IMG/VR virus record: IMGVR_UViG_3300042293_000555
Coordinates: 21,046 to 85,045 of that record
Strand: one strand, 5' to 3'
From: a virus
Length of the DNA: 64,000 nt
The notes below the pieces were generated by a model that saw only the letters and a program-made list of their open reading frames with translations, was not told the DNA's origin and ran no database searches. The position numbers and the translations under genes are program-made. Numbering within the stretch: position 1 is the stretch's first letter; the number at the start of each line of letters is the position of its first letter. Shown here piece by piece: positions 1 to 64,000 of the stretch.

Positions 1-339
1 TTTGCAGATTCTATATCTGCACAACAACCAATAGCAGCATTTAGCTTATCAGAACTCATTGAGAGTAATGATGAAGTAAAATGCTATTCTCATTATTACA
101 ATACTAATCCTGAAATTGTACAACTTAATTTAGAGTTGTATCAGGCAAAGTATAAAAAGGAATTACAGAAAAAAGGTTACAAGATAACCAAAGATGATTT
201 TAACCTTATTCATATTCTTGTACCATTTACAAAGAATGGACATATTATGAGTTGGAAACAATTTATCAAATTTACTAACAAACACATAATAGGTGATAGT
301 CCTGAAAAGACTACATTTCACTATGATGTTTTAAATTAA
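1..339 (+). CDS. hypothetical protein, 5'-partial
   Basis: Frame 1 is open from base 1 to TAA at 337-339, so the listed 136 start is internal. Confidence 0.6.
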   Translation, partial: FADSISAQQPIAAFSLSELIESNDEVKCYSHYYNTNPEIVQLNLELYQAKYKKELQKKGYKITKDDFNLIHILVPFTKNGHIMSWKQFIKFTNKHIIGDSPEKTTFHYDVLN

Positions 340-345
340 ACTCAA

Positions 346-564
346 ATGAATAAGCAAGAAGCATTAGCAGAAACTATCAGAAGATTTACAAATCTTTATG
401 ATGGTTGTGTAAGACAAGGAAATTCAGTTATGGCTGTAATTTCTTATTATGAAAAACTACAAGCAAATAAACCTGTTCCTAAAGAAACAGGTTTAGGCAA
501 CATTGAAAATCGTTTCTTGGATTGTGCCATCCAAGATATTGAAGATGATATGTTTGATTACTAA
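346..564 (+). CDS. hypothetical early protein (72 aa)
   Basis: ATG after an A-rich leader, followed by a terminator hairpin. Confidence 0.65.
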   Translation: MNKQEALAETIRRFTNLYDGCVRQGNSVMAVISYYEKLQANKPVPKETGLGNIENRFLDCAIQDIEDDMFDY

Positions 565-570
565 CTAAAA

Positions 571-606
571 TAACTCAATCCTATTATGGATTGAGTTATT
601 TTTTTC
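571..606 (+). terminator. intrinsic terminator
   Basis: TAACTCAATCC-tattat-GGATTGAGTTA hairpin plus T-tract. Confidence 0.75.
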
Positions 607-826
607 TTTAGTCACTGAAACAGAACACATTACATTAATGATAGTATTACTATTATTTTTCTCTAAAAAGGTTAAAAAGTTTTCTCCCCTCACACTCCCC
701 TCTTTCAAAATACCTCATAAACCTCTGAAATTTTCAGGTTTCTTTAGTGAACTAAAGAAAGTTATTTCAACATTTATTCTGAAAATTAAGTTCCTTTCTT
801 TTTTAAATAGTTATATTTTTAAGAGT

Positions 827-846
827 TCCTTAACTAAACACCCCCC
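827..846 (+). repeat. 20-bp intergenic motif, copy 1 (TCCTTAACTAAACACCCCCC); candidate phage promoter
   Basis: Identical to 2861-2880; lies about 40 nt upstream of the ATG at 888. Confidence 0.6.
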
Positions 847-887
847 TTTATGTCGGATATTTACTTTAAACTTTAAACACACACATT

Positions 888-1655
888 ATGAAAACTCGTA
901 AAAGCTATAAAATCAACTTAGCAGTATTAGATTTTCTAACAGCAATGTCAGTAGTAGAATCAAGGTTAAGATTCTTAGACCTTGCTGAAGTTTTATCTGA
1001 AGAAGGTAACAGTACTGCAGATTTCATTTCAGCATATCTTTATGCTTTTCAATCAGGAGAACAACAACATACAATGTTTTTACAAGAACATTATGCAGCT
1101 ATTAAGAAATTTGCTGAAAGTTTTAACAGGTCATACTTTAATATTGAAGAATATGTACCTATTATAGTACCAAAGCTATTTGTATTTTGGGAAACTGATG
1201 CTATTAACAGAAGAGTTGATAAAAGGTATAATTATGTACCTACAATCTCTCTCACAAAATGGCATAAGGCTGAATACAAACTTTCTTTACTTGATGACAT
1301 CCATTATTTTGGTGTTATTGAGAAAGAATATTGGGAAAGAGTAAATGCAAGAGATATTGAGTTCAATGACAGACACGAAGGTGTACTGTCAATGCTACAA
1401 CTTACTTACTTACGTAATGTAAGGGGAAATAAGTACAAATTGGAAAGAGAATCCAATATTACACCTACATTACATCAAATGTGGAAAGGTGTATTGGAAA
1501 ATGTTTCTATGATTCCTTTGACAATTGATAGTTCTAAATTATCTTTGTATAACAATTTCCTTAGACAAGCTAAGGGATATGAAGATGCAGAGTATGATGT
1601 AATGAATTTTCATAATTGGAATACAGAGAAAGAACAACTTGAACAGGCAGTGTAA
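888..1655 (+). CDS. hypothetical early protein (255 aa)
   Basis: Long ORF bounded by the repeat motif and a terminator. Confidence 0.75.
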   Translation: MKTRKSYKINLAVLDFLTAMSVVESRLRFLDLAEVLSEEGNSTADFISAYLYAFQSGEQQHTMFLQEHYAAIKKFAESFNRSYFNIEEYVPIIVPKLFVFWETDAINRRVDKRYNYVPTISLTKWHKAEYKLSLLDDIHYFGVIEKEYWERVNARDIEFNDRHEGVLSMLQLTYLRNVRGNKYKLERESNITPTLHQMWKGVLENVSMIPLTIDSSKLSLYNNFLRQAKGYEDAEYDVMNFHNWNTEKEQLEQAV

Positions 1656-1660
1656 AATAT

Positions 1661-1696
1661 AGTGTTAGGAGCAATCCTAACACTTTTTATTTTTTA
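1661..1696 (+). terminator. intrinsic terminator
   Basis: AGTGTTAGGA-GCAA-TCCTAACACT plus T-tract. Confidence 0.8.
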
Positions 1697-1712
1697 ATTT
1701 AAATTCAAAGAA

Positions 1713-2009
1713 ATGAATGCAAGAAAAGAAATTGAAAGAGCATTTGGCTTAGGTGTAAAATGTGCAGCAATATCTATCTCGAATGAAGATTTGCAAATAG
1801 CAGCCAAACTTAAAATTGGTTATACTGAACAGGAAAAGCAAGAGTTTTTAAATACAATTGATGTTGAGTATGATGCAGGTTATGGTACTCAAGAATTATT
1901 TGGTAGAGTGTGGTTAAATGATGGAACTTGGTTTTCCCGTTGGGAATATGATGGAAGTGAAGGATGGCAACATCATTTTTGTCCTAAAATACCTATTGAA
2001 CTACAATGA
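1713..2009 (+). CDS. phage hypothetical protein
   Basis: YDAGYG..ELFG.VW..DGTW..R.EYDGSE.W pattern recalled from small phage proteins. Confidence 0.7.
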   Translation: MNARKEIERAFGLGVKCAAISISNEDLQIAAKLKIGYTEQEKQEFLNTIDVEYDAGYGTQELFGRVWLNDGTWFSRWEYDGSEGWQHHFCPKIPIELQ

Positions 2010-2302
2010 AAGTACTGTGTATAAATGATGATTTCAGTAAAGTCTTACAAACATTATTGGAAGAATCTAAAGGACTTAATCTGACATTTCCCAAGAAAGG
2101 TGAAGAATACACTATAAGGGAAGTGTTGGATAATAATGGATTAGTAGTTTCTTACCTATTGGTGGAAATTACTAATCCTACTTTTTTTATTCCTGTTTTA
2201 AACATTAGAAGAGAACTTTCATTTGCTGAATGGAGATTTTCTAAATTACATACTCAGGAATCTGTTGAAGAGTTTGTAGAAAATGCTATTTATTCACTTT
2301 AA
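2006..2302 (+). CDS. hypothetical protein
   Basis: ATGA overlap with the upstream ORF. Confidence 0.7.
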   Translation: MKVLCINDDFSKVLQTLLEESKGLNLTFPKKGEEYTIREVLDNNGLVVSYLLVEITNPTFFIPVLNIRRELSFAEWRFSKLHTQESVEEFVENAIYSL

Positions 2303-2313
2303 ATCCATATATT

Positions 2314-2598
2314 ATGAAAAATGTTAAGAGTAAAGAAAACAACATTGTAAGAGTACCGGATACTCTTGCTAAAGAATTAACTACATTAGCTGGAAAACAA
2401 TGGAGTTATACTTCAAGGGGTAAACTTCGTTCACTCAGAAACAAGGCTATTAAAAAGCATAACAACTTTTTATTTTTACAAGCCTGCATCAACAAAGGTA
2501 TAAAGGTAATTACAAGTTGGGAAAATAATCCTGATATGGTGATGCCAATGCCTTACTTGGGTAAAAGAAATTTATTTGGAATTAAACTTGAAGAATAA
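2314..2598 (+). CDS. hypothetical basic protein
   Basis: Closely spaced in the operon. Confidence 0.65.
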   Translation: MKNVKSKENNIVRVPDTLAKELTTLAGKQWSYTSRGKLRSLRNKAIKKHNNFLFLQACINKGIKVITSWENNPDMVMPMPYLGKRNLFGIKLEE

Positions 2599-2822
2599 TG
2601 AACACATATTATGTATTATCAGAAAATGTAACAAGAATGTTTAGTTTCTTGTTCTTTGAATGTGAAGCATCTATAATCAATGTTTCATTATTTGGAGTAA
2701 ATACAGAACTGAATCAAACTTATTATAAAATTGAATCTGATGATGAACACATTAAAGATTCTTATTGGTATAATAAGGTGATTTGGTCAAAAGAACCAAT
2801 AGTAGACCCAATACCATTTTAA
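2598..2822 (+). CDS. hypothetical protein
   Basis: TAATG coupling to the upstream ORF; followed by a terminator. Confidence 0.65.
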   Translation: MNTYYVLSENVTRMFSFLFFECEASIINVSLFGVNTELNQTYYKIESDDEHIKDSYWYNKVIWSKEPIVDPIPF

Positions 2823-2824
2823 CA

Positions 2825-2854
2825 TAGCAAGGGAGAAATCCCTTGTTATTTTTT
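2825..2854 (+). terminator. intrinsic terminator
   Basis: TAGCAAGGGA-GAAA-TCCCTTGTTA plus T-tract. Confidence 0.75.
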
Positions 2855-2860
2855 CTGTAA

Positions 2861-2890
2861 TCCTTAACTAAACACCCCCCCTTATTTTTG
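2861..2890 (+). promoter_or_regulatory. 20-bp motif copy 2 followed by Bacteroidota-type -7 element TATTTTTG
   Basis: Exact repeat of 827-846; TAnnTTTG at 2883-2890; upstream of the tRNA cluster. Confidence 0.5.
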
Positions 2891-3047
2891 CTATTATTAT
2901 TTTGCATTTCTTTGTGAATATTCAATAAAGCACTATATTTACAATATTACAGAAAAAGTTCTTACAAAAACAAATTTTAAACTTGCAGCGTTTAAAGGTT
3001 TGGTAAAATGTCAATTTGGATACCCTTATGAAAGTAAGGGTGTTTTT

Positions 3048-3127
3048 GATTCTGTAGCTTAATGGTAGAGTATCAAATACAGTGCACTTTAGTAGTTGAG
3101 ATATTGGTTCAAGTCCAATCAGAATCA
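3048..3127 (+). tRNA. tRNA-like RNA with expanded anticodon arm (identity undetermined)
   Basis: Acceptor GATTCTG/CAGAATC, D arm GCTT-AATGGTA-GAGT, T arm ATTGG-TTCAAGT-CCAAT; anticodon arm is 27 nt instead of 17. Confidence 0.6.
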
Positions 3128-3184
3128 CAGGGTTTTAGGTTAATGAATGTTGTTATCATTGAGAGGAGAAATCCTCTCTTTTTA

Positions 3185-3258
3185 GATTCTGTAGCTCAAC
3201 TGAATAGAGCAACTATTTTCTAAGTAGTAGGTTTTAGGTTTGAATCCTAACAGAATCA
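3185..3258 (+). tRNA. tRNA-Arg(UCU)
   Basis: Full cloverleaf: GATTCTG/CAGAATC, GCTC/GAGC, ACTAT-TT-TCT-AA-GTAGT, TTAGG-TTTGAAT-CCTAA. Confidence 0.9.
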
Positions 3259-3286
3259 CAATTTCCATCTGTGTGTATTTAGTTTT

Positions 3287-3314
3287 GGCCATTGTAGTAA
3301 TACAGTGGCTTTTT
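3287..3314 (+). terminator. intrinsic terminator after tRNA cluster
   Basis: GCCATTGTA-GTAA-TACAGTGGC plus T-tract. Confidence 0.65.
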
Positions 3315-3366
3315 GTATGTCAACAATTTATTAAACATATTTATTAAACAATTCAATCAAAAAATT

Positions 3367-3972
3367 ATGAGCAACGCAAGCAGAGAATCATCAGTAAAGG
3401 GAAAAGTTCTTTTCTCAAGACTTCACAAAGCAGCATATCAAAAAGAAGGCAGCTTGACATTGGAAGTCAAACAAATTATTACCAAAACATCTTATTATGC
3501 AGCAAAAAAATTTAATTCTGATCTTCAGGATGGACTTTTTGATGATTCTGCATTTGGTGCTGAAGAAAAAGAATACAAGAGTAATGAAACTCGTGTAGCT
3601 TGGATTCAAGTACCTGAAGGAAAAAATGAAGCAGAAATGAAGAGAATGCTTATTGCATTACCTAATTCCTGCATTTACAAAATTCTTTCTAATGCTCCAA
3701 TTCTTGATTCAAATCAGAAAACAGCTATTGATAATGGTCTGAAAGATTTGGAAGATTTTGCAAACTCTCAAGTAGCAAGATATCCAAAAGGTTCTGAGTT
3801 AGAAGGAGAAGTTATTCTTGATGATGCAGGTAAAGTGCAATATCGTAGAACTTTCTTCTCTAAGATTGCTAAAGAAGATATTGACCTTCGTGGAAACGGA
3901 GATGAATATGTAACTGATGCAATTTTAGAAGAATTACAAGGAGCAGGTATCTCTTACGAACAAACAATTTAA
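3367..3972 (+). CDS. hypothetical protein, possibly ssDNA-binding
   Basis: Likely start MSNASRE at 3367; acidic C-terminus; immediately before the DNA polymerase. Function is a guess. Confidence 0.55.
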   Translation: MSNASRESSVKGKVLFSRLHKAAYQKEGSLTLEVKQIITKTSYYAAKKFNSDLQDGLFDDSAFGAEEKEYKSNETRVAWIQVPEGKNEAEMKRMLIALPNSCIYKILSNAPILDSNQKTAIDNGLKDLEDFANSQVARYPKGSELEGEVILDDAGKVQYRRTFFSKIAKEDIDLRGNGDEYVTDAILEELQGAGISYEQTI

Positions 3973-3980
3973 CTAAAAAA

Positions 3981-4078
3981 CTTATCTCAAGTAAACTATT
4001 AAATGTAATATTCAAATGGAAATATCCAAATGAAGACTTACATTTATAGTTTGCTTGCTGATAGGTTTTCTTTTTTAT
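3981..4078 (+). other. long imperfect hairpin plus T-tract upstream of DNA polymerase
   Basis: About 35 bp interrupted stem (CTTATC..TAAACTA..TAAATGTAA / TTACATTTA..TAGTTTG..GATAGG). Confidence 0.6.
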
Positions 4079-4105
4079 TTAGTCAGCCATTAATTATTAC
4101 TCTAT

Positions 4106-6031
4106 ATGATAGACTATGTATATGACATTGAGTTATATTCAAATTTCTTTCTTTTATGTGCACAAAACACTAAGACTAAAGAGAGAATATCTTTTGAAAT
4201 ATCTCAGAGAAAAGTAGAAACTGTTAAGTTAGTGGATTGGTTATCTACTAACATCAGGTTATTTGGATTTAACTGCATAGCCTATGATGGTAAAATACTA
4301 CAAAAGTTATTAGAGCATACTTACTTAAAAGGTAAAGATTTAATAAAAGTACTGAAGAAGCATTCAGATAGACTGATATTAGATGAAACCTATGCTAAAT
4401 TTTCTCGTAAGTTTACACAAAAACCTAATGTAGACTTATTTTTACTACATCATTTTGATAATGATGCAAGAAGAACTTCTCTAAAAGATTTAGAGTTTGT
4501 ATTCAATATGCCTAATATTCAAGAGTTACCTTTTGATTATACTAAACCTGTTACTCTTGCACAAATGTCTATTCTTGTAGACTATTGTTGGAATGATATT
4601 GATGCTACTCAAATATTGTATGACAGATCTCAAGAAGCTTTATCATTAAGAGAAAGTTTATCTAATACTTATGGTGTAGATATGCTTTCTTGGAACTCAC
4701 CTAAAATAGGTGAACAAAGTTTTGCATTTAAGTTAGCAGAAAGAATTGGTCCTGCAAAATTACAGAAGAAAAGTCCTCGTAAATCTATAGCTATTGGTGA
4801 CATTATCTTCCCTTATATACAGTTTGAAACAGTAGGATTTCAAAAATTACTATCCTATTTGAAAAAAAAGGTAATCACTGATACTTACAAAGTTTTTAGT
4901 GAGTTACCATTTGAAGAACTAACAGAAATAGAAGGTCATTACAATGTATATAAAACTAAAGGTGTACAAAAGAATCTCAATATTGTACACGATGGATTTG
5001 AGTTTGTATTTGGTACAGGTGGAGTACATGGTTGTATTGATCCAGGAGTATATCTTGTAGATGATGAACACACTATTGATGATATTGATGTATCTTCTTA
5101 TTATCCTAACTTAGGTATCAAGAACAAATTATATCCTGAACATTTGGGTATAGAGTTTTGTGATGTTTATGGTGAGAGATATGAAGAACGTGGTATATAT
5201 CCTAAAGGTAGTGTTACAAATACTTCTATCAAGCTTGAACTCAATGGAGTATATGGTAAGAGTAATTCTAAATTCTCACCATTCTATGACCCCAAGTATA
5301 CTATGGCCATTACCATTAATGGACAGCTTTTACTTACAATGCTTGCTGAACAACTTATGAAAATTAGTCAGATACTTCAGATAAATACTGATGGTGTAAC
5401 TATTAGAGTTCATAAATCACAAAAGGAAAATGTAAATGCTATCATTGAATGGTGGCAAAAACTTACTCAGCTTACTTTGGAAAGTGCAAGTTATTCTAAG
5501 ATGGTTATCAAAGATGTATCTAATTACTTAGCTGTTTATACTAATAACAAGGTAAAGAGAAAGGGTGCTGCATTTAAAACTTTAACAGAACTTGAAATGC
5601 ATGAGAATTTATCTTGTGTAGTAGTTCAGGAAGCTATATCAGCATATTACATTTCCAATACACCACCAATACAATATCTTATGCAAGAGTTAGAGAATGG
5701 TTTATCTAAATTTTACTCAAAAGTAAAAATACAGAGAGATCACAAACTTGTAGCAAGGTATGAAGATGAAGATATACCACAACAAAGAGTTACAAGATAT
5801 CTTATTACAAATACAGGATGCTCTCTTATTAAAATTATGCCACCAATAAAGGTGAAAGAGAGAGAATCTGAAGTTGAAGCAGGTTGGAAGTGTACACCAT
5901 GTAATAATTTGACTACAATGAATTTAGAAGAATTAAAACAGAATCTAAACTTAGAATATTATCTCTTACAAATAAACAAAATCATAGATGGAATCTCTAA
6001 CGGCAGGAAAAAGAAAAAAGCTGCAAAGTGA
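4106..6031 (+). CDS. polB: family B DNA polymerase with 3'-5' exonuclease
   Basis: ExoI YDIE, motif A DVSSYYPN, motif B KLELNGVYGK, motif C NTDG. Confidence 0.93.
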   Translation: MIDYVYDIELYSNFFLLCAQNTKTKERISFEISQRKVETVKLVDWLSTNIRLFGFNCIAYDGKILQKLLEHTYLKGKDLIKVLKKHSDRLILDETYAKFSRKFTQKPNVDLFLLHHFDNDARRTSLKDLEFVFNMPNIQELPFDYTKPVTLAQMSILVDYCWNDIDATQILYDRSQEALSLRESLSNTYGVDMLSWNSPKIGEQSFAFKLAERIGPAKLQKKSPRKSIAIGDIIFPYIQFETVGFQKLLSYLKKKVITDTYKVFSELPFEELTEIEGHYNVYKTKGVQKNLNIVHDGFEFVFGTGGVHGCIDPGVYLVDDEHTIDDIDVSSYYPNLGIKNKLYPEHLGIEFCDVYGERYEERGIYPKGSVTNTSIKLELNGVYGKSNSKFSPFYDPKYTMAITINGQLLLTMLAEQLMKISQILQINTDGVTIRVHKSQKENVNAIIEWWQKLTQLTLESASYSKMVIKDVSNYLAVYTNNKVKRKGAAFKTLTELEMHENLSCVVVQEAISAYYISNTPPIQYLMQELENGLSKFYSKVKIQRDHKLVARYEDEDIPQQRVTRYLITNTGCSLIKIMPPIKVKERESEVEAGWKCTPCNNLTTMNLEELKQNLNLEYYLLQINKIIDGISNGRKKKKAAK

Positions 6032-7085
6032 TGCTACACTTGCAATCTTAGACAATTCCTTTACTGGAATTATTTGTATAGCACCAAGAGTAGGTAAAAG
6101 TAAGATTATATGTGATGCAATCAAACCTATGAAAACTAAAAAGTTTCTTATTACAGCACCATATAATACAATTTTAGAATCTTGGAAAAAAGAATTTGAA
6201 AAATGGAGAATGAATCCAAAAAATATTACACTTATTAATCAGAGAAGTTTAAGTAAAGAAGACTTATCTAAGTATGATGTAATAATATGTGATGAAGTAC
6301 ATACTCTTAGTGATGCACAAATGTTATTGTTAAAAGATTTTAAAGGAAGACTATTAGGTGCTTCAGGTTCTATTTCAAAAGAAACTGAAAAAACTTTAAA
6401 GTTAGAATTAGGTCTTCAGAAAATATTTGAATTTACTATAGAACAAGCTATAGAGATGGGCATTGTTGCTGATTATGAAATTATCTTAGTACCTGTTACA
6501 TTAGATGCTACTAACAAGTATATTGAAGCAGGCTCTAAAGATGCAAAGTTTCTTACTACAGAATATGCTAATTATCAGTATCATACAGCACAATTTGAGA
6601 AGTTTAAGAAAATGGCTTGGAACAATAAGAAATTTGAATTTGTAAAAATGGCAGAAGCTTCAAGAAGAGCTGAACTTATTTACAAGTCAAGAACTAAAAT
6701 TGAAAGAGTTAAAAAACTTATCAAAGACCAAGAGAGATGTCTTATATTTACTGCAAGAACAGAAGTTGCTGATGAGTTTGCTACAGGTTATCACTCTAAA
6801 GTAAATCCCAACATTCTTACTCAGTTTATGGATGGAGAACTCAATAAACTTGCTGTATGTGAGATGACTAATATGGGTGTAACTTTTCCTAATCTTAAGA
6901 CAGGTATATTTCATCAGATGAGAAGTGGAGAAGAATCTGCTATTCAAAAGGTAATGAGAATGTGTAATGTTGAAGAAGATGAAAAAGCTACTATTTATAT
7001 AGTGTATTATGCAAATACTGTAGATGAAGAATGGACTAAGAAAGCTCTTATTGGTTTAAATCCTGATAAAATTAAGATAATCTAA
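5988..7085 (+). CDS. superfamily 2 (DExH) helicase
   Basis: APRVGKS Walker A, DEVH, motif III ASGS, motif VI-like QKVMR. Confidence 0.85.
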   Translation: MESLTAGKRKKLQSDATLAILDNSFTGIICIAPRVGKSKIICDAIKPMKTKKFLITAPYNTILESWKKEFEKWRMNPKNITLINQRSLSKEDLSKYDVIICDEVHTLSDAQMLLLKDFKGRLLGASGSISKETEKTLKLELGLQKIFEFTIEQAIEMGIVADYEIILVPVTLDATNKYIEAGSKDAKFLTTEYANYQYHTAQFEKFKKMAWNNKKFEFVKMAEASRRAELIYKSRTKIERVKKLIKDQERCLIFTARTEVADEFATGYHSKVNPNILTQFMDGELNKLAVCEMTNMGVTFPNLKTGIFHQMRSGEESAIQKVMRMCNVEEDEKATIYIVYYANTVDEEWTKKALIGLNPDKIKII

Positions 7086-7136
7086 CTTAATGACAGATGA
7101 AAATCGTTGTATTAGGGCATAATTAAGTTAGTAAAT

Positions 7137-7254
7137 TTCGGTGTAATTCAAATGGTTAAGAATAGGTGGTGCGGGAAATGTATTGATACCCAATCTATCA
7201 GACACAACTAATACAAGTAAAGTGTAAATACAGGTTCGAGTCCTGTCACCGAAA
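7137..7254 (+). ncRNA. tRNA-like RNA with 65-nt insert replacing the anticodon and variable arms
   Basis: Acceptor TTCGGTG/CACCGAA, D arm ATTC-AAATGGTTAA-GAAT, canonical T arm ACAGG-TTCGAGT-CCTGT. Confidence 0.65.
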
Positions 7255-7256
7255 CT

Positions 7257-7427
7257 ATAAACAACTAATGATTAACACTAATAAATACACGAGTGCTTTT
7301 AGTCAGTTGTATCTCACAGTTCTCAAATGTTAGTGATTAGGTTAATGTATCTGTCGGCAGACATGGAGTGTATGGGTTTGGGCATACATAGATACCCTAT
7401 TGAGAAGGCATTAGTTGTTTATTTTTT
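7257..7427 (+). ncRNA. candidate structured ncRNA (~165 nt)
   Basis: Perfect 14-bp closing stem 7257-7270/7409-7422 with nested helices; ends in a T-tract. Confidence 0.55.
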
Positions 7428-7449
7428 AACATTTTAAAACAATAATATT

Positions 7450-7674
7450 ATGGAAAAGATACCAACAGCAGAAGAATTTATAAAAGAAGCTCAGTCTAAT
7501 CCAAGTAAAGGATGGACTGCACGTAAACTAATGATTGAATTTGCTAAACTTCATGTAGAAGCTGCATTAAAAGCTGCTGCTGAGAATGTACAAACAAATT
7601 ATTTCTATACTGAAGATGATCCTATAGATAAAGACTCAATCCTCAATTCTTATCCACCAAATTTAATCAAGTAA
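7450..7674 (+). CDS. hypothetical protein
   Basis: EFAKLHVEAALKAA pattern recalled from Bacteroidota phage small ORFs. Confidence 0.7.
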   Translation: MEKIPTAEEFIKEAQSNPSKGWTARKLMIEFAKLHVEAALKAAAENVQTNYFYTEDDPIDKDSILNSYPPNLIK

Positions 7675-7675
7675 T

Positions 7676-7909
7676 ATGAAATACTTATTTATCCTAATAT
7701 TATTAGTATTTACAAGCTGTGTAGATCAACAAGAGAGATTTAATAATCTCAAGAAAATGTATCCTAATTGTAAAGTAGAACCTTCTACAGGATTACTACA
7801 ACAAGGTGGATATGACTTTTTAGTTATTGATAGTAATGAGCAAATGATTGCTGTCAAATTTCGTGAGCTTAGTACTACAAAGATTTCTTCACTTAGAAAT
7901 GTAAGATAA
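7676..7909 (+). CDS. small lipoprotein
   Basis: MKYLFILILLVFTS-C signal peptide with lipobox-like Cys. Confidence 0.7.
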   Translation: MKYLFILILLVFTSCVDQQERFNNLKKMYPNCKVEPSTGLLQQGGYDFLVIDSNEQMIAVKFRELSTTKISSLRNVR

Positions 7910-8017
7910 TATGATGAAGGATATAAACGTGGTCAAATAGATTGTCAAAATGATTCATTACTTTGGAAAAAGATTATGAATAATGATGGTGAGATTATAT
8001 TTCAAAAGATTAAATAA
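7910..8017 (+). pseudogene. start-less 35-codon gene remnant in frame after the lipoprotein stop
   Basis: Reads YDEGYKRGQIDCQNDSLLWKKIMNNDGEIIFQKIK* directly after TAA. Confidence 0.35.
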
Positions 8018-8035
8018 CCCTTAAATACTGTAAAG

Positions 8036-8575
8036 ATGACAATTAACCAAGAGTTAGTTAAGTTTCTGCATAACTCAAATGTAGAGTGTGATTTAGCATT
8101 ATTATACTTACTGTCCTTATATCATGGACTTACTACTGATGACCTTATACCTGAAGCTACTGTTAGAGCAGTAAATACTATAGGGATTGTTGAGAGAGAT
8201 TACAAAACTAATACTCTCAATTGGCATATAGCATTATATGATGGACAAAGTACAGATGGTGTATGGGAATGGGTAAATGAGTTTAGAAAACTCTTTGCTT
8301 CTAAGAACAAAGAAAGAGAAGGTAACAAGAAAGCTTGTGTTCAGAGAATGAAAATGTTCTTTACTCAAAATCCTGACATTAGAAAACAGGATGTATTGGA
8401 AGCAACAATGATGTATCTTAGGTCAACAGATCCTAAATATGTCAAGATGGCAGAGAGATTTATCTTTGATGGACAAGGTAATTATAAAACTTCTCTACTT
8501 ACTGATTGGGTAGATAGATTAAGAGAAATCAGAATGAAACAAATTGTTGACCCAACTACTAAAATTATGAAGTAA
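8036..8575 (+). CDS. replication-associated protein (possible initiator or helicase loader)
   Basis: Translationally coupled to the DnaB gene; function inferred from position only. Confidence 0.55.
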   Translation: MTINQELVKFLHNSNVECDLALLYLLSLYHGLTTDDLIPEATVRAVNTIGIVERDYKTNTLNWHIALYDGQSTDGVWEWVNEFRKLFASKNKEREGNKKACVQRMKMFFTQNPDIRKQDVLEATMMYLRSTDPKYVKMAERFIFDGQGNYKTSLLTDWVDRLREIRMKQIVDPTTKIMK

Positions 8576-9669
8576 TGAATTTTATTGAAGCTCTTAAATT
8601 AGGACAAGAAGGACAGAATAAAGGATTACCTACAGGATTAGCACCATTAGATAGAGCTTGTGATGGAATACAAAAGAAAGCTATTTATGGTGTAGCAGCA
8701 GGTCCAAAGGTTGGTAAAAGTACTTTAGTAGATTTTGCTTTTGTAATACACCCAATATTACATTGTTTGGAACATAACATACCACTAACTGTAATTTATT
8801 TTTCTTATGAAATTGATAGAGTGAAAAAGGAATTTGACTTTGCTTCTTTTTTCTTTTTTAAAGATTATGGTATCTCTGAAATTACACATAATGGAGAAAC
8901 TTATCTTTTATCAAGCAGATACTTACTTGGTAAGTTACAAGATAGAGAAGGAGAAGTCATTCCATTAACTGAAGAACATAAAACTATACTTGAAGATATT
9001 TATACCAATAGGATTATTCCATTATTTGGAGAATATAATTCTAAAGGTATAAAGTTAAAAGAAGGTGTAATTCAGTTTATGGAAGACAGAGATAATCCTA
9101 CAGGTATGAGAAATACTATTCTTGAATATGCAAGAAAGAATGGTGAGTTTACTTTTCAAGAGTATGAAGCTACTGAAGATGGTAAAAAGGTAAAGAAAAA
9201 TAGACTTTTAGGTTATGTCCATAAGGATAAACAAAAGAGAACTATTATCATTACTGACCACATCAGAAAACTTAAGAGAGAAAGAGGTTATTCAATGAAA
9301 GAGAATATGGATAAATGGATAGAATACAGTGTAGAACTGAGAAATTTCTGTCATTATACATTTGTCCACATTGTTCACTTGAATAGATCTATCTCTAACA
9401 TAGAAAGACTTAAGTTTAATGGAGAATATATCTATCCTACAGGTGAGGATGTTAAGGACTCAGGTAACTTGAGTGAAGAGTGTGATTATCTTTTTACACT
9501 TTTTAATCCTACTGATGAAAAATATGGGTTAACCACACACTTTGGACATCAGTTGCATGAGTATCCAAATTACAGGTCTATTCACTTAGTAGAATCACGA
9601 GATACAGAATGTCCACAACATCTTGCAGTACAGATGTATGGTAATATCAAACATTTTAAAACTTTATAA
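8575..9669 (+). CDS. dnaB: DnaB-like (SF4) replicative helicase
   Basis: PTG...D N-terminus, AAGPKVGKST Walker A, ITDH, HLNR, DVKDSGNLSEECD. Confidence 0.88.
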   Translation: MNFIEALKLGQEGQNKGLPTGLAPLDRACDGIQKKAIYGVAAGPKVGKSTLVDFAFVIHPILHCLEHNIPLTVIYFSYEIDRVKKEFDFASFFFFKDYGISEITHNGETYLLSSRYLLGKLQDREGEVIPLTEEHKTILEDIYTNRIIPLFGEYNSKGIKLKEGVIQFMEDRDNPTGMRNTILEYARKNGEFTFQEYEATEDGKKVKKNRLLGYVHKDKQKRTIIITDHIRKLKRERGYSMKENMDKWIEYSVELRNFCHYTFVHIVHLNRSISNIERLKFNGEYIYPTGEDVKDSGNLSEECDYLFTLFNPTDEKYGLTTHFGHQLHEYPNYRSIHLVESRDTECPQHLAVQMYGNIKHFKTL

Positions 9670-9683
9670 ACAATTAGAAAGCA

Positions 9684-10391
9684 ATGGCAAAAATTATGAT
9701 TATTTCAGAAAGCGGCTTTGGTAAATCTACCTCTATTTGTCCAAGTGAAGAACTTGGTATTAAGGGTTTAGATCACACCACCACTTTTATTGTAAATGTT
9801 AATAACAAAGACTTACCTGCAAGAGGTTGGAAAAAGTTATATAAACACATTCAAGGTAAAGATCTTAGTACCGGTAATTATGTAGAAACTAATGTAGGTT
9901 TAGACATAGCAGGTCTTATTGGTATTTTGAATGAGAAAAAACCTGAAATCACTACTCTTGTTATTGATGATTTTCAATACATTATGTCAGATTACTACAT
10001 GGAGAAAGCTAAAACAAGTGGCTTTGATAAATTTCAGGATATAGGTTACTTTATAGGTAAAATATTCTCTGCCATTCAAAAGTTTAAAGGTCATGTTATC
10101 ATTCTTACACACCCTGAAGAAGTACAAGGCACTTATGGTACTACCTATAAAGCTAAAACAGCAGGTAAGATGGTAGATCAGTACATTACTATGGAAGGTA
10201 AGTTTGATATAGTACTCTATGGTGCTCAGGAGTTTGACAACAAAACTAAGAAAGCATTAAAACAATTTGTTACTAATTTTGATGGTAGATATCCTGCTAA
10301 AAGTCCTGTAGGAATGTTTCCACTTACAATACCAAATGATTTAGGACTTGTTATTGACCTTGTAAACAAATACTACGATGGAGAAGAATAA
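9684..10391 (+). CDS. AAA-family ATPase (Sak4/AAA_24-like)
   Basis: SESGFGKSTS Walker A, VIDD Walker B, AKSP motif. Confidence 0.82.
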   Translation: MAKIMIISESGFGKSTSICPSEELGIKGLDHTTTFIVNVNNKDLPARGWKKLYKHIQGKDLSTGNYVETNVGLDIAGLIGILNEKKPEITTLVIDDFQYIMSDYYMEKAKTSGFDKFQDIGYFIGKIFSAIQKFKGHVIILTHPEEVQGTYGTTYKAKTAGKMVDQYITMEGKFDIVLYGAQEFDNKTKKALKQFVTNFDGRYPAKSPVGMFPLTIPNDLGLVIDLVNKYYDGEE

Positions 10392-10522
10392 TATTTTTAA
10401 AACTATAAGAAAAGGTGTTAAAGTTTACACCTGTTCCCCAGTTACTGATGGAACAATTAAAACTTCTAAAAGATAATTTGTATTTTTATAACCCAATTTT
10501 TAAATTTTAAACATTTCAAACC

Positions 10523-10816
10523 ATGTCACAAATCAAAGTTTCCGAGATTTTAAATGATCTTACCAATGGTCTTACAAGAGAAGACATCAAAAAGAAGTAC
10601 AACATGTCAACTGCTCAATTGAAAGCAGTATTTGCTCATCCTAAGTTGAAAGGTAGAAAGACTAAGAAAGCTGAAGAGCCTATTAATCTTATTGATGACC
10701 TTGATACTGCTGAAATTGCAACACCTACAGTTGCAGTAACTGTAACTACAATTGAAGAACCAGTTGAAGAAGTAGAAAGTATTACACCTGCAACTCTTGA
10801 TGATCAGTTTGTATAA
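10523..10816 (+). CDS. hypothetical protein (HTH-like N-terminus, acidic tail)
   Basis: GLTREDIKKKYNMS..QLKAVF; followed by a terminator. Confidence 0.65.
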   Translation: MSQIKVSEILNDLTNGLTREDIKKKYNMSTAQLKAVFAHPKLKGRKTKKAEEPINLIDDLDTAEIATPTVAVTVTTIEEPVEEVESITPATLDDQFV

Positions 10817-10828
10817 GGTAAAGTTAAT

Positions 10829-10853
10829 GGAGAGGAAGTAATTCCTCTCCTTT
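10829..10853 (+). terminator. intrinsic terminator
   Basis: GGAGAGGAA-GTAA-TTCCTCTCC plus Ts. Confidence 0.7.
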
Positions 10854-10887
10854 GTTATTCATTCATTCACTAAATTATATATTAAAA

Positions 10888-11667
10888 ATGAGTTACGGGT
10901 ATAACAATGATGAAAAAGCATCTTCAAGTTTGAATTTTGGTCTAAATCAAAAAGCAGTAATGACCAAATTTGAATTTAACCCCAATGGTGGTAAAGAAGG
11001 TGCAGCACAGGAATGTCTTGATATTATCTTTGAGTTTCCTAATGGAACTACAAAGAATTACAGACAATTTCCAATTACAAAAGCTAAATCTAAAGATGGT
11101 AATGACATCACAGACCCAAGAGCTAAGGAAATGATTGCAGCATTCAATGAGTTTAACTCAAAGATTACTCAGATTATGAAATGTTTTGTAACAGAAGAAG
11201 AAGTTAAACAAGGTTTAAGTACTGTATCTAATTTCAAATCTTTTTGTCAAGCATTGACTAATCTTCTTCCTTCTAATTGGAAAGAAATGTCTATTGATAT
11301 TTTCTGTCAATATCAGTGGCAACCAAAAGGAGATTATGATGCTAAATTTGTAGAAATAGCATCTAATGTCAAACAGGGTAAAGTATTTACAGCAGGTGTT
11401 GAAGGTTATTTTGATGCTGTTACTATAGATACTGAAACTAAAATTGCTACTTACAAAGGACAAGAATATCCTATTGTAGTAGAATTTAAGAAAGCTTCAT
11501 TTACTATCAATGAAAGAGCTTATTCAGTTGCTGAACAAACAGGTTTAATTTATATCGAAGATGAAAGTGGAGATCTCCATCCAATTTCAAGAACTGCATG
11601 GTTCATGAAAAGTAATTGGGCAAAGGCAGTAAATGGTGATACACCTATTCAATCATCTTGGGAATAA
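10888..11667 (+). CDS. putative ssDNA-binding/recombination accessory protein
   Basis: Start MSYGY at 10888; lies between the AAA ATPase and primase; function inferred. Confidence 0.5.
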   Translation: MSYGYNNDEKASSSLNFGLNQKAVMTKFEFNPNGGKEGAAQECLDIIFEFPNGTTKNYRQFPITKAKSKDGNDITDPRAKEMIAAFNEFNSKITQIMKCFVTEEEVKQGLSTVSNFKSFCQALTNLLPSNWKEMSIDIFCQYQWQPKGDYDAKFVEIASNVKQGKVFTAGVEGYFDAVTIDTETKIATYKGQEYPIVVEFKKASFTINERAYSVAEQTGLIYIEDESGDLHPISRTAWFMKSNWAKAVNGDTPIQSSWE

Positions 11668-11676
11668 ATTAAAACT

Positions 11677-12648
11677 ATGTACGGCTATCATACAGATATA
11701 ACTAATACTAACATTGATGAGTTCTTTAATAGAATAAATCAAGAAGAAGTCTTCAAACACTTGTTTGGAGATTTTGAAATTGGTACTTATATTACATCTC
11801 CTTTTAGAGATGATGGTAGTCCTGGATGTTGGATACAATGGAGTGGTAAAAAACTATATTTTACTGATTTTGCTTCAAATTGTGGCAGAGTTAATTTAGA
11901 TGCTTTAGGTATAATTCAAAAGAAATATAATCTATCTGTTCGGAAAGCGATGGACTTTATATTATCTTTTGACTTTACTAAAGAACCTGAATATCCTAAG
12001 TTTTCTCCCACTTCTATTGTATCTTCATCTAATAATTCTATTTTAGAATTTTGTCCAAAACCATTTGATGAGTATCATAAACTGTATTGGTCACAGTATG
12101 AGATAACTTCTACTCAACTTATCTTAGATAACATATTTGCTACTAAATGGTATAAGGTAAACAATCACACATTTAACCCTTATCCTGTAGAAACTACTTA
12201 CACTATTAGTTATTCTACCAGCATAAAAATATGTAGACCAAAGGCTACATCTCACAAATGGACAACAAATGCTACCAAAGATGTAATAGGTGGCACAAGA
12301 TCTCTTCCATTCTTAGGTAAAAATCTTATAATTACCAAGTCGTACAAAGATTGGAGAGTACTTACAAATTTAGGATTTCATACAATGTATTTTCAAAATG
12401 AAGGTATGTTTCCTACAATGGAAAATCTTTACATTTACTTAGAAGCATTTGACAATGTATACATCTTATTTGATAATGATGCAGCAGGTGTTAATGCTTC
12501 TTCTAAATTAAAAACTTACATAAATGATTCATTTACAGGTAAAGTAGAATCACTACTATTACCTACAAAATCTAAAGACCCTGCTGATGCAATAAAAGCA
12601 GGTGAAAAACAAAAATTAATTTCATTTCTAAATCCGTTATTACAATGA
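11677..12648 (+). CDS. DnaG-like (TOPRIM) primase
   Basis: SPFR.D..P N-terminal domain, TKSYKD, FDNDAAG, KDPAD motifs. Confidence 0.85.
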   Translation: MYGYHTDITNTNIDEFFNRINQEEVFKHLFGDFEIGTYITSPFRDDGSPGCWIQWSGKKLYFTDFASNCGRVNLDALGIIQKKYNLSVRKAMDFILSFDFTKEPEYPKFSPTSIVSSSNNSILEFCPKPFDEYHKLYWSQYEITSTQLILDNIFATKWYKVNNHTFNPYPVETTYTISYSTSIKICRPKATSHKWTTNATKDVIGGTRSLPFLGKNLIITKSYKDWRVLTNLGFHTMYFQNEGMFPTMENLYIYLEAFDNVYILFDNDAAGVNASSKLKTYINDSFTGKVESLLLPTKSKDPADAIKAGEKQKLISFLNPLLQ

Positions 12649-13352
12649 GAAAAGTTAAAGTTTATTCAACAGTATCAGGTTTAAGACAATTTGATTCATC
12701 AGCAACTATTTGGGGAGAACTCAAATACGAGTTACAAAATGAAGGTTATTCATTTTCTAATATGACAGTTACTGAAAACAAAAGAAACAGTACCTTAATG
12801 TTAGATGAAGCAGAATTACCTGAAGAAGATTTTGTACTAATGCTTACACCACAGAAAACTAAAAGTGGTGCAATGAGTTATGGTGAAATCAGAGCACAGA
12901 TTAAAGAAGCTTTTATGTCTTATGGAACAGCTGCTGCTACACACTTTAATGAAGGAAAGAACTATACCAATAAATCTAAAGATGAGTTAGAATTTCTTTT
13001 AAATTCTTGGTTAAAGAAAATACCTACAAGTAAACAAGTTGTACTACCTAAAGCAGAAGTATCTCCTGCACCTATTAAGGTAGATACCAGTTATACAGAA
13101 GACTTAGAAGATGATGAAGATGACTACGAAGATAATGAAGAAGATGAAGATTCTGATGAAGTAGCAGAAGTTATTGAAGCTATTTCTAACCTTAACTGGA
13201 ATGGAAGATATGATGACTTTAACCTTGCTATTGCTCTAATTAGAGGTGAGAAATCTGCTAAGAATCTAACTTCATATAATGTAGCATCTGTAAAAATTAC
13301 TACATCTGAAGAAGATGCTTGGATTGCTAAGATGAGAAATAAAGGGTTATAA
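12645..13352 (+). CDS. ubiquitin-like (beta-grasp) protein precursor with C-terminal extension
   Basis: Residues 1-75 follow a beta-beta-alpha-beta-beta pattern ending LTPQKTKSG; followed by a helical segment and acidic tract; first gene before E2/JAB/E1. Confidence 0.65.
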   Translation: MRKVKVYSTVSGLRQFDSSATIWGELKYELQNEGYSFSNMTVTENKRNSTLMLDEAELPEEDFVLMLTPQKTKSGAMSYGEIRAQIKEAFMSYGTAAATHFNEGKNYTNKSKDELEFLLNSWLKKIPTSKQVVLPKAEVSPAPIKVDTSYTEDLEDDEDDYEDNEEDEDSDEVAEVIEAISNLNWNGRYDDFNLAIALIRGEKSAKNLTSYNVASVKITTSEEDAWIAKMRNKGL

Positions 13353-13372
13353 ATTGTTGCTTGCTCATTTTT

Positions 13373-13409
13373 AGAAGACTGTTATGTAATGTAGCAGTCT
13401 TCTTTTTTT
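13373..13409 (+). terminator. intrinsic terminator/attenuator between Ubl and E2-like genes
   Basis: AGAAGACTGTTAT-GTAA-TGTAGCAGTCTTCT plus T-tract. Confidence 0.75.
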
Positions 13410-13429
13410 ATTTAACTAATTCTAAAATT

Positions 13430-14689
13430 ATGATAAACGTAGGACATCTAATTCTTAGAGCATTTAAACAAAGAACTTTAGATAACATTTCAAAATTTTA
13501 TAAACCTGTAGAAAATATTATAACTGAAAGATTTAGAAAAGTAAATTTAACACCTATTTTTCCTTTCTATAATCAAGTAAAACAAGGTTTAGATGCTTGG
13601 GGTGGTGAATATGAGTTGACTTTAAATTATGAAATAAAGTCAATAGCTATAAATGATGTAAATACTTTTCTTCATTATTGTCACAATAAGAAAAAGCATC
13701 ATTTCAGTTATCCTTTGTATGACATTGTAAATTCAATTAACCTTAATGGTACTTTTACTAATAGTTTTATATTCTATAATCCAATACTACAAATTACATT
13801 ACATTATCCTGAAGTAAAAATTGAAAATGAGAATAAGGAATTTCTAAATTTAAGAAATTTCTTTGTCAGATTTAATATTAGTCTTGATGGTAATGTTAGT
13901 GAGTTAACAGGTAATAAAACTACCTATACAACTGCTGAATATGATAAAAGATATATTCATTCTCATTTACATACTCTTAGTACAAATTATAAATTAAAAT
14001 TTGATAATTTTTGTTTGGGTACAGGACAACCTATATCTTTTGCTAAGATAATGCTTGAAGAAGTAATTAAATCTAAACAAGGTATTAATGATGCTATAAA
14101 CTATTATTGTCAAAATATAAATGTAGTAGTTAATACTGAAAGTCTTGCTGGAACACCTTATATCAGATTAAGTGGAGTATCAAATAATTATGTAGATTTT
14201 AATTCAAGTGATGTAAGTGTTTTATGTAGTTCTGTGTTTGATTATCTTAGTAAAATGGATTTAAGTAAAATTAAATCTGATCTTTTTAAAATTGGTGCAG
14301 TAAGAGTAGTTAATAAAGATGTCAAACTTACTGATAAAGCAGATGTAGTATTGTTTATAGATCCTGTTTTATATGATTTTGATAAAGTAAAGTCTATACT
14401 TAATATTTCAAAATTTATATCTGTTAAATACAATGGTGTAGATGTTAAACTGTACGAAGTTTCATCTGCAACATCTATTGTTGAACCTATTTTTATAAGG
14501 TTTAATGGTAAAAAGTTTTATTTTACAATAGATAATCCAGCTATTTATTCACCTGAAAAGTTACAAATAACTTTTTCACAACCATTTAAAAAATATGTTA
14601 GACAATTTATCAAAACTCTCTACTTATCAGCAGCAATTGTTGAACGAGAAACCATTAAAGAAAGTACAATTGCCTTTCCTGAACCTTAA
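13430..14689 (+). CDS. E2/UBC-like ubiquitin-conjugating domain protein
   Basis: YIHSH-(x15)-CLG, resembling the E2 HPN/HPH...C signature; Cys codon at 14012-14014; neighbours JAB and E1. Confidence 0.6.
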   Translation: MINVGHLILRAFKQRTLDNISKFYKPVENIITERFRKVNLTPIFPFYNQVKQGLDAWGGEYELTLNYEIKSIAINDVNTFLHYCHNKKKHHFSYPLYDIVNSINLNGTFTNSFIFYNPILQITLHYPEVKIENENKEFLNLRNFFVRFNISLDGNVSELTGNKTTYTTAEYDKRYIHSHLHTLSTNYKLKFDNFCLGTGQPISFAKIMLEEVIKSKQGINDAINYYCQNINVVVNTESLAGTPYIRLSGVSNNYVDFNSSDVSVLCSSVFDYLSKMDLSKIKSDLFKIGAVRVVNKDVKLTDKADVVLFIDPVLYDFDKVKSILNISKFISVKYNGVDVKLYEVSSATSIVEPIFIRFNGKKFYFTIDNPAIYSPEKLQITFSQPFKKYVRQFIKTLYLSAAIVERETIKESTIAFPEP

Positions 14690-15743
14690 TGGACAACCAA
14701 AAGTTATTTTATCTAATCTTTTATGGGAAAAAATGCAGTTTTTGTGTAACCATATTAGTACTGTAGAGTGGAGTGGATGTATATTTTATGAAATTCATGG
14801 TGCATTAGATAAACCTGAAGAGTTACAAATCTTTGTACATGATATGATTCCTTTAGATAAAGGTACAACAGGATTTACAGAGTATAATTTTGATGGAAGA
14901 GTTATTGCATATATGACTGAAATGGAATATTTTGAATACAGGATAGGACATTTACATTCTCATCACAGTATGAAAACATTTTTCTCAGGCACTGATTTGG
15001 AAGAAGTAAATGAAAACTCTGAACACATTAAACCTTATCTCAGTATTATCATCAATAATGCTTATGATTTTTCTTGTAAGTTAGCATTCAGGTTAAAAGT
15101 ACTTAATCCTACTATCTATGAATATCAGGAGATTGATAATGTACCTAAACAACTTGTGATACAACAATCTGATGAGTATGTTGCTAATTATGATTGTTTA
15201 GTAATCACACCAAAGAAAGAATTTAGTGTAAATCCTTCTTTCTTAGCTCAGTTTAATGAGATAATGAAACCAAAACCATCTAAATTTCCTACTTATATAG
15301 CTAATACTAAACCTATTGGGTTTAAAAGTGATCAACTTGAATTTGAATTTGATGATTTCTTTGGTTCACTTGATTCTCCAACATCAGATAGGAAAGGTAT
15401 TGATGAAGTGTCTGATAGTGGAATTACATTAGCAGAGTTTGAGAAATTCTATTGTTATTTACTTAGGTTAGGGTTAGATGTACCAGGAGATACTATGGAA
15501 AAAGTATTGGAAGATTTAGATGAATCAGCAAGAGCTGAAGATTTTAATTTAGAACAGTTTGCATATAATCTAAAGAAAGATTTTCCTAAGAATTTTAAGA
15601 AGTTTTGGAATGTAAAAATATTAACTAAAAGAGAAGAAGCAAGTGAGTGGGAAGAATTTACTGATGAACTTATGTTTGCATCAGATGAATTTCCAATCTT
15701 AGATTCTCTTTTGGAACTCTTAATGTCACCAAATCATGAGTAG
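14595..15743 (+). CDS. JAB/MPN+ (JAMM) metallo-isopeptidase
   Basis: VEWSG glutamate and exact H-x-H-x7-S-x2-D motif (HSHHSMKTFFSGTD). Confidence 0.88.
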   Translation: MLDNLSKLSTYQQQLLNEKPLKKVQLPFLNLNGQPKVILSNLLWEKMQFLCNHISTVEWSGCIFYEIHGALDKPEELQIFVHDMIPLDKGTTGFTEYNFDGRVIAYMTEMEYFEYRIGHLHSHHSMKTFFSGTDLEEVNENSEHIKPYLSIIINNAYDFSCKLAFRLKVLNPTIYEYQEIDNVPKQLVIQQSDEYVANYDCLVITPKKEFSVNPSFLAQFNEIMKPKPSKFPTYIANTKPIGFKSDQLEFEFDDFFGSLDSPTSDRKGIDEVSDSGITLAEFEKFYCYLLRLGLDVPGDTMEKVLEDLDESARAEDFNLEQFAYNLKKDFPKNFKKFWNVKILTKREEASEWEEFTDELMFASDEFPILDSLLELLMSPNHE

Positions 15744-16470
15744 AGAAAGATATCAAGATGCATTATGGTATAATAAACCTGTAAGAATATTAATTTTTGG
15801 AGCAGGTGGAATTGGCTCTTGGAGTTCATTCTTTCTAACAAGAGCAGGTTTTGATGTTAGAATTTTTGACTTTGATAGAGTTGAAGAACATAATCTTGGT
15901 GGACAAATGTTTCTACATCAAGATATTGGAAAGTTAAAAATTGATGCTGTAAATAATGTTGCCAGGTTATTTAACAATGATGATTATATGTTTAGGGGAA
16001 TGAACTTTAAAGTAGGTTCTAATTTCTCTTTTAATGATAGAGGTGGATTCTATGAATACAATCCAAGAATAGCCACTATTGTCATCAGTGCTTTTGATAA
16101 TATGGAAGCAAGAAAAAATCTATTTACAGCATTTACAGCAGCAAATAATACTACACCAATGTGGTTTATTGATGGTAGATTATTGATGGAGCAAATGAGA
16201 ATTTACTGTATCAACAAATCTCATCAAAAATCTATCATAGATTACATTGATGCTCACTTGTTTGATGATTCTGAAGTTGAAGAATTACCTTGTACAATGA
16301 AACAGGTTGGACATGGTGCAGCTATGATTGCTACTCACATTACAGGATTTGTTACTAACATTGTTTCCAATGAATTTGTATGGAGAGAAGAAGTGTTTCA
16401 AGTACCTTATATGTGGGATTACATTATTCCAACTAATTCTGTCACTCAAAAATTAGCAAGTGAATTATGA
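15736..16470 (+). CDS. ThiF/E1-family ubiquitin-like activating enzyme
   Basis: GAGGIGS, DFDRVEEHNLGGQ, AFDNMEAR, candidate catalytic Cys in ELPCT. Confidence 0.9.
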   Translation: MSRERYQDALWYNKPVRILIFGAGGIGSWSSFFLTRAGFDVRIFDFDRVEEHNLGGQMFLHQDIGKLKIDAVNNVARLFNNDDYMFRGMNFKVGSNFSFNDRGGFYEYNPRIATIVISAFDNMEARKNLFTAFTAANNTTPMWFIDGRLLMEQMRIYCINKSHQKSIIDYIDAHLFDDSEVEELPCTMKQVGHGAAMIATHITGFVTNIVSNEFVWREEVFQVPYMWDYIIPTNSVTQKLASEL

Positions 16471-16949
16471 TAGCAGATTTGCATCCTATCTTTAAAACAG
16501 ATACTAATTATCCAAGATTAAAAGGTAGAAATTCACATTCTACAACAATGTATTCTCTTCATTTTGCAAAGTTTAATTTTCATAGTAAGACATCACTGGT
16601 ATTTGTAAATAAACCTATAGCAAATTTGACTAACTTAAATGAACACTTTACAAACAATAATTACTTTTATTATTTTAGTAAAAGTAACATAATAGTTTCT
16701 AAAGGATTAATCTTGGATAGTAATACATTAGAAGTACTTGTATTTGTACACATTAAACAAAGATATAGATGTTTTGGAGAAAACTGGTCAGCAATAACAT
16801 ATTACAGAAATTCAAGTCTTGTAATATATGTTGCAACAGAGTTAAATGTTAAAGTTGTTGAAAAATTACTACCTTTAAGTCAATTTATAAAAATAATTTT
16901 CTTACCAAAAGAAGACTTACAAAGGTTAGTATATGAAGAACACGAATAG
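16467..16949 (+). CDS. hypothetical protein coupled to the E1 gene
   Basis: ATGA overlap with the E1 stop codon. Confidence 0.6.
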   Translation: MIADLHPIFKTDTNYPRLKGRNSHSTTMYSLHFAKFNFHSKTSLVFVNKPIANLTNLNEHFTNNNYFYYFSKSNIIVSKGLILDSNTLEVLVFVHIKQRYRCFGENWSAITYYRNSSLVIYVATELNVKVVEKLLPLSQFIKIIFLPKEDLQRLVYEEHE

Positions 16950-16974
16950 AACTAAGGGGCATAATGTAAATTAG
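16933..16974 (+). pseudogene. orphan 5' fragment of the resolvase gene (MKNTNRTKGHNVN*)
   Basis: Matches NTNRTKGNN at the start of ORF 17590. Confidence 0.65.
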
Positions 16975-16994
16975 GATATTTAATATAAAATAAT

Positions 16995-17002
16995 TATATT
17001 TG
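16995..17002 (+). promoter_or_regulatory. Bacteroidota sigma-70 -7 element (TATATTTG)
   Basis: TAnnTTTG consensus 16 nt upstream of the endonuclease ATG. Confidence 0.55.
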
Positions 17003-17018
17003 TAAAAATATATTAATT

Positions 17019-17606
17019 ATGGCAAAAACTCCTAAAAACATTAAAGTTAAAACATTTATTTATGTTTTGGCTGACCCTGACACTCTTGAAATAAAATATG
17101 TTGGTAAAACTGTTAAACCATTAAAAATTAGATTAACAGGTCATATTTATTCTTGTAAAAAAGAAAAAAATCATAGGACAAATTGGATAAAATCTATTCT
17201 TAAAAAAGGTAAAAAACCTATAATAAAAATGATAGATTATTGTACATGGGATGAAAGTCAAAAATTAGAATATGATTGGATTATTAAATTCAAGGACAAA
17301 GGATATGACCTTGTTAATTTAACAAATGGTGGTGAAGGCAATTTAGGATTAAAACTTAGTAAAGAACGAAGAGATAATCTTATAATAGCTGTTTCTAAAA
17401 AAATTTATCAATATACTTTAAATGGAGTATTTATAAAAGAATTTAAAAATGCAGTAGATGCTGCTAAAGAATTAAATTTAAAACACTCTTCTAAAATTAA
17501 TGCTGCTGCAAGAGGGGTTAGAGGTAAAGCTGCAAACTTTTTATGGTCTTATGAAAAACTTAATTTTTTAAAAAAATATAAAAATAGATATGATAAAAAC
17601 AGGTAA
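17019..17606 (+). mobile_element. free-standing GIY-YIG homing endonuclease with NUMOD1-like C-terminus
   Basis: FIYVL..KYVGKT..RLTGH, LE..WI, NLTNGGEG, IYQYTLNG.FIKEF..A..AA. Confidence 0.85.
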
Positions 17607-17973
17607 TACAAACAGAACTAAAGGAAACAATGCTGAACGTCATTATGCCTCTAAATTAAAAGAAGTATTTCCTGATTGTCTTACAAGTAGATATGCATCT
17701 AAAGCATTAGATGATGCAGGGGTTGATTTAGCAAATATTCCAATACTTGTACAGATTAAAGCAGGAATACAAAAAGGAATGAAACCTGATGAAATCTTAA
17801 AGAATATTGAAAACAAGATTCCTAAGATGATGAGTGATTTTCCTAAAGTACTTATACATCATAAGCAGGGTAAACCAGGCAAGAAAAGAGATGAGTATTC
17901 TTCATTGGTAACTATGACTTTTGATGATTTTTTCACAATTATTAAATTAGCTTATGATAATCAGAACAAGTAA
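17590..17973 (+). CDS. Holliday junction resolvase (Hjc-like PD-(D/E)XK)
   Basis: KGNNAER, DDAGVDL, VQIK motifs. Confidence 0.72.
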   Translation: MIKTGNTNRTKGNNAERHYASKLKEVFPDCLTSRYASKALDDAGVDLANIPILVQIKAGIQKGMKPDEILKNIENKIPKMMSDFPKVLIHHKQGKPGKKRDEYSSLVTMTFDDFFTIIKLAYDNQNK

Positions 17974-19018
17974 AGAAGAAATAGAACACTACATTGCTTC
18001 ATCAGCAGTAAATCAAAGTAAGTTAAAATTATTGACAGTAAGTGCTCAAGCATTTCAAGAAGTTAAAGAACCTGAAATGTTCTTTGAAGAAAAAGAACAC
18101 TTTGTTATAGGTAGAGCAGTAGATGATTGGATTACTCAAGGTGATGAGTATTTTATTACACATTATCATTTAGGTGCTACAAGTAAACCATCAGATGTAA
18201 TAATGTCTATTATTCAACAAACTTTTGCTACAAGAACTGTAGATGATTGGTTTGAACAAAACTTATTACCTGCTATTGAAGCACATAATTATCAACCTAA
18301 TTGGAAACCTGATACTAAGATTGCTAAAGTCAGTACTGAAGGTGAAAGATATTGGAAAGAATTATTGTATAGTCAAGGTAAAACTGTATTGAGTGTTGAG
18401 CAGTATACTAAGGTACAAAATATAGTATCTGAACTTTTTAATAACAGGTTTACTGAATCTTATTTTAGAAGTTCTGCTCAAAAACACATTTACTATCAAC
18501 TACCTATTTATTTTGAACTCAATAATGTTCAATGTAAAGCTCTATTAGATATGGTTATTGTAAATCATGTTGAAAAAGAAATTACATTAATTGACATTAA
18601 AACTATTGGTGACTATACTAAAAACTTTGATTATCAATGTCTTAGAAGAAGATATGATATTCAAATAGCTTGGTATATGAAAGCAATTCTACATTGGGCA
18701 AAAATAAATCACTTTGGTGATTACAATCTTAATTTTCCAAAATTCATTGTTGCATCTTCTACTAAAGTTTGTGATTCTATAGTATTTAATTGTACACCAT
18801 CTTTCTTAAATGTTGGAGCATTTGGTACTCTTAAATATCAGGATTATAAGGTTAATGCTGAAGAAGAAGAAATGCAGTTTGTAGAATCTACAATGTATGG
18901 TTATACCCAATTACTTGAAATGTACAAGTGGCATGAAGAAAATGGTTGGAACTATGATTATGAAATTGAAATGAAGAAAGGTGAATTTACAATTGACTCA
19001 AGTTTTAAAAGACAGTAA
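17954..19018 (+). CDS. PD-(D/E)XK exonuclease (RecE/DUF3799-like)
   Basis: QS.LK, GRAVD, KALLD..IDIKT, YDIQIAWY. Confidence 0.8.
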   Translation: MIIRTSKEEIEHYIASSAVNQSKLKLLTVSAQAFQEVKEPEMFFEEKEHFVIGRAVDDWITQGDEYFITHYHLGATSKPSDVIMSIIQQTFATRTVDDWFEQNLLPAIEAHNYQPNWKPDTKIAKVSTEGERYWKELLYSQGKTVLSVEQYTKVQNIVSELFNNRFTESYFRSSAQKHIYYQLPIYFELNNVQCKALLDMVIVNHVEKEITLIDIKTIGDYTKNFDYQCLRRRYDIQIAWYMKAILHWAKINHFGDYNLNFPKFIVASSTKVCDSIVFNCTPSFLNVGAFGTLKYQDYKVNAEEEEMQFVESTMYGYTQLLEMYKWHEENGWNYDYEIEMKKGEFTIDSSFKRQ

Positions 19019-19019
19019 T

Positions 19020-19589
19020 ATGGATGGTGTGAAAATACAGCTTGGACAACTCACCATGAATAAAACTGCAAGATTTATTAAACCTTGTTTAAAATTGTAT
19101 GGTGAAGAGTTTAGGAAAAGAATAAGTTCTGTATTTAAGTTAGCTTATGGTATAGGAGATATGTATATAGATAAAAAGTATGAAAAACATATCTTTATTC
19201 TTATAGATACTTTTAAATGTTCTAAGCATTTCTTAAGTACTTTGGAATGGTTACAGGAACAAGATTGTTATGAAGATGATTATGCTTATGATAACTTAGT
19301 ACATGGCAGATTGCATATGATAGTTATTAAGTTACCTGAAGGTATTGATTTACAGTTATTTCTAAAAGGTAAATACAGTAAAATGTATACTGATACAGAA
19401 ATAATTTCAATGCTTGATGATGAAACTAAAAGCATTGTTATTAAAGATAAGAATTATAAAGTTACTTTTGTAGAGAAAGTTAATGCTTTATTTAAATCTA
19501 ATCTTAAAGTGTCTGATTTAACTGCTGAAACTGAACTTGATACTCCACCTAACATTCCTTTTTCAGAAGAACAAGAAATTTTTATTTAA
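19020..19589 (+). CDS. hypothetical protein
   Basis: Start MDGVK at 19020; F..GKYSKMY motif. Confidence 0.7.
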   Translation: MDGVKIQLGQLTMNKTARFIKPCLKLYGEEFRKRISSVFKLAYGIGDMYIDKKYEKHIFILIDTFKCSKHFLSTLEWLQEQDCYEDDYAYDNLVHGRLHMIVIKLPEGIDLQLFLKGKYSKMYTDTEIISMLDDETKSIVIKDKNYKVTFVEKVNALFKSNLKVSDLTAETELDTPPNIPFSEEQEIFI

Positions 19590-19594
19590 CTATG

Positions 19595-19617
19595 GGGGAA
19601 GGCAACTTCCCCTTTTT
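19595..19617 (+). terminator. intrinsic terminator
   Basis: GGGGAAG-GCAA-CTTCCCC plus T-tract. Confidence 0.75.
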
Positions 19618-19630
19618 CAACTACTTACTT

Positions 19631-19885
19631 ATGTTTAAATTAGTAAAAACAAATTATCAAAATCAAAATCATTATCTTTTACTTAATGGTACACCTATTG
19701 AAACTGGTCAAAATGGTTTTACATTAGAAGTATTAGGTGCAACATTTACTCCACCTAATGCACAAATACCTATTATTAATATAGATCAGATTGATTCAAT
19801 GATTTTAGAAGATACTGATTTACAAGATTGGGAAGTAGAAGTAGACAGTGATTTAAACATTTATTTAAAATCTCAACAATTATGA
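19631..19885 (+). CDS. hypothetical protein
   Basis: Start MFKLVK after the terminator. Confidence 0.6.
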   Translation: MFKLVKTNYQNQNHYLLLNGTPIETGQNGFTLEVLGATFTPPNAQIPIINIDQIDSMILEDTDLQDWEVEVDSDLNIYLKSQQL

Positions 19886-20514
19886 AACAGATACTAAAAG
19901 TTATCTTTGCACTTATGTTATTAGTAACATTTGAAAGTTGCACACAACAAAAACAACCTATCATTCCTGTTATTCCTCAAACAGATGACACTATTAAGGA
20001 TGATATTGAAGAAGTAAGAGCTATGGTTATAGGACATAAGACTGAATCTAAAGTCAATAAAAAACCTAAACAAAAACTTTCTTCAAGGGAAAAATATATT
20101 AAAAGATTTTTACCTACAGCTATTGCAGAATCTAAAAAGTATGGTATTCCTGTATCTATTAAACTTGCTCAAGGTATAGTAGAATCTGATGCAGGAAATT
20201 CTTCATTAGCTACAAAACACAACATACATTTTTGTATTAAAGACCCTAAAAATGGTAAAGGAAGTATTAAACATCATGATGATGACCCTAATGATCATTT
20301 TTATACTTACAAAAGTGCATGGTATTCATTTAGACATCATTCTAAGTTTCTAAAAACTCATAGTAGATATGCATTTTTATTTAAGATTCCTAAAACCAAT
20401 TATAAAGCTTGGGCCAAAGGTTTAAAGAAAGCTGGATATGCTACTCATCCACACTATGCTGAATCATTAATTTCAGTTATTGAAACTCACAAGCTTTATA
20501 AGTATGACCAATAA
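19882..20514 (+). CDS. GH73 glucosaminidase (FlgJ-like peptidoglycan hydrolase) with lipoprotein-like signal
   Basis: LAQGIVES catalytic Glu, GYATHPHYA motif, N-terminal LLVTFESC. Confidence 0.85.
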   Translation: MKQILKVIFALMLLVTFESCTQQKQPIIPVIPQTDDTIKDDIEEVRAMVIGHKTESKVNKKPKQKLSSREKYIKRFLPTAIAESKKYGIPVSIKLAQGIVESDAGNSSLATKHNIHFCIKDPKNGKGSIKHHDDDPNDHFYTYKSAWYSFRHHSKFLKTHSRYAFLFKIPKTNYKAWAKGLKKAGYATHPHYAESLISVIETHKLYKYDQ

Positions 20515-20542
20515 TTAATTAATCAAATAATCAATATTTACA

Positions 20543-20731
20543 ATGACATTAGCACAATTAAAAATTGAAGCACAAAAGTTGATTGCAGATTTTCCTCACC
20601 TTGAAAGAGAAGTATCAGAATTTTATCATTTAGCTAAAGATGAAATAGAACAAGGAGAATCTGAACAACATGAATGTAATCTTGCATATAATGATATGAT
20701 GAGTTTACTAACTGAAGAACATGATATTTGA
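20543..20731 (+). CDS. hypothetical protein
   Basis: Small acidic helical ORF. Confidence 0.6.
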   Translation: MTLAQLKIEAQKLIADFPHLEREVSEFYHLAKDEIEQGESEQHECNLAYNDMMSLLTEEHDI

Positions 20732-20912
20732 GCCACAAAATAGAATAGAGGTAATCACTCCTAAAGGTAAAGGGTTTATATGGTTAGTAACAGAATATGG
20801 TACTGAAACATCTAAACTCTTTACTGTTATACAAGATAATGGTGAAATATGGGAATGGCAAAACAAGGATGTAAAAGTATTAAATAACATTACATTTAAT
20901 AGAATAACATGA
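20721..20912 (+). CDS. hypothetical protein
   Basis: V.TPKG.G..W...YG......F.V....GE.W pattern. Confidence 0.65.
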   Translation: MIFEPQNRIEVITPKGKGFIWLVTEYGTETSKLFTVIQDNGEIWEWQNKDVKVLNNITFNRIT

Positions 20913-21601
20913 AAAACTTACACTTAATACCAACAGAGAAAGCAAGTAAGTTGTTTATACACAATGCTTTTAATGATTTAAGATTTGATATTAGAGAATT
21001 AAAACATGATAATAACCAAAACATCTACATCACTTCTGATGAAGAAATTAAAGAAGGAGATTACTTCTATTCTTTATTTCAAGGGGAAGAAAGAATATTA
21101 AAATACAATAAACTTGTAATACCTTTTCCTAAAGATAAAAAAATCATCCTAACAACAGACCAAGACTTAGATGGTGTACAATCTATTGATGATGAGTTTT
21201 TAGAATGGTTTGTTAAGAATCCAAGTTGTGAGTTTGTTGAGGTTGGAAAATTATATAAAAATGGTTATGGAAATTGGTATAGAAACGATAGTCATTTTAT
21301 ATCATCTGAAACTAAGTACAAAATCATCATTCCAAAAGAAGAACCTAAACAAGAAACACTTGAAGAAGCTGCTGAAAAATATCATAATAAAATATCTAAA
21401 AAAAGAAATACTCAATTAGGTGTACCTTCAGAAGATTTTATTGAAGGTGCTAAATGGCAATCTGAAAGAATGTATAGTGTGGAAGATTTAAAAAAAGCAA
21501 TAGATTTAGCAAGAGTATTCAGTAAAATTACTGAAAATAATGGGTATGACGAGTTCGAGTATACCCCTATTGAAATTATTCAACAATTTAAAAACAAATA
21601 A
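20909..21601 (+). CDS. hypothetical protein
   Basis: IYITSDEEIKEGD, KKIILTTD, ETLEEAAEKY patterns recalled from flavobacterial phage ORFs. Confidence 0.7.
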   Translation: MKNLHLIPTEKASKLFIHNAFNDLRFDIRELKHDNNQNIYITSDEEIKEGDYFYSLFQGEERILKYNKLVIPFPKDKKIILTTDQDLDGVQSIDDEFLEWFVKNPSCEFVEVGKLYKNGYGNWYRNDSHFISSETKYKIIIPKEEPKQETLEEAAEKYHNKISKKRNTQLGVPSEDFIEGAKWQSERMYSVEDLKKAIDLARVFSKITENNGYDEFEYTPIEIIQQFKNK

Positions 21602-21602
21602 T

Positions 21603-21794
21603 ATGACAGCAGTAGAATGGTTAGCAGAACAAATGATGCATCCACAAATACATCCACAAATATTTAATCCATACATTGAACAAGCCCTCGAACTCGAAAA
21701 GCAGCAGATAATTGATTTTGGAGTTTGGTATTCAGGAATGGAACAAGAAAAAGTAAAAAAAGCATTTGAAAGATTTAAAAACGAAACAGAATGA
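21603..21794 (+). CDS. hypothetical protein (MTAVEWL type)
   Basis: Start at 21603; contains a 12-bp tandem duplication CATCCACAAATA at 21639-21662. Confidence 0.65.
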   Translation: MTAVEWLAEQMMHPQIHPQIFNPYIEQALELEKQQIIDFGVWYSGMEQEKVKKAFERFKNETE

Positions 21795-22852
21795 TTAATG
21801 CAAAAATAGTAGCAGATTCTTTAAGTCCACAAGGACATAGAATTACAACTATGGAAGTTGTATTTCCAAGATTTATTTTAGCAGAATTGAATACTCACAG
21901 AATGTTGTCAAAAAATTCAGCATCAAGTAGAGCTATTCCATTTGAAAAAATGGTTAAATCAGTTCAAGAAAATCCTTTTATTCCTATTGCTTGGCAAAAG
22001 CATCATAAGGGAATGCAGGGTAGTGAGTATAAAACAGGAAGTTCTGAAATACAATTATGTATAAATAAATGGTTAGATGCCAGAGATAATGCAGTTCAAT
22101 CTGCTAAACTATTAAATCAGTCAGAATTAGTAACTAAACAACTTTGTAACAGATTACTTGAACCCTTTATGTGGCACAAAGTACTGATTACAGCAACTGA
22201 ATGGAGTAATTTCTTTGAGTTGAGATGTCCTTTGTACTCATTATATAGTCCTCATGGTGAACATTTATTTAAAAGTAAAAAAGATGCTATAGAGTATTTT
22301 AAAGGTACAGGATACAATGATGATGAAATTGAAAATTGGACAGATTTAGATTGGTTACAAATCAACAAAGGTCAATCTGAAATACACATGATGCAATTAG
22401 CTGAATGTATGTGGGATGCTATGAATGAATCTACTCCTAAGCAATTGAAAGCAGGTGAATGGCATATTCCTTATGGTGATACTATTAATGTTTTAGGAGA
22501 TACTGATTTTAAAGAAGATGTATTAACTAAAATTAAAATAGCAACAGCAAGATGTGCAAGAGTGAGTTATACAACAGTAGGAGAAGATAGTAAAGAAATA
22601 CCTTATGAAAAAGATATTGCTTTACATGATTCTTTAATTGCAAGTGGTCACATGAGTCCAACAGAACACATTGCCAGAGCTATGTCTGATGAAGAGTATT
22701 ATACTTTCATAAGAGGTAAAGTTGATACTTATGAACCAACAAGATATTCTACTGTAGCAGACTTAACAATAAATGAAGTTCCAGGTACAGAAAAACTTTT
22801 TGGTTGGTGTAATAATTTTAGAGGATTTATTCAATATAGATATATGATTTAA
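21791..22852 (+). CDS. thyX: flavin-dependent thymidylate synthase
   Basis: ELNTHRMLSKNSASSR ThyX motif, NRLLEP, NFFELR, HMSPTEH. Confidence 0.85.
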   Translation: MINAKIVADSLSPQGHRITTMEVVFPRFILAELNTHRMLSKNSASSRAIPFEKMVKSVQENPFIPIAWQKHHKGMQGSEYKTGSSEIQLCINKWLDARDNAVQSAKLLNQSELVTKQLCNRLLEPFMWHKVLITATEWSNFFELRCPLYSLYSPHGEHLFKSKKDAIEYFKGTGYNDDEIENWTDLDWLQINKGQSEIHMMQLAECMWDAMNESTPKQLKAGEWHIPYGDTINVLGDTDFKEDVLTKIKIATARCARVSYTTVGEDSKEIPYEKDIALHDSLIASGHMSPTEHIARAMSDEEYYTFIRGKVDTYEPTRYSTVADLTINEVPGTEKLFGWCNNFRGFIQYRYMI

Positions 22853-22860
22853 TTATTTCT

Positions 22861-22868
22861 TATATTTG
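22861..22868 (+). promoter_or_regulatory. Bacteroidota -7 element (TATATTTG)
   Basis: TAnnTTTG in the intergenic gap upstream of 22900. Confidence 0.55.
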
Positions 22869-22899
22869 TAAATTCAATAACAATTTAAATTAATAAATA

Positions 22900-23745
22900 A
22901 TGAAAAAGCATTCTCTTCATTCTTCATTTTATCCACACATTGATTCAGAAAAATTCACTAAAGTTGTTAAGAAATTACGAGCATTCTTTAGTGATAAAGG
23001 ATTCTTAGAAACTCACACTCAAAACAGACTCAGTATTTTAGCAGCTTGTGAAGATCCTTTTAATATTAGAACTTTTGAGTATGAGAACCAAGTATGGCCT
23101 CTTCCTCAAACAGGTCAAATGTGGTTGGAACATGATTTGTTAAATAATCCTGAATCAATAGGATATTTTTGTGTAAGTACATCTTACAGAAATGAAAAAG
23201 AACCTATTGAAGGAAGACATTGTATGATTTTTCCAATGTTTGAATTTGAATTTCATGGTAACTTAAGTGATTTATGGATTGTTGAAGTTGAACTTCTTAA
23301 TTATTTAGGATTTAAACAACATGAAGTAGCAAACTATGAAGAAGTTTGTAAGAAATATAATGTAAGTATTATTGATTCTTTTATTGAAGGAAGAATGAAT
23401 CAAGAAGGAAAGGATGCTATACTTTTAATGAATTTTCCAGAAAGAACTAACCCATTCTGGAATATGAAAAGGTTAAATGATGTTGCAAGAAAAATTGATG
23501 TTATCTTACATGGTCAAGAAACTATTGGTTCTGCTGAAAGAAGTACTGATAAAGAACAAATGCGTGAAACATTTTTTACTATTGAAGGAGGAAAATATGC
23601 TGAAAAGTTATTTGAACTCTTTGGTTACAACAGAGTAATAGCTGAGTTAGATGAGTTTTTAGAGAACAAATTCTTCCCAAGAGTAGGTGGTGGAATAGGT
23701 ATCACAAGACTTATCAGAGCTATGGAAATTAGTAAATTACTGTAA
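22900..23745 (+). CDS. class IIb aminoacyl-tRNA synthetase catalytic-domain paralog (AsnRS/AspRS-like, no anticodon-binding domain)
   Basis: LPQTGQ, motif 2 YRNE...RH..FPMFEFE, ETIGSAER, motif 3 GGGIGITRL; only 281 aa. Confidence 0.85.
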   Translation: MKKHSLHSSFYPHIDSEKFTKVVKKLRAFFSDKGFLETHTQNRLSILAACEDPFNIRTFEYENQVWPLPQTGQMWLEHDLLNNPESIGYFCVSTSYRNEKEPIEGRHCMIFPMFEFEFHGNLSDLWIVEVELLNYLGFKQHEVANYEEVCKKYNVSIIDSFIEGRMNQEGKDAILLMNFPERTNPFWNMKRLNDVARKIDVILHGQETIGSAERSTDKEQMRETFFTIEGGKYAEKLFELFGYNRVIAELDEFLENKFFPRVGGGIGITRLIRAMEISKLL

Positions 23746-23746
23746 T

Positions 23747-24130
23747 ATGATAAAATTCACTAAGAAGTTCAGTAAATATGAATTAATTGTAGGCACTAAT
23801 AGTGTTGACATATTTAATCATTTTAATGTAAGTAAATTACATGGACTTACTAAAGAAGCAGCATTAGCTTATAAAGAAACTCCCAATGATGCTTACATTA
23901 TGGGTATGTGTAATTATAGTCCTGCAAATAAGTTTCCCTATGTATTTATTAATACTAATAGATTAAAAGGTGGATACAAAGATGCTACAGCAATTATGCA
24001 TGAAACTGTACATTTAAGTTTACTTTTACACAATTGGAATGTTGAAAATAAAGAAGAAGAGATAGTAACTGATGCTGAAAAATATGCAAATCAAATACTA
24101 TCTCTCATTAAGCTGAGTAACCTAATTTGA
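23747..24130 (+). CDS. small zincin-like metallopeptidase
   Basis: IMHETVH...EEE (HExxH plus downstream Glu). Confidence 0.6.
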   Translation: MIKFTKKFSKYELIVGTNSVDIFNHFNVSKLHGLTKEAALAYKETPNDAYIMGMCNYSPANKFPYVFINTNRLKGGYKDATAIMHETVHLSLLLHNWNVENKEEEIVTDAEKYANQILSLIKLSNLI

Positions 24131-24147
24131 TCACTAAATTAATTTTT

Positions 24148-24675
24148 ATGAAATATGTATTGGCAGTTTGGTTTACGTTCTCCACTGTTTATTGTAACAC
24201 CTACACAAAAGAAGTGGAAATGGTGTTGGAAAAAAAAGAATTTGTAAATTGGTTAATTAATTCTAAACCTAAACATACTTGGAATGATGTTGATTGGTTA
24301 GCTAAAATGATGATGTCAGAAGTTGCTGATTCTACTGATAAAGAATCTATTTATCTTGTTGGTGCAGTAGCAGTTAATCACACAACATTATTTGGTTATA
24401 CTTTATTTGAAGCATTACACAGAAAACAAGCATTTTCAGGTTTAAATAATGAAGCATACCATTGGTGGAGAGCTGAACCTACAACAGTACATAAACAAAT
24501 AGCTATTGACTTAATAACCAATGGTGTACAAGAAAGAGCTTGTAATGTTTTTGCATTTTGTAATATGTCACTTATATCTAAGCATGCACATAATTGGTTT
24601 AGTTCTTTTAAACTTTATAAAAAAATAGGTCAAGTTTCTTTTTTCTCTTATGAAAAAGCTGTAAGTTTGCCTTAA
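24148..24675 (+). CDS. SleB/Hydrolase_2-like cell-wall hydrolase with N-terminal signal
   Basis: LAKMMMSE, VGAVAVN, QAFS, KIG..SFF patterns. Confidence 0.55.
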   Translation: MKYVLAVWFTFSTVYCNTYTKEVEMVLEKKEFVNWLINSKPKHTWNDVDWLAKMMMSEVADSTDKESIYLVGAVAVNHTTLFGYTLFEALHRKQAFSGLNNEAYHWWRAEPTTVHKQIAIDLITNGVQERACNVFAFCNMSLISKHAHNWFSSFKLYKKIGQVSFFSYEKAVSLP

Positions 24676-24686
24676 ATCAACTTATT

Positions 24687-25193
24687 ATGTACGTAGAAAT
24701 TAAGAAGAAACACGAAGATGTAAAAATACCTACCTATGCTACAGCAGGTAGTGCAGGATTTGACCTATATGCAGATTCCTTTTTAAAGTTATATTCAGGT
24801 AATACAGAAGTTCTTTTAAAAGATGTAATGAGATTTAGCATCAGCAAAGGATATATTGTTCTAAGACCATTTGAAAGAATCTTAATTGGAACAGGGTTGT
24901 ATATGGCTATTCCTGAAGGATATGAATTACAAATTAGAGATAAAAGTGGAATTGCTTTAAAACAAGGTTTAAAAGTAATGAACTCACCGGGTACTGTAGA
25001 TTCAGATTATAGAGATGAAATTGGTGTAATTATAGGTAATCTTAGCAATGCTTTAATGAGAATTAACCTTAATGAAAAAATTGCACAAGCTGTACTTGCT
25101 AAACATGAAACTGCTGATTGGATTGAAACAGTAGATTTAACTCCTACTAATACTGAAAGAGTAGGTGGTTTTGGAAGTACAGGGTTAAAATAA
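24687..25193 (+). CDS. dut: trimeric dUTPase
   Basis: AGFDL, KSGIA, GTVDSDYR, IAQ, R.GGFGSTG; TAAGTTTG -7 element at 24662-24669. Confidence 0.95.
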   Translation: MYVEIKKKHEDVKIPTYATAGSAGFDLYADSFLKLYSGNTEVLLKDVMRFSISKGYIVLRPFERILIGTGLYMAIPEGYELQIRDKSGIALKQGLKVMNSPGTVDSDYRDEIGVIIGNLSNALMRINLNEKIAQAVLAKHETADWIETVDLTPTNTERVGGFGSTGLK

Positions 25194-25224
25194 ATAATAA
25201 ATTGTCCTGCGTCTTATAATTGTG

Positions 25225-25253
25225 AAAGGTTGGTAGAAATATCAACCTTTTTT
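25225..25253 (+). terminator. intrinsic terminator
   Basis: AAAGGTTGGTA-GAAA-TATCAACCTTT plus Ts. Confidence 0.7.
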
Positions 25254-25266
25254 AAACCTTACTTCA

Positions 25267-25959
25267 ATGACATACAAAAATGTACTTATAGTTGTATTGA
25301 TTTTTATTATTGCATTTATCAACAGATGTAAACAAGATACTTCATTAAAAACTATACAAGAATTAAAATTACAAAATCAATTATTGACTGATACTGTAGT
25401 TCATTTTAAAGATGCCAATGGAAAACAGTCTTCTAAAATTAGAGTATTAGAAGTAACTAATATGAATCAGATTAAAAATCTTGATTCTCAGAAAAACTTA
25501 GTTACATTATTACAAAGTGAAGTTGCATTATATAAGAAAAAGTTACAAAGCAGTGTTGGTATTACAACTATTACAGAATTTGATACTATATTTAAGACTG
25601 ATAGTTTTCACTTGGTTACTAACAGTAAGGATACAATTTCTATTCAATCTTTCCATTTTAAACACTCTGACAGTTGGATAAAAATAAATATTAAGGGGGA
25701 TTCCTTGAATACTCAATTCTCAGTAAAGGTTGATAATCAATACTCTGTATCAATTGTTAAAGCTAAAAAAGGATTTGATGCAATTGTTAAAAATTCTAAT
25801 CCTTATTCTACCACTACTGAAATCTTAGCTACAAAACTTAGTTTACCTAAACCTAAGAAATTTGGTATAGGACTTGTAGTAGGATATGGTATAACCTTTC
25901 CTTTAAAACCTTCACCATTTATAGGTGTAGGTTTGTCCTATAACATCATAAGATTTTAG
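25267..25959 (+). CDS. membrane-anchored coiled-coil protein, spanin-like candidate
   Basis: N-terminal hydrophobic segment, coiled coil, C-terminal amphipathic beta-hairpin (FGIGLVVGYG...IGVGLSYNIIRF). Confidence 0.5.
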   Translation: MTYKNVLIVVLIFIIAFINRCKQDTSLKTIQELKLQNQLLTDTVVHFKDANGKQSSKIRVLEVTNMNQIKNLDSQKNLVTLLQSEVALYKKKLQSSVGITTITEFDTIFKTDSFHLVTNSKDTISIQSFHFKHSDSWIKINIKGDSLNTQFSVKVDNQYSVSIVKAKKGFDAIVKNSNPYSTTTEILATKLSLPKPKKFGIGLVVGYGITFPLKPSPFIGVGLSYNIIRF

Positions 25960-25981
25960 TAACTTTCCTCTCTATATATTT

Positions 25982-26013
25982 AAAGGTCTTCCCTACAAAG
26001 GAAGACCTTTTTT
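25982..26013. terminator. bidirectional terminator at convergence of the two arms
   Basis: AAAGGTCTTCC-ctacaaa-GGAAGACCTTT flanked by A/T tracts. Confidence 0.8.
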
Positions 26014-26015
26014 AT

Positions 26016-29000
26016 TTACTTAGTCAAGTCATCATCTTGTGATTGTTCTTTTTCCAATGCTTCCATCTTTTTCTTCTTTTCTAAAAGAATTTTTTGAGAT
26101 TGTTCTTTAAAACTTGATCTTCTTTCCATCCTTTCTTTAGGTGTTACTTTTTCAGGTTTTACAGATTTCTTAGCATTTTTACTGGTAGTATCTTTAATAT
26201 CTTTAGGTAGTGGATGTCTACGATTAACTAAAGCATCAATTTGTTTCTTTGAAAGTTCTTTACCTTCAGGAAGATTTTCAAGTTCTTTTCTATAATCTTC
26301 TCTTTGTGCACTAACTACTTTTCTTTCAATTCTTTCTTCATCCCAAGCTACCTGATCAAAAATTGGTTCAGTAAATACTCTTTCTGATTCTTTACCAAAT
26401 CCCATATATGAATCTCTAAACAAACTTGGAAGTATAATTTTACGAAATTTTTCTCCTTGATCTGAATTTGATACCTGACCATCAAACCATTTTCCTGCAG
26501 ATTTTAAAAATTTATTTACATCAGTAATATAAGTCATTACTCCATTATTAGAAACCATGTTTTTATATAAATCTATAGGATTAGTATACATTGTTGCTGA
26601 TTGAGATAATTGTAATCCCCTATTTACTAATAAATTATGCCATTTTCTTTTATTAGAATCTTCTTCATCGTCATCATCCCACAGTGTTGCATGAGCAAGA
26701 ATTGTAAATGATATCCAAGCTAAGGTCATAGACAAATCTGCCATAAGAGATTTCATATTTCTTAAATCTCTTTCAGTAAACTTACCATCACTAAGTAATT
26801 TTTCATATCCTGAATTTTCATTTATAAGTTCTCTACCTGAAAGTAGGTTAATAGGTGTAGCTATAAATTTTCTCATTAGTAACTTAAGAGTAAGTATTGA
26901 TGATTGTGCTATATTAAGATTTGATCTTACACCAAATATTGATGCTAAACCTAACCCTGCTACTGCTCCTATACCTATACCCCATCCACCACCAATCATC
27001 ATTACCCCTGTAAGTGCTCCATGTATTGCACCTGATGCTTTAGTGTGTGACCACAATCTACCTTTTTTACCTTTCTGTCCTGTTACAAGGTCATCATGTT
27101 CAAAAGCAATTCTACCATAAATTTGCATAGAAAGCCAAGTTTTAAACATAATTAATGCTTTACCTACAACATTGGATTTTAACATCATACCACGTAATTG
27201 ATCATAGTTACCATGTGCAGTTACAATAGCATCAGTTACCTTAGTTCTAAATAAAGTATAAGTTTCACCTTTATTCTGTTCCCAAGCAAGTATATTTTCT
27301 TCAGTTCTAAAATCAGGTTTTAATTTACCATCAACATTTAATGCATCCCATACATTACTTTCTTTACCACTAATACCTTTAATAGGTGTATCTAACATAA
27401 TTGCAACCATCAAGGGAGTCTGATTCATATACTCAGTCCTTTTAGTTAATTGCATTGGTGTAATTGCATTGACTTTTGAAAAAGGTGTTTTTGTACTTGC
27501 TTTCTGTAACTCATTAGTAGCATCCTGAAGAATATCAAATTTGTTAATTAACAAACTTGCTTTCTTTGCACCATTAGGTGTTACCCTTGATTTATTACCA
27601 AGTATACCTTTTATAAAACTACCTGATACAATATGTGCTGCTCTATAAAAATGTTTAGATTGAAAATGATCACCTGTTGATGCAATTATTAAGTTAGCAA
27701 TTTGTCCTTCTATAAAGTTAGTAATTGCTGATTTAATACTAAAACCTAAGTTGATAAATGTAATATGACTTAATAAGTTAGTAAAAACTGCTTCGAAAGA
27801 TGCTCTTTTACCTAATGATTCTCTTATATCTTCTAACTCTTTTTTCAATACCGGATTTGATTCTTCATTAATCATTTTATCAAGCTCTTTCTTGAGTTTC
27901 TGATCTTTAAAAGTAAGTAATCTTCCTGAAACTATACCCATAAGTTTACCAGTAAGTCCTTTTCTCTCATTTAAAGGTAGAGTACTTGCAGTAAGATGTA
28001 TATCACCTTGATTACCTAACACTACTCTATTATACCAATCTTCAAATTGAGAAATTGCCTTATTTCTAAGACCTTTTATTTCTGTTTTACCATTTATTTT
28101 AAGAGTTTCTGACATAGAAGTTTTTACACTTTTACCTGTTTTACCATAATGATTTTTTAAAATATTAATGTAAGGCAACATTTCTTGTCTTGCATTATAT
28201 TCATGAGCCATCTTAGAATAGTATTTGATAATTTTAGGTAAATTAACTGAATGTTCTTCTACAATGTTTGCCATTATAGCTTTTTCAATAATTTGTCCTA
28301 CAGGAATACTTTCACCATATTTCTTTTTTAATTCTACACCATCACTAAGCTCTAATAAATCAGTAAGGTATTTAACAGCTTTAGATGACAGTTCTGAATA
28401 AGCAATAGATGATTTATGATTAACTGGTTTACCATGCAATTTAGCAAACTTAATCATTTCAACTCTTGATCTTTTATCAACTTCTTGTTTGTTGTCACTG
28501 ATAAATGCAGAATTTACTTTTGGTTCACGTTGATTGGTAATTATATCAACATTGTCATAAGTGTTTGATTCTTGTGCATTTATACCAAATCCCATTTTTA
28601 ATTCCTGATAATATGCTGCTGCCATTTTTATCAACTTCTTAAAGAAACTGATATTAGGGTCAGCATAAATTTCAGTAATTGCTTTTTTTACCATAGGTAA
28701 TGAGTTGGAGAACAACCTTGATCTAATTTCTTCAGGAAATTGTTTCATGATGTTGTCCATCTCTTCAGAAATCAAATCATAGTATTCCTTTAACTCAGAA
28801 TGAGCTTCAATTACTTTAAATGATTCATCATAATACCCAGTAGGGGTAGTAGTTTCTTCCATTACATAAGTATCAGAATCTGCACTAAGTTTTCTATTGG
28901 TTACAGCTTTAAATTTTCTTGGTATAGAGTAGTTATATTTATAAGTAGGGTTAACTACTAAACCTTTATAGGTTATAAAACTTGTACTGTTAATATTAGC

Positions 29001-30569
29001 AGAAGAAATAAATGGATTGTGAGCCATTATATCCATTTGTAATTGATCAAAATCTTTCATTTCCAATTCACTCTCAAGACCTACACCCCTTTGTTCTAAA
29101 AATGTTTCAGTATAAAGTTGTTTCCATTTTAAGAAATTTCTAATACTCTTCTTTTGCCCTTCCAATTCTTCTTTATAACCTATAGCACTGATGTTAGATT
29201 TTACATTATCAGTATAACCATCATCATCTTTAAAAAACTCAGCAAATTCAGGAAACTCATCCTGTATTTCCTGCATTCTTCCTAAGTCAAAAGTTATTGT
29301 ATTTTCTCTAAACCAAGTTTTCTTTTTATCAAAAGCTCTTAGTAACCTTTTACTTCTTGCACCTATCTCTTCAGTGTTAAATGCTATATTGACTTCCTGA
29401 TTATATTGAGCCATAAATGAATCTTTAAAGTCAGAAAAATCACTTGTATATCTTTGAGTCAACTTACCACTTCTCTTACCTGTTTTAGATCTTTGAAAAA
29501 ATAAATCAAAAGATACCTGTTTACCTAAAAATAAACCTGAGAGAGTTTGCTTTAATTGTTTCAATACTTTCTCTGCTTTAACTAATGCTGCATTGTGTCT
29601 TTCTTCAAATGACTTATATTCACCAATGTGTTCTGCCCAGTTAGCTTGAAAAGCATCCATAATTACCTGTGGCAGAGTACCATTATTACTAAATATACCT
29701 TTAGATATATCCATTAACAACATATCTATCATATTTGCATCAGGTAATGCTTTTACAATTTCATCATAAGTCATAGTATCATACATCTTCTTAACTCTTG
29801 GATTAGAGTTTACAACAGTTGTTACTATTTCCTTATATGTTCCATTTAACTGAACCTCATGTTTTTTAAAATCAGCTGCAATTTGATTAAGTATTTGTTG
29901 TACTTCATCAGGTAATACTGTAGCTCTTTTAGTAACAGGGTCATATATCTCATGATCAAAAAATAAAGGATGAGAATCAATGTTAATACCATCAATAGTT
30001 TGATTTGTTTGGGTAATCTCCATTGCCTTATAGAAGTTAATAATTCTTTTAGCTTCTTCAGCATTCTCAAATATCTCTTTATTTGCTACAGGGTCATCAC
30101 CCAACTTACCTGAGTTTAACAGCTCATACACTCTTTGAAAATCTTCAAGTGCCTGATACCTTAATTCAGCTAAAGTAAGTGGATTCTCTTTACTTAACTT
30201 ACTTATTTCAGCTTCTAATTCAACAATCCTATTTTGCAGTTTTACCTGTAACTTACCATATCTCTTAGCAGTATTAGGATCACTATCTTTAATTTGTTCA
30301 ATAGTTGTATTAAGATTTGAAATTCTATTTTTATACAGAGTTACTAAAGACTTTTTAAAATCTTTAGTTTTTTCAAAGTTTGTTTTGAAATCCATATCTT
30401 CATCTGCATCTTCTTCAAAACTAAAATCATCATCTTCTACACTAAAAGGACTAAAAGATTCTCTTGCCATAAGAATCTTAATTTTATTCTGAACACCTTT
30501 ATCTTTCAGTAATAGTTTAAACTGTTTTTCAGTATAAACTTTTCCCATAAATTCATAAGTACAGCCCAT
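26016..30569 (-). CDS. large virion cargo/ejection protein (~1517 aa) with C-terminal hydrophobic segments
   Basis: Downstream of the vRNAP gene; Gly-rich TM-like stretch GALTGVMMIGGGWGIGIGAVAGLGLASIFGV; probable start MGC at 30569. Confidence 0.7.
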   Translation of the reverse strand: MGCTYEFMGKVYTEKQFKLLLKDKGVQNKIKILMARESFSPFSVEDDDFSFEEDADEDMDFKTNFEKTKDFKKSLVTLYKNRISNLNTTIEQIKDSDPNTAKRYGKLQVKLQNRIVELEAEISKLSKENPLTLAELRYQALEDFQRVYELLNSGKLGDDPVANKEIFENAEEAKRIINFYKAMEITQTNQTIDGINIDSHPLFFDHEIYDPVTKRATVLPDEVQQILNQIAADFKKHEVQLNGTYKEIVTTVVNSNPRVKKMYDTMTYDEIVKALPDANMIDMLLMDISKGIFSNNGTLPQVIMDAFQANWAEHIGEYKSFEERHNAALVKAEKVLKQLKQTLSGLFLGKQVSFDLFFQRSKTGKRSGKLTQRYTSDFSDFKDSFMAQYNQEVNIAFNTEEIGARSKRLLRAFDKKKTWFRENTITFDLGRMQEIQDEFPEFAEFFKDDDGYTDNVKSNISAIGYKEELEGQKKSIRNFLKWKQLYTETFLEQRGVGLESELEMKDFDQLQMDIMAHNPFISSANINSTSFITYKGLVVNPTYKYNYSIPRKFKAVTNRKLSADSDTYVMEETTTPTGYYDESFKVIEAHSELKEYYDLISEEMDNIMKQFPEEIRSRLFSNSLPMVKKAITEIYADPNISFFKKLIKMAAAYYQELKMGFGINAQESNTYDNVDIITNQREPKVNSAFISDNKQEVDKRSRVEMIKFAKLHGKPVNHKSSIAYSELSSKAVKYLTDLLELSDGVELKKKYGESIPVGQIIEKAIMANIVEEHSVNLPKIIKYYSKMAHEYNARQEMLPYINILKNHYGKTGKSVKTSMSETLKINGKTEIKGLRNKAISQFEDWYNRVVLGNQGDIHLTASTLPLNERKGLTGKLMGIVSGRLLTFKDQKLKKELDKMINEESNPVLKKELEDIRESLGKRASFEAVFTNLLSHITFINLGFSIKSAITNFIEGQIANLIIASTGDHFQSKHFYRAAHIVSGSFIKGILGNKSRVTPNGAKKASLLINKFDILQDATNELQKASTKTPFSKVNAITPMQLTKRTEYMNQTPLMVAIMLDTPIKGISGKESNVWDALNVDGKLKPDFRTEENILAWEQNKGETYTLFRTKVTDAIVTAHGNYDQLRGMMLKSNVVGKALIMFKTWLSMQIYGRIAFEHDDLVTGQKGKKGRLWSHTKASGAIHGALTGVMMIGGGWGIGIGAVAGLGLASIFGVRSNLNIAQSSILTLKLLMRKFIATPINLLSGRELINENSGYEKLLSDGKFTERDLRNMKSLMADLSMTLAWISFTILAHATLWDDDDEEDSNKRKWHNLLVNRGLQLSQSATMYTNPIDLYKNMVSNNGVMTYITDVNKFLKSAGKWFDGQVSNSDQGEKFRKIILPSLFRDSYMGFGKESERVFTEPIFDQVAWDEERIERKVVSAQREDYRKELENLPEGKELSKKQIDALVNRRHPLPKDIKDTTSKNAKKSVKPEKVTPKERMERRSSFKEQSQKILLEKKKKMEALEKEQSQDDDLTK

Positions 30570-30570
30570 G

Positions 30571-33500
30571 TTAATCACATTTAGTTTTTATAATTCCTTT
30601 TTGAATAAGTTCCTGTATTTGTTCTTCTATTTCCTGTTCTTCAGTAAGTTGAGTTTCTTCACTAACCATTGCTTTAACTATCTCTACATTATCAGGAGTA
30701 TTAGACATCAGCAATTTAAATAAATTTTCATTCACATCCTTATTATCACTGTAATTATTAATTAAATCCAATAACTTTTTAATCTCTGTAAGTCCTTTTT
30801 CATCTGCTTCATATTCAGTATCATTCTGTATTGTTTCTATAGCATCTATTAAGGCTTCCTGTTCCTGATCACTTAAATCTTCTTTACTACTAAGTTTATC
30901 TATTGTTAATCTTGCATTTGAAATATTCTTTAAAATCCCATCAACTTTATTCATCAACTTATCTAAAGAATTTGCTGCATCACCTGTAAAAAAGTAATAT
31001 GTAAGTGACTTATATAAATTATCAAATTCTTCAGGACTTACTTTAGTTGGTAATGGAGTAACAAACTTTTTAAATCCTTCTACATCTTGATTAGAACCTA
31101 ATATATGTATTTGTTCAGGTTCAAATACTATTATAAATTTTTCATCAGTATATATGTCACCTAATGGATTTTGTATTAACAATCCATCTACATCAATGTC
31201 ATCATTAGCTAAATTATTAAAAATATTTATACTTTGATAGTTTACTGGTTTAGGTTCAAAATCATTTATTAGTTCAATGGCTTCATTTATTTCACTTTTA
31301 GGTGCATTGTTATTTCTTAATTCATTTATATTATTTTGTAATTTTGATAACTGATTTTTATTATAATAAAAATTTTCTTTATCAGTTGATGTTTTAAAAA
31401 GTTTAGAACTTTCTCCATACTTTACATCTTTAATATTTACAATAGCAGTAGTTCTACTTTCTTCAGATTTATTTGTTACATTATTAGGGTAAAATACATA
31501 TTTGCCATTTATATCTGTTGTAAAATAAATACCTTTTCCACGATTAGTTTTTCTAAATTCAGATAAAGGTTTTCCTCCAAAATGATAAACAATATCTTTT
31601 ACTTTACTATTAGGAAATATAGTATCTAAATATTGAGAATATTGTTCAGCAGTACCAATAGAAGATAATTCAGAATTAGTATCAAATAATTCTTGTACTC
31701 CTGGTTTAACTTCATTTCCAAACTTACTATACTTAACTGATGCACCTTTATATGGTTTAACAGTAGTAGGTTGATAAACTACTTTGCTACCTTCTACAAT
31801 GGGTGCTCCTGTTAAATCAGATAATTCTTTTAGTTTTTCAAAATCTTCGTTAGAAAGAGTCAGATTATTATTACCTTCATTATAATAATCATAATTATCA
31901 AGTAACTCAATTTTATCAATGTTGTGTTGAGTAGCATTAATAAATAATTCATCATAAGAATATCTTAACTCATCATCTAAGGTTAATCTAATAGCATACT
32001 GACCTTGATTTGTATATCTTTTCTTTTTACCTTTATAATCAATTAATGCACTACCTATATCTTGTAAGTAACTTTCCATTATAGGTGAATCTCCTTTAAA
32101 AGAAAGCTTGATAGCACCATGTGGAACACTTTTTGATTTACTTGAATAAGTAGCTAATTCCATTGGAATATTCTTACTCATTAAATCAATAAATAATTGT
32201 ATTGCATCTGAAAGAGTTTTTGCTCCTGCATTATTCATATATGCACCAATATGATGATGCACCCCACCAAAATCAGATACTTTCCATTGATTTTTTAATT
32301 GTTGAAATACTTTGGTTTCATTAGTTTTAAATTTAGTTATTACTGATAAATAGTTTTGAGCTGAATTATTAATGAATAAATCTGCATCAATATTTTTTAT
32401 TAATTCATCAAAAACTAAAACTTTTTCTTGAATAAGTTTATCATCACTTGAATCATCTCTTCTTGTACGAGTTTTAACTAATGTATTTTTTTCTTCTTCA
32501 TTAAAAAAAATATTAATAATGGTATTTATTGATGCAATATCTTTTTCTTGAAACAATTGAGGATATAATTGCCTAAACTCACTATGTTTTTTATCTGTAA
32601 ATACATTATGTAATAATAGTAATTTTTCTAAAAAATTAGCTCTTCCCTTATTTGTTAATTTGTGTAATGAAGGCATTGTTTTAAAAACATGAAGTACATT
32701 TTCTACTCTACCTAAAAATGTAATATGTTCATAATGCATATTGATGTATTCTTCAGATTGAGGTCTATTTTCATATTTTAAAGGAGAATATTCCAATAAA
32801 TTTATCCTATGACCATATTGCATCATTTGTGCAAAATGTTTTAATCTAAAATCCTTATCTAAAGCAGCAATGTTTATATCAGTATAATTAATAGATTTTT
32901 CTTCAAGTTTAAAATCATGAATTTTATTATACTCTTTACTGATTAAAGAAGCTAAAAACTTTCTGATGTTATTTATAAACTCTAAAGCCTTTTGAAATAA
33001 TGTCTTGTTTTCAGTTATTGTTTTTAAATCAATTTTACCTGTAACAAGTCTTGCAATAGTTTCTACTATTGCTTCTTCTATTTGTCCTTTTTCATCTAAC
33101 TCAGGATATAACTCTTTAACTTCTGCAAGTACTTGTTTACCATAAGTAGAAGTCTGAATTTCATTTGATAAACTTTTATACAGCTTAGAGTTATCTTCTT
33201 TAACCTGTTCAATAAATGGGTGTGCAAATTCATGCCAAGCAGTTTCAGGAGTAACCTTAGCTAAGTTAATATAAACTCTACCATCTTCAAACTTACCTGA
33301 ATATGGTAAAGAATTATCATTTACAGTTTCATAAGGAATACTAAACTTATCACTTAATGTTTTTAAAATATCTTCTACATTATTAGGGTCAATACTACCT
33401 TTATCAAACTTAGAATATTTAACACCATTGATGTTATCTATCTGTTTGAATACTAATTTATTAGGTACTATTTTATTACCATCTTCAAAGAATAATTTCT

Positions 33501-33675
33501 CATTCCATTGAGGGTCATTGGCAAAGTACTTTGACTTTGCCTGACCTTTCAATTCTGTATGTAGTTTTCTAAATTGTTTTAAATCTTTTACATTTAGAAA
33601 CTCATCAATAACTCCTTTAGTTCTAAGGAATGATTTAGCATTTGCTTCTGATGTTTTAAATGGTTTACAACTCAT
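30571..33675 (-). CDS. polyvalent virion protein: zincin metallopeptidase plus ADP-ribosyltransferase-like domain
   Basis: AWHEFAH...EE; VYH..GIYFT..IVFEPEQIHILGS (ART-PolyVal-like pattern). Confidence 0.65.
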   Translation of the reverse strand: MSCKPFKTSEANAKSFLRTKGVIDEFLNVKDLKQFRKLHTELKGQAKSKYFANDPQWNEKLFFEDGNKIVPNKLVFKQIDNINGVKYSKFDKGSIDPNNVEDILKTLSDKFSIPYETVNDNSLPYSGKFEDGRVYINLAKVTPETAWHEFAHPFIEQVKEDNSKLYKSLSNEIQTSTYGKQVLAEVKELYPELDEKGQIEEAIVETIARLVTGKIDLKTITENKTLFQKALEFINNIRKFLASLISKEYNKIHDFKLEEKSINYTDINIAALDKDFRLKHFAQMMQYGHRINLLEYSPLKYENRPQSEEYINMHYEHITFLGRVENVLHVFKTMPSLHKLTNKGRANFLEKLLLLHNVFTDKKHSEFRQLYPQLFQEKDIASINTIINIFFNEEEKNTLVKTRTRRDDSSDDKLIQEKVLVFDELIKNIDADLFINNSAQNYLSVITKFKTNETKVFQQLKNQWKVSDFGGVHHHIGAYMNNAGAKTLSDAIQLFIDLMSKNIPMELATYSSKSKSVPHGAIKLSFKGDSPIMESYLQDIGSALIDYKGKKKRYTNQGQYAIRLTLDDELRYSYDELFINATQHNIDKIELLDNYDYYNEGNNNLTLSNEDFEKLKELSDLTGAPIVEGSKVVYQPTTVKPYKGASVKYSKFGNEVKPGVQELFDTNSELSSIGTAEQYSQYLDTIFPNSKVKDIVYHFGGKPLSEFRKTNRGKGIYFTTDINGKYVFYPNNVTNKSEESRTTAIVNIKDVKYGESSKLFKTSTDKENFYYNKNQLSKLQNNINELRNNNAPKSEINEAIELINDFEPKPVNYQSINIFNNLANDDIDVDGLLIQNPLGDIYTDEKFIIVFEPEQIHILGSNQDVEGFKKFVTPLPTKVSPEEFDNLYKSLTYYFFTGDAANSLDKLMNKVDGILKNISNARLTIDKLSSKEDLSDQEQEALIDAIETIQNDTEYEADEKGLTEIKKLLDLINNYSDNKDVNENLFKLLMSNTPDNVEIVKAMVSEETQLTEEQEIEEQIQELIQKGIIKTKCD

Positions 33676-33689
33676 AGTTTATTATTATT

Positions 33690-36600
33690 TTAAATACCAC
33701 ATTCATTTGTTTCTAATGTCCAAGGTTCCTCAGACAAAGATAATTCTTTTTCAGTAGCAGGAGAAAAAGTTTCTAAATCTAAATAGTCATCAGGATTAAA
33801 TACATCTTTAATGACAGTAAGTTTCTTCTTAGCTCTTGACAATGCTACATATAATGCCTGATTCTTAGACTTAGTAGAAGTACCATTTGATAAAATATCA
33901 TTCTTAAATACATAAACATTATTAAATTCAGAACCTTGAGCTTTGTGTGAAGTCAATGCATAACCATATTCAACAGATCTAAATGCTGTTTTATTTTTCT
34001 CATACATTGTTTTCTTAACTCTATCAGCTTCTCCTCTTGGTAATTTTGAATAATAGTTATACAATGATTTTTGAGCTGCTTGAAAAGCTTTAAAATCTAA
34101 TGATTCATCATTAACTCTAATGTTAAACTCCATTCCATCAGCAGACTTAATAGTAAGGTCATAAGCCATATATGTACTGTAAGACTCTTTGTTTGTTTTA
34201 GTATCATAGTAAGCTATAGCAATACCATTAGGTACTTCATTTACCTTAGTTACTTCAAAGTGTTGTCCATTATATACACCTATTTCTTCTCCAAACTGAT
34301 TCTTTAATTTCTCATCAGTAAATTGAGGAGATATCATTTCACCAACATTGAATTTACGTTTAGCACCCTGTTCACCAAACAACATTACTCTTGCCTTACC
34401 ATTCCAATATTTTCTGATTACATTAGAGAATGCTATAACCTTAGTTCCCCACTTATCTTTTTTCAAATCAGCCTCTATTGCTGCATCAATTTGATCACTA
34501 TCTTTAAATTGAACTTCATCACTATGCAACTTAGCTTCTTTACCTTCAAGTACATCCTTAACAATTGCATTACTTCTAACATTAGCTGCAACCATATTAG
34601 CTACTGTAAGTATCATTGAGTCTTTTTCTTGCCTCATTGATTTACTTAAGTGTGCAGTATAATTACCTGAATATGCAGTAAATGTAGGAGAATCTTGTCC
34701 TTCAAGTTTACTATATTTTTCTCTTATTGGTGGTAACTGTGCATTATCACCCATGAAGATAATCTTAGCATTAGGTGCAACAAGTTTTTGAACTTTAGAT
34801 AAATGTGCTAAAAACTCTTCATCAATCATAGAACATTCATCTATGATAATTAATTGTGCTCCACTCAATGGTGACTTACTTACATCAAAATATTTATCAA
34901 TCATAAATGTACCTGATGCATCATCTAATTTTAATCCAATCATTGAAGCTATTGTAGAAATAGTTGCTCTACTACCTATTGATTTCTTAAGAACTTCTTT
35001 TGCATTATGTCCAATAGCACCACCTACTACTTTTAATCCTGGATTATTACTCAATAACTTTTTCATGATAGTGGTTTTACCTGTACCACCACCACCTGTT
35101 AATACATAAGTTTTTGCTGATTTATCTTTAAGAAAATTATTCATTGAATCCAAAGCATTACTTTGTTCTTCATTGGCAAATACCTTTGGAAATAATTCAT
35201 AAGCTGTAAATGCACCTGATTCTTCAACTTCATTATTCAAATCAGTATCCTTATCATCAGACAAATCAACTTTCTTTTGAGTAAGGATTACAGGTGGAGT
35301 ATAATCTTTAAGTTTTTCAGCAAGTTCTGTTGGAGATTTTGTATCAAACTTAGCAAGCATAGCTTCAAACTTATCAATATTTTTATTGATAAAGTCAATT
35401 TCTTCAGGCACTGCAACAGCACCTGCTTCTTTAAAGTAGCTCTGAACAAATGGATAATTGTTGTAGTCTTCCAAATTAACATCTTTAATTAACTTTGACC
35501 ATTCTTCATAGTCATTGATAATCATATCATCAATGTTTAATACTAAGTCTTTAGCTTCAACCATAAAGTTGATTTCTTCTATATCAGCATTCTTCTTAGC
35601 TTCATTTGTTTTTTCAAATGACTTAACAATTTCTGCAAATCTAATCTTTGCTTCTTCCATTGTTGGGGCAACATCAATGAGTGAACCATCATCTGCTAAA
35701 ATCTCATATTCATTATCTTCATTTAAGAAAATACTAAACTTAGAAGTATCCCATACTGTAGTATCAATATCTATTTCTGCTGCTTCAACATCAGCTTTAG
35801 CATCCTTCATTACATTGAAAATCTCTTTAATAGCATTAGCAGTAATACTACCTTCACCAACTGCAATACCTAAATCACTAAACATTTGTTTAATGAAATC
35901 AAAGAACTTATCTACCAAATTCTTATTACCTGCACCATAATCTATTGCTGCCATTTCTGTCTGAAACTCAGGTTCAGTCATCATCATTTCTACAAACTCC
36001 AAGATGTCAGTAACTCCATAAAGTACTTTTGCTTCAAATTGTTTTAATAATATATTTTCATCCTTTTTAGCAGCTTCAATTTCAGTAGCTGTTTTTATAC
36101 TCTTCTGTTTTTTAATTTTCTCCATTACAGTATTGATACCATCAACACCATACTTTTTTTCTAACCCTAACCTTGCAGCTTTATAGATTTTTAATAAATC
36201 TGTAATGTGCTGTGGTATTTCACCAAGAGAATTGTTGAGAGTACCATCAGGATTAAGATACTTAAGTAGTTGATTATCAGTAATAGAGTGAACAGTTTCT
36301 TTAAGGAATACTCTAATCAGTTCATTTTTATCAGCTTGAGCAGTTCTTGGTGGTATAGTAATAGTGTTAGTGCCAGGATTATATTTACCCTTAGCAATAG
36401 TTTCACTTACTACAATCTTAGTTTCATTATTTACAAATGGTAAAATTGCTTGAGCAAGTTTCTTTAAGTCAGGACTAATAGATTTATCAGCAATCATATT
36501 CTTAATAACAGTACTGATATTGTCTATACCTAACCCAAATCTTTCTTTACTCACCATATTAGTAGCTTCTCCTGCTACAGGTAATGGTGTTTTAGGAGCT

Positions 36601-39600
36601 TTAACCTTTGTTTTCTTACGTGTAGTAATTAAAGATTTAACTGCCCTTGCTGATGCATCATATTCACTCATACCATTTATACCTGCAACTATAATCTTAT
36701 GATACTCTGTACCATGCAATCCCCATAAATGATTTTCACCATTAACCCTTAACACTATAAATGGTGGTGTTACTTCAGCAGTAGCTTTAAGGTCAGCAAA
36801 AGTAAACTTATCTTTCTTAATCAATTTTAACTTTTGTTCTTCATCAAGATTAACTAAGTTATCAAGTTTAGGAAGAATATTAGTATTATTTTGTGCAAAT
36901 TGTACAGCAAATCTACTTGGTACATAGTTTTCACTTCCAACTTCTTCAGATGTAATACCAAACTTAGCTGCTGCATCACCATTAAGATCAAGAGAAGCTA
37001 ATGCATCAGAGAATCCCATTCTTTTTAAATAATCTATAGGAATGAACTTAGCAAATTGAATTACTTCCTGTACACCACCTTCAAGAATAGCATAGTTAAT
37101 CATGTCTTGAGCTAACATCCTTGTATTATAAGTTTCACCATTAAATGATGGCAAGGATATTTTAGATTCCATTAACTGAAGTAATGCATTAGTCATATAA
37201 CTTTCATCAAAGTTAGCTGCTGCTGCATTATTAAATTTAATCAATGAAGGTTTACCGGGTACAGTAGATGTTTCATATTCCATTACTTGGAACAATTTGT
37301 TATTTGCAAAGTAAGGTATTTTCATCAACTTCTGAACATAAGAAGCTAATGATACTTTGTTATCTTCTCTTGAATCAAAGAACAACCTATGTCTTTCTCC
37401 CTGTGCAGTATTGTTCTCAAACAGTGTTGATTCTGCTGCAACAGTATTCATAAATTTCTTTATCTCTTTGAGAATCAATTGTTTTCTTTCAATTTTCTTA
37501 GACTCACTTACTTCTCCTAAACTTAGAATTGAGAATATTTCTTTGTTTAATGCTGCTACTACTTTTGAATTATAAGGAAAATGTTTCTCCCACAATCCAT
37601 TAGCAAAACTTAAACCTGCAATAGCAATATGTCCACTGATAGTAGTAGGTTTAACCCAAACATTGTCACCTAAATTTACAAATTCTTCTTTAGTCAACAT
37701 CTCAGGTGTACGTGATGTAGTTGGAGATGCAATTTCACCAATCAATGCTCCTGCATTTTTAATTGACTTATTCTTGAACAAAGATTTTATAGACTCAAGT
37801 TTTTCCTGTACTTCAGGTAAAGATTTACCTAAACCTTTAGAATCTATATTGATAGATGTCTGTACTGATCTAAGTTTTAAACCATACTCTTGAAGTAGTT
37901 GAAATCTCTGTAATACTTCCTGTTGGAATAATGCTGAATGATTTGTAAGCTGACCAAGCATTGTTGCATTAGTTAATGCTTCACCATTACCTTCAACAGG
38001 TTTAGCAAGAGAGAAACCATACTTTTTAGCAAGAGCATTAAGTACTTTTATTTCTTTATCAGGATCATATTCTGCAAGATTAGATGAAGCATTATTCATC
38101 ATCTTTACATAATCTCTAACAATAGGTTGGGATAAGAATAAGAATTGAATAGAGTTACCATCTGCACCTTTATCAAATCCTAACAATGCCATAACCTTAG
38201 ATATATCTAATGTTATACCATTAATATTTACCTTACCCATTACCTGTTCTTTCTCATTATCTACTGCAATATTTTGAAGTTCCATCAGTACTTCAGCAAT
38301 AGGTCTTTGTAAACTACTATAATCTTCAAGAATTTTTGCAAAAGCAGGATTAATAGATGCCTGACCTTCTATAAAATCATCAGCAAAGTTTTCATTATCT
38401 TTTATCAAATCAGCAGCATCATCACCTTCTTTAGTATTCAATGCTTTCAACCTTGCAATAATAAATTCTACTTTACTGACTTTCAATGTTTTAGGTTCAC
38501 CTAATTTACCATGAGATGTAAGTTCACCAAAAGTAAGTTCTAAAGGTGTTTCTTCATCTGCCATCAATATAAGTTGATTACCATTAGCTTTAGCCTGCTC
38601 AAATAAAGAATGAGAAGTTACATCTAAAGAATAAGCACCTGTACCTACTTTACCTGATGCACCTAAAAACATTTTACCTTTCTGATACTCAGAGTTCAGT
38701 GGACTAAAATTAGTATCATCTTTTTCTCCTTCCAAAATATCATCAATCATTTGGGCCTGTTGTTTAGCAAAAGCAATTGACAACACACCATTGATTTTCT
38801 TTTGAACTTCTGCATTAGAAGAAGTAAAGATTGATTTATGAATTTTAATCAGTTCATTCTGAATAAGTTTTTCTTCTAACCTACTTACATTCTTAGAGTT
38901 TTTATTTAATGGAATAATAGTACCACTATCTAATGATGTAGTCCATAAGTTATAAGCAGTTTCTTTATCTACGTCAAAGTCAAGACCTTTTTGTTCAGTC
39001 ATGTTTGCAGGTAAAATCATCAAATCACCACTCTCTTCAGGAAGGAATCCAACAATTTCAAACTGTGATGCAGATACGTGACCTGAAGTAGGAATCCTAA
39101 AAGAAGTTATTGACATTAATTCTTCAGCAATCTTACCTTTCTTAAGTCTGAATCCTAAATTTGTTTCATCAACATACTTATATCCTTTACCAGATGGATC
39201 TTTTTCCATCAGATTAATGAGATTACCTTCACTATCTCTAAACTTAGCAGGCACAAGTACTTGAGCTGAAATAAAGTTACCTTTGTCATCAAAGGTTGCA
39301 GGTTTTAAACTACCACTCCATTTATCAGTCCATACAATTCTATTTTCTTTAACATCATCAAGATTGTATTTAAACTTATAACCTTCTTCACTACCTGCTA
39401 CAAATGAGTTTCCAGGAAACTTCATCTTAACAATTCTACTTTGAACAATAGATACTAACAGTGATTCAAATCTATTAGAGTTAGCAGACATCCAAATAGG
39501 CATCTCAAATTTAAAGTCAGTAACCTTACCATCTTCATCATAGATATAAGATATTTGTAAAGCATCAATGTCTTGTTTACCATAACCTTTATCAATAGCT

Positions 39601-42600
39601 TCCTGTACTAAAAGTTTCTGTACTTTAACAGCAGTTGCTACAACATCAGTAGGTTTAAAAGTAACAGGGTCAACTCCCAACTCTTCACAAAGTTGTGTTT
39701 GTTTAAGTTTTACCAAATCTGCAAACAGATTAGTAAATTGTTCCTGTAACTGTTTACCTGAATAAGTTTGACCATTTAACTTAAATCCTTCAATATCCAT
39801 AATACCATTACCAAATAATACTTTGGTAAGCTGAGTACCCATACTTACAGTATCTTCTTTTCTTTTGAAAGATTTAAAAGGTACATCTAACTGAATCTTA
39901 AAGTCTTTTCTATTAAGTGTAAGAGATGATTCAAGAATTTTATCTACATCAAATTCAAGTTCATCTTTCTTACCTTCTTTTGGTTTCTTATGTTCAATAG
40001 CAGTGCCATCAGGATTAAATACTTTTAATGCATTGTTGTTTGCACCAACTTTATTACCTGATTCATAAGATGCTCTTACATGTTTACCAGTCTTCTTTTC
40101 TACTGCTTCCAAAGTTTCTCTGATAACATCCAACTCCATACCTTTAGTAAGTTGTGGAATAAGTGGATAAGATGATGTCTTAATATACATCATTCTCATT
40201 ACATCTTGTTCAGCATCATATATTTGACCTGTATATACAGGTTTAATAGGTTGTAATACTTTCTTTACTACTGCTCTTTGAGCTTCAGTCATATCTTCTA
40301 ATGGTGTACCATCAGCAAATAATTTCTTAGCTACCGCTATTTCCTGTGGAGTAATATTGATTGCAGCATCAGCTACCCTACCCATATTTTCTAATATGTG
40401 TAAGTGTTCCTGCCAGGTAGTATACTCCTGTGCATTAGTAGCTTCCATATAAAAGTAATTGTTTGACTTAGGATACTTAGCATTAAAGAACTTAATAGCT
40501 GATGCTTTAGCTGCTTTTAACTTTTGAGTTTCTAATTCATCTTTACCTTTTACAGGCATAGCCATAATCTTGTTATACTCTTCTCTGTCAAATGCTTTAT
40601 TATCCAACAACTTAGTTAAGAACTCAATGTTGTCAGCTATCTTATATCTGTCATCTAAGAATATTTGAATATACTGCTCATTCTCAGACTTATTAATTTT
40701 AGAACCTGGAGCTATCATTGCAGCTAATCTCTTACCTACATTTACAAAGGTTTCTTTAACCTGAGTCATTGCAGGATCATTTGGATTAGCTTTATAGTAT
40801 ACAGCAGGGTCACCAATAACTGTCATAAACATATTGGCATTAGCTATAATCTGATTAATCTCAAAGTCAAAAGCTGCAATTAGAGTATTGGAAATCTTTG
40901 AATCTTTGTCCTTAGCTTTTTTAATCTTCTCTAAATATTCTTTTTCAACAAAATCCAATTCTCCAAACTCATTCAATATTCCACCTTCTTTCCAATTATC
41001 CAATTTCTCATTAACTGATGACTGTACAAATGATTGAATAGCAGGAAGTATTTGAGATTTATAAGCATCAAGGTCTTTGAGAGTAGTGCTACTGTTATTG
41101 ATAAATTCTCTAAGGTTTACTTTTTTACCATTAGTAAGAGTAATCTCTAAATCATTTAACTTAGGTAAAAAGAATAACATACCAGCACCATTATCATAAC
41201 TCTTGATATTGGTTTTCTTATTCTTCTCTTTATAAGCAAACATTCTTGTAATTTCAGGTAGAGCAATTTGCTCATACAACAGTTCCAAGATATCTTCATG
41301 TACTCCTACATTTCCTTCACCATCAACATTATAGAAATTAGAATTAGTTAAATCAAAAGCAGGTGCTTTAACAACAACCATTGTTGACTTATCTGACATT
41401 GTTGGGAAAAAGAATCTTGATACTCTTAAAGGAATAGCTAATAACTTTTTACCTGTACTGTAAGTCTTAGTTGTTGAACCCTGTTTCATATCTTGAAACA
41501 TAGTAATCTTAGTAGCTTCATGGTCAGTATCACTTAATGTTGTGATATCATTATCCTTATAACTCTTCTTACCTTTTTCAGTAATAGCTGTCAGACCCAA
41601 GTGAGATATACCAAACTTAGAACCTAAACCAAAATCACCATTTGGATCCATCAAACTTAACCAAAGAGATTGTTTTGAAAAAGACAATGATTGAAGTTGT
41701 GTAAGGATGTCATCAGTTATCTTCTTTCTTTCTTGAGGTGATTTACTGGAAGCATCCTTCAACTCATTGAATCTGTCAGTAACATATTTCAATGCAGTAA
41801 ATCCATAAATAGATTTTTTACCATCTCTAAATGAATTAGTTACAATGTTTTTAGAATACTTTGACTGAAGATATGCAAGTGTTGATCTGATTGCACCATC
41901 ATCTAAAGGATTACCTGTAAGGTTAGTTTCTGATGTAAGGTCAGTTTCAACATTTCCATTTTTTACTCCCTGACACCAAGCTGCAAGTTTACCAATTGCA
42001 CCTTTAGTATTATCACTCTTCATAAAGAATCCTGTAGCTGTCAATAACTCACCATCACTAAATATTTTATTAGTAAAGATTTGTTCTATTGCTGCATCAG
42101 CTAATTCAATACCAAAATAAGATAACCATATTTGTACTTCACTAACAGCTTCTGCTCTCTCTTCTTTAGTCAACTTCATGTAACCCTTAACTGCTCTTCC
42201 TACAACGTGTTCTTGAAATGGTACAATAGTAAGAACACTTTCACCCTTTTCATTCTTATTAAGGGTTACACTATAAGGTGAACCATTCATTGTCATCTTC
42301 TTAGTGGTATCAAGTTTGTTACCTATCTGAGCTAAGAACTTACTGTGAGCAGGATTATTAGGATTAAGTGTAACTGTACCTGATTTACCTACACCAAGTT
42401 TACTTTTTACAATTTCAACTAATGGTTTATTATCTACATTTGCTAAATCTTTTGGACCTGCAAACCAAGAGTCATACTCTTCTAACAAATTATTTGCAAC
42501 ACCTGTATCAACAATGTATTCTCCATCTTCTTCAGTGATAAGTGGATTACTTACTGCAAATAAATTATTATTCCAAGTAGATGCAATCTTCTTAACAATA

Positions 42601-45600
42601 GCTGATTGATTGGTATCTGTTACCCTAAGTGTATACTTACCTGTATTAAGGTCAAAAGAATACATGGCAAACTCCATCTTCAAAGAGTGAGTGCCCATCT
42701 TATTTGCAAATGAATTTTGAATCTGTTTATCAGCAGCTCTTAATTTTACAATAGCTTCTTTTAACCAAGGATGTGTATCAATGTACAAATCTTCAAGTAT
42801 CTTCATCTGTATATCAAAGTCTACAGGTTGATCAGCAAGAAATGCTTGTATAGTATTGAATACAGTATCAAAGTCTACAAAGGTTGTTACACCAAATGCA
42901 CCTAATACAGGTAATCCTGTTTTACTATTAATGTTGGTAATCTTTGCTAAGAATAATCTAAGTTCAGATGTAATACTATTTTTACCATTCTTTTCTAATG
43001 ATGTCTGAGAATAATTATCTTCTCTTTCAGACATTGCTTCATCTTCACCATACTCATCTAATTCTTCAGACTCTTCTTTGTCAGGATTCTCATTCATTAA
43101 ATCCTTAGCTTCTATTGTAATTTCTTCTTCACCCTGTTCATTCTTAGTTGTCTTAGCTTTAATACCTGCAAACTTGTACAACTTATTAAATGCTTCATCA
43201 ACAATTGTATCTAAGTTCTTTTCAACAATTTTAAATTTATCTAATGCCACTTCATATTTGAGTACAAGTTCTTTTATCTTAGCATCATTTTCATAATTAG
43301 GTACTAACTTTAATGAAGCTAATGTATCAGTTAAATTTTTCTTATTATCTGACATTAAACTCATCAACTCTTTTTTAGCATTTACAGCAAGTTCTCCCTT
43401 GTTTAGTTTAGTAGAATTATCTAATTTAAAGTTGTCTGATAACTGATTAAATAAGAAGTCTATAAGTTGAGCTTGGTGTACCTGACTCAACCCTTCAATT
43501 TTAAATATTTGTTTCAAAAGTTCTTTAGCATCTTCATCTGCCATTTCAGCAGGTGAAAATGATTCTCTATCAACATCAGGTATCTCATCACTAAAATATT
43601 CATTGACCCACTTAATCTGATTTTCAGCTACTTTAATCAGGTGATTAATTTCATTGGCATCACCTTCACTTACTTTATCATCATTAGGTTCTAAGTGACT
43701 TACAATTTCTTTAGACTGATTAGTGTTTTCTGCAATAGCCTGTTTAGCATCTTCAAGTTTTTCTTCAGCAGTTTCACCAATGAAGTTGTAGTCTTCAATA
43801 GTACCTAATGCAGCATCTAATTCTTCATCAGTTAATACATCAGTTATATAAGTAGCTTTCTGTTTAACTATAGGTGCTGCTTTTTTAACAACTTCATTTG
43901 TTGTCTTTCTACTTACAGGTGCTTCATCTGTTGGAGCATAAGTATATACAGGTTGCATTCTTGTTACATACATAGGTTCTTCTTGAGTACCTACATTGTA
44001 ACTACCTATATTAGTTTCAAGATGATCTTTTACATACTCTTCATAAGTATCTGAAGATTGTTCAAAAACTATTTCACCATTTTGATTTTCATAAGCTTTA
44101 ATTACAGGAAGTGCTGATTTAAATGTTGGATTAAATAAAAGGTCAGGATGATTAAAGAACTCTTTAAGTAACTTTACCTTTTCATCAGTTTCAGCATTAT
44201 CCATAAATGTTTCAGCATCTAATATAACAGGTGCATCCATACCCGGAAACCAAAAAACAACATTTCTGCTTTCAGTATAAATATAAGGAAGTAGTTTTGT
44301 ACCACTTGTTTCCCAAGATTTTAATTTAATGTTATGTACCTTTTGTGCATCTTCCTGAATATTACCTGTTGTATTTATTTTTTCAGATTTAACTATTACA
44401 TTTTGACTCAATATTCCATCAAGAATTTTTATTTGATCTATTTCACCAAATGCTGTAGCAAAATGTTTTTTAGCAATTAGATAAGGTGTATATTTATTAT
44501 TTTTATGTTTATAATATTGTTTACCAACCAAATATGTAATAACACTTTGAAATAATGTTTCTGATTGGGTTGATGTAAGTTTTCTTGAAAAAGTAGGAAA
44601 TACCATATAAGTTGGTTCACCATTTTCATCAGTTCCCCATCTTCTTATATCTAAAGGTTGATAAAATAATTTCTTTTTTTCAATAGTTTCTTTATTTACA
44701 ATCTTACCTTCAAAAGGTTTACCATTAAACATTATCTTACCATGCTTATCCATTACTCCAATTTGAGATTGTGGACTTGCTTCACTAATTGATTTTTCTT
44801 TATCCAATTTCATTGGACTAAATGTACCACTCTCTTTCTTAGTAATTACAATGTTAAATGGTTTACCATTAGCTTTAGCATTAAGGGCAGCTCTTCTTAT
44901 CTTTCTTACTTTAGCAATTGCTTCAGCTCTCTGTCCTTCAAACTTATCCTGATACCACATTACATCATGTACAAATGCAACATAGTCACCATCCTCATCT
45001 TTAATAAGCATAGGAAGGTTATCTTCATATTCCTGAGTGGACATGAAGTTAGGATTCTCATCAAGTTTTCTTTTTAAATAACTCTTATATGTTTCTGTTT
45101 TTCTTTTACCTTTTTCATCTTTTAATACTGTACCATAAGCAGGATTTAAAGGATCTTCTTCTCTAACAGGAACTTGTAATTTATCTAACTCAGCACCTTC
45201 TAAAATTACAACCTCTAATACTGTACCTGGATTATATTGATCAGGATGCAGTAACTTTAAAGGTTTGGTAAGATTACCTTCATTAAGTCCTTCTTCACCA
45301 TACTCATATCCAATATCTACTAATGTTTCTCCATCTTCTTCAAATACAGTTGTTGTTGGAATAGCTTCTCTTGAAGCATATCCAAAAGTAGAATCTACAT
45401 TTTCCAACTCTACAGTTACTGTAGATGTAGTACTCTTAGGTAGATTAATAACTCTACCATCATCATTTAATTCTAATTTTTTTTCAGGTTCTAATTGTTC
45501 AGCAGTTTCTTCTAATACTTTTTCAGCAGCTTTTTCATCAGTGTGTTTTACTTCTTCTTCCAATAAACCTAACAGTTCATCAGCAAGAGATGCTTTAGAT

Positions 45601-48600
45601 TTAGCAAACAATTTATTGTAAATTGCTTCATAGTGTGAAAGTGGTATTTGTGGTAAATCTTTATTAGCTCTCCATCCTTCTTTCAAAAGATTAAATGCTT
45701 TTTGAGCACCTGCTACACTACCACTATTGTGAAAAATAAAATCTCTCAAGAACTGTTCAAATGAAGGTACTTCTCCACCTTCACCCATCATACTATTTAC
45801 ATAGTCCATTACTATCCCAGCAGCTTTTTCCTTTGCTTCTTTAGATAATTCTTTCTCTTCATAAGGAGAAAAAGATTCTCTGTCAAAGTCTTCTTCAGCA
45901 GGTGAGAAACTTTCAGCTACAATTTTCTCTATAACAACTCTATTAGGATCTCTTGAATCAACTGATACTTTAAAGTTAGGTGCAAGACCATTTTTAATAG
46001 CTTCACGTAATTCTTCTACTGCTGCTTTTAATTTATCTAAAAGATCAGGATCTAATTTAGAACTGTCTAATGGAAGTATCAATATCTTTTTTCCACCTGC
46101 ATCAATGAACTTTGTTGAGTTCATAATCTTTAACAGGGTTTCAGAAAATACTGGTGTATTAGAAACTCTGGTATACTTATCATTTTCAAAACTCAATTTT
46201 CCATCAGCCACTAATGATTGCAATAACAATTCTGCATTAGCTTTACCTAATACTCTAATTATTGGTGCAACAGCTATTTCACCCTTAGCACTTTTTATAC
46301 TGTTAACAATTGATAATACCTTAGCTCTAATTGCAGGGGGAAAGTTAGAGAATAATTTATTCAACTCATTATCAGTGGGTACATCACCCAATGCTTCATG
46401 TAAAGCAGCTAATTCTGCTGCAAGTTTTTTTCTTTCCTCATCTTCATCTATTTCTGCTTCATCATCAAGTTTACCATTCTTCTTAAGAATATCAACTGCT
46501 TTCTTAACTTCATCAGGATATTTCTGTACAAATTCTTTTTCAGCATCAGACAATGGTTCATTCTTAGCAAACTTAACTGCTACATTTGCCAACATCTTTT
46601 TATCTATAGGTGGAAGTTTCTTTTTTTCTTCTTCTTCCTTCTTTAAAGCTTCTTTTATCTTATCATCATTCTTCTTTGCAAGTACAGCTTTTTCAATATT
46701 ATTAAGTACTTCAAATTGTTCTCTAATACTACTTGCTTGTTCATCAAGAATCTTACCTTTATATTTAGCTAACTTTTTATCAATAGCTTCCATATAGGCA
46801 TCAGTACCTTTTAAATCTTCTAACCCACTATCTTTTTCTACATCTGTAAGTAATTTGTTTTGAGCTTTCAATGATCTTTGATAAGCTGGATCAGTTATTT
46901 TATTAAACTGTTTGTTATTTTCATCAATGATTTTAGTAATCTCTTTCTTTTTTTCCTGTAACTCAACAAGTTCTCTTGCATCTTTTATCTTCATTGCATC
47001 TTTAGAGAACTTCTCTTGGATACCAGCCTTCTGTGATTCATGTGGGTCAATAGCATTTGCATAAGTATTTTCCAACAAATTATCAATGTTGTATCCAACT
47101 TCTACCCCAACTTTACCTGTAGGAACATTGCTGAATCCAACTACCCCATCAGTACTACCATCACTTGATTCATAAATATCAATTTCACCACGTAAACTAA
47201 GATCATTATTTCTTAGAGCAGAAGTAATAGCAGTTTCTGCTTTACCCTTTTGTTCTCTAATTTCAGTATCAATAGTTTCATTAAGTTTATTTAAAGTATA
47301 ATTGTTAGCTCTATTGTTATATACTTCTGAAGAGTTTCCATACTTTGTCATAGACTCCTGAAATACTTTTTCAAGGTCTTTAATCATTGTTACTCCTTCT
47401 TTAGCTCTTTCTCTTATTTCTTTATCTACTTTTGTATCATTAGCTATTTTTTCATAATTTGTGATAAGAGATTCAGTAGTACCTGATTTAAAAGCTATCA
47501 TTGCCTGAACACTTAATATTTTATCACCAACAGCTTTAGCTTCTTCTTTCTTACCTGCTTTTACTAATTTTTCCTGATGTTTTTGTAATTCTAAAACTTC
47601 TTTGTTAGATTTATTTAATGTTGTTAAACTTTCAATTAATCCCATGTTGTTTCCAACATTACCAATTGAATCCCACTTTTTAATCATCTCCTGTTGTTCA
47701 ACATATCTTTCAGCTTTTGTTTTACCTCCCCATCTTTCTTGTGGGCCACCATCACGAGATTGCATATAACCTGTAGTTCCTGCTGACCCTGCTGCTGCCC
47801 AAAAAGCAGTTTCAAAGGTTTGCCAACCTTTCCACTTTTGTTCACCATTGATTTCTTCATAACCAAAAAAGTTATTAAAAGCATCTGTAAAACCATACCC
47901 TTTATCAGTAAATGGAATAATTGAAGATTTATTACCTACACCATATTGATAACCAATATCCCCACCTAATCCTTCTATTAAAGTTTCTTCAACAACTTCT
48001 TGACCCATTTCAGATAAAATTTCTTTACCTGACCATTTTGAACCACTCTTAAGTAATTCTTGAGATAAATAATGTCCTCTTGTAAACAAACCTGCTGTAG
48101 CTAAGTTTAATGCCATAATAGGTACATAGTTTACACCTGCTGTAATTGCAGCACCTTTTTTAGCATTAGCTTTAGCAATCTTATCTACATCAGGATTATC
48201 TAATCCAAATTGTTTAATTGCTGCCTTTTCTGCTTTCCTTGCTGCCCATGCTGCATCTTGTGAATTTGCTCCTGATTCTATAGCATTATCATAAGCTTCT
48301 TGAAAAGCTGTTTGTTTATAACTTTTAAATTCAGGAGAAAGGTCATTCATTACTTCATCATAAACCTTATCATAAGTTTCATTAGCAGCTAAGTATCCTG
48401 CTGTAGATGTAAGAAAATGAGCAGTAGCAACTTTAGCTGCCAGTTGTGGTACTTTTAATGCACTTAATACACCACCTGAAGCTATACCTTGTACAATAAA
48501 TGGAACTATTCCACCTACTACAGAACTACCTTGATTAACTATATATTCTGTCCAACCACCATCTATAGCATTCCATTCATCACTATTTCTTGTTTGGAAA

Positions 48601-49130
48601 TAAGTTTGTCTGTAAGCATCAATTTCTTCAGCAGTTCTTGAAAAAACATTTTTTCTATCACCATCTTCTACATCAAGTAATAAATCTACACCTTCATATA
48701 ATGCTCTTATAGGATTTATGTTAGTTGTTTCTGAAGATGCCCCACCTGTTAATATGTGAGTTGCTGCATTACCTGTAGCAAGTGCTATCCCAAAATCTAA
48801 CATTTCAGGTGCAGAACCAATAATGTTTGAAAAGCCTGCTACTGTTGCACTTAATAAATTAGCCGTTCCACTTGATAAAGTTTCCCACCAATTATCTACA
48901 TCAGTATTTCTTTGTTCTTGTTCAGCAGCTTTAACCATTTGTTGTATTTCTACATTTTGTTCATAAGAACTTAATACAGAACCTGATGAAGAAACAGGTG
49001 AATCTCCATAGCTACCACTTGCTACAGAGCCTGAATCAGTTATCTTATTTGCAATTTTTGTCCAATCTGTTTTTATAGTTGGATCTATTGGTGTACCACT
49101 TTGGTTTACTGGTTCTATTGGATCAGGCAT
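33690..49130 (-). CDS. giant virion RNA polymerase polyprotein (crAss-like two-barrel RNAP, degenerate zincin, C-terminal SF1 RecD/Dda-like helicase)
   Basis: RIPTSGH..S and GLDFDVDK (DFDVD at 38967-38981); GGGGTGKTT, IIDECSM, GDNAQLPP, MRQ, YALTSHKAQGSEF, YVALSRA. Confidence 0.88.
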   Translation of the reverse strand: MPDPIEPVNQSGTPIDPTIKTDWTKIANKITDSGSVASGSYGDSPVSSSGSVLSSYEQNVEIQQMVKAAEQEQRNTDVDNWWETLSSGTANLLSATVAGFSNIIGSAPEMLDFGIALATGNAATHILTGGASSETTNINPIRALYEGVDLLLDVEDGDRKNVFSRTAEEIDAYRQTYFQTRNSDEWNAIDGGWTEYIVNQGSSVVGGIVPFIVQGIASGGVLSALKVPQLAAKVATAHFLTSTAGYLAANETYDKVYDEVMNDLSPEFKSYKQTAFQEAYDNAIESGANSQDAAWAARKAEKAAIKQFGLDNPDVDKIAKANAKKGAAITAGVNYVPIMALNLATAGLFTRGHYLSQELLKSGSKWSGKEILSEMGQEVVEETLIEGLGGDIGYQYGVGNKSSIIPFTDKGYGFTDAFNNFFGYEEINGEQKWKGWQTFETAFWAAAGSAGTTGYMQSRDGGPQERWGGKTKAERYVEQQEMIKKWDSIGNVGNNMGLIESLTTLNKSNKEVLELQKHQEKLVKAGKKEEAKAVGDKILSVQAMIAFKSGTTESLITNYEKIANDTKVDKEIRERAKEGVTMIKDLEKVFQESMTKYGNSSEVYNNRANNYTLNKLNETIDTEIREQKGKAETAITSALRNNDLSLRGEIDIYESSDGSTDGVVGFSNVPTGKVGVEVGYNIDNLLENTYANAIDPHESQKAGIQEKFSKDAMKIKDARELVELQEKKKEITKIIDENNKQFNKITDPAYQRSLKAQNKLLTDVEKDSGLEDLKGTDAYMEAIDKKLAKYKGKILDEQASSIREQFEVLNNIEKAVLAKKNDDKIKEALKKEEEEKKKLPPIDKKMLANVAVKFAKNEPLSDAEKEFVQKYPDEVKKAVDILKKNGKLDDEAEIDEDEERKKLAAELAALHEALGDVPTDNELNKLFSNFPPAIRAKVLSIVNSIKSAKGEIAVAPIIRVLGKANAELLLQSLVADGKLSFENDKYTRVSNTPVFSETLLKIMNSTKFIDAGGKKILILPLDSSKLDPDLLDKLKAAVEELREAIKNGLAPNFKVSVDSRDPNRVVIEKIVAESFSPAEEDFDRESFSPYEEKELSKEAKEKAAGIVMDYVNSMMGEGGEVPSFEQFLRDFIFHNSGSVAGAQKAFNLLKEGWRANKDLPQIPLSHYEAIYNKLFAKSKASLADELLGLLEEEVKHTDEKAAEKVLEETAEQLEPEKKLELNDDGRVINLPKSTTSTVTVELENVDSTFGYASREAIPTTTVFEEDGETLVDIGYEYGEEGLNEGNLTKPLKLLHPDQYNPGTVLEVVILEGAELDKLQVPVREEDPLNPAYGTVLKDEKGKRKTETYKSYLKRKLDENPNFMSTQEYEDNLPMLIKDEDGDYVAFVHDVMWYQDKFEGQRAEAIAKVRKIRRAALNAKANGKPFNIVITKKESGTFSPMKLDKEKSISEASPQSQIGVMDKHGKIMFNGKPFEGKIVNKETIEKKKLFYQPLDIRRWGTDENGEPTYMVFPTFSRKLTSTQSETLFQSVITYLVGKQYYKHKNNKYTPYLIAKKHFATAFGEIDQIKILDGILSQNVIVKSEKINTTGNIQEDAQKVHNIKLKSWETSGTKLLPYIYTESRNVVFWFPGMDAPVILDAETFMDNAETDEKVKLLKEFFNHPDLLFNPTFKSALPVIKAYENQNGEIVFEQSSDTYEEYVKDHLETNIGSYNVGTQEEPMYVTRMQPVYTYAPTDEAPVSRKTTNEVVKKAAPIVKQKATYITDVLTDEELDAALGTIEDYNFIGETAEEKLEDAKQAIAENTNQSKEIVSHLEPNDDKVSEGDANEINHLIKVAENQIKWVNEYFSDEIPDVDRESFSPAEMADEDAKELLKQIFKIEGLSQVHQAQLIDFLFNQLSDNFKLDNSTKLNKGELAVNAKKELMSLMSDNKKNLTDTLASLKLVPNYENDAKIKELVLKYEVALDKFKIVEKNLDTIVDEAFNKLYKFAGIKAKTTKNEQGEEEITIEAKDLMNENPDKEESEELDEYGEDEAMSEREDNYSQTSLEKNGKNSITSELRLFLAKITNINSKTGLPVLGAFGVTTFVDFDTVFNTIQAFLADQPVDFDIQMKILEDLYIDTHPWLKEAIVKLRAADKQIQNSFANKMGTHSLKMEFAMYSFDLNTGKYTLRVTDTNQSAIVKKIASTWNNNLFAVSNPLITEEDGEYIVDTGVANNLLEEYDSWFAGPKDLANVDNKPLVEIVKSKLGVGKSGTVTLNPNNPAHSKFLAQIGNKLDTTKKMTMNGSPYSVTLNKNEKGESVLTIVPFQEHVVGRAVKGYMKLTKEERAEAVSEVQIWLSYFGIELADAAIEQIFTNKIFSDGELLTATGFFMKSDNTKGAIGKLAAWCQGVKNGNVETDLTSETNLTGNPLDDGAIRSTLAYLQSKYSKNIVTNSFRDGKKSIYGFTALKYVTDRFNELKDASSKSPQERKKITDDILTQLQSLSFSKQSLWLSLMDPNGDFGLGSKFGISHLGLTAITEKGKKSYKDNDITTLSDTDHEATKITMFQDMKQGSTTKTYSTGKKLLAIPLRVSRFFFPTMSDKSTMVVVKAPAFDLTNSNFYNVDGEGNVGVHEDILELLYEQIALPEITRMFAYKEKNKKTNIKSYDNGAGMLFFLPKLNDLEITLTNGKKVNLREFINNSSTTLKDLDAYKSQILPAIQSFVQSSVNEKLDNWKEGGILNEFGELDFVEKEYLEKIKKAKDKDSKISNTLIAAFDFEINQIIANANMFMTVIGDPAVYYKANPNDPAMTQVKETFVNVGKRLAAMIAPGSKINKSENEQYIQIFLDDRYKIADNIEFLTKLLDNKAFDREEYNKIMAMPVKGKDELETQKLKAAKASAIKFFNAKYPKSNNYFYMEATNAQEYTTWQEHLHILENMGRVADAAINITPQEIAVAKKLFADGTPLEDMTEAQRAVVKKVLQPIKPVYTGQIYDAEQDVMRMMYIKTSSYPLIPQLTKGMELDVIRETLEAVEKKTGKHVRASYESGNKVGANNNALKVFNPDGTAIEHKKPKEGKKDELEFDVDKILESSLTLNRKDFKIQLDVPFKSFKRKEDTVSMGTQLTKVLFGNGIMDIEGFKLNGQTYSGKQLQEQFTNLFADLVKLKQTQLCEELGVDPVTFKPTDVVATAVKVQKLLVQEAIDKGYGKQDIDALQISYIYDEDGKVTDFKFEMPIWMSANSNRFESLLVSIVQSRIVKMKFPGNSFVAGSEEGYKFKYNLDDVKENRIVWTDKWSGSLKPATFDDKGNFISAQVLVPAKFRDSEGNLINLMEKDPSGKGYKYVDETNLGFRLKKGKIAEELMSITSFRIPTSGHVSASQFEIVGFLPEESGDLMILPANMTEQKGLDFDVDKETAYNLWTTSLDSGTIIPLNKNSKNVSRLEEKLIQNELIKIHKSIFTSSNAEVQKKINGVLSIAFAKQQAQMIDDILEGEKDDTNFSPLNSEYQKGKMFLGASGKVGTGAYSLDVTSHSLFEQAKANGNQLILMADEETPLELTFGELTSHGKLGEPKTLKVSKVEFIIARLKALNTKEGDDAADLIKDNENFADDFIEGQASINPAFAKILEDYSSLQRPIAEVLMELQNIAVDNEKEQVMGKVNINGITLDISKVMALLGFDKGADGNSIQFLFLSQPIVRDYVKMMNNASSNLAEYDPDKEIKVLNALAKKYGFSLAKPVEGNGEALTNATMLGQLTNHSALFQQEVLQRFQLLQEYGLKLRSVQTSINIDSKGLGKSLPEVQEKLESIKSLFKNKSIKNAGALIGEIASPTTSRTPEMLTKEEFVNLGDNVWVKPTTISGHIAIAGLSFANGLWEKHFPYNSKVVAALNKEIFSILSLGEVSESKKIERKQLILKEIKKFMNTVAAESTLFENNTAQGERHRLFFDSREDNKVSLASYVQKLMKIPYFANNKLFQVMEYETSTVPGKPSLIKFNNAAAANFDESYMTNALLQLMESKISLPSFNGETYNTRMLAQDMINYAILEGGVQEVIQFAKFIPIDYLKRMGFSDALASLDLNGDAAAKFGITSEEVGSENYVPSRFAVQFAQNNTNILPKLDNLVNLDEEQKLKLIKKDKFTFADLKATAEVTPPFIVLRVNGENHLWGLHGTEYHKIIVAGINGMSEYDASARAVKSLITTRKKTKVKAPKTPLPVAGEATNMVSKERFGLGIDNISTVIKNMIADKSISPDLKKLAQAILPFVNNETKIVVSETIAKGKYNPGTNTITIPPRTAQADKNELIRVFLKETVHSITDNQLLKYLNPDGTLNNSLGEIPQHITDLLKIYKAARLGLEKKYGVDGINTVMEKIKKQKSIKTATEIEAAKKDENILLKQFEAKVLYGVTDILEFVEMMMTEPEFQTEMAAIDYGAGNKNLVDKFFDFIKQMFSDLGIAVGEGSITANAIKEIFNVMKDAKADVEAAEIDIDTTVWDTSKFSIFLNEDNEYEILADDGSLIDVAPTMEEAKIRFAEIVKSFEKTNEAKKNADIEEINFMVEAKDLVLNIDDMIINDYEEWSKLIKDVNLEDYNNYPFVQSYFKEAGAVAVPEEIDFINKNIDKFEAMLAKFDTKSPTELAEKLKDYTPPVILTQKKVDLSDDKDTDLNNEVEESGAFTAYELFPKVFANEEQSNALDSMNNFLKDKSAKTYVLTGGGGTGKTTIMKKLLSNNPGLKVVGGAIGHNAKEVLKKSIGSRATISTIASMIGLKLDDASGTFMIDKYFDVSKSPLSGAQLIIIDECSMIDEEFLAHLSKVQKLVAPNAKIIFMGDNAQLPPIREKYSKLEGQDSPTFTAYSGNYTAHLSKSMRQEKDSMILTVANMVAANVRSNAIVKDVLEGKEAKLHSDEVQFKDSDQIDAAIEADLKKDKWGTKVIAFSNVIRKYWNGKARVMLFGEQGAKRKFNVGEMISPQFTDEKLKNQFGEEIGVYNGQHFEVTKVNEVPNGIAIAYYDTKTNKESYSTYMAYDLTIKSADGMEFNIRVNDESLDFKAFQAAQKSLYNYYSKLPRGEADRVKKTMYEKNKTAFRSVEYGYALTSHKAQGSEFNNVYVFKNDILSNGTSTKSKNQALYVALSRAKKKLTVIKDVFNPDDYLDLETFSPATEKELSLSEEPWTLETNECGI

Positions 49131-49136
49131 AATTTG

Positions 49137-51704
49137 TTAATTTCTTTTATAACTTGATGATGATGATGATGTTCCTGTTTGTATTAAGTTGTTATATTCT
49201 CCAGGTGTATAATCAGAACTTATTATTCCTTGTTGTTGCAAGTATTCACCATAAGCTTTTCTACCTGCATCTCCATATATTACTCTACCATTTATCACCC
49301 ATTTACCTTGTCCACCTGGACCTGTTTCATTTGGATAAACTCTACATTCAGGTGCTAATTCTGATTCAATAAATTGTTTTTCTTTATCTACATTATTCAT
49401 TTGATTACCTGAATGTCTGTACATTGTATTACCCTGAGCTTCTAAATTTTTAGCTTCAGCCTGTGCTGAAAGAACAGATGTTATTTTCTCTAATCTTGGT
49501 TCAAGCTTAATAGATTTCTTTGGCATCACTACAGTATAATCTTCAAGACTATATGTACCATCATCATTCTTTTTTTGTAATGTAACTTTTACATGTCTTG
49601 CTTGAGAACCAACTCCTTGTACATCTTCAGGAATAATTCCAAAATCAGTCTTAACTTGAATAGATTGTTTTTTACCATCTTTACCTTCAATTTCAATTGT
49701 ACCATCTGATGTCATATTAGTTAAATTTGCAGCAGTGATATTATTTTCCTTTAAGAAATCAGTAAAGCTTGTTGGCTTACCTGTAGTGTTTGCACCAATA
49801 AAAACTCTGCCTGAACCATCTTCTCCCATCAAATCATGTAAGTTAAAGTTCTTTGCTAATGCTGCCATTTGAACATTATAGTAATCTCTATCTGCTTGAG
49901 TTACTTGATCACCCATACTGTTAGCACTGGTAATGACAGTATACTTTTTATTATCTTGATAAGAATTTGATAATGTAGTATTTACACCTTTTTCCATTGG
50001 GTGAAATTGAATTAGCATAGATTTAACAGGATCTTTCTGTGCAGCTTCATAATCAAGTTTGTAATTATTTGCTCTCTTAAATACTTCAGCATCATAATCT
50101 GCTGTGCCAGGTTTATATGTTGATTCTTTATTTTTTGCAATATCTTCTTTTGCTAATCTTATTGCAGTTTCATCAATTGTGTTTTCTAATAATCTTGCTT
50201 CATTATTTAACTTTGTATTCATTGATACAAACTCTTTTGAAAATTCTTCAACAGCATTCCCAACACTTCTACCTGAACCATCTTTTAATCCTATGTCATT
50301 TTCTGTTGCAAATTTACTTACTGCTTTAAAATTACCTGATTTAACTGCTGCTGTCCATAACTCATTAAACTTAAGTTGCTTATCAGCAGGTAAAGATTTC
50401 ATAATTGATAATTGAGTATTTGCTGCTTTACCATTTAATCCATCTTTTTTACGAGCAATGTTTTTATTTAAAGCATCTCTTGATGCTGCTACAGGATTAC
50501 CATTATCATCAGTAAGGTTATATGTACTTAAAACAGTTTCTTGATTTTCTTTATCAATCTGTGGCTTCTCTAAGGCTAATTTAAAAGTTGCCATTTGTTT
50601 TTCTTTATCTAACTGAAGACTTTGTTTATATTCTTCAGTTTCCTGCAAACCTGTAATACCACTTTCTGTACGATTAAATCCAAATTCTTTAGCAGCACCC
50701 ATAGCAGTTTCATAAAGTATTCCACCTTTTACAGGAATTACTCTACCAAATTCATCTCTGTGTACTTCAGGTTCACCTGTTTCTTTATTGATAATTGGTT
50801 TTTTTGTTTCTTTATCAATAATTGGATAACCTACATGTTCTCCTGTTTTAGGATTTATTTTTCCATATAAATCTTCTTCTGACATTAAACCATATTTAAC
50901 TCTTTGATTATACCTACCCATAAGTTCATCATTATTCTTAAGAGCATCGTATGCTGTATTGTAAATATCATTTGCATTTGCAACTACCTTTCCATCAACA
51001 GTACTTACTAAGTAATTTCCTTTAACTTGAGTGTTGTGAATTTTATCACTATCTTCTTTCCAATGAATTACAGCTTTTGTTGCTACATCTTCAGCATCTA
51101 TATAGCTTGCAATATTCTCTGTTGCAAAGCTATTTTTACTTTTTCTTGTTTTTGGATCCCAACCTAATCCACCACCATAACCTGTAAACTTTTTAGTTTC
51201 TTTACCTGTTTCGGGGTCAACTATTGTTTCATAGATAGGTTTATTATAATTTTCATTAAAGACTCTTCTAAAATCTTCAATGTCAGCTGTTAACACTCTA
51301 CCTTTATCTTTAGTCATCCTTTCAGTTTCCTGTTTTACCCAAGCTTCTTCAGCATCATAAGCAGCACCTATTCCTGCTAATTCTCCCCTTGTATAATCTT
51401 CATGTAACTTCTGACCAAAACCTCTAATCTCTCCCATACTATTTAAAGCAGCAGAAGGACTTGATTGAAGTTTATAAGTAAAGTCTTTAATCTTAGCATC
51501 AGCTTCTTTTAATAATTCATCTCTTCTTGATACATCAGCTTCCTGTGCATTAACCTTAAGATATTTTTCTAAATCAGTAAGATATTTAACCTGATCTTCA
51601 TATTTTTTATCAGCAGTTTCTACAGCAGCAAACAATGCTTTCTCAGGGAGCTTATACATAAAATCTGTAAGCTCAGGCTTTGATGTTTTATAAAATCTTC
51701 CCAT
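49137..51704 (-). CDS. virion cargo protein (855 aa)
   Basis: Located between the tail and vRNAP genes; helical N-terminus MGRFY...F.Y.LP. Confidence 0.6.
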   Translation of the reverse strand: MGRFYKTSKPELTDFMYKLPEKALFAAVETADKKYEDQVKYLTDLEKYLKVNAQEADVSRRDELLKEADAKIKDFTYKLQSSPSAALNSMGEIRGFGQKLHEDYTRGELAGIGAAYDAEEAWVKQETERMTKDKGRVLTADIEDFRRVFNENYNKPIYETIVDPETGKETKKFTGYGGGLGWDPKTRKSKNSFATENIASYIDAEDVATKAVIHWKEDSDKIHNTQVKGNYLVSTVDGKVVANANDIYNTAYDALKNNDELMGRYNQRVKYGLMSEEDLYGKINPKTGEHVGYPIIDKETKKPIINKETGEPEVHRDEFGRVIPVKGGILYETAMGAAKEFGFNRTESGITGLQETEEYKQSLQLDKEKQMATFKLALEKPQIDKENQETVLSTYNLTDDNGNPVAASRDALNKNIARKKDGLNGKAANTQLSIMKSLPADKQLKFNELWTAAVKSGNFKAVSKFATENDIGLKDGSGRSVGNAVEEFSKEFVSMNTKLNNEARLLENTIDETAIRLAKEDIAKNKESTYKPGTADYDAEVFKRANNYKLDYEAAQKDPVKSMLIQFHPMEKGVNTTLSNSYQDNKKYTVITSANSMGDQVTQADRDYYNVQMAALAKNFNLHDLMGEDGSGRVFIGANTTGKPTSFTDFLKENNITAANLTNMTSDGTIEIEGKDGKKQSIQVKTDFGIIPEDVQGVGSQARHVKVTLQKKNDDGTYSLEDYTVVMPKKSIKLEPRLEKITSVLSAQAEAKNLEAQGNTMYRHSGNQMNNVDKEKQFIESELAPECRVYPNETGPGGQGKWVINGRVIYGDAGRKAYGEYLQQQGIISSDYTPGEYNNLIQTGTSSSSSSYKRN

Positions 51705-51706
51705 GA

Positions 51707-54700
51707 TTATTTACGATTCATTATATGGTTAAACTTATTTGTAAACCTATTATTAGACTTTTTAACTACTCCTCCAAAAGCTTTTTTTTCAGGTATTACT
51801 TTAATCTCTTCAGGTTTTTGAGTAACAATTTCTTCAACTTCCTTTTCATCTTTAGGAGTATTAGTCTTAACATCATAATAATCATAGCCACCTTTTCCAT
51901 TATCTCTAATACCAATACCATATCTTGACAACATTGGAAGTAATGCCATAATCTGTTGATTACCATGAGCTACATTTAAAGCTTTAGCATTATTAAGATC
52001 AGATTCAATACCTGTAGTAATATCAGTACCAAGTTGAGTGTGAAAATTATCCAAGTTTTGCAATGTTCTTTCTGCTCTTTTATCTTCACCACCCATTACT
52101 ACAGAATCTTGTTGATTTTCCATTCCTGCTTTTTGACCTAACAACTGCATCATCTGTTGAGCATAAGCATTATAAGCTTGATTCTGTGCTTGATTAGATG
52201 CCATATCAGAAAGAACATTTTCTGCTCTTAAAGTATTTACACCCCTTGCAGAATTTCTACCCCTTTGTCTTCCAGCTTCTTCTCCTAATTTAATATCAGC
52301 TAATTGCTTATCTCTATTAATACCTGCAAGTGATTGTGCTTCTTGCATAGCTCTTAATCCTTCAGCACCATATTCTCTATAAGCATTTACTTCAGGAGGA
52401 GTCATCATTCTATTAACCATAGTGTTTGCCATTGGAAATAACTTAGCTTTCATATTAGCAGCTAATCCCATTTTATCACCACGAGTTAAATCATATTCAC
52501 TACTTGCATCTTTTCCTTTAGCAGATTTATCTTTTTTAGGTTTACCATTTTTATCAAACATTCCTGTAAAAAAATCACCTGTTTGGCTTACTGCATTATT
52601 TAAAAAGTTCATAAACTTATTAGGTTTCTTAGAGTCTTCTTCAGGTAACATTTTATTACCAATTACTTCATTGTAGAATGGATTAGGAATCATTCCACCT
52701 TTAGTATTAATATATGGGTCTTTTGAACGAGAAATATTTCCTAATGTATTTCCTAATACATTATTCATTACATCATAAGGATTAGTTCCTGTAGATGTTT
52801 GAGCATTGTCATCACCATAAAGTTCAAAGTACGAATATGGATTGTTTATATCTCCTCCAACCTGTTCAAATGGAATGCCCTCTTCTTTTTTATCAGGTAC
52901 ACCAAGTTGATTATTAGGTGCAGTATTTCTTTCTTCTTGTGCTTTTTGAAAAGCATCTCTTTTAGCATTATGTTCTTCTTGTTGAAAATCTCTAAATTTT
53001 ACTTGAGGAAATTTATATCCATTATAGTTACCATCAGGTGCTTCTGAACCCATTGTAATTGGTTCTCCATCAAGTCCTACATTTTGGTGTGGGCCACCCA
53101 TCATACTGTAAGCTGACCTTTTAGAATCAGCTAAAAAATATTTATTTGCATCTTTACTTTCTTCCATATTTTTTAATTCAGTATAAGCAGAATGTTTAGG
53201 ATCAATATTTACCCAATCACTTTCTTTTCCTGCTGGATTAAAATAACTCCAATTTGGCCCTGTATACTTTCCATTAACATCTCTTTCTTGTTTTTTATAA
53301 AAATAAGATGGATAACTACCATACCCAGTATACATCTTACCTAATCCTTCAGGAGGTGTACCATTTGCCATACGTTGTACATATCCACCTAATGCCATCA
53401 TCATTTCAGGATTCTGCATTAAGCTACCCATCATTTGTTCCTGCATCATTGCTTGTTCCTGCATTTGTTGTTGTTGATTAGCTTGCTCTTGCATAGCCAT
53501 ATCACCTTGTTCTTCAGAAGCAGCAGTAGTCTGTTGTCTTTTTAAAGTATCCTTTAACAGTTTATCAGATGGATTTTTACCCAACAACTTTTCCAACTTC
53601 TTTATATTTCTTTCTCTAATCTCTTTTCTCTCTGCCATAGATTTACCATTTTCACCTTTAAGTCTATCAGAATATACTTTAGTACCTTCAGGAAGTCCTT
53701 TTTTTCCATTAACTACAGGTATAATACCACCTTGTTCATGACTTGGTCCTTGAAATTCTCCTACTTGTCCATTAGGCATTTCATACATTTCTTCTCCTTC
53801 TACTTCAACCGGTACTTGGTTAGGTACTTGTCCACCCATACCATAAGAACCATACATCATTTGTTGCATATACATTGATGGGTCTATCATACCACCCATT
53901 CTTTTTTGTTTTAGTGCCATAGGAGTTTGAGGTGCAATTTGTTTAGTTTTAGGTTGAGAAAACATTGGAGAAAGATTATCTTGATAAACATCTTTCATTA
54001 CACTGGTAGTTCCTAATGCATCACCAACTGTTTCTAAATATTTATTAGTATTAAAAAAATTACCAGCTTTACCAGCTGGAAATACACCTGACATGCCTAA
54101 TATGTTATTAAAAGTACCATTTGAATTTCCTTCATAAAACATATTTCTACCTGCTTCATAAGCATCATCAAGACTTAATGCATTTCCAATAATAGGTGTA
54201 TATTCTAAAATATTTTCAACAAAAGAATCTTTTTTATCAATTGTAGCAGGGATATTATTTATAATTGGAGCTGCAAGATCACTTCCTAAACTTCTATATC
54301 TTTTAGAATCCTTACCTGCTGCCTTTACCCTTTTTTCATACATTGTAGGTTTTTTAGCAGTAACAACTACTTCATCAGTTACATATTCTCCTGACTTCAT
54401 TCTTTTTTTCTTAATTGGGTCACCACCAACTACTCCTCCTGTAGCCATAGTAAAACCTGTATTAGGTTTTGTAGCTCTCATTTCTACTTCAGGATCTCTA
54501 ATAGATTTAATCATACCTGTTACAGCTTGCATTGTACCATTAAGTAATACATCAGAAGCAATATCAAAGAGTGGAGCTATTCCACCAAAAGCCATTTTCT
54601 TTCTCATATTATTTTGTATTGTGCTTTCTTTTTGATTATTTGTTTTAGAACTATTATCTTGTCCACATTTATGACAAGTATATGGGTCATTTCCACCATC

Positions 54701-55702
54701 AGATATTTTCCATGACCAACCACAACTACAATTTATTTTATTACCTATTACTCCACCCATTGCAGCAGTTTGAATACCTAATGGATTAACTTGTTTCTGT
54801 TGTGCAAGTTTCATCAACTCTTGAAATCTAAGTTGTGCAGCTTTAGTTTCAGCTTCTGTTTGGTTATTAATTTTATCTTTACCAAAGATAGCACCTTTCA
54901 TCATACTACTTTCATTAGCACCTTTCATCATGTAATTAAAATGTTCTTCAGTTACAGGATCACCATATTGCCAAGGTTTAACAAATGTTCCTACAGGTGC
55001 ATTTTGAAGTCTTAACTCTACTTGTCTTTTACCTGCTAATACTTCATCAGGGTTATCATAATATTTATCAGAATCAACTATTGTATTTGCTTTAATCTGA
55101 GATTTAGCATAAGGATTAATACTATTTATTTGTTTATACAAATCAACAGGTTCTCCTTTTTGACCTACAATTTTCCCAAATAAATCATAAGGATTATTAT
55201 ACCCTACTCTTGGGTTATTCATATTGTGTACTAATTCATGTTGGTCTGTGTAGTCTTTTTCAATATCTTCTAAAGAATCATTATATACAGTCTTATTATA
55301 CCTTGATCCTGCAAATTCTTGTTGAAGTTTTCCATTAACCATTTCAGGAGGATAAAATCCATGTTGAGTTACAAAGTAAGCATTAGAGTTTTTACTTTTA
55401 TTTTGATTATGCATTTGATTAAGAAAATCATCATTAGCTATCTCTTCAGGAGTAGCTAATGATGCTTCACTTAAATTCTCTAAATTCTGTTTTACAATAT
55501 TCTCAGCAGTTTCTCCACCTGGTATTTGAGAAGTTTCAAACTGTAATCTTTTTAACCTTATAGGATTTTGTGCATGTGCTTTAGCTTGTTGAACACTTTT
55601 CTTAAAAGATGCTTGTGGGTCTACAGGATCACCTACAGTACCACCTATTCCCATCTTATATAAATAACTTAAAAATTTTTCAGCTCTATTATTATTTTTC
55701 AT
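51707..55702 (-). CDS. modular virion cargo protein (1331 aa) with repeated xxGG motifs, HExxH domain and zinc ribbon
   Basis: QHELVH, CSCG..CHKC, VEVEGEE..GPSHEQGG..VYSDRL, Q/M-rich coiled coil. Confidence 0.65.
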   Translation of the reverse strand: MKNNNRAEKFLSYLYKMGIGGTVGDPVDPQASFKKSVQQAKAHAQNPIRLKRLQFETSQIPGGETAENIVKQNLENLSEASLATPEEIANDDFLNQMHNQNKSKNSNAYFVTQHGFYPPEMVNGKLQQEFAGSRYNKTVYNDSLEDIEKDYTDQHELVHNMNNPRVGYNNPYDLFGKIVGQKGEPVDLYKQINSINPYAKSQIKANTIVDSDKYYDNPDEVLAGKRQVELRLQNAPVGTFVKPWQYGDPVTEEHFNYMMKGANESSMMKGAIFGKDKINNQTEAETKAAQLRFQELMKLAQQKQVNPLGIQTAAMGGVIGNKINCSCGWSWKISDGGNDPYTCHKCGQDNSSKTNNQKESTIQNNMRKKMAFGGIAPLFDIASDVLLNGTMQAVTGMIKSIRDPEVEMRATKPNTGFTMATGGVVGGDPIKKKRMKSGEYVTDEVVVTAKKPTMYEKRVKAAGKDSKRYRSLGSDLAAPIINNIPATIDKKDSFVENILEYTPIIGNALSLDDAYEAGRNMFYEGNSNGTFNNILGMSGVFPAGKAGNFFNTNKYLETVGDALGTTSVMKDVYQDNLSPMFSQPKTKQIAPQTPMALKQKRMGGMIDPSMYMQQMMYGSYGMGGQVPNQVPVEVEGEEMYEMPNGQVGEFQGPSHEQGGIIPVVNGKKGLPEGTKVYSDRLKGENGKSMAERKEIRERNIKKLEKLLGKNPSDKLLKDTLKRQQTTAASEEQGDMAMQEQANQQQQMQEQAMMQEQMMGSLMQNPEMMMALGGYVQRMANGTPPEGLGKMYTGYGSYPSYFYKKQERDVNGKYTGPNWSYFNPAGKESDWVNIDPKHSAYTELKNMEESKDANKYFLADSKRSAYSMMGGPHQNVGLDGEPITMGSEAPDGNYNGYKFPQVKFRDFQQEEHNAKRDAFQKAQEERNTAPNNQLGVPDKKEEGIPFEQVGGDINNPYSYFELYGDDNAQTSTGTNPYDVMNNVLGNTLGNISRSKDPYINTKGGMIPNPFYNEVIGNKMLPEEDSKKPNKFMNFLNNAVSQTGDFFTGMFDKNGKPKKDKSAKGKDASSEYDLTRGDKMGLAANMKAKLFPMANTMVNRMMTPPEVNAYREYGAEGLRAMQEAQSLAGINRDKQLADIKLGEEAGRQRGRNSARGVNTLRAENVLSDMASNQAQNQAYNAYAQQMMQLLGQKAGMENQQDSVVMGGEDKRAERTLQNLDNFHTQLGTDITTGIESDLNNAKALNVAHGNQQIMALLPMLSRYGIGIRDNGKGGYDYYDVKTNTPKDEKEVEEIVTQKPEEIKVIPEKKAFGGVVKKSNNRFTNKFNHIMNRK

Positions 55703-55715
55703 TTTAATCTGAAAT

Positions 55716-58700
55716 TTATCTGATAGATGGTTGCTCTGTTTCTAATGTGAAGTTAGTACTTAACTCTACATCATCAAAGTTAGAAAATCTTAATCTCATA
55801 ATCAAATATTTATCTCTAAAAGATTCTTGATCATACCAATTCTTATTTACATTAATAGCTGCTACATTAACTACTTTATCAATAGGATAAACAGAACTTA
55901 TTGAACTCCAATCTTTTGTAAACATAGGAACTGCATAATTAGATCTCATATCTCTAAAATCATTGATGTGCCAATCTCTTTCTTTTCTATCAATTACAAC
56001 TTGTGATACATCATTAGTAGTTTGTTGTTCAAAGTAATCTTCAGGATTAGCTTGAATATCTTTAACATTCATCTGAAGTTCACCACTAATCTGTCTTGAA
56101 TTATATAATGTTATGTAATTAAATGTTACATCTTTTTCATCAAAGTACTCATCTAAAGCAGCATCATACTTTTTAGCTACAGTTTGTAATGTAATATCCT
56201 CCCATAATCTTGTAGTCATTGAGTTAGATACTGATACAGTTTCTATAATATGTGGGTATGATACATTATAAAATTTCTGATAGTTACCTTGTATATTATG
56301 TTTAAAGATTACATTATTTTTTGAAGAGTAAAAAGTCTTTTGATCAAAGTAATAAAACAATGGTAAGTAAGAATGAAAGCTTATCCAAGTTTGAGTTAGT
56401 AATGAGTAACTAATGGTAAATGATTTATTTTCAAAATAAGTTTCATTATTAAAAAATACACTACTAAACTTTATTATGTTGTAATAAACAAAAGTATTTA
56501 TGATGTTGTCATAATATAATCCTATACTCAATCCTTCAGGAGCTTCAACTGAACTATCTACTATTTGAAAATTTGCTAAATAAGCCTGTTTAATTGCATA
56601 ATCTCTTTTAGTAATTATAACTCTTTGATGTCGAGGATCATATACACTATGAAATCCTATACCATTAGGATTATTTGGATTATCTCTATTTGGAAAATGT
56701 TGTCCTATAGTATTAATAAACTGTTCATCTAAGTATAACTTACAATACTCAGTAAACCAATTATACATTCCTTCATTAGATATTTTCTTTAATCCACCCT
56801 CTACACCACTTACTAAGTAAACTGATTTTTCTATTTCAGATATAAAAAATATACCTAATGGTGATTTAATTGTACTCCATTTATTAGTTGTGCCTGCTAC
56901 ACCTAAATCAGAATCTACTACTTTTCTTGGTGGAATACTAAAGTATTCTCCTGTACCTATAAATGTAACTATTTCATTTACAATACCTTGTTGTACATTT
57001 TGTGGTAAATGCCATAGACATTCTTCTGTAAGTACAAATAATGCATTGTTTTTCCTTATCAATGCTGTAATACCACCATGCTCTGCTTCTATATCTCTAT
57101 AGTTGTTAGCTAAAAATATTCTATAGTTATCACTTAACTCTTCTTGAAAACTTGTTTCAGAATAATACACTCTATCAGGAAAAGATTCTAAACAATCTGA
57201 ACAACATTCATAATTAGATGGTAATGAAAAATAAACTTTTTGCTTATCCATTCTACTAAAGTCAACATTGTAATGATATATTTCAGGACAACACAATCCT
57301 TTATACAACCATTTCTTTTCAGTTTCATCATAGTATAACCATCTTTCAACAAAGTAATCTATGATTTTAGGATATTGATAATTGTAATAAACTCCACAAG
57401 TATGACTTTCTTCTTGCCTTAAAGCAGTGTTAACTTCTGATTCTACATATACACCTATAAGATGTTCATTTGCAAGTGCTATAAAATTACCAAGCAACCC
57501 TGTAAACAAATCATCTAATTCAGTATCTATAACAGTTTTATCTAATTCAGTTTGTTTAAATGCATCTACAAATCCTTTAACTACTAATGCTGTTATTCCA
57601 ATAGCACCTACTGTAATTGCAGTAATAGCTATAATTGTAGGTAAAGCAACAGGAATAAGGATACCTGCTGCACTAAGTACTGCTGATACTGCTAATCCTG
57701 ATGCTCCTCCTGCTGTAAGTACAATAGTAACTGCTGCTGCAATAATAGCTAAAGCTAAAACTAATTCTCCTAATATACCATTAAACATTTCTCTTAAAAG
57801 AGAATTAGAAAGATTGTAATGTGTAATAGATACATCTCCTGAATACATTCCAAAATCATCTTCAGTAGAATTTGAAACTAACATACAGTTATGCATCTTG
57901 TAATACTTAATAGAATTTAAGTTACAATGTACATCTCTTTCTACTCTAAGTGTAACATAAGGTATATGTCTATTATTATCTCCACTTCTATTAGGAAGAG
58001 TTTGACCTAACTTAATCATCTGTACTTTGTTAGACCAAGATACATTATATATTCTTTTATTTATTTCATAGTTATCATCATAAGATAATCCATCTGAACT
58101 TAGTATTTTTAACTTGTTGTAATTTTTATCACTGTTAGTTGTAAGTGTTCCTTTATATGTTTGAGTTCTTCTTTCTATAAGTGGGTCAACATCTACAAAC
58201 ATAGACCCTGCTCCATCAAATTTTTTAATACCTAAATTTACTTTATCAAATTGAAACTCTCTTTCAAGTTTTAAATACTCAGGTACAATTAAACTTTTTT
58301 GATATAAAAATTTAGGATTGAGTAAATAAGAATGTCCATCGTCATCATCATTTCCTTTTGTAAAATAAGAAAATGTAATATAGTTAAATACATTAGTGTT
58401 AGTACTTCTTGCTCTACCTGCTATACCTGAATCAAGAATAGTTCTATTAAAATCATCTCTTTCAGCTCTAACAAAATAATGACCTACAATATCAGAGTGA
58501 GGATACTCTACATTAGTAAATTTAATTCCTAATAGTCTAAGTGTAGTACTATTTACATAAGTTTCATAAGCTTCAGGTACACTATATGTAATTGTAAATT
58601 CTGTTGTATAAGTAGACAATGTGCCTGAGAACAATACATTACTATACAATGAAGTATCACTTCCAGGTCTTGTATCTACTGTAAAAGTGTATACTCCATC

Positions 58701-60506
58701 TACTAAATCATCCTCAGCAATATTTTCTGTAACAGGAGTTTGAACAGTTGGTGGAGGTACATCATATTCATAGTTAACAGTTAAATCAATAGTATCTCCA
58801 GGTTCAGGCCATACTTGACCATCATTTAAAGTAACAGTTACAATAAGATTAAAAAATGTATTTAATGAATTATCATTATCTACATGAGGTTCTAAAACTC
58901 TTGATGGAAACCTATGATGTCTTATAGGACTATTTACAAGTGGGTTACCACACACATCTTCTCCCCAATAATTTCCTGTTGAACAAGAATCAATATCTTC
59001 ATAAATATTTTGTCTGCATTCCCAATATGCCATTTGTCCTTCTAATCCACCATAGTTATATGCAGTTTCCTTTACTCTCCATTTTTCTACAAAAGGAGTA
59101 ATATTATATGCACTAATAGCTGAAGGAGTATTAGGTACAATATGTTCTATGTCATGAGTCCAAGGATCTATTATACTATCATCATCTGTAACTTCACAAT
59201 CTTCTGTATTCCAATTCCATCTTTGATTTTTAGGTGCTCCAGGAATATGATAAACAGGAGATTCAAATCCATCAGCAAATACATATACTATACCCATAGC
59301 ATATACTTCACCACCCATAAATCCAATAACTTCAAATGGACTTAATGGATTTTTAGGATTACCTGTTTCACTAATGTCAGTATCACCTACTTCTTTTACA
59401 ATATAACGAGAATGTATTTTAGAAGCATATTGTTGAAAGCTGCAAAAATTTACTTGTTTACCTTTTGTATTAGCAAGTAATAATTTATTTTCTAACTGCT
59501 CAATATGCTTTGCAACTTCAATATCAATTTTACCTGGTTTAATTTCTTCAACAGAGATTTCTGTATAACCATTTAATCCACCATCAAAAATAAATGTTTC
59601 TTGAGTTATAGGTATATCAGGAGATACAATTGTTTTATTTACTATTCCTGTAAATTGAGTTGCTTGTATAACTGCAATTCTATAATATGAAAAATTAACA
59701 TCTAAGTTAGATATAATAAGTTGTATAGATTTAGAAGTATTATTTGGTACACCTGCTAACCCATCATACTCTAATTGAGATGAACCATTAATATTATTAT
59801 ATGGTGCAAAAGTATTATCATGATAAATATTAATAGGTCTTGATGTTACTATCCAATTAGTAGCATTACCATCTTCATTAAGTAATTGAATAGCAAAGTT
59901 ATATGAACCTGCTGCAATAGAACCACCATTAATTATTTGACCTTCAGAAAAACAAGGAACTTTAAAATCCTGAATCAAATTAAATTTAGTACAGTTCCAC
60001 TTTTCACCTGTAAATGGTGGAAGTGGGATAGGAGATTCTAAATATGTAATGTATGCATCACTATAATAATCTTCTAACTTAGCAAAGTTAATTTGTCTTA
60101 CAGAGTTTAATCCATCAGTAAAATAGATTACTGTTTCACAACCCCTTCTTAATCTATATGTTGCATCTATCTGATATTCAATACTAAATCCTAAACAAAC
60201 AGAATTTACAATAGTAGTATAAGTACAATTTCTTACTAATCCAATTTCACTGATACCATTGACACCACCATTAATACTAAATATAACTACTTCAGCATCT
60301 TTAGTGTAAACTTTACCTATAGGATAATGTCCTTCAGGAAGAGAGTAACATTCTTCATTACTCTTCTCATTACTAAGAATATTTCTTTCTCCTACATTAG
60401 TTTCATTTACAGCATTTAATGCATATCTATAACTTTCTTTAGGTTGATCTATAGGATTTACATCCTGCATCATACCTTTATTTGGTCTATTTACATTTTT
60501 TTCCAT
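55716..60506 (-). CDS. tail stabilization/muzzle protein (P22 gp10-like)
   Basis: NKGMMQD..P..SY..ALN N-terminus; RVYYS, SYSLL..WISFHSY C-terminal propeller patterns; position after ring genes. Confidence 0.78.
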   Translation of the reverse strand: MEKNVNRPNKGMMQDVNPIDQPKESYRYALNAVNETNVGERNILSNEKSNEECYSLPEGHYPIGKVYTKDAEVVIFSINGGVNGISEIGLVRNCTYTTIVNSVCLGFSIEYQIDATYRLRRGCETVIYFTDGLNSVRQINFAKLEDYYSDAYITYLESPIPLPPFTGEKWNCTKFNLIQDFKVPCFSEGQIINGGSIAAGSYNFAIQLLNEDGNATNWIVTSRPINIYHDNTFAPYNNINGSSQLEYDGLAGVPNNTSKSIQLIISNLDVNFSYYRIAVIQATQFTGIVNKTIVSPDIPITQETFIFDGGLNGYTEISVEEIKPGKIDIEVAKHIEQLENKLLLANTKGKQVNFCSFQQYASKIHSRYIVKEVGDTDISETGNPKNPLSPFEVIGFMGGEVYAMGIVYVFADGFESPVYHIPGAPKNQRWNWNTEDCEVTDDDSIIDPWTHDIEHIVPNTPSAISAYNITPFVEKWRVKETAYNYGGLEGQMAYWECRQNIYEDIDSCSTGNYWGEDVCGNPLVNSPIRHHRFPSRVLEPHVDNDNSLNTFFNLIVTVTLNDGQVWPEPGDTIDLTVNYEYDVPPPTVQTPVTENIAEDDLVDGVYTFTVDTRPGSDTSLYSNVLFSGTLSTYTTEFTITYSVPEAYETYVNSTTLRLLGIKFTNVEYPHSDIVGHYFVRAERDDFNRTILDSGIAGRARSTNTNVFNYITFSYFTKGNDDDDGHSYLLNPKFLYQKSLIVPEYLKLEREFQFDKVNLGIKKFDGAGSMFVDVDPLIERRTQTYKGTLTTNSDKNYNKLKILSSDGLSYDDNYEINKRIYNVSWSNKVQMIKLGQTLPNRSGDNNRHIPYVTLRVERDVHCNLNSIKYYKMHNCMLVSNSTEDDFGMYSGDVSITHYNLSNSLLREMFNGILGELVLALAIIAAAVTIVLTAGGASGLAVSAVLSAAGILIPVALPTIIAITAITVGAIGITALVVKGFVDAFKQTELDKTVIDTELDDLFTGLLGNFIALANEHLIGVYVESEVNTALRQEESHTCGVYYNYQYPKIIDYFVERWLYYDETEKKWLYKGLCCPEIYHYNVDFSRMDKQKVYFSLPSNYECCSDCLESFPDRVYYSETSFQEELSDNYRIFLANNYRDIEAEHGGITALIRKNNALFVLTEECLWHLPQNVQQGIVNEIVTFIGTGEYFSIPPRKVVDSDLGVAGTTNKWSTIKSPLGIFFISEIEKSVYLVSGVEGGLKKISNEGMYNWFTEYCKLYLDEQFINTIGQHFPNRDNPNNPNGIGFHSVYDPRHQRVIITKRDYAIKQAYLANFQIVDSSVEAPEGLSIGLYYDNIINTFVYYNIIKFSSVFFNNETYFENKSFTISYSLLTQTWISFHSYLPLFYYFDQKTFYSSKNNVIFKHNIQGNYQKFYNVSYPHIIETVSVSNSMTTRLWEDITLQTVAKKYDAALDEYFDEKDVTFNYITLYNSRQISGELQMNVKDIQANPEDYFEQQTTNDVSQVVIDRKERDWHINDFRDMRSNYAVPMFTKDWSSISSVYPIDKVVNVAAINVNKNWYDQESFRDKYLIMRLRFSNFDDVELSTNFTLETEQPSIR

Positions 60507-61495
60507 TAGATAAATGTATTATAATTACCTCTAAAATAGTTTCTTGAATCAGGATCATTAAACTTACGTGATTCAGGTCTTGACATTTTACCAAAGAACC
60601 CATAGTACCTGTTCATTCTTGGAAGCAAGTATTGTCTTTGCTCTAAGATATTCTGCCAAGCATCTACACCTTTAGGCATCATTGCTCTATTTCTTGCTTG
60701 CTTACAATACCAATGCCAATCCTGTTCTGCTTTTTGTAACTTACCTACTGCACCATCTCTATTAGCATAAAACTCTCTTTCCATTAACTTCATTACTATA
60801 TATTTAGTAATAGCAGTAGTGTATGCATAATGATCAGGTATCATTGGATAACCATCTTCATCTACCTGTTGTCTTACATAACTAAGTACTATTTGACCTA
60901 CAGGAAAAGATAATCTTAAAGTATCACCATTAACAATTGTGTATTCAGAAAACATACCTGAACCTTCATTGTATAATTTATCTTGATCAGGTACATCACA
61001 AACTAAACTATTAAAGAAAGTGTGATTAGCTAATCTTACTACTGAAAAACAATTATTATATAAGTAAGTAGAAGAGTAGTAACCTACTTCATCTCTCATA
61101 TCAAAGTAAGGTCTATAATAAGCTAACTCATAATCTTGAATAGGTTGTCCATCACAATTTAATGGTACAGGAAGTATTTCATTTTCTCCTTGTACTGTAG
61201 CAACACTTACTACTTCAGATGGACATACTCCACATTTGTTATCATCATTCCAACAAACATTTCTTGCTATTTGTACAATAGCATGTAACCCATTAGGTAA
61301 AGATGCTTGATGATCTTTAATTTCAATAAATGCTACTGCTTCTTCATATAAAGTAATTGCACCAATAGCTTGAAGTGCTTCTGCTGTCCACTCTATAACA
61401 TCTGATTCTGATATACTTTGTAGTGAACCAAAATCTCTTCTAAGTTTAGCTAAGATTCTGTTTATAGATACAAAAGATGAAACTTCCCCACTCAT
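60506..61495 (-). CDS. tail ring / tubular protein
   Basis: EW..EAL..IG, DEDGYPMIPD, W.WYC.QA; crAss-like tail module synteny. Confidence 0.7.
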   Translation of the reverse strand: MSGEVSSFVSINRILAKLRRDFGSLQSISESDVIEWTAEALQAIGAITLYEEAVAFIEIKDHQASLPNGLHAIVQIARNVCWNDDNKCGVCPSEVVSVATVQGENEILPVPLNCDGQPIQDYELAYYRPYFDMRDEVGYYSSTYLYNNCFSVVRLANHTFFNSLVCDVPDQDKLYNEGSGMFSEYTIVNGDTLRLSFPVGQIVLSYVRQQVDEDGYPMIPDHYAYTTAITKYIVMKLMEREFYANRDGAVGKLQKAEQDWHWYCKQARNRAMMPKGVDAWQNILEQRQYLLPRMNRYYGFFGKMSRPESRKFNDPDSRNYFRGNYNTFI

Positions 61496-62007
61496 AAATT
61501 TTTAGATTTAAAACCATTTAATGAAAATCTACCTTCAACTAATTGATACTCTGTACCATCATTAATTGCTTTAAACAATTTCTTTTTACTCATTCTGTTA
61601 GGAACATAGGTGTATAACTTTTTAGTCCAAATTAACATCTTATGTCTTGACCACATAAACCTATACCTTATTCCATTACTATGTTCATTAAAGAAAAATA
61701 TTTTTTGTTTCCTTTGTTTACACTCTTCACAAGTTCTCCACAATTTCTTAGTTGAAATCCAGTCAGGAGTAAGTCCTTCTATTCCATTCTCAGTGACTTT
61801 AACTTTTGTTTTTTTACCTATAACCTGTACAATTCCAAGTTTTTCAGGAATAACTACTGCTTTACCTTTTAATACTTCTTCCATCATGTGTTCAGCAAAA
61901 CCATTCATTAACTTAAGATATTCAATTCTATTTAATGGTGCAAACCATCCATTGATTTTCTTATAATTTTTATATGATGTTGCAAAACTTTCTAATTGTT
62001 TTTTCAT
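61492..62007 (-). CDS. HU/IHF-like basic DNA-binding protein
   Basis: Helix then G..V.IP..LG.V.V, DW..TKKLW, N.HS.G..YRF.W. Confidence 0.65.
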   Translation of the reverse strand: MKKQLESFATSYKNYKKINGWFAPLNRIEYLKLMNGFAEHMMEEVLKGKAVVIPEKLGIVQVIGKKTKVKVTENGIEGLTPDWISTKKLWRTCEECKQRKQKIFFFNEHSNGIRYRFMWSRHKMLIWTKKLYTYVPNRMSKKKLFKAINDGTEYQLVEGRFSLNGFKSKNL

Positions 62008-62008
62008 A

Positions 62009-62701
62009 TTACTTAGTAGTTTGTTCAGGACTATCTTTAGTATTGTTAGTAGAGTCTTCTTGATTTTGATTAAATATTGATATAAGTTCTTGTACTGTTA
62101 ACTCAATAAGTGGATCAAACATAGAGTTATCTAAATGAAATTCTTTATCATAATTAGCTAAACAATTGTTGATTGTAGGACAATAGCCTATAAAGTTTTC
62201 TCCCTCTAATGGATCTTCTAATAATATCTCAGCTCTTACTACAATAGTTTCATTCTTAGCTGTAATGTATAAATGTTCATTAGAAATAAAAAAGTCAGGT
62301 TTCATAGCAGTATATTTATCATACTGTTTATACTTCTTATCTTGCCAGGTTATTTCTGAAAATACAATATTACCATCTAATGATGTAACACTTCTAATAA
62401 TGTGTCCATTAATACCACTAATAGGTGCAGGTAAAGGATACTTACTTTTCCAAATACAACAACCTAATGGTGGAATACAAGGGCATTCATGTATCTCAGC
62501 TTTTATCATTTCAATGCAAGGCATTACATTGTAGTTTATACTTGAGATAAACTGCTTTTTATTTATTTTTTCATACAACAATCTACTTCTTACTGTTTTA
62601 AGTTTGTTGTAAATATGTCTTGAACTTAATCTTTTATCATCAGAATGTACACCTTTAGAATACAATGATACTATCCTTTGTATAGCTTCACCTACTGTCA
62701 T
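62009..62701 (-). CDS. tail ring / head-tail connector protein
   Basis: Start MTVGE; SDD..LS.RHIY..L..VR; lies in the tail module. Confidence 0.65.
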   Translation of the reverse strand: MTVGEAIQRIVSLYSKGVHSDDKRLSSRHIYNKLKTVRSRLLYEKINKKQFISSINYNVMPCIEMIKAEIHECPCIPPLGCCIWKSKYPLPAPISGINGHIIRSVTSLDGNIVFSEITWQDKKYKQYDKYTAMKPDFFISNEHLYITAKNETIVVRAEILLEDPLEGENFIGYCPTINNCLANYDKEFHLDNSMFDPLIELTVQELISIFNQNQEDSTNNTKDSPEQTTK

Positions 62702-63405
62702 GTTAAATAAGTTTTTAAAATTTGAGTAAAATCTGTACAACTTCTTATTTCATACTCCCCATCTTTCTTTAACCAAATAATGTACCTTTCTTGAACTTCT
62801 ATCCCTGCTTCCTCTAACATCAATTGATAATAAGATAATTGTATCTGATATTTATTAAAGTTTGTATTAGGTAAGTATGGAAATGGATGTAATAAGTTTC
62901 CATACTGATCATCTAATTGTATATTTGTTTTATAATCAAACAGTACTACACATTCTTTTTCTATATCCCACATCAGTAAATCACAAGTACCTGCATAACC
63001 ATAAGTAGGAGAATACATTTTAATTTCTGCTGCAAGTAACTCATACTTAGAGTTTAAGTTATGTAATAAAAATTCCCTTACAGCTCTCTGTTGATTATTC
63101 TTAGGTTTAATAGTTAAATCATCTAATAATTTTTCAGCATAAGTATGTACAGCAGTACCATGAATTGCAGCACTATCTCTTTTATCTTTCCACTCTTGCA
63201 ATACTTGTTCTTGACTTACTCCTGTTCTTTTTGCTGTAGATTCAGATTTTGCATGCTCATCAAACATAGGTGCATGATATTTAACTAACCCTGTTACTGA
63301 TGGGAGTATTTTATCTGCTACTGTATAAAGATGTTTCTTTTCATTAAAGTATAAATCTTTAAAAGAGTTTTGTAACTTACTTATTACTGTTTCAAGTTGT
63401 TGCAT
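62698..63405 (-). CDS. PD-(D/E)XK nuclease (lambda-exonuclease/Cas4-like fold)
   Basis: PSVT, HGTAVH, AGTCDLL..DYKT, YQIQLSYY. Confidence 0.82.
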   Translation of the reverse strand: MQQLETVISKLQNSFKDLYFNEKKHLYTVADKILPSVTGLVKYHAPMFDEHAKSESTAKRTGVSQEQVLQEWKDKRDSAAIHGTAVHTYAEKLLDDLTIKPKNNQQRAVREFLLHNLNSKYELLAAEIKMYSPTYGYAGTCDLLMWDIEKECVVLFDYKTNIQLDDQYGNLLHPFPYLPNTNFNKYQIQLSYYQLMLEEAGIEVQERYIIWLKKDGEYEIRSCTDFTQILKTYLT

Positions 63406-63407
63406 AT

Positions 63408-63443
63408 AAAAAAAGATATTCGTTAGTGAATAACAAATATCTT
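63408..63443 (-). terminator. hairpin plus T-tract downstream of the holin-like gene
   Basis: AAGATATT..GTTA/TAAC..AATATCTT stem, followed by Ts on the - strand. Confidence 0.5.
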
Positions 63444-63479
63444 AATTTTTTAAATAGTAACCTAATTTATTTTTAAACA

Positions 63480-63998
63480 CTATCCTTTGATTTTGCTTTG
63501 CAGGTCTCTAATGATCTGATCCTTTACTTCAATTTGTTGTTTCATTAGGTCTTTGTGCTCCTTGTGTATCTCGTGAAAGTCTGTCAGCGTTTCTTTGTGT
63601 TCCTTCCTTAACATTTCCGTTTCTACACTAAAGTGCGTCATCTGCTCTTTAATCTGCGTCTTCATATTTTGCAGCCAGTACCAAAGTACAGCAACCACTC
63701 CGAATTTGCTAATAATTTCGAGTATTGTATTTTCTATTCCGACCTCGGCGCCTGTGAAAAGAAATAGGCCTGAAAGTGCAAGTACATCAGGTATCAAAGT
63801 TTTGTCCATTACATTAGTTTTATATTCAACAAGTGGCAGATGTTTTACCCACCAGAAATCTATGTTTTTGTTGTTTTCGATTTGATCTAAAGGAAGTATC
63901 CAATTATTCTCATCATCCTGCAAAGGTGTGAAGAATCTGTTATGGGCATATTGCTGCCCCTCCAGTGCTTCTTTTTCATCATTGTCTAAGATTCCTAC
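63480..63998 (-). CDS. 5'-partial ORF whose C-terminal half (from Met 63809) is holin-like
   Basis: Frame open to the window edge; hydrophobic VLALSGLFLFTG and ISKFGVVAVLWYWL followed by a coiled coil. Confidence 0.5.
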   Translation of the reverse strand, partial: VGILDNDEKEALEGQQYAHNRFFTPLQDDENNWILPLDQIENNKNIDFWWVKHLPLVEYKTNVMDKTLIPDVLALSGLFLFTGAEVGIENTILEIISKFGVVAVLWYWLQNMKTQIKEQMTHFSVETEMLRKEHKETLTDFHEIHKEHKDLMKQQIEVKDQIIRDLQSKIKG

Positions 63999-64000
63999 CT

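What the first reader, a model, noticed from the sequence alone, without database searches (positions are those of the whole stretch)
12645..16949. Apparently complete phage-encoded ubiquitin-like conjugation operon (Ubl precursor, E2-like, JAB, E1)
Seen in sequence: four consecutive genes directly after the primase. They are a protein whose first 75 aa end in KTKSG (Gly codon 12867-12869), a protein with HSH-x15-CLG (Cys 14012-14014), an exact JAMM motif (E...HxHx7Sx2D), and a ThiF/E1 enzyme with GAGGIG, D.D.VE..NL..Q and a candidate catalytic Cys; a coupled 160-aa ORF follows. Established: Ubl, E1, E2 and JAB are the parts list of bacterial protein-conjugation systems (PRTRC cassettes, Bil/Bub, CBASS Cap2/Cap3), normally described on the host side. 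No sulfur-transfer or cofactor genes are present in this window, so a ThiS/MoaD role is unlikely. Inference: the phage ubiquitin-tags host or phage proteins during replication, or counters host Ubl-based defence. Caveat: I recall ThiF and MPN annotations in crAss-like genomes, so the new part would be the Ubl and E2 that complete the pathway; these two are also the weakest calls.
Basis: partly seen in the sequence, partly recalled or inferred. Interest (0 to 1): 0.92.

Follow-up and report, generated by a model that had tools for sequence, protein, structure and literature searches.

The report
Phage-encoded ubiquitin-like tagging gene set
A freshwater crAss-like phage carries, right after its DNA primase gene, its own ubiquitin-like protein (made with a removable tail), a probable carrier enzyme, a trimming protease and an activating enzyme. 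Such a kit has so far been studied only in cells and in bacterial anti-phage defence, and actual tagging by the phage kit is not yet shown.

Summary
The Ubl call is strong. Residues 1-75 of ORF 12645 model as a beta-grasp that overlays whole ubiquitin end to end (Z 7.0-7.8), and Gly75 is kept in all homologs. Two lineages have stand-alone 75- and 82-aa forms ending 1-2 residues after that Gly.

E1 (Pfam ThiF 3.9e-15; conserved Cys186) and JAB (E58, H121xH123, S131, D134) are solid. The E2 call rests on fold only. About 47 of the 50 best structural matches are UBC/UEV/RWD chains, but at Z 5-6.4. His177, His179 and Cys195 are invariant in 63 diverse homologs, and no sequence profile links it to a known E2 family.

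The order primase-Ubl-E2like-JAB-E1 holds in all 37 loci examined, including relatives of crAss001, DAC15 and Flavobacterium phage Fpv1.

New here:
- A terminator-like hairpin follows the Ubl gene in nearly all loci.
- One complete phage carries two divergent full cassettes.
- The plasmid PRTRC cassette is the closest collinear relative.

This scan has noted the same cassette before on other DNA (135 notes, at least 105 genomes). I found no paper describing it. The target and the conjugation itself are untested.

The parts
11677..12648 (+). DnaG-type primase (context). Its stop overlaps the start of the Ubl gene (ATGA).
   Evidence: PHROG 12622 DNA primase 1.2e-44 and Toprim Pfam hits. It lies directly upstream of the Ubl gene in every related locus.
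12645..12869 (+). Ubiquitin-like beta-grasp domain (aa 1-75) ending in the invariant tail P69-x-K-T72-K73-S74-G75.
   Evidence: AF2 model has pLDDT 84-90 over aa 1-70 with bbabb topology. Foldseek against PDB gives SUMO1, ubiquitin and ISG15 at probability 1.0 and TM about 0.6. VIA-align gives Z 7.0-7.8, and model 1..75 overlays ubiquitin 0..76. Gly75 is invariant in 31 homologs and is kept in all 32 distinct locus homologs. Stand-alone forms end G-K* (L020) and G-A-I* (L035).
12870..13352 (+). C-terminal extension of the Ubl precursor (aa 76-235): helical region with an HFNxGKNYTNKS motif, a disordered D/E-rich tract and a helical tail. It is the presumed leaving group after cleavage.
   Evidence: The motif is conserved (N106, T108 invariant). 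Length varies from 1 to about 190 aa between lineages. No Pfam family matches. pLDDT is below 50 for aa 128-166.
13373..13413 (+). Terminator-like hairpin (14-bp stem, 13373-13403) plus a T-run, between the Ubl gene and the E2-like gene.
   Evidence: Found by the scan. The same position holds a strong hairpin plus T-run in about 28 of 30 distinct related loci, with unrelated stem sequences. Mean dG is -17.5 against -7.9 kcal/mol for random windows, and 25 of 30 loci beat at least 39 of 40 random windows.
13430..14689 (+). E2-like protein (419 aa): UBC/RWD-like core (about aa 45-250) with invariant N133, Y175, H177, S178, H179, C195, G197, E237, S238, G241, P243, Y244, followed by a C-terminal domain (aa 260-419).
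   Evidence: The family has 1125 representative clusters. Invariant residues come from 63 diverse members. The AF2 model has pLDDT 80 overall and 94-98 in the core. VIA-wide returns about 47 of 50 rows as E2, UEV or RWD chains, including UBE2E1 at Z 6.1 and BubB at Z 5.1. The ATG at 13430 is preferred as the start because the upstream TTG at 13361 would run through the hairpin.
14595..15743 (+). JAB/JAMM (MPN+) metalloprotease (N-terminal about 160 aa) with a 220-aa C-terminal extension. It is the presumed Ubl-precursor processing enzyme or deconjugase.
   Evidence: The motif E58...H121xH123x7S131x2D134 is at least 90% conserved in 30 homologs. Sequence hits are weak: Prok-JAB 0.0049, PRTRC_A 0.067, CSN5 0.87. 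In Fpv1 the gene is split at the HxH motif by a group I intron.
15736..16470 (+). E1-like adenylyltransferase (244 aa, single ThiF/MoeB/UBA5-type domain) with conserved Cys186.
   Evidence: Pfam ThiF 3.9e-15, 56.1 bits against a cut-off of 28.1. UBA5 is the best solved relative at 5.8e-11. R5, G22xGG25, D45, D47, N53, Q57, K68, D121, R126, D146 and C186 are conserved, and C186 is also kept in PRTRC ThiF proteins.
16467..16949 (+). Translationally coupled 160-aa ORF of unknown function. It may be a fifth component.
   Evidence: A gene follows E1 in every locus. The window's family (8 loci) and the crAss001/DAC15/Fpv1 family (11 loci) are only weakly related (hhalign E 9.7e-4 over 60 columns). 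No family or atlas hit was found.

Best explanation
The genes form a phage-owned ubiquitin-like conjugation pathway built into the DNA-replication operon.

Proposed steps:
1. The Ubl is made as a precursor (beta-grasp 1-75 plus a 160-aa tail) at the end of the primase transcription unit.
2. A hairpin terminator after it lowers read-through into the enzyme genes, so the Ubl is in excess.
3. The JAB protease cuts after Gly75.
4. The small, probably homodimeric, E1 adenylates Gly75 with ATP and takes the Ubl onto Cys186 as a thioester.
5. The Ubl passes to Cys195 of the E2-like protein. Its C-terminal domain, with no separate E3, selects the target lysine. JAB may also reverse the mark.

Shown here:
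- the folds of the Ubl and the E2-like core;
- the catalytic motifs and their conservation;
- strict gene linkage;
- duplication of the four genes en bloc;
- the conserved hairpin.

Inferred: cleavage, the thioesters, transfer, and the target. My guess for the target is a replisome or host protein engaged during phage replication.
For: - Ubl: beta-grasp model, ubiquitin/SUMO matches, invariant tail Gly, and stand-alone 75- and 82-aa forms ending 1-2 residues after the Gly.
- E1: ThiF above the Pfam cut-off, UBA5 as nearest solved structure, ATP-binding residues and Cys186 conserved.
- JAB: complete JAMM motif conserved. A group I intron sits in the HxH codons in Fpv1, as expected for an indispensable site.
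- E2-like: the structural hit list is almost purely the UBC/UEV/RWD fold. H177, H179 and C195 are invariant in 63 diverse members of a family with 1125 clusters. By the model's secondary structure they lie between the last sheet strand and the long helix.
- Linkage: the order primase-Ubl-E2like-JAB-E1 holds in all 37 loci as far as the DNA reaches.
- Duplication: one complete 94-kb phage has two full cassettes 28-37% identical, each keeping every catalytic residue.
- No sulfur-relay or cofactor genes occur in the complete genome.
- The collinear plasmid PRTRC cassette carries Pfam-recognised Prok_Ub, Prok-E2_D, Prok-JAB and ThiF.
Against: - No biochemical evidence exists, and no RNA data were available.
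- The E2 matches are at Z 5-6.4. By the tool's own note this is within the range seen for models with no true match.
- Foldseek found nothing in PDB for the E2-like model, and profile comparison with Prok-E2_D was not significant.
- I could not overlay Cys195 on an E2 catalytic Cys, because no coordinates or residue-level alignments are returned.
- HxH...C...E could instead be a metal site.
- The E1 family has Gly where ThiF, MoeB, UBA5 and PRTRC ThiF have the Arg of the NxxRQ motif (the role of that Arg is from my own knowledge). Its chemistry may therefore differ.
- The Ubl ends in a single Gly (S-G), not GG.
- The target is unknown.
Confidence: 0.6

Rival explanations
1. Sulfur-carrier or biosynthetic system. 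The Ubl is a ThiS/MoaD-type carrier that the E1 activates to a thiocarboxylate after JAB trimming, as in CysO/Mec+ or QbsE/QbsD. The sulfur goes to a nucleic-acid or small-molecule modification, and the 419-aa protein is the acceptor enzyme rather than an E2.
For: The best NCBIfam hits of the E1 are ThiS adenylyltransferases (9e-16). MoaD also overlays the Ubl model at Z 7.2. JAB-trimmed sulfur carriers are known (Iyer et al. 2006, PMC1779556).
Against: No rhodanese, cysteine desulfurase, ThiG or MoaE is present in the complete genome. None of the 37 loci shows a recognisable sulfur-using enzyme next to the cassette. The partner protein has a UBC-like fold. The cassette sits in a replication operon. 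Host sulfur donors cannot be excluded.
Confidence: 0.12
2. Conjugation without an E2, in the manner of archaeal sampylation or Thermus TtuB. E1, Ubl and JAB suffice. The 419-aa protein is a non-catalytic UEV/RWD-type adaptor or a metal-binding scaffold that only recruits targets.
For: Many of the best structural matches are non-catalytic RWD or UEV domains, such as Spc24/25, Ltn1 RWD and Tsg101. No sequence link to catalytic E2 families was found. HxH...C...E resembles a zinc site.
Against: An invariant Cys flanked by invariant His residues, in the loop where E2s carry HPN...C, is not expected of a mere adaptor. Both paralogous cassettes in G001 keep it.
Confidence: 0.15
3. Counter-defence device. 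The phage Ubl system or its JAB neutralises host Ubl-based immunity (Bil, type II CBASS, Bub), or tags host defence proteins for inactivation.
For: Host Ubl pathways are anti-phage systems that JAB peptidases regulate (PMC11601596).
Against: The cassette is a fixed, translationally coupled core of the replication module in phages of very different hosts and habitats: Bacteroides, Flavobacterium, lake water, human gut. Anti-defence genes are usually variable accessory genes. This last point is inference from general knowledge.
Confidence: 0.1

Closest known systems
PRTRC (ParB-related, ThiF-related cassette) of plasmids and ICEs: PRTRC_C (Pfam Prok_Ub), PRTRC_D, PRTRC_B (Prok-E2_D), PRTRC_A (DUF2016 + Prok-JAB), PRTRC ThiF
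   Same: - The best plasmid matches of the phage E1 include PRTRC ThiF proteins, alongside unnamed HesA/MoeB/ThiF proteins.
- The gene order is the same: Ubl, a large protein, (E2), JAB, E1.
- The Ubl tails are alike...TKG and ...NG in PRTRC_C against ...TKSG in the phage. One PRTRC_C (L040) carries a 70-aa extension after the Gly.
- The E1 is small and single-domain, with the same conserved Cys.
- Both lie among the replication or partition genes of a mobile element; in L040 the flanks are ParB, the Pol III beta subunit and SSB.
- PRTRC is also uncharacterised: 45 papers mention it, and in the 15 listed by title and abstract it is not the subject.
   Different: - There is no ParB, PRTRC_E or PRTRC_D equivalent.
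- The phage scores are far below the NCBIfam cut-offs: PRTRC_ThiF 44.2 against 144.75, and PRTRC_A 12.8 against 101.8.
- The phage Ubl and E2-like protein do not match Prok_Ub or Prok-E2_D (hhalign).
- The phage E2-like protein is 400 aa with an HSH...C signature, not HxPxxN...C.
- The phage JAB has a long C-terminal rather than an N-terminal extra domain.
- The phage E1 has NxxGQ instead of NxGRQ.
Bil (BilA-BilB-BilC-BilD) bacterial anti-phage ubiquitination operons (as summarised in PMC11601596)
   Same: It has the same four-part list in separate genes: Ubl, E2, JAB peptidase, E1. It has no E3, and the E2 is proposed to pick the target. Its chemistry is cysteine-based.
   Different: [quoted passage not shown] The phage E1 is one 244-aa domain. 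Bil is a host defence system, whereas this cassette is a core phage replication-module gene set. PADLOC models gave only generic partial hits.
Type I Bub (6E.1): BubAB, BubCD, BubE (Ye et al. 2024, PMC11601596)
   Same: The Ubl is made as a precursor whose C-terminal part must be removed by a JAB peptidase to expose the Gly. The E1 is small and homodimeric, of the UBA5 type. BubB appears among the structural matches of the phage E2-like model (9eav_D, Z 5.1).
   Different: In Bub the tail is the E2 itself and JAB is fused to E1. Bub uses Tyr and Ser oxyesters and lacks catalytic cysteines, and it has a DUF6527 serine protease. The phage has separate genes, a conserved Cys in both E1 and the E2-like protein, and no DUF6527 hit.
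Lambda/T1 tail assembly proteins I (Ubl) and K (JAB + NlpC/P60) (Iyer, Burroughs and Aravind 2006, PMC1779556)
   Same: This is the only earlier phage case of a Ubl with a conserved C-terminal Gly, followed by a linker and a small C-terminal domain, and paired with a JAB peptidase predicted to cut at that Gly.
   Different: It has no E1 and no E2, so no activation or conjugation step. It works in tail assembly, not replication, and has no detectable sequence relation.

Membership tests
Ubiquitin-like beta-grasp modifiers | Beta-grasp (bbabb) fold | tested here: met
   AF2 model aa 1-70 has pLDDT 84-90. Foldseek gives probability 1.0 to SUMO1, Ub and ISG15. VIA gives Z 7.0-7.8 at rmsd 1.8-3.0 over 66-72 residues.
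Ubiquitin-like beta-grasp modifiers | Conserved Gly at the end of the flexible tail after the last strand | tested here: met
   G75 is invariant and kept in all locus homologs. Model 1..75 aligns with ubiquitin 0..76.
Ubiquitin-like beta-grasp modifiers | The Gly is exposed as a free C-terminus, directly or by processing | tested here: inconclusive
   The window protein has 160 residues after G75. L020 and L035 have 1 and 2 residues after it. Cleavage itself is not testable here.
E1-like adenylyltransferases (ThiF/MoeB/UBA5, PF00899) | Match to the family model above the curated cut-off | tested here: met
   56.1 bits against 28.1; 55.6 bits in the genome scan.
E1-like adenylyltransferases (ThiF/MoeB/UBA5, PF00899) | Nucleotide-binding GxGxxG, acidic Mg/ATP residues, conserved Lys and DN..R | tested here: met
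   G22xGG25, D45, D47, N53, Q57, K68, D121 and R126 are conserved. One exception: Gly replaces the Arg of NxxRQ.
E1-like adenylyltransferases (ThiF/MoeB/UBA5, PF00899) | Catalytic Cys in the crossover loop | tested here: inconclusive
   Cys186 is invariant and shared with PRTRC ThiF. Its structural position was not modelled.
JAB/JAMM (MPN+) metalloproteases | E...HxHx7Sx2D zinc and catalytic motif | tested here: met
   E58, H121, H123, S131 and D134 are each at least 90% conserved.
JAB/JAMM (MPN+) metalloproteases | Match to Pfam Prok-JAB above the cut-off | tested here: not met
   17.2 bits against 25. The protein is a divergent member recognised by its motif.
E2 / UBC-fold conjugating enzymes | UBC-like alpha/beta fold | tested here: inconclusive
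   About 47 of 50 VIA-wide rows are E2, UEV or RWD chains, with 105-134 residues aligned for the E2 chains, but Z is only 5.0-6.4. Foldseek against PDB found nothing.
E2 / UBC-fold conjugating enzymes | Catalytic Cys after an HPN-like motif, between strand 4 and helix 2 | tested here: inconclusive
   Invariant H177-S-H179-x15-C195 lies between strand 160-167 and helix 201-215 of the model. No residue-level superposition was available.
E2 / UBC-fold conjugating enzymes | Sequence-profile match to UQ_con or Prok-E2_A-E | tested here: not met
   No Pfam hit in 63 members. hhalign against Prok-E2_D (PRTRC_B) gave E 0.08-0.33.
PRTRC cassette | ParB-family gene and PRTRC_A-E proteins above the NCBIfam cut-offs | tested here: not met
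   A primase, not ParB, is upstream. PRTRC_ThiF scores 44.2 against 144.75 and PRTRC_A 12.8 against 101.8. There are no hits for B, C, D or E.
Bil (BilABCD) | [quoted passage not shown] | tested here: not met
   The E1 is a single 244-aa ThiF domain. The definition is taken from PMC11601596.
Type I Bub | Ubl-E2 and JAB-E1 fusions, a DUF6527 protease, and Tyr/Ser instead of Cys | tested here: not met
   The genes are separate, Cys186 and Cys195 are conserved, and there is no DUF6527 hit.

The most novel reading that the evidence does not exclude
Crassvirales-type phages run their own ubiquitin-like protein-tagging pathway as a core part of DNA replication. Parts: Ubl precursor, JAB maturation, a minimal E1, and a new E2 family with an HSH...C active site and a built-in substrate-binding domain. 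It would be the first complete E1-E2-Ubl system owned by a virus of bacteria, and evolutionarily tied to the uncharacterised PRTRC cassettes of plasmids. Some phages would run two orthogonal pathways side by side. This would mean that Ubl conjugation is a general device of mobile-element replication, not only of cells and their immunity.
Probability: 0.45. Interest if true: 0.85.

Novelty: new variant of a known kind. Interest (0 to 1): 0.72.

Why it matters
Bacterial Ubl conjugation has only recently been shown (type II CBASS, Bil, Bub), and always as host defence. Here the same logic sits on the virus side, as a fixed core of the replication module. The phage lineage includes cultured gut phages (crAss001, DAC15) and fish-pathogen phages (Fpv1-4), so it can be tested at the bench.

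Confirmation would assign a function to four or five of the many 'hypothetical' core genes of crAss-like phages and define a new E2 family. It would also give a handle on the equally uncharacterised PRTRC cassettes of plasmids. The open question it raises is what a phage needs to tag in order to replicate.

Tried and rejected
- Pfam, NCBIfam, PHROGs and PADLOC gave no informative hit for the Ubl or the E2-like protein. There was only an unnamed PHROG for the Ubl.
- Profile searches of PDB sequences with both families found nothing relevant.
- Foldseek against PDB with the E2-like model gave no match at E <= 0.001. BFVD returned only uncharacterised crAss-like proteins.
- hhalign of the E2-like family against PRTRC_B (Prok-E2_D) was not significant. 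With 3 sequences, and with 23 after a homolog search that returned only close relatives, E was 0.08-0.33. The first run did align SHL...FCLG onto H.P..N...LC.G.
- hhalign against PRTRC_D was not significant.
- ESM Atlas gave no usable hit for the E2-like protein or for the fifth ORF.
- The search for related loci with the 63-sequence alignment failed because it had no conserved stretch. A 10-sequence alignment worked.
- Expression: no RNA holder was listed among the public runs.
- Literature: no paper in the library holds crAss-like + ThiF or crAss001 + thiamine biosynthesis. None of the 15 papers listed for crAssphage + ubiquitin (17 hold both terms) concerns this cassette, judged by title and abstract. 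Yutin et al. 2018 is not held, so earlier mention outside the library cannot be excluded.
- I considered a programmed frameshift joining the E2-like and JAB genes, which overlap by up to 95 nt under the longest-ORF rule. I dropped the idea. The shift would be +1, several loci have no overlap (L021, L026), and the overlaps depend on my longest-ORF start rule.

Full report
**Setting.** The window is bases 21046-85045 of a complete 85,045-bp IMG/VR virus record with direct terminal repeats. It has about 30% G+C. DNA of the region recurs in lake and freshwater metagenomes from more than ten studies between 2016 and 2024. By DNA the only relatives in GenBank phages are the Flavobacterium psychrophilum phages Fpv1-4 and FPSV (Fipvunavirus). 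The match is a 115-bp stretch of the ThiF gene. By protein, the genes also occur in Crassvirales of the family Steigviridae: crAss001, the PhiCrAssBcn phages, DAC15 and DAC17, Kolpuevirus, and cr85_1, cr112_1, cr126_1 and cr128_1.

**Observation.**
- Ubl precursor: 12645-13352, with Gly75 at 12867-12869.
- E2-like protein: 13430-14689, with H177-S-H179 and Cys195 at 14012-14014.
- JAB: 14595-15743, with E58, H121xH123, S131 and D134.
- E1: 15736-16470, with GAGGIG at 22-27, D45xD47, N53, Q57 and Cys186.
- A 160-aa ORF: 16467-16949.

The primase/Ubl and E1/ORF5 junctions are ATGA overlaps, and JAB/E1 overlap by 8 nt.

**The Ubl.**
- A word-index search found 79 homologs. P69, T72, K73, S74 and G75 are invariant among 31 aligned sequences that share as little as 26% identity, and a length-variable linker follows the Gly.
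- The AlphaFold model built on that alignment gives a confident bbabb beta-grasp for residues 1-70 (pLDDT 84-90). The TKSG tail is free after the last strand, then come helices and a disordered acidic tract.
- Foldseek against the PDB returns SUMO-1, ubiquitin, ISG15 and a Bacteroides fragilis ubiquitin-like protein at probability 1.0 and target TM about 0.6.
- VIA-align gives Z 7.0-7.8 at 1.8-3.0 A over 66-72 residues. In end-to-end alignments, model residues 1..75 match ubiquitin 0..76, so Gly75 falls where ubiquitin has Gly76.
- In 36 related loci the Gly is always present (K[TI]KSG, VKSG, HKGG, IRNG, TKAG and others).
- Two lineages encode the beta-grasp alone: 75 aa ending KVKSGK* in L020, and 82 aa ending KHKGAI* in L035.

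The domain boundary is therefore at the Gly, and the long tail of the window's protein is dispensable for the Ubl itself. The tail varies from 1 to about 190 residues. It carries an HFNxGKNYTNKS motif in many lineages and matches no Pfam family.

**E1 and JAB.**
- The E1 passes the Pfam ThiF cut-off (56.1 against 28.1 bits). Its nearest solved relative is UBA5 (5.8e-11), followed by PaaA and MccB.
- In 22 phage and 3 PRTRC sequences aligned together, the invariant positions are G22, G24, S28, D45, D47, N53, Q57, K68, D121, R126, D146, C186 and P224.
- Cys186 (PCTMKQ) lies downstream of the adenylation core. From memory of ThiF and MoeB sequences, that is where those enzymes have their crossover-loop Cys. 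This equivalence is inferred, not modelled.
- All phage sequences have Gly where PRTRC ThiF has the Arg of NxGRQ.
- The JAB protein hits Prok-JAB only weakly (0.0049). It carries the full JAMM motif, and each residue is at least 90% conserved in 30 homologs.
- In Fpv1 the JAB gene is interrupted exactly at the HxH codons. The insert matches the Rfam group I intron model (43.4 bits, E 2e-9, just under the gathering score of 50) and carries a LAGLIDADG ORF on the other strand. Such elements typically sit in indispensable catalytic sites.

**The E2-like protein.**
- An exhaustive HMMER search found 1125 representative clusters, with the common core at residues about 120-255.
- In 63 diverse members (17-29% identity, apart from one 91% relative) N133, Y175, H177, H179, C195, G197, E237, S238, G241, P243 and F358 are invariant. 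None of the 63 matches a Pfam E2 family.
- The model (pLDDT 80 overall, 94-98 in the core) has a helix, a long antiparallel sheet, and a loop carrying HSH and Cys195, followed by two long helices.
- Foldseek finds nothing in the PDB.
- The Foldseek-independent VIA-wide search returns a list that is almost entirely the UBC/UEV/RWD superfold. It includes 28 catalytic E2s (UBE2E1 Z 6.1, UBE2J2 5.9, Ubc8 5.8, UBE2F 5.7), Tsg101, RWD domains, and BubB of the bacterial Bub pathway (Z 5.1).
- The Z scores are in the range that the tool warns can be a common arrangement. I therefore treat the fold as likely and the catalytic equivalence as plausible but unproven.
- Profile comparison with PRTRC_B (Prok-E2_D) is not significant.

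**Linkage.** Using jackhmmer over the ORFs of 37 loci, I found the order primase, Ubl, E2-like, JAB, E1 in every locus as far as its DNA reaches. The loci were the window, Fpv1, DAC15, cr112_1 and 33 IMG/VR contigs. The one apparent exception, L035, has a divergent 82-aa Ubl. In GenBank the JAB and E1 of crAss001-like phages are annotated 'contains metalloprotease domain' and 'thiamine biosynthesis protein ThiF'. The Ubl and E2-like genes are 'hypothetical'. In BFVD the E2-like relatives are all 'uncharacterized'.

**Three further points.**
1. *A conserved hairpin after the Ubl gene.* A 14-bp hairpin with a T-run lies between the Ubl and E2-like genes (13373-13403). The same position holds a strong hairpin plus T-run in about 28 of 30 distinct loci, with unrelated stem sequences. 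Mean dG is -17.5 against -7.9 kcal/mol for random windows of the same loci, and 25 of 30 beat at least 39 of 40 random windows. The Ubl is therefore the last gene of the replisome transcription unit, and the enzymes lie behind a conserved terminator or attenuator. This fits a substrate made in excess of its enzymes.
2. *A phage with two cassettes.* One complete 94,456-bp phage (G001) carries two tandem full cassettes. The paralogs are 28-37% identical, and each keeps the tail Gly, HSH...C, the JAMM motif and the E1 Cys. Each also has its own hairpin. Duplication of the four genes as one block argues that they work as a cognate set.
3. *PRTRC as the nearest collinear relative.* The phage E1's best matches in plasmids include PRTRC ThiF proteins. 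PRTRC cassettes have the collinear order Prok_Ub, a large unknown protein, Prok-E2_D, DUF2016-JAB, ThiF. Their Ubl tails end TKG or NG, and one has a 70-aa extension. They lie among plasmid replication and partition genes. The phage proteins fail all PRTRC cut-offs, so this is a relative in design and not a member.

**Mechanism and rivals.** The most economical reading is a cysteine-based Ubl conjugation pathway with JAB maturation, acting during replication, with the target unknown (confidence 0.6).
- A sulfur-carrier role is less likely. The complete genome has no rhodanese, ThiG, MoaE or cysteine desulfurase, and no such gene neighbours the cassette in any locus. Host enzymes could still serve.
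- E2-independent conjugation, with the 419-aa protein as an adaptor or metal-binding scaffold, remains open.
- A counter-defence role fits poorly with a fixed core position across hosts and habitats.

**Known or new.** Ubl/E1/E2/JAB operons of bacteria are well known, predicted by Iyer et al. 2006 and shown for CBASS, Bil and Bub. The only phage precedent I found is the lambda/T1 tail-assembly Ubl-JAB pair, which has no E1 or E2. No paper in the searchable library describes this cassette. This scan has noted it many times on other genomes (135 notes in at least 105 genomes), with follow-up verdicts that agree with mine. I class it as a new variant of a known kind.

Noticed in passing
window 13373-13413, and the same position in L001-L036: A terminator-like hairpin plus T-run directly after the Ubl gene is conserved in position but not in sequence across about 28 of 30 distinct related loci. 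It suggests the Ubl ends the replisome transcription unit and the enzymes are expressed by read-through or separately.
   Followed up: yes
L043 (G001:C1:37500-52500, reverse strand), rc coordinates 2669-12442: A complete 94-kb relative carries two tandem full cassettes (Ubl, E2-like, JAB, E1, plus one more ORF each). The paralogs are 28-37% identical and all catalytic residues are kept in both.
   Followed up: yes
L001 4654-6946 (Flavobacterium phage Fpv1): The JAB gene is split at its HxH codons by a group I intron (Rfam RF00028, 43.4 bits, E 2e-9, at 4971-5216). The intron carries a LAGLIDADG ORF on the opposite strand (5170-5919). GenBank annotates the pieces as three hypothetical proteins.
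   Followed up: partly
L020 4502-6632 and L035 5177-5425: These are stand-alone Ubl genes of 75 and 82 aa, ending 1-2 residues after the tail Gly. In L020 the E2-like protein is 571 aa with an acidic N-terminal extension that may correspond to the detached Ubl tail.
   Followed up: partly
window 16467-16949 and the gene after E1 in all loci: A gene always follows E1. Two families (8 and 11 loci) are weakly related (hhalign E about 1e-3 over 60-80 columns). This may be a fast-evolving fifth component.
   Followed up: partly
window 17019-17606: A GIY-YIG-type homing endonuclease ORF lies between the cassette and the resolvase-like gene (17590-17973). Another note of this scan already covers it.
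   Followed up: no
A7 alignment (E1), window aa 53-57: All phage E1s have N-x-[GSA]-G-Q where PRTRC ThiF has N-x-G-R-Q. Loss of this Arg is a family signature, and its consequence for adenylation is unknown.
   Followed up: no
L003, L004, L018, L025, L029, L032 (E1 genes): In gut Steigviridae-type loci the E1 carries an N-terminal extension of 60-230 aa that is absent from the window's 244-aa E1.
   Followed up: no

Follow-up and report, generated by a model that had tools for sequence, protein, structure and literature searches.

The analyzed window (64,000 nucleotides of the IMG/VR virus record IMGVR_UViG_3300042293_000555, positions 21,046 to 85,045) harbors three neighboring minus-strand genes encoding very large proteins, which are best explained as the RNA-polymerase cargo block of a crAss-like phage, complete at 85 kb. 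The three giant proteins are probably packed and injected together with the phage DNA. Genes and internal features are located as follows:

33690..49130, minus strand: giant 5146-aa virion/cargo protein, proposed first chain link
38967..38981, minus strand: DFDVD motif, aa 3384-3388 of the giant
33804..35411, minus strand: Dda/RecD-like SF1 helicase domain, aa 4574-5109 of the giant
30571..33675, minus strand: 1034-aa accessory cargo protein, proposed middle link
33220..33234, minus strand: HEFAH (HExxH) motif in the 1034-aa protein
31105..31593, minus strand: weak ART-PolyVal-like region, aa 695-857 of the 1034-aa protein (tentative)
26016..30569, minus strand: 1517-aa protein of the phi14:2 g065 / crAss001 gp49 family, proposed last link

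The giant protein matched phrog_16227 (virion structural protein) with an E-value of 5e-240, and blastp related it to phi14:2 g066 (E 3e-15) and crAss001 gp50 (E 1e-13). According to the phi14:2 report, DFDxD is the signature of crAss-type virion RNA polymerases (bioRxiv 10.1101/2020.03.07.982082); as a gp66/gp50-homologous giant carrying this motif, the protein corresponds to the two-barrel polymerase of the Crassvirales cargo block. Its helicase domain was recognized by the Pfam families AAA_30 (E 3e-19) and UvrD_C_2 (E 6e-12) and by phrog_325 (Dda-like helicase, E 3.5e-69), and is missing from the relative in L001. The giant is composed of a phi14:2 g067-like part, a g066-like RNA polymerase and the C-terminal helicase. 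The window thus shares with the phi14:2 and crAss001 blocks a homologous DFDxD polymerase core, the last protein and the terminal-cysteine pattern described below, but differs from them in that the g067-like and g066-like parts are joined, together with an additional SF1 helicase, in a single protein of 5146 aa, and in that an extra 1034-aa protein precedes the last link. Occurrence of such proteins in virions is known for relatives only: it is indicated by MS/MS annotations for phi14:2 and by the annotation of FpV4 gp32 as a virion structural protein, and for crAss001 the structural study reports detection of the cargo proteins in virions by mass spectrometry (PMC10172136).

In homologues of the 1034-aa protein (P0004-P0013), both ends are retained, and the central part is exchanged. 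An AF2 model of this protein had a mean pLDDT of 38, with values of 70-89 at aa ~160-240 only, and the HEFAH motif sits in this sole confidently folded part; it is a possible zincin-like site, a candidate to which no profile match lends support. The ART-PolyVal-like region matched Pfam PF18760 with E 0.0075 and 17.5 bits, under the 31.2-bit cut-off. Moreover, an Atlas lead pointed to polyvalent-protein clusters (feature score 0.92, to be read as a lead only). The 1034-aa protein had no tblastn match among GenBank phages, and IMG/VR scans with this protein and the alignment of its N-terminal module (head connector A, see below) as queries were likewise without a match.

The 1517-aa protein was related by blastp to g065 (E 1e-5) and gp49 (E 3e-5) and by tblastn to FpV4 gp33 (E 5e-22), and represents the downstream gp65/gp49-family protein of the block. 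In total, 626 relatives were collected by phmmer (E<=0.001). Its start was set at ATG; a 1520-aa ORF from a GTG further upstream runs into the preceding gene, and relatives begin with M-x-C at ATG. One hydrophobic segment was predicted (aa 1196-1214).

The first-pass annotation had pointed to cysteines facing each other across both gene junctions (NECGI/MSC and KTKCD/MGC) and had counted about four, two and one cysteines in the three proteins; these termini and counts proved correct. The 5146-aa protein starts with the Cys-free N-terminus MPDPIEPV, contains Cys at 2386, 3148, 4766 and 5144 and ends with ...TNECGI. The sole cysteines of the 1034-aa protein are residues 3 and 1033 (MSC...KTKCD), and the 1517-aa protein has Cys3 (MGC) as its sole cysteine and a Cys-free C-terminal end (...DDDLTK). 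Together, the three cargo proteins contain seven cysteines in 7,697 aa (0.091%), against a background of 1.02% for the 33 genes on the plus strand and 0.92% for the remaining minus-strand genes of the window. None of the other window genes encoding more than 100 aa has a Cys within five residues of either end. If seven cysteines were placed randomly, the probability that all four three-residue junction-facing windows are hit would be ~840 x (3/7697)^4, i.e., ~2e-11. The family-wide cysteine counts are stronger evidence than this chance figure, and exclude chance as the source of the terminal cysteines.

For the giant family, 120 homologues with 30-67% identity in the polymerase core were evaluated. 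A Cys within the last six residues is present in 112 of them, and three further members carry it at position -7. In 74 of the 120, the terminal cysteine is the only one in ~4,000 aa or more; the overall Cys content of the family is 0.042%. Among 126 full-length members of the last-link family (representatives after clustering at 50% identity), 122 possess a Cys within the first six residues, none has one within the last six, and 73 contain a single Cys. The claim that the chain has no N-terminal Cys on its first protein and no C-terminal Cys on its last was therefore confirmed in the window and, for the last link, across its family (0/126). Furthermore, 21 distinct gene junctions from the window and 16 related genomes were inspected, and every one of them has facing cysteines. 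The giants in L010-L012 start with MCP...; their Cys2 has no partner, the upstream protein being Cys-free.

Differences in gene architecture among relatives were informative in this respect. Giant and last link are fused in one chain in P0068, P0075, P0081 and P0122 and likewise, as judged by match position, in P0155 and P0165. None of these six fusions retains a junction Cys, and P0081 and P0165 are wholly Cys-free. When the fused P0075 was set against the unfused giant P0063 (76% identical) and a related last link, P0152, precisely two pieces proved to be missing from the fusion: the tail end (...LSNKKKNCF) and roughly the 40 N-terminal residues of the head module. The opposite situation was observed in L007, where the giant is split in two genes: a 2000-aa protein with Cys1999 as its single cysteine is followed by one starting MICTITY.... 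The break maps to residues ~1816-1829 of the window protein, which is Cys-free there. Terminal Cys pairs hence co-vary with gene splits, as the original proposal demanded, being lost in fusions and gained at the L007 split.

The cysteines are embedded in short terminal modules, of which four were delimited in the window:

33693..33773, minus strand: tail connector A, giant aa 5120-5146, ETFSPATEKELSLSEEPWTLETNECGI, Cys5144 codon at 33699-33701
33412..33675, minus strand: head connector A, 1034-aa protein aa 1-88, MSCKPFKTSEANAKSFL..., Cys3 codon at 33667-33669
30574..30642, minus strand: tail connector B, 1034-aa protein aa 1012-1034, EEQEIEEQIQELIQKGIIKTKCD, Cys1033 codon at 30577-30579
30462..30569, minus strand: head connector B, 1517-aa protein aa 1-36, MGCTYEFMGKVYTEKQF..., Cys3 codon at 30561-30563

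Tail connector A, with the pattern ...[ED]W.....NECGI, is kept in L001, L002, L003 and L011 as well as in P0015, P0016, P0025, P0030, P0032 and P0034, even where the preceding domain is different, and the Cys of head connector A is invariant in the alignment. Tail connector B is kept in P0004-P0008 and P0010, and 13 giants, P0017-P0024 among them, likewise end with it. The modules occur as two cognate pairs, NECGI with MSCKPFKTSEA and KGIIKxKC[DN] with MxCTYEF, always like with like: the NECGI tail precedes head connector A in five of five junctions, and the KGIIKxKC[DN] tail precedes head connector B in four of four distinct junctions (5/5 with the L010/L012 duplicate). In L007, a divergent tail of the B kind meets a divergent head of the B kind. 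A natural swap is provided by L010 and its relative L011. In the former, a giant with tail B leads to head B; in the latter, a giant with tail A is followed by a 594-aa protein that starts with head A and ends with tail B, which in turn leads to head B. These cognate connector pairs around the terminal cysteines are newly described here.

The pattern also extends to cultured phages. In phi14:2, the sole Cys of g067 is its last residue (...NTIC), g066, ending with ...QECK, contains Cys 3 and 2179 only, and g065 has Cys3 alone. In crAss001, gp47 has a sole Cys2339 in 2341 residues, gp50 has Cys 5, 1334 and 2404 in 2412 residues, and gp49 has a sole Cys5. Since crAss001 gp47 is encoded on the strand opposite gp50 and gp49, the feature acts at the protein level. 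In FpV4, Cys4286 is the sole cysteine of gp32 (4287 aa), and gp33 starts with MAC. FpV4 gp30, with a single Cys5, is preceded by gp29 without a C-terminal Cys. The two primary reports note that some phages fuse g067/g066/g065-type cargo proteins (bioRxiv 10.1101/2020.03.07.982082; PMC10172136) and, for crAss001, that virions hold other inter-subunit disulfides and that ejection order is probably set by protein packing and interactions (PMC10172136); in the text consulted, terminal cysteines or a covalent cargo link are not mentioned (PMC10172136; bioRxiv 10.1101/2020.03.07.982082).

The closest precedent is the cyanopodophage A4 (Anabaena phage A-4L), for which cryo-EM of the pre-ejectosome revealed a disulfide between gp27 Cys1715 and gp26 Cys5 (PNAS 2025, PMC12002296). 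The C-terminal helix of one ejection protein docks into the other, and the disulfide locks it (PMC12002296). These residues are the sole cysteines of capsid-packed A-4L proteins of 1717 and 1114 aa encoded by adjacent genes. As in A4, the window encodes large, Cys-poor proteins in adjacent genes with a near-C-terminal Cys upstream (in A4 the sole one, three residues from the C-terminus) and a near-N-terminal Cys downstream (Cys5 in A4). However, the A4 clasp is a single link that joins two proteins within a pentameric ring, in contrast to the two-link chain of the window, and A4 lacks an RNA polymerase, a middle protein Cys-tipped at both ends and alternative connector types. The A4 report is confined to a single bond, and no sequence rule for a whole family is given in it (PMC12002296). 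A-4L was absent among the listed tblastn matches of the 1517-aa protein and the C-terminal half of the giant, and phmmer and profile searches of the PDB with the last-link family returned coiled-coil noise only and no A4 chain. As sequence homology to A4 gp27/gp26 was not detectable, the precedent is an analogy: the window system may work like the A4 clasp, with common descent not demonstrable. The first-pass annotation had stated that no description of such an arrangement was known. For crassviruses this stands, since a published account of a terminal-Cys link between cargo proteins was not found; in general it does not, given the A4 disulfide between adjacent ejection proteins. Three internal cysteines (2386, 3148 and 4766) are kept by the window giant, which counts against a clasp reading, as does the partnerless Cys2 of the L010-L012 giants.

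A further comparison concerns N4-like phages (Schitoviridae), whose ejection proteins contain 0.00075% Cys versus 0.865% in the proteome (Nat Commun 2024, PMC11445570). In both systems, the giant virion RNA polymerase and the proteins ejected with it show strong Cys depletion, but removal is complete in N4-like phages, whereas in the window one Cys is retained at each junction-facing end. Retention at the junction ends against a general depletion indicates that those residues are under positive constraint.

Taken as a whole, the sequence evidence suggests that the three proteins are tied head to tail in fixed order. The proposal that the facing cysteines join them in gene order thereby gained strong comparative support from the conserved termini, the fusions, the split and the crAss001 strands. 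By analogy with A4, the inter-protein link is probably a disulfide. We consider it probable, though well short of certain, that cognate modules dock and that a disulfide then joins giant, 1034-aa and 1517-aa proteins into one thread. According to this model, cognate tail and head modules would first dock non-covalently and the two docked thiols would then form an inter-protein disulfide, yielding a linear thread from the giant (polymerase and helicase) via the 1034-aa accessory protein to the 1517-aa gp65/gp49-family protein. The link would replace the peptide bond of fused relatives, would hold the cargo together at 1:1:1 while it is packaged and as it passes the narrow tail, and would be opened by reduction once in the cytoplasm of the host; these roles in packaging, ejection and release are what we infer from the arrangement. 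Reducing conditions prevail in the bacterial cytoplasm, and crassviruses of the gut replicate in the absence of oxygen, which leaves the time and place of the oxidation without explanation and counts against a disulfide.

This difficulty would not arise if the termini were linked head to tail by a shared metal ion or another thiol-based link, with the connectors completing the site, since no oxidant is needed in anaerobic hosts. The same comparative evidence (pairing, loss on fusion, gain on splitting) fits such a link, and the Cys frequently has an acidic or amide residue next to it (NECGI, KCD, KCN, ECK, ECN). A metal site is nevertheless disfavored by the presence of one Cys per terminus without a conserved His or second Cys nearby, and a fixed geometry by the wide variation in Cys distance (-1 to -7) and context (NC, CD, CK, CGI, CIF); moreover, the link seen in A4, the sole structure with this signature, is a disulfide. 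This reading is accordingly rated as unlikely. Less probable still is that the cysteines do not pair across junctions, but bind elsewhere (a copy of the same protein, portal or capsid) or serve as a redox-sensitive trigger. Partnerless terminal cysteines do exist (the MCP... giants of L010-L012, FpV4 gp30), and crAss001 structural proteins use disulfides with one another. Such a role, however, leaves unaccounted for the joint loss of both cysteines and both flanking modules on fusion, the facing pair at the L007 split, the absence of C-terminal Cys on the last protein (0/126) and the co-occurrence of tail and head classes.

A nucleotide-level origin, with the matched TGT codons as ribosome bypassing sites or other recoding signals through which one polyprotein is translated, appears very improbable. 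Both window junctions indeed read TGT ... stop ... ATG NNN TGT, the gaps being 29 and 13 nt long, but at a G+C content of 30% TGT is the Cys codon to be expected, and crAss001 gp47 and gp50 retain their cysteines on opposite strands. In the window, the "take-off" Cys is followed by one to two sense codons before the stop. Across the junctions, spacing ranges from 13 to ~41 nt, and the A/T-only gaps are, by eye, too low in G+C for a stable stem-loop; the hallmarks of T4 gene 60-type bypassing (codon abutting the stop, same mRNA, structured gap) were thus not found. Cys depletion over the other 4,000+ residues would also remain unaccounted for. Three further candidates were rejected: a lipoprotein or acylation signal, as the Cys lies at position 3-6 with no preceding signal peptide or lipobox; an intramolecular disulfide closing the middle protein, which does not account for the single-Cys end proteins; and the remnant of a self-cleavage site, since fused forms lack the junction Cys.

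Beyond the head-to-tail disulfide thread itself, the Cys-flanking modules may represent orthogonal, sequence-specific plug-and-socket connectors that, with the Cys lock, encode order in the injected thread. This reading, which includes further connector classes in other clades, is put forward tentatively, and on the whole of it we lean slightly towards doubt. Docking domains of polyketide and non-ribosomal peptide synthases offer a parallel: short cognate C- and N-terminal modules order separately encoded giants, orthogonal pairs prevent mis-ordering, and binding is non-covalent and cytoplasmic. The window differs from these by the added Cys pair and the virion-packed assembly, and the parallel is an analogy with no homology implied. 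As the same pair is never reused in a chain, a new effector could be inserted by adding one connector pair. If this holds, the 1034-aa HExxH/ART-like protein and the 594-aa L011 protein would be effectors added in this way, and the polymerase cargo block would form an extensible line through which anti-host proteins are delivered.

Crassviruses rank among the most abundant human gut phages and also occur commonly in water. A conserved end-to-end tether would provide a concrete mechanism for packing and injecting megadaltons of crassvirus protein, including the polymerase that starts infection, bearing on fixed-ratio co-packaging, ordered passage through the tail and release in the cell. It would also explain why the number of genes encoding the same block varies from one to four between phages. 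Furthermore, the terminal-Cys rule offers a simple way to recognize chain members and their order in metagenomes, and the cognate connector pairs suggest a route by which phages add new injected effectors.

A short repeated motif was additionally recorded in the block. ESFSP directly follows head connector B (30447..30461, minus strand) and recurs in the giant at aa 1073, 1085 and 1856 (45900-45914, 45864-45878 and 43551-43565), with the variant ETFSP at aa 5120 (33759-33773); the chance expectation is ~0.03, calculated from roughly assumed residue frequencies. The motif was rejected as a general family feature and is confined to the closest relatives.

The window belongs to an 85,045-bp virus record that is complete and bears terminal repeats; its nearest cultured relatives are FpV4-like phages of Flavobacterium psychrophilum (approximately 32% identity in the polymerase region). 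ORF analysis revealed three abutting genes on its minus strand:

33690-49130, minus strand: giant protein, 5146 aa; Cys 2386, 3148, 4766 and 5144, C-terminal end NECGI
33804-35411, minus strand: Dda/RecD-like SF1 helicase at the C-terminal end of the giant
30571-33675, minus strand: middle link, 1034 aa; Cys 3 and 1033 only (MSC...KTKCD)
26016-30569, minus strand: last link, 1517 aa counted from the ATG; starts MGC, this Cys being its only one

In the mechanical ORF list, the last link begins at a GTG further upstream and counts 1520 aa; relatives feature the M-x-C start at the ATG. The giant has no N-terminal Cys and the last link no C-terminal one. Together, the three proteins contain 7 Cys per 7,697 aa (0.091%) against a background of 1.02% in the plus-strand genes of the window and 0.92% in its other minus-strand genes, and no other window gene of more than 100 aa encodes Cys within five residues of either end. 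The first-pass annotation had read these facing terminal cysteines as a head-to-tail chain of three cargo proteins; its Cys positions, gene ends and chain-like end pattern were reproduced in every detail on recounting.

The giant matches phrog_16227, a crAss-type virion structural and polymerase family (E 5e-240), carries DFDVD at residue 3384 and aligns to the crassvirus proteins phi14:2 g066 and crAss001 gp50. Sequence searches assigned the last link to the phi14:2 g065/crAss001 gp49/FpV4 gp33 family; its single strongly hydrophobic segment spans residues 1196-1214. For the middle link, profile and family searches returned no confident family. Its HEFAH motif (HExxH; aa 148-152) falls in the only region well resolved by structure prediction, an ART-PolyVal match was sub-threshold (E 0.0075, aa 695-857), and the Atlas pointed, as a lead only, to ‘polyvalent protein’ clusters. 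The protein thereby shows a tentative likeness to polyvalent proteins, with which phages counter host defences.

Among 120 homologues of the giant sharing 30-67% identity in the polymerase core, 112 possess Cys within the last six residues and three more at position -7. Exactly one Cys occurs in 74 of them, at lengths of roughly 4,000 or more residues, and the overall Cys content of the set is 0.042%. For the last link, 126 full-length representatives of clusters at 50% identity were analyzed: Cys was located within the first six residues in 122, mostly as M-x-C, and within the last six residues in none, while 73 contain a single Cys. Gene context was evaluated for the window and 16 related genomes only, where facing Cys were found at 21/21 distinct junctions inspected. 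Sequence comparison thus confirms the terminal-Cys pattern as general across Crassvirales.

The comparison of terminal Cys pairs with gene splits that the first-pass annotation had proposed turned out in its favor, the Cys being gone in fusions and a facing pair present at a split. Database homologues of the giant without C-terminal Cys are P0068, P0075, P0081, P0122 and P0073; the last may be a truncated gene call, and the other four represent natural fusions of giant and last link. P0155 and P0165 are of the same fusion type, as judged from the position of the last-link match. The junction Cys is absent from all these fusions, and P0081 (5797 aa) and P0165 (6106 aa) are free of Cys over their full length. 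Compared with the unfused giant P0063 (76% identical) and the related last link P0152, fusion P0075 is missing precisely the tail end (...LSNKKKNCF) and some 40 residues from the start of the head module, with the alignment resuming on either side of the gap. Moreover, the giant of the related locus L007 is split into a 2000-aa protein with its sole Cys at 1999 and a protein starting MICTITYNGK...; the break maps to residues ~1816-1829 of the unsplit window giant, which has no Cys there.

Recognisable sequence modules surround the terminal Cys, forming C-terminal (tail) and N-terminal (head) connectors. Tail A (...[ED]W.....NECGI) persists on giants that differ in the domain before it: the window and L002 have the helicase there, L001 and L003 other domains. 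The next protein always starts with head A, MS(K)CKPFKTSEANAKSFL..., which is 88 residues long (5/5 junctions). Tail B (...LI[QRK]KGI[IV]KxKC[DN]) always precedes head B (MxCTYEFxGKxYT...), in 4/4 distinct junctions or 5/5 with the duplicates L010 and L012 both counted, and a more divergent B-kind tail and head face each other in L007. Among the close relatives L010/L012 and L011, the L010 giant ends in tail B directly facing head B; in L011, it ends in tail A, followed by an inserted protein of 594 aa that bears head A and tail B, with residues 3 and 593 as its sole Cys, and then by head B. The window exhibits the L011 layout, but with the 1034-aa insert. Insert homologues retain both ends, their middles being swapped for other domains, and in P0011-P0013 head A is attached straight to a last-link body. 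Distant genomes feature other classes that go together, for example a ...LPEIKNC(N) tail with a MACTV... head (FpV4, L014) and a ...D-A-x-x-x-K-[IT]-I-C tail with a C-x-[IL]-I-P-x-V head (L015, crAss001 gp50/gp49). This pairing of classes would fit tails and heads that dock specifically and non-covalently, with the Cys pair as the lock, which is put forward as a hypothesis given the small sample of related genomes. Different connector pairs within one chain would keep a protein bearing both head and tail from joining to itself.

The helicase is also present in many of the homologues P0017-P0036; in its place, the C-terminal domain of other giants is unrelated (L001, L003), YbiA/DUF1768 or ART-PolyVal, so that this region looks like a variable payload slot before the conserved tail connector. 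In L010 (2358-22031), L011 (4005-21638) and L012 (2358-22031), the giant starts MCP(Y/G)PD... (Cys2). The 778-839-aa protein upstream has zero Cys, and Cys2 therefore lacks a partner, departs from the rule or reflects a mis-called start.

A head-to-tail link between the cargo proteins is well supported by these sequence data, and its chemistry and role can be inferred from one analogous structure. In the cryo-EM structure of cyanopodophage A4, the C-terminal helix of gp27 is inserted into gp26, and gp27 Cys1715 forms a disulfide with gp26 Cys5 (PMC12002296). In the A-4L genome, these two are the sole Cys of 1717-aa and 1114-aa proteins from adjacent genes, the same signature as in the window chain; no homology to the A4 proteins was detected by tblastn with the last link and the C-terminal half of the giant, among the matches listed, or by sequence and profile searches of PDB chains with the last-link family. 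Probably, cognate tail and head modules dock first and a disulfide then locks them, which would yield a linear thread of cargo proteins in gene order, replacing the peptide bond of fused relatives. Such a thread would allow the proteins to be packaged together at a fixed ratio, to pass in order and to be set free by the reducing cytoplasm. To this, the window contributes a four-Cys chain with an inserted accessory protein, cognate connector pairs and precise connector excision in a fusion. The unpaired Cys2 of the L010-L012 giants poses a problem for the disulfide thread, as do the time and place of oxidation, especially with anaerobic hosts.

Another thiol-based link, for example a shared metal, is unlikely, since no second ligand is conserved and the Cys context varies. 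Still less probable is binding of the terminal Cys to something other than each other, which leaves Cys loss in fusions and gain at splits unexplained. 

The cultured crassviruses show the terminal Cys as well. In phi14:2, g067 ends in its one Cys, the crystallised polymerase g066 contains just Cys 3 and 2179 in 2180 residues, and g065 only Cys3. The sole Cys of FpV4 gp32 is residue 4286 of 4287, and gp33 begins MAC. In crAss001, gp47 contains only Cys2339 of 2341, gp50 Cys 5, 1334 and 2404 of 2412, and gp49 only Cys5; gp50 and gp49 are encoded on one strand and gp47 on the other. The crAss001 arrangement contradicts recoding, which is hardly credible: neither read-through nor ribosome bypassing can account for the pattern, which must act at the protein level.

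In its accessible text, the crAss001 structure paper names gp45, gp46, gp47, gp49 and gp50 as cargo, describes disulfides between subunits of other virion proteins and considers it probable that the order of ejection depends on how the cargo is packed and interacts; cargo termini are not mentioned in it (PMC10172136). Likewise, the accessible part of the phi14:2 preprint places g065 and g067 products in virions and describes the three proteins as fused in some phages, with no mention of cysteines (bioRxiv 10.1101/2020.03.07.982082). No description of terminal cysteines of crassvirus proteins was found in the literature. In N4-like phages, Cys is removed entirely from ejected proteins (PMC11445570), against which the terminal Cys retained in crassvirus cargo stand out.

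Directly upstream of the giant, two Cys-poor genes are preceded by a virion structural gene:

49137-51704: 855-aa gene, 1 Cys, not terminal; product starts MGRFYKTS like FpV4 gp31
51707-55702: 1331-aa gene, 4 Cys, none terminal
55716-60506: 1596-aa gene, phrog_15100 virion structural, 21 Cys

Depletion of Cys therefore marks the likely ejected proteins rather than all virion proteins. FpV4 gp29 also has 21 Cys, none of them C-terminal; the following gp30 (598 aa; L004 9854-11650) contains one Cys, at residue 5 (MKKKC...), which may be another N-terminal Cys whose partner is not evident.

Acidic linkers contain five copies of an E[ST]FSP motif, compared with roughly 0.03 expected under rough assumed residue frequencies:

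45900-45914, minus strand: giant, aa 1073
45864-45878, minus strand: giant, aa 1085
43551-43565, minus strand: giant, aa 1856
33759-33773, minus strand: giant, aa 5120
30447-30461, minus strand: last link, aa 37

The motif is limited to the closest relatives and always lies at module borders: just after head B, just before tail A and near giant residue 1856, close to the split point of the giant in relatives; it may serve for protease cleavage or for docking. Finally, transcription converges at 25959-26016: the plus-strand genes, among them exonuclease-like and further replication-type ones, run up to 25959, the minus-strand structural/cargo block ends at 26016, and the sign of the GC skew flips there as well.
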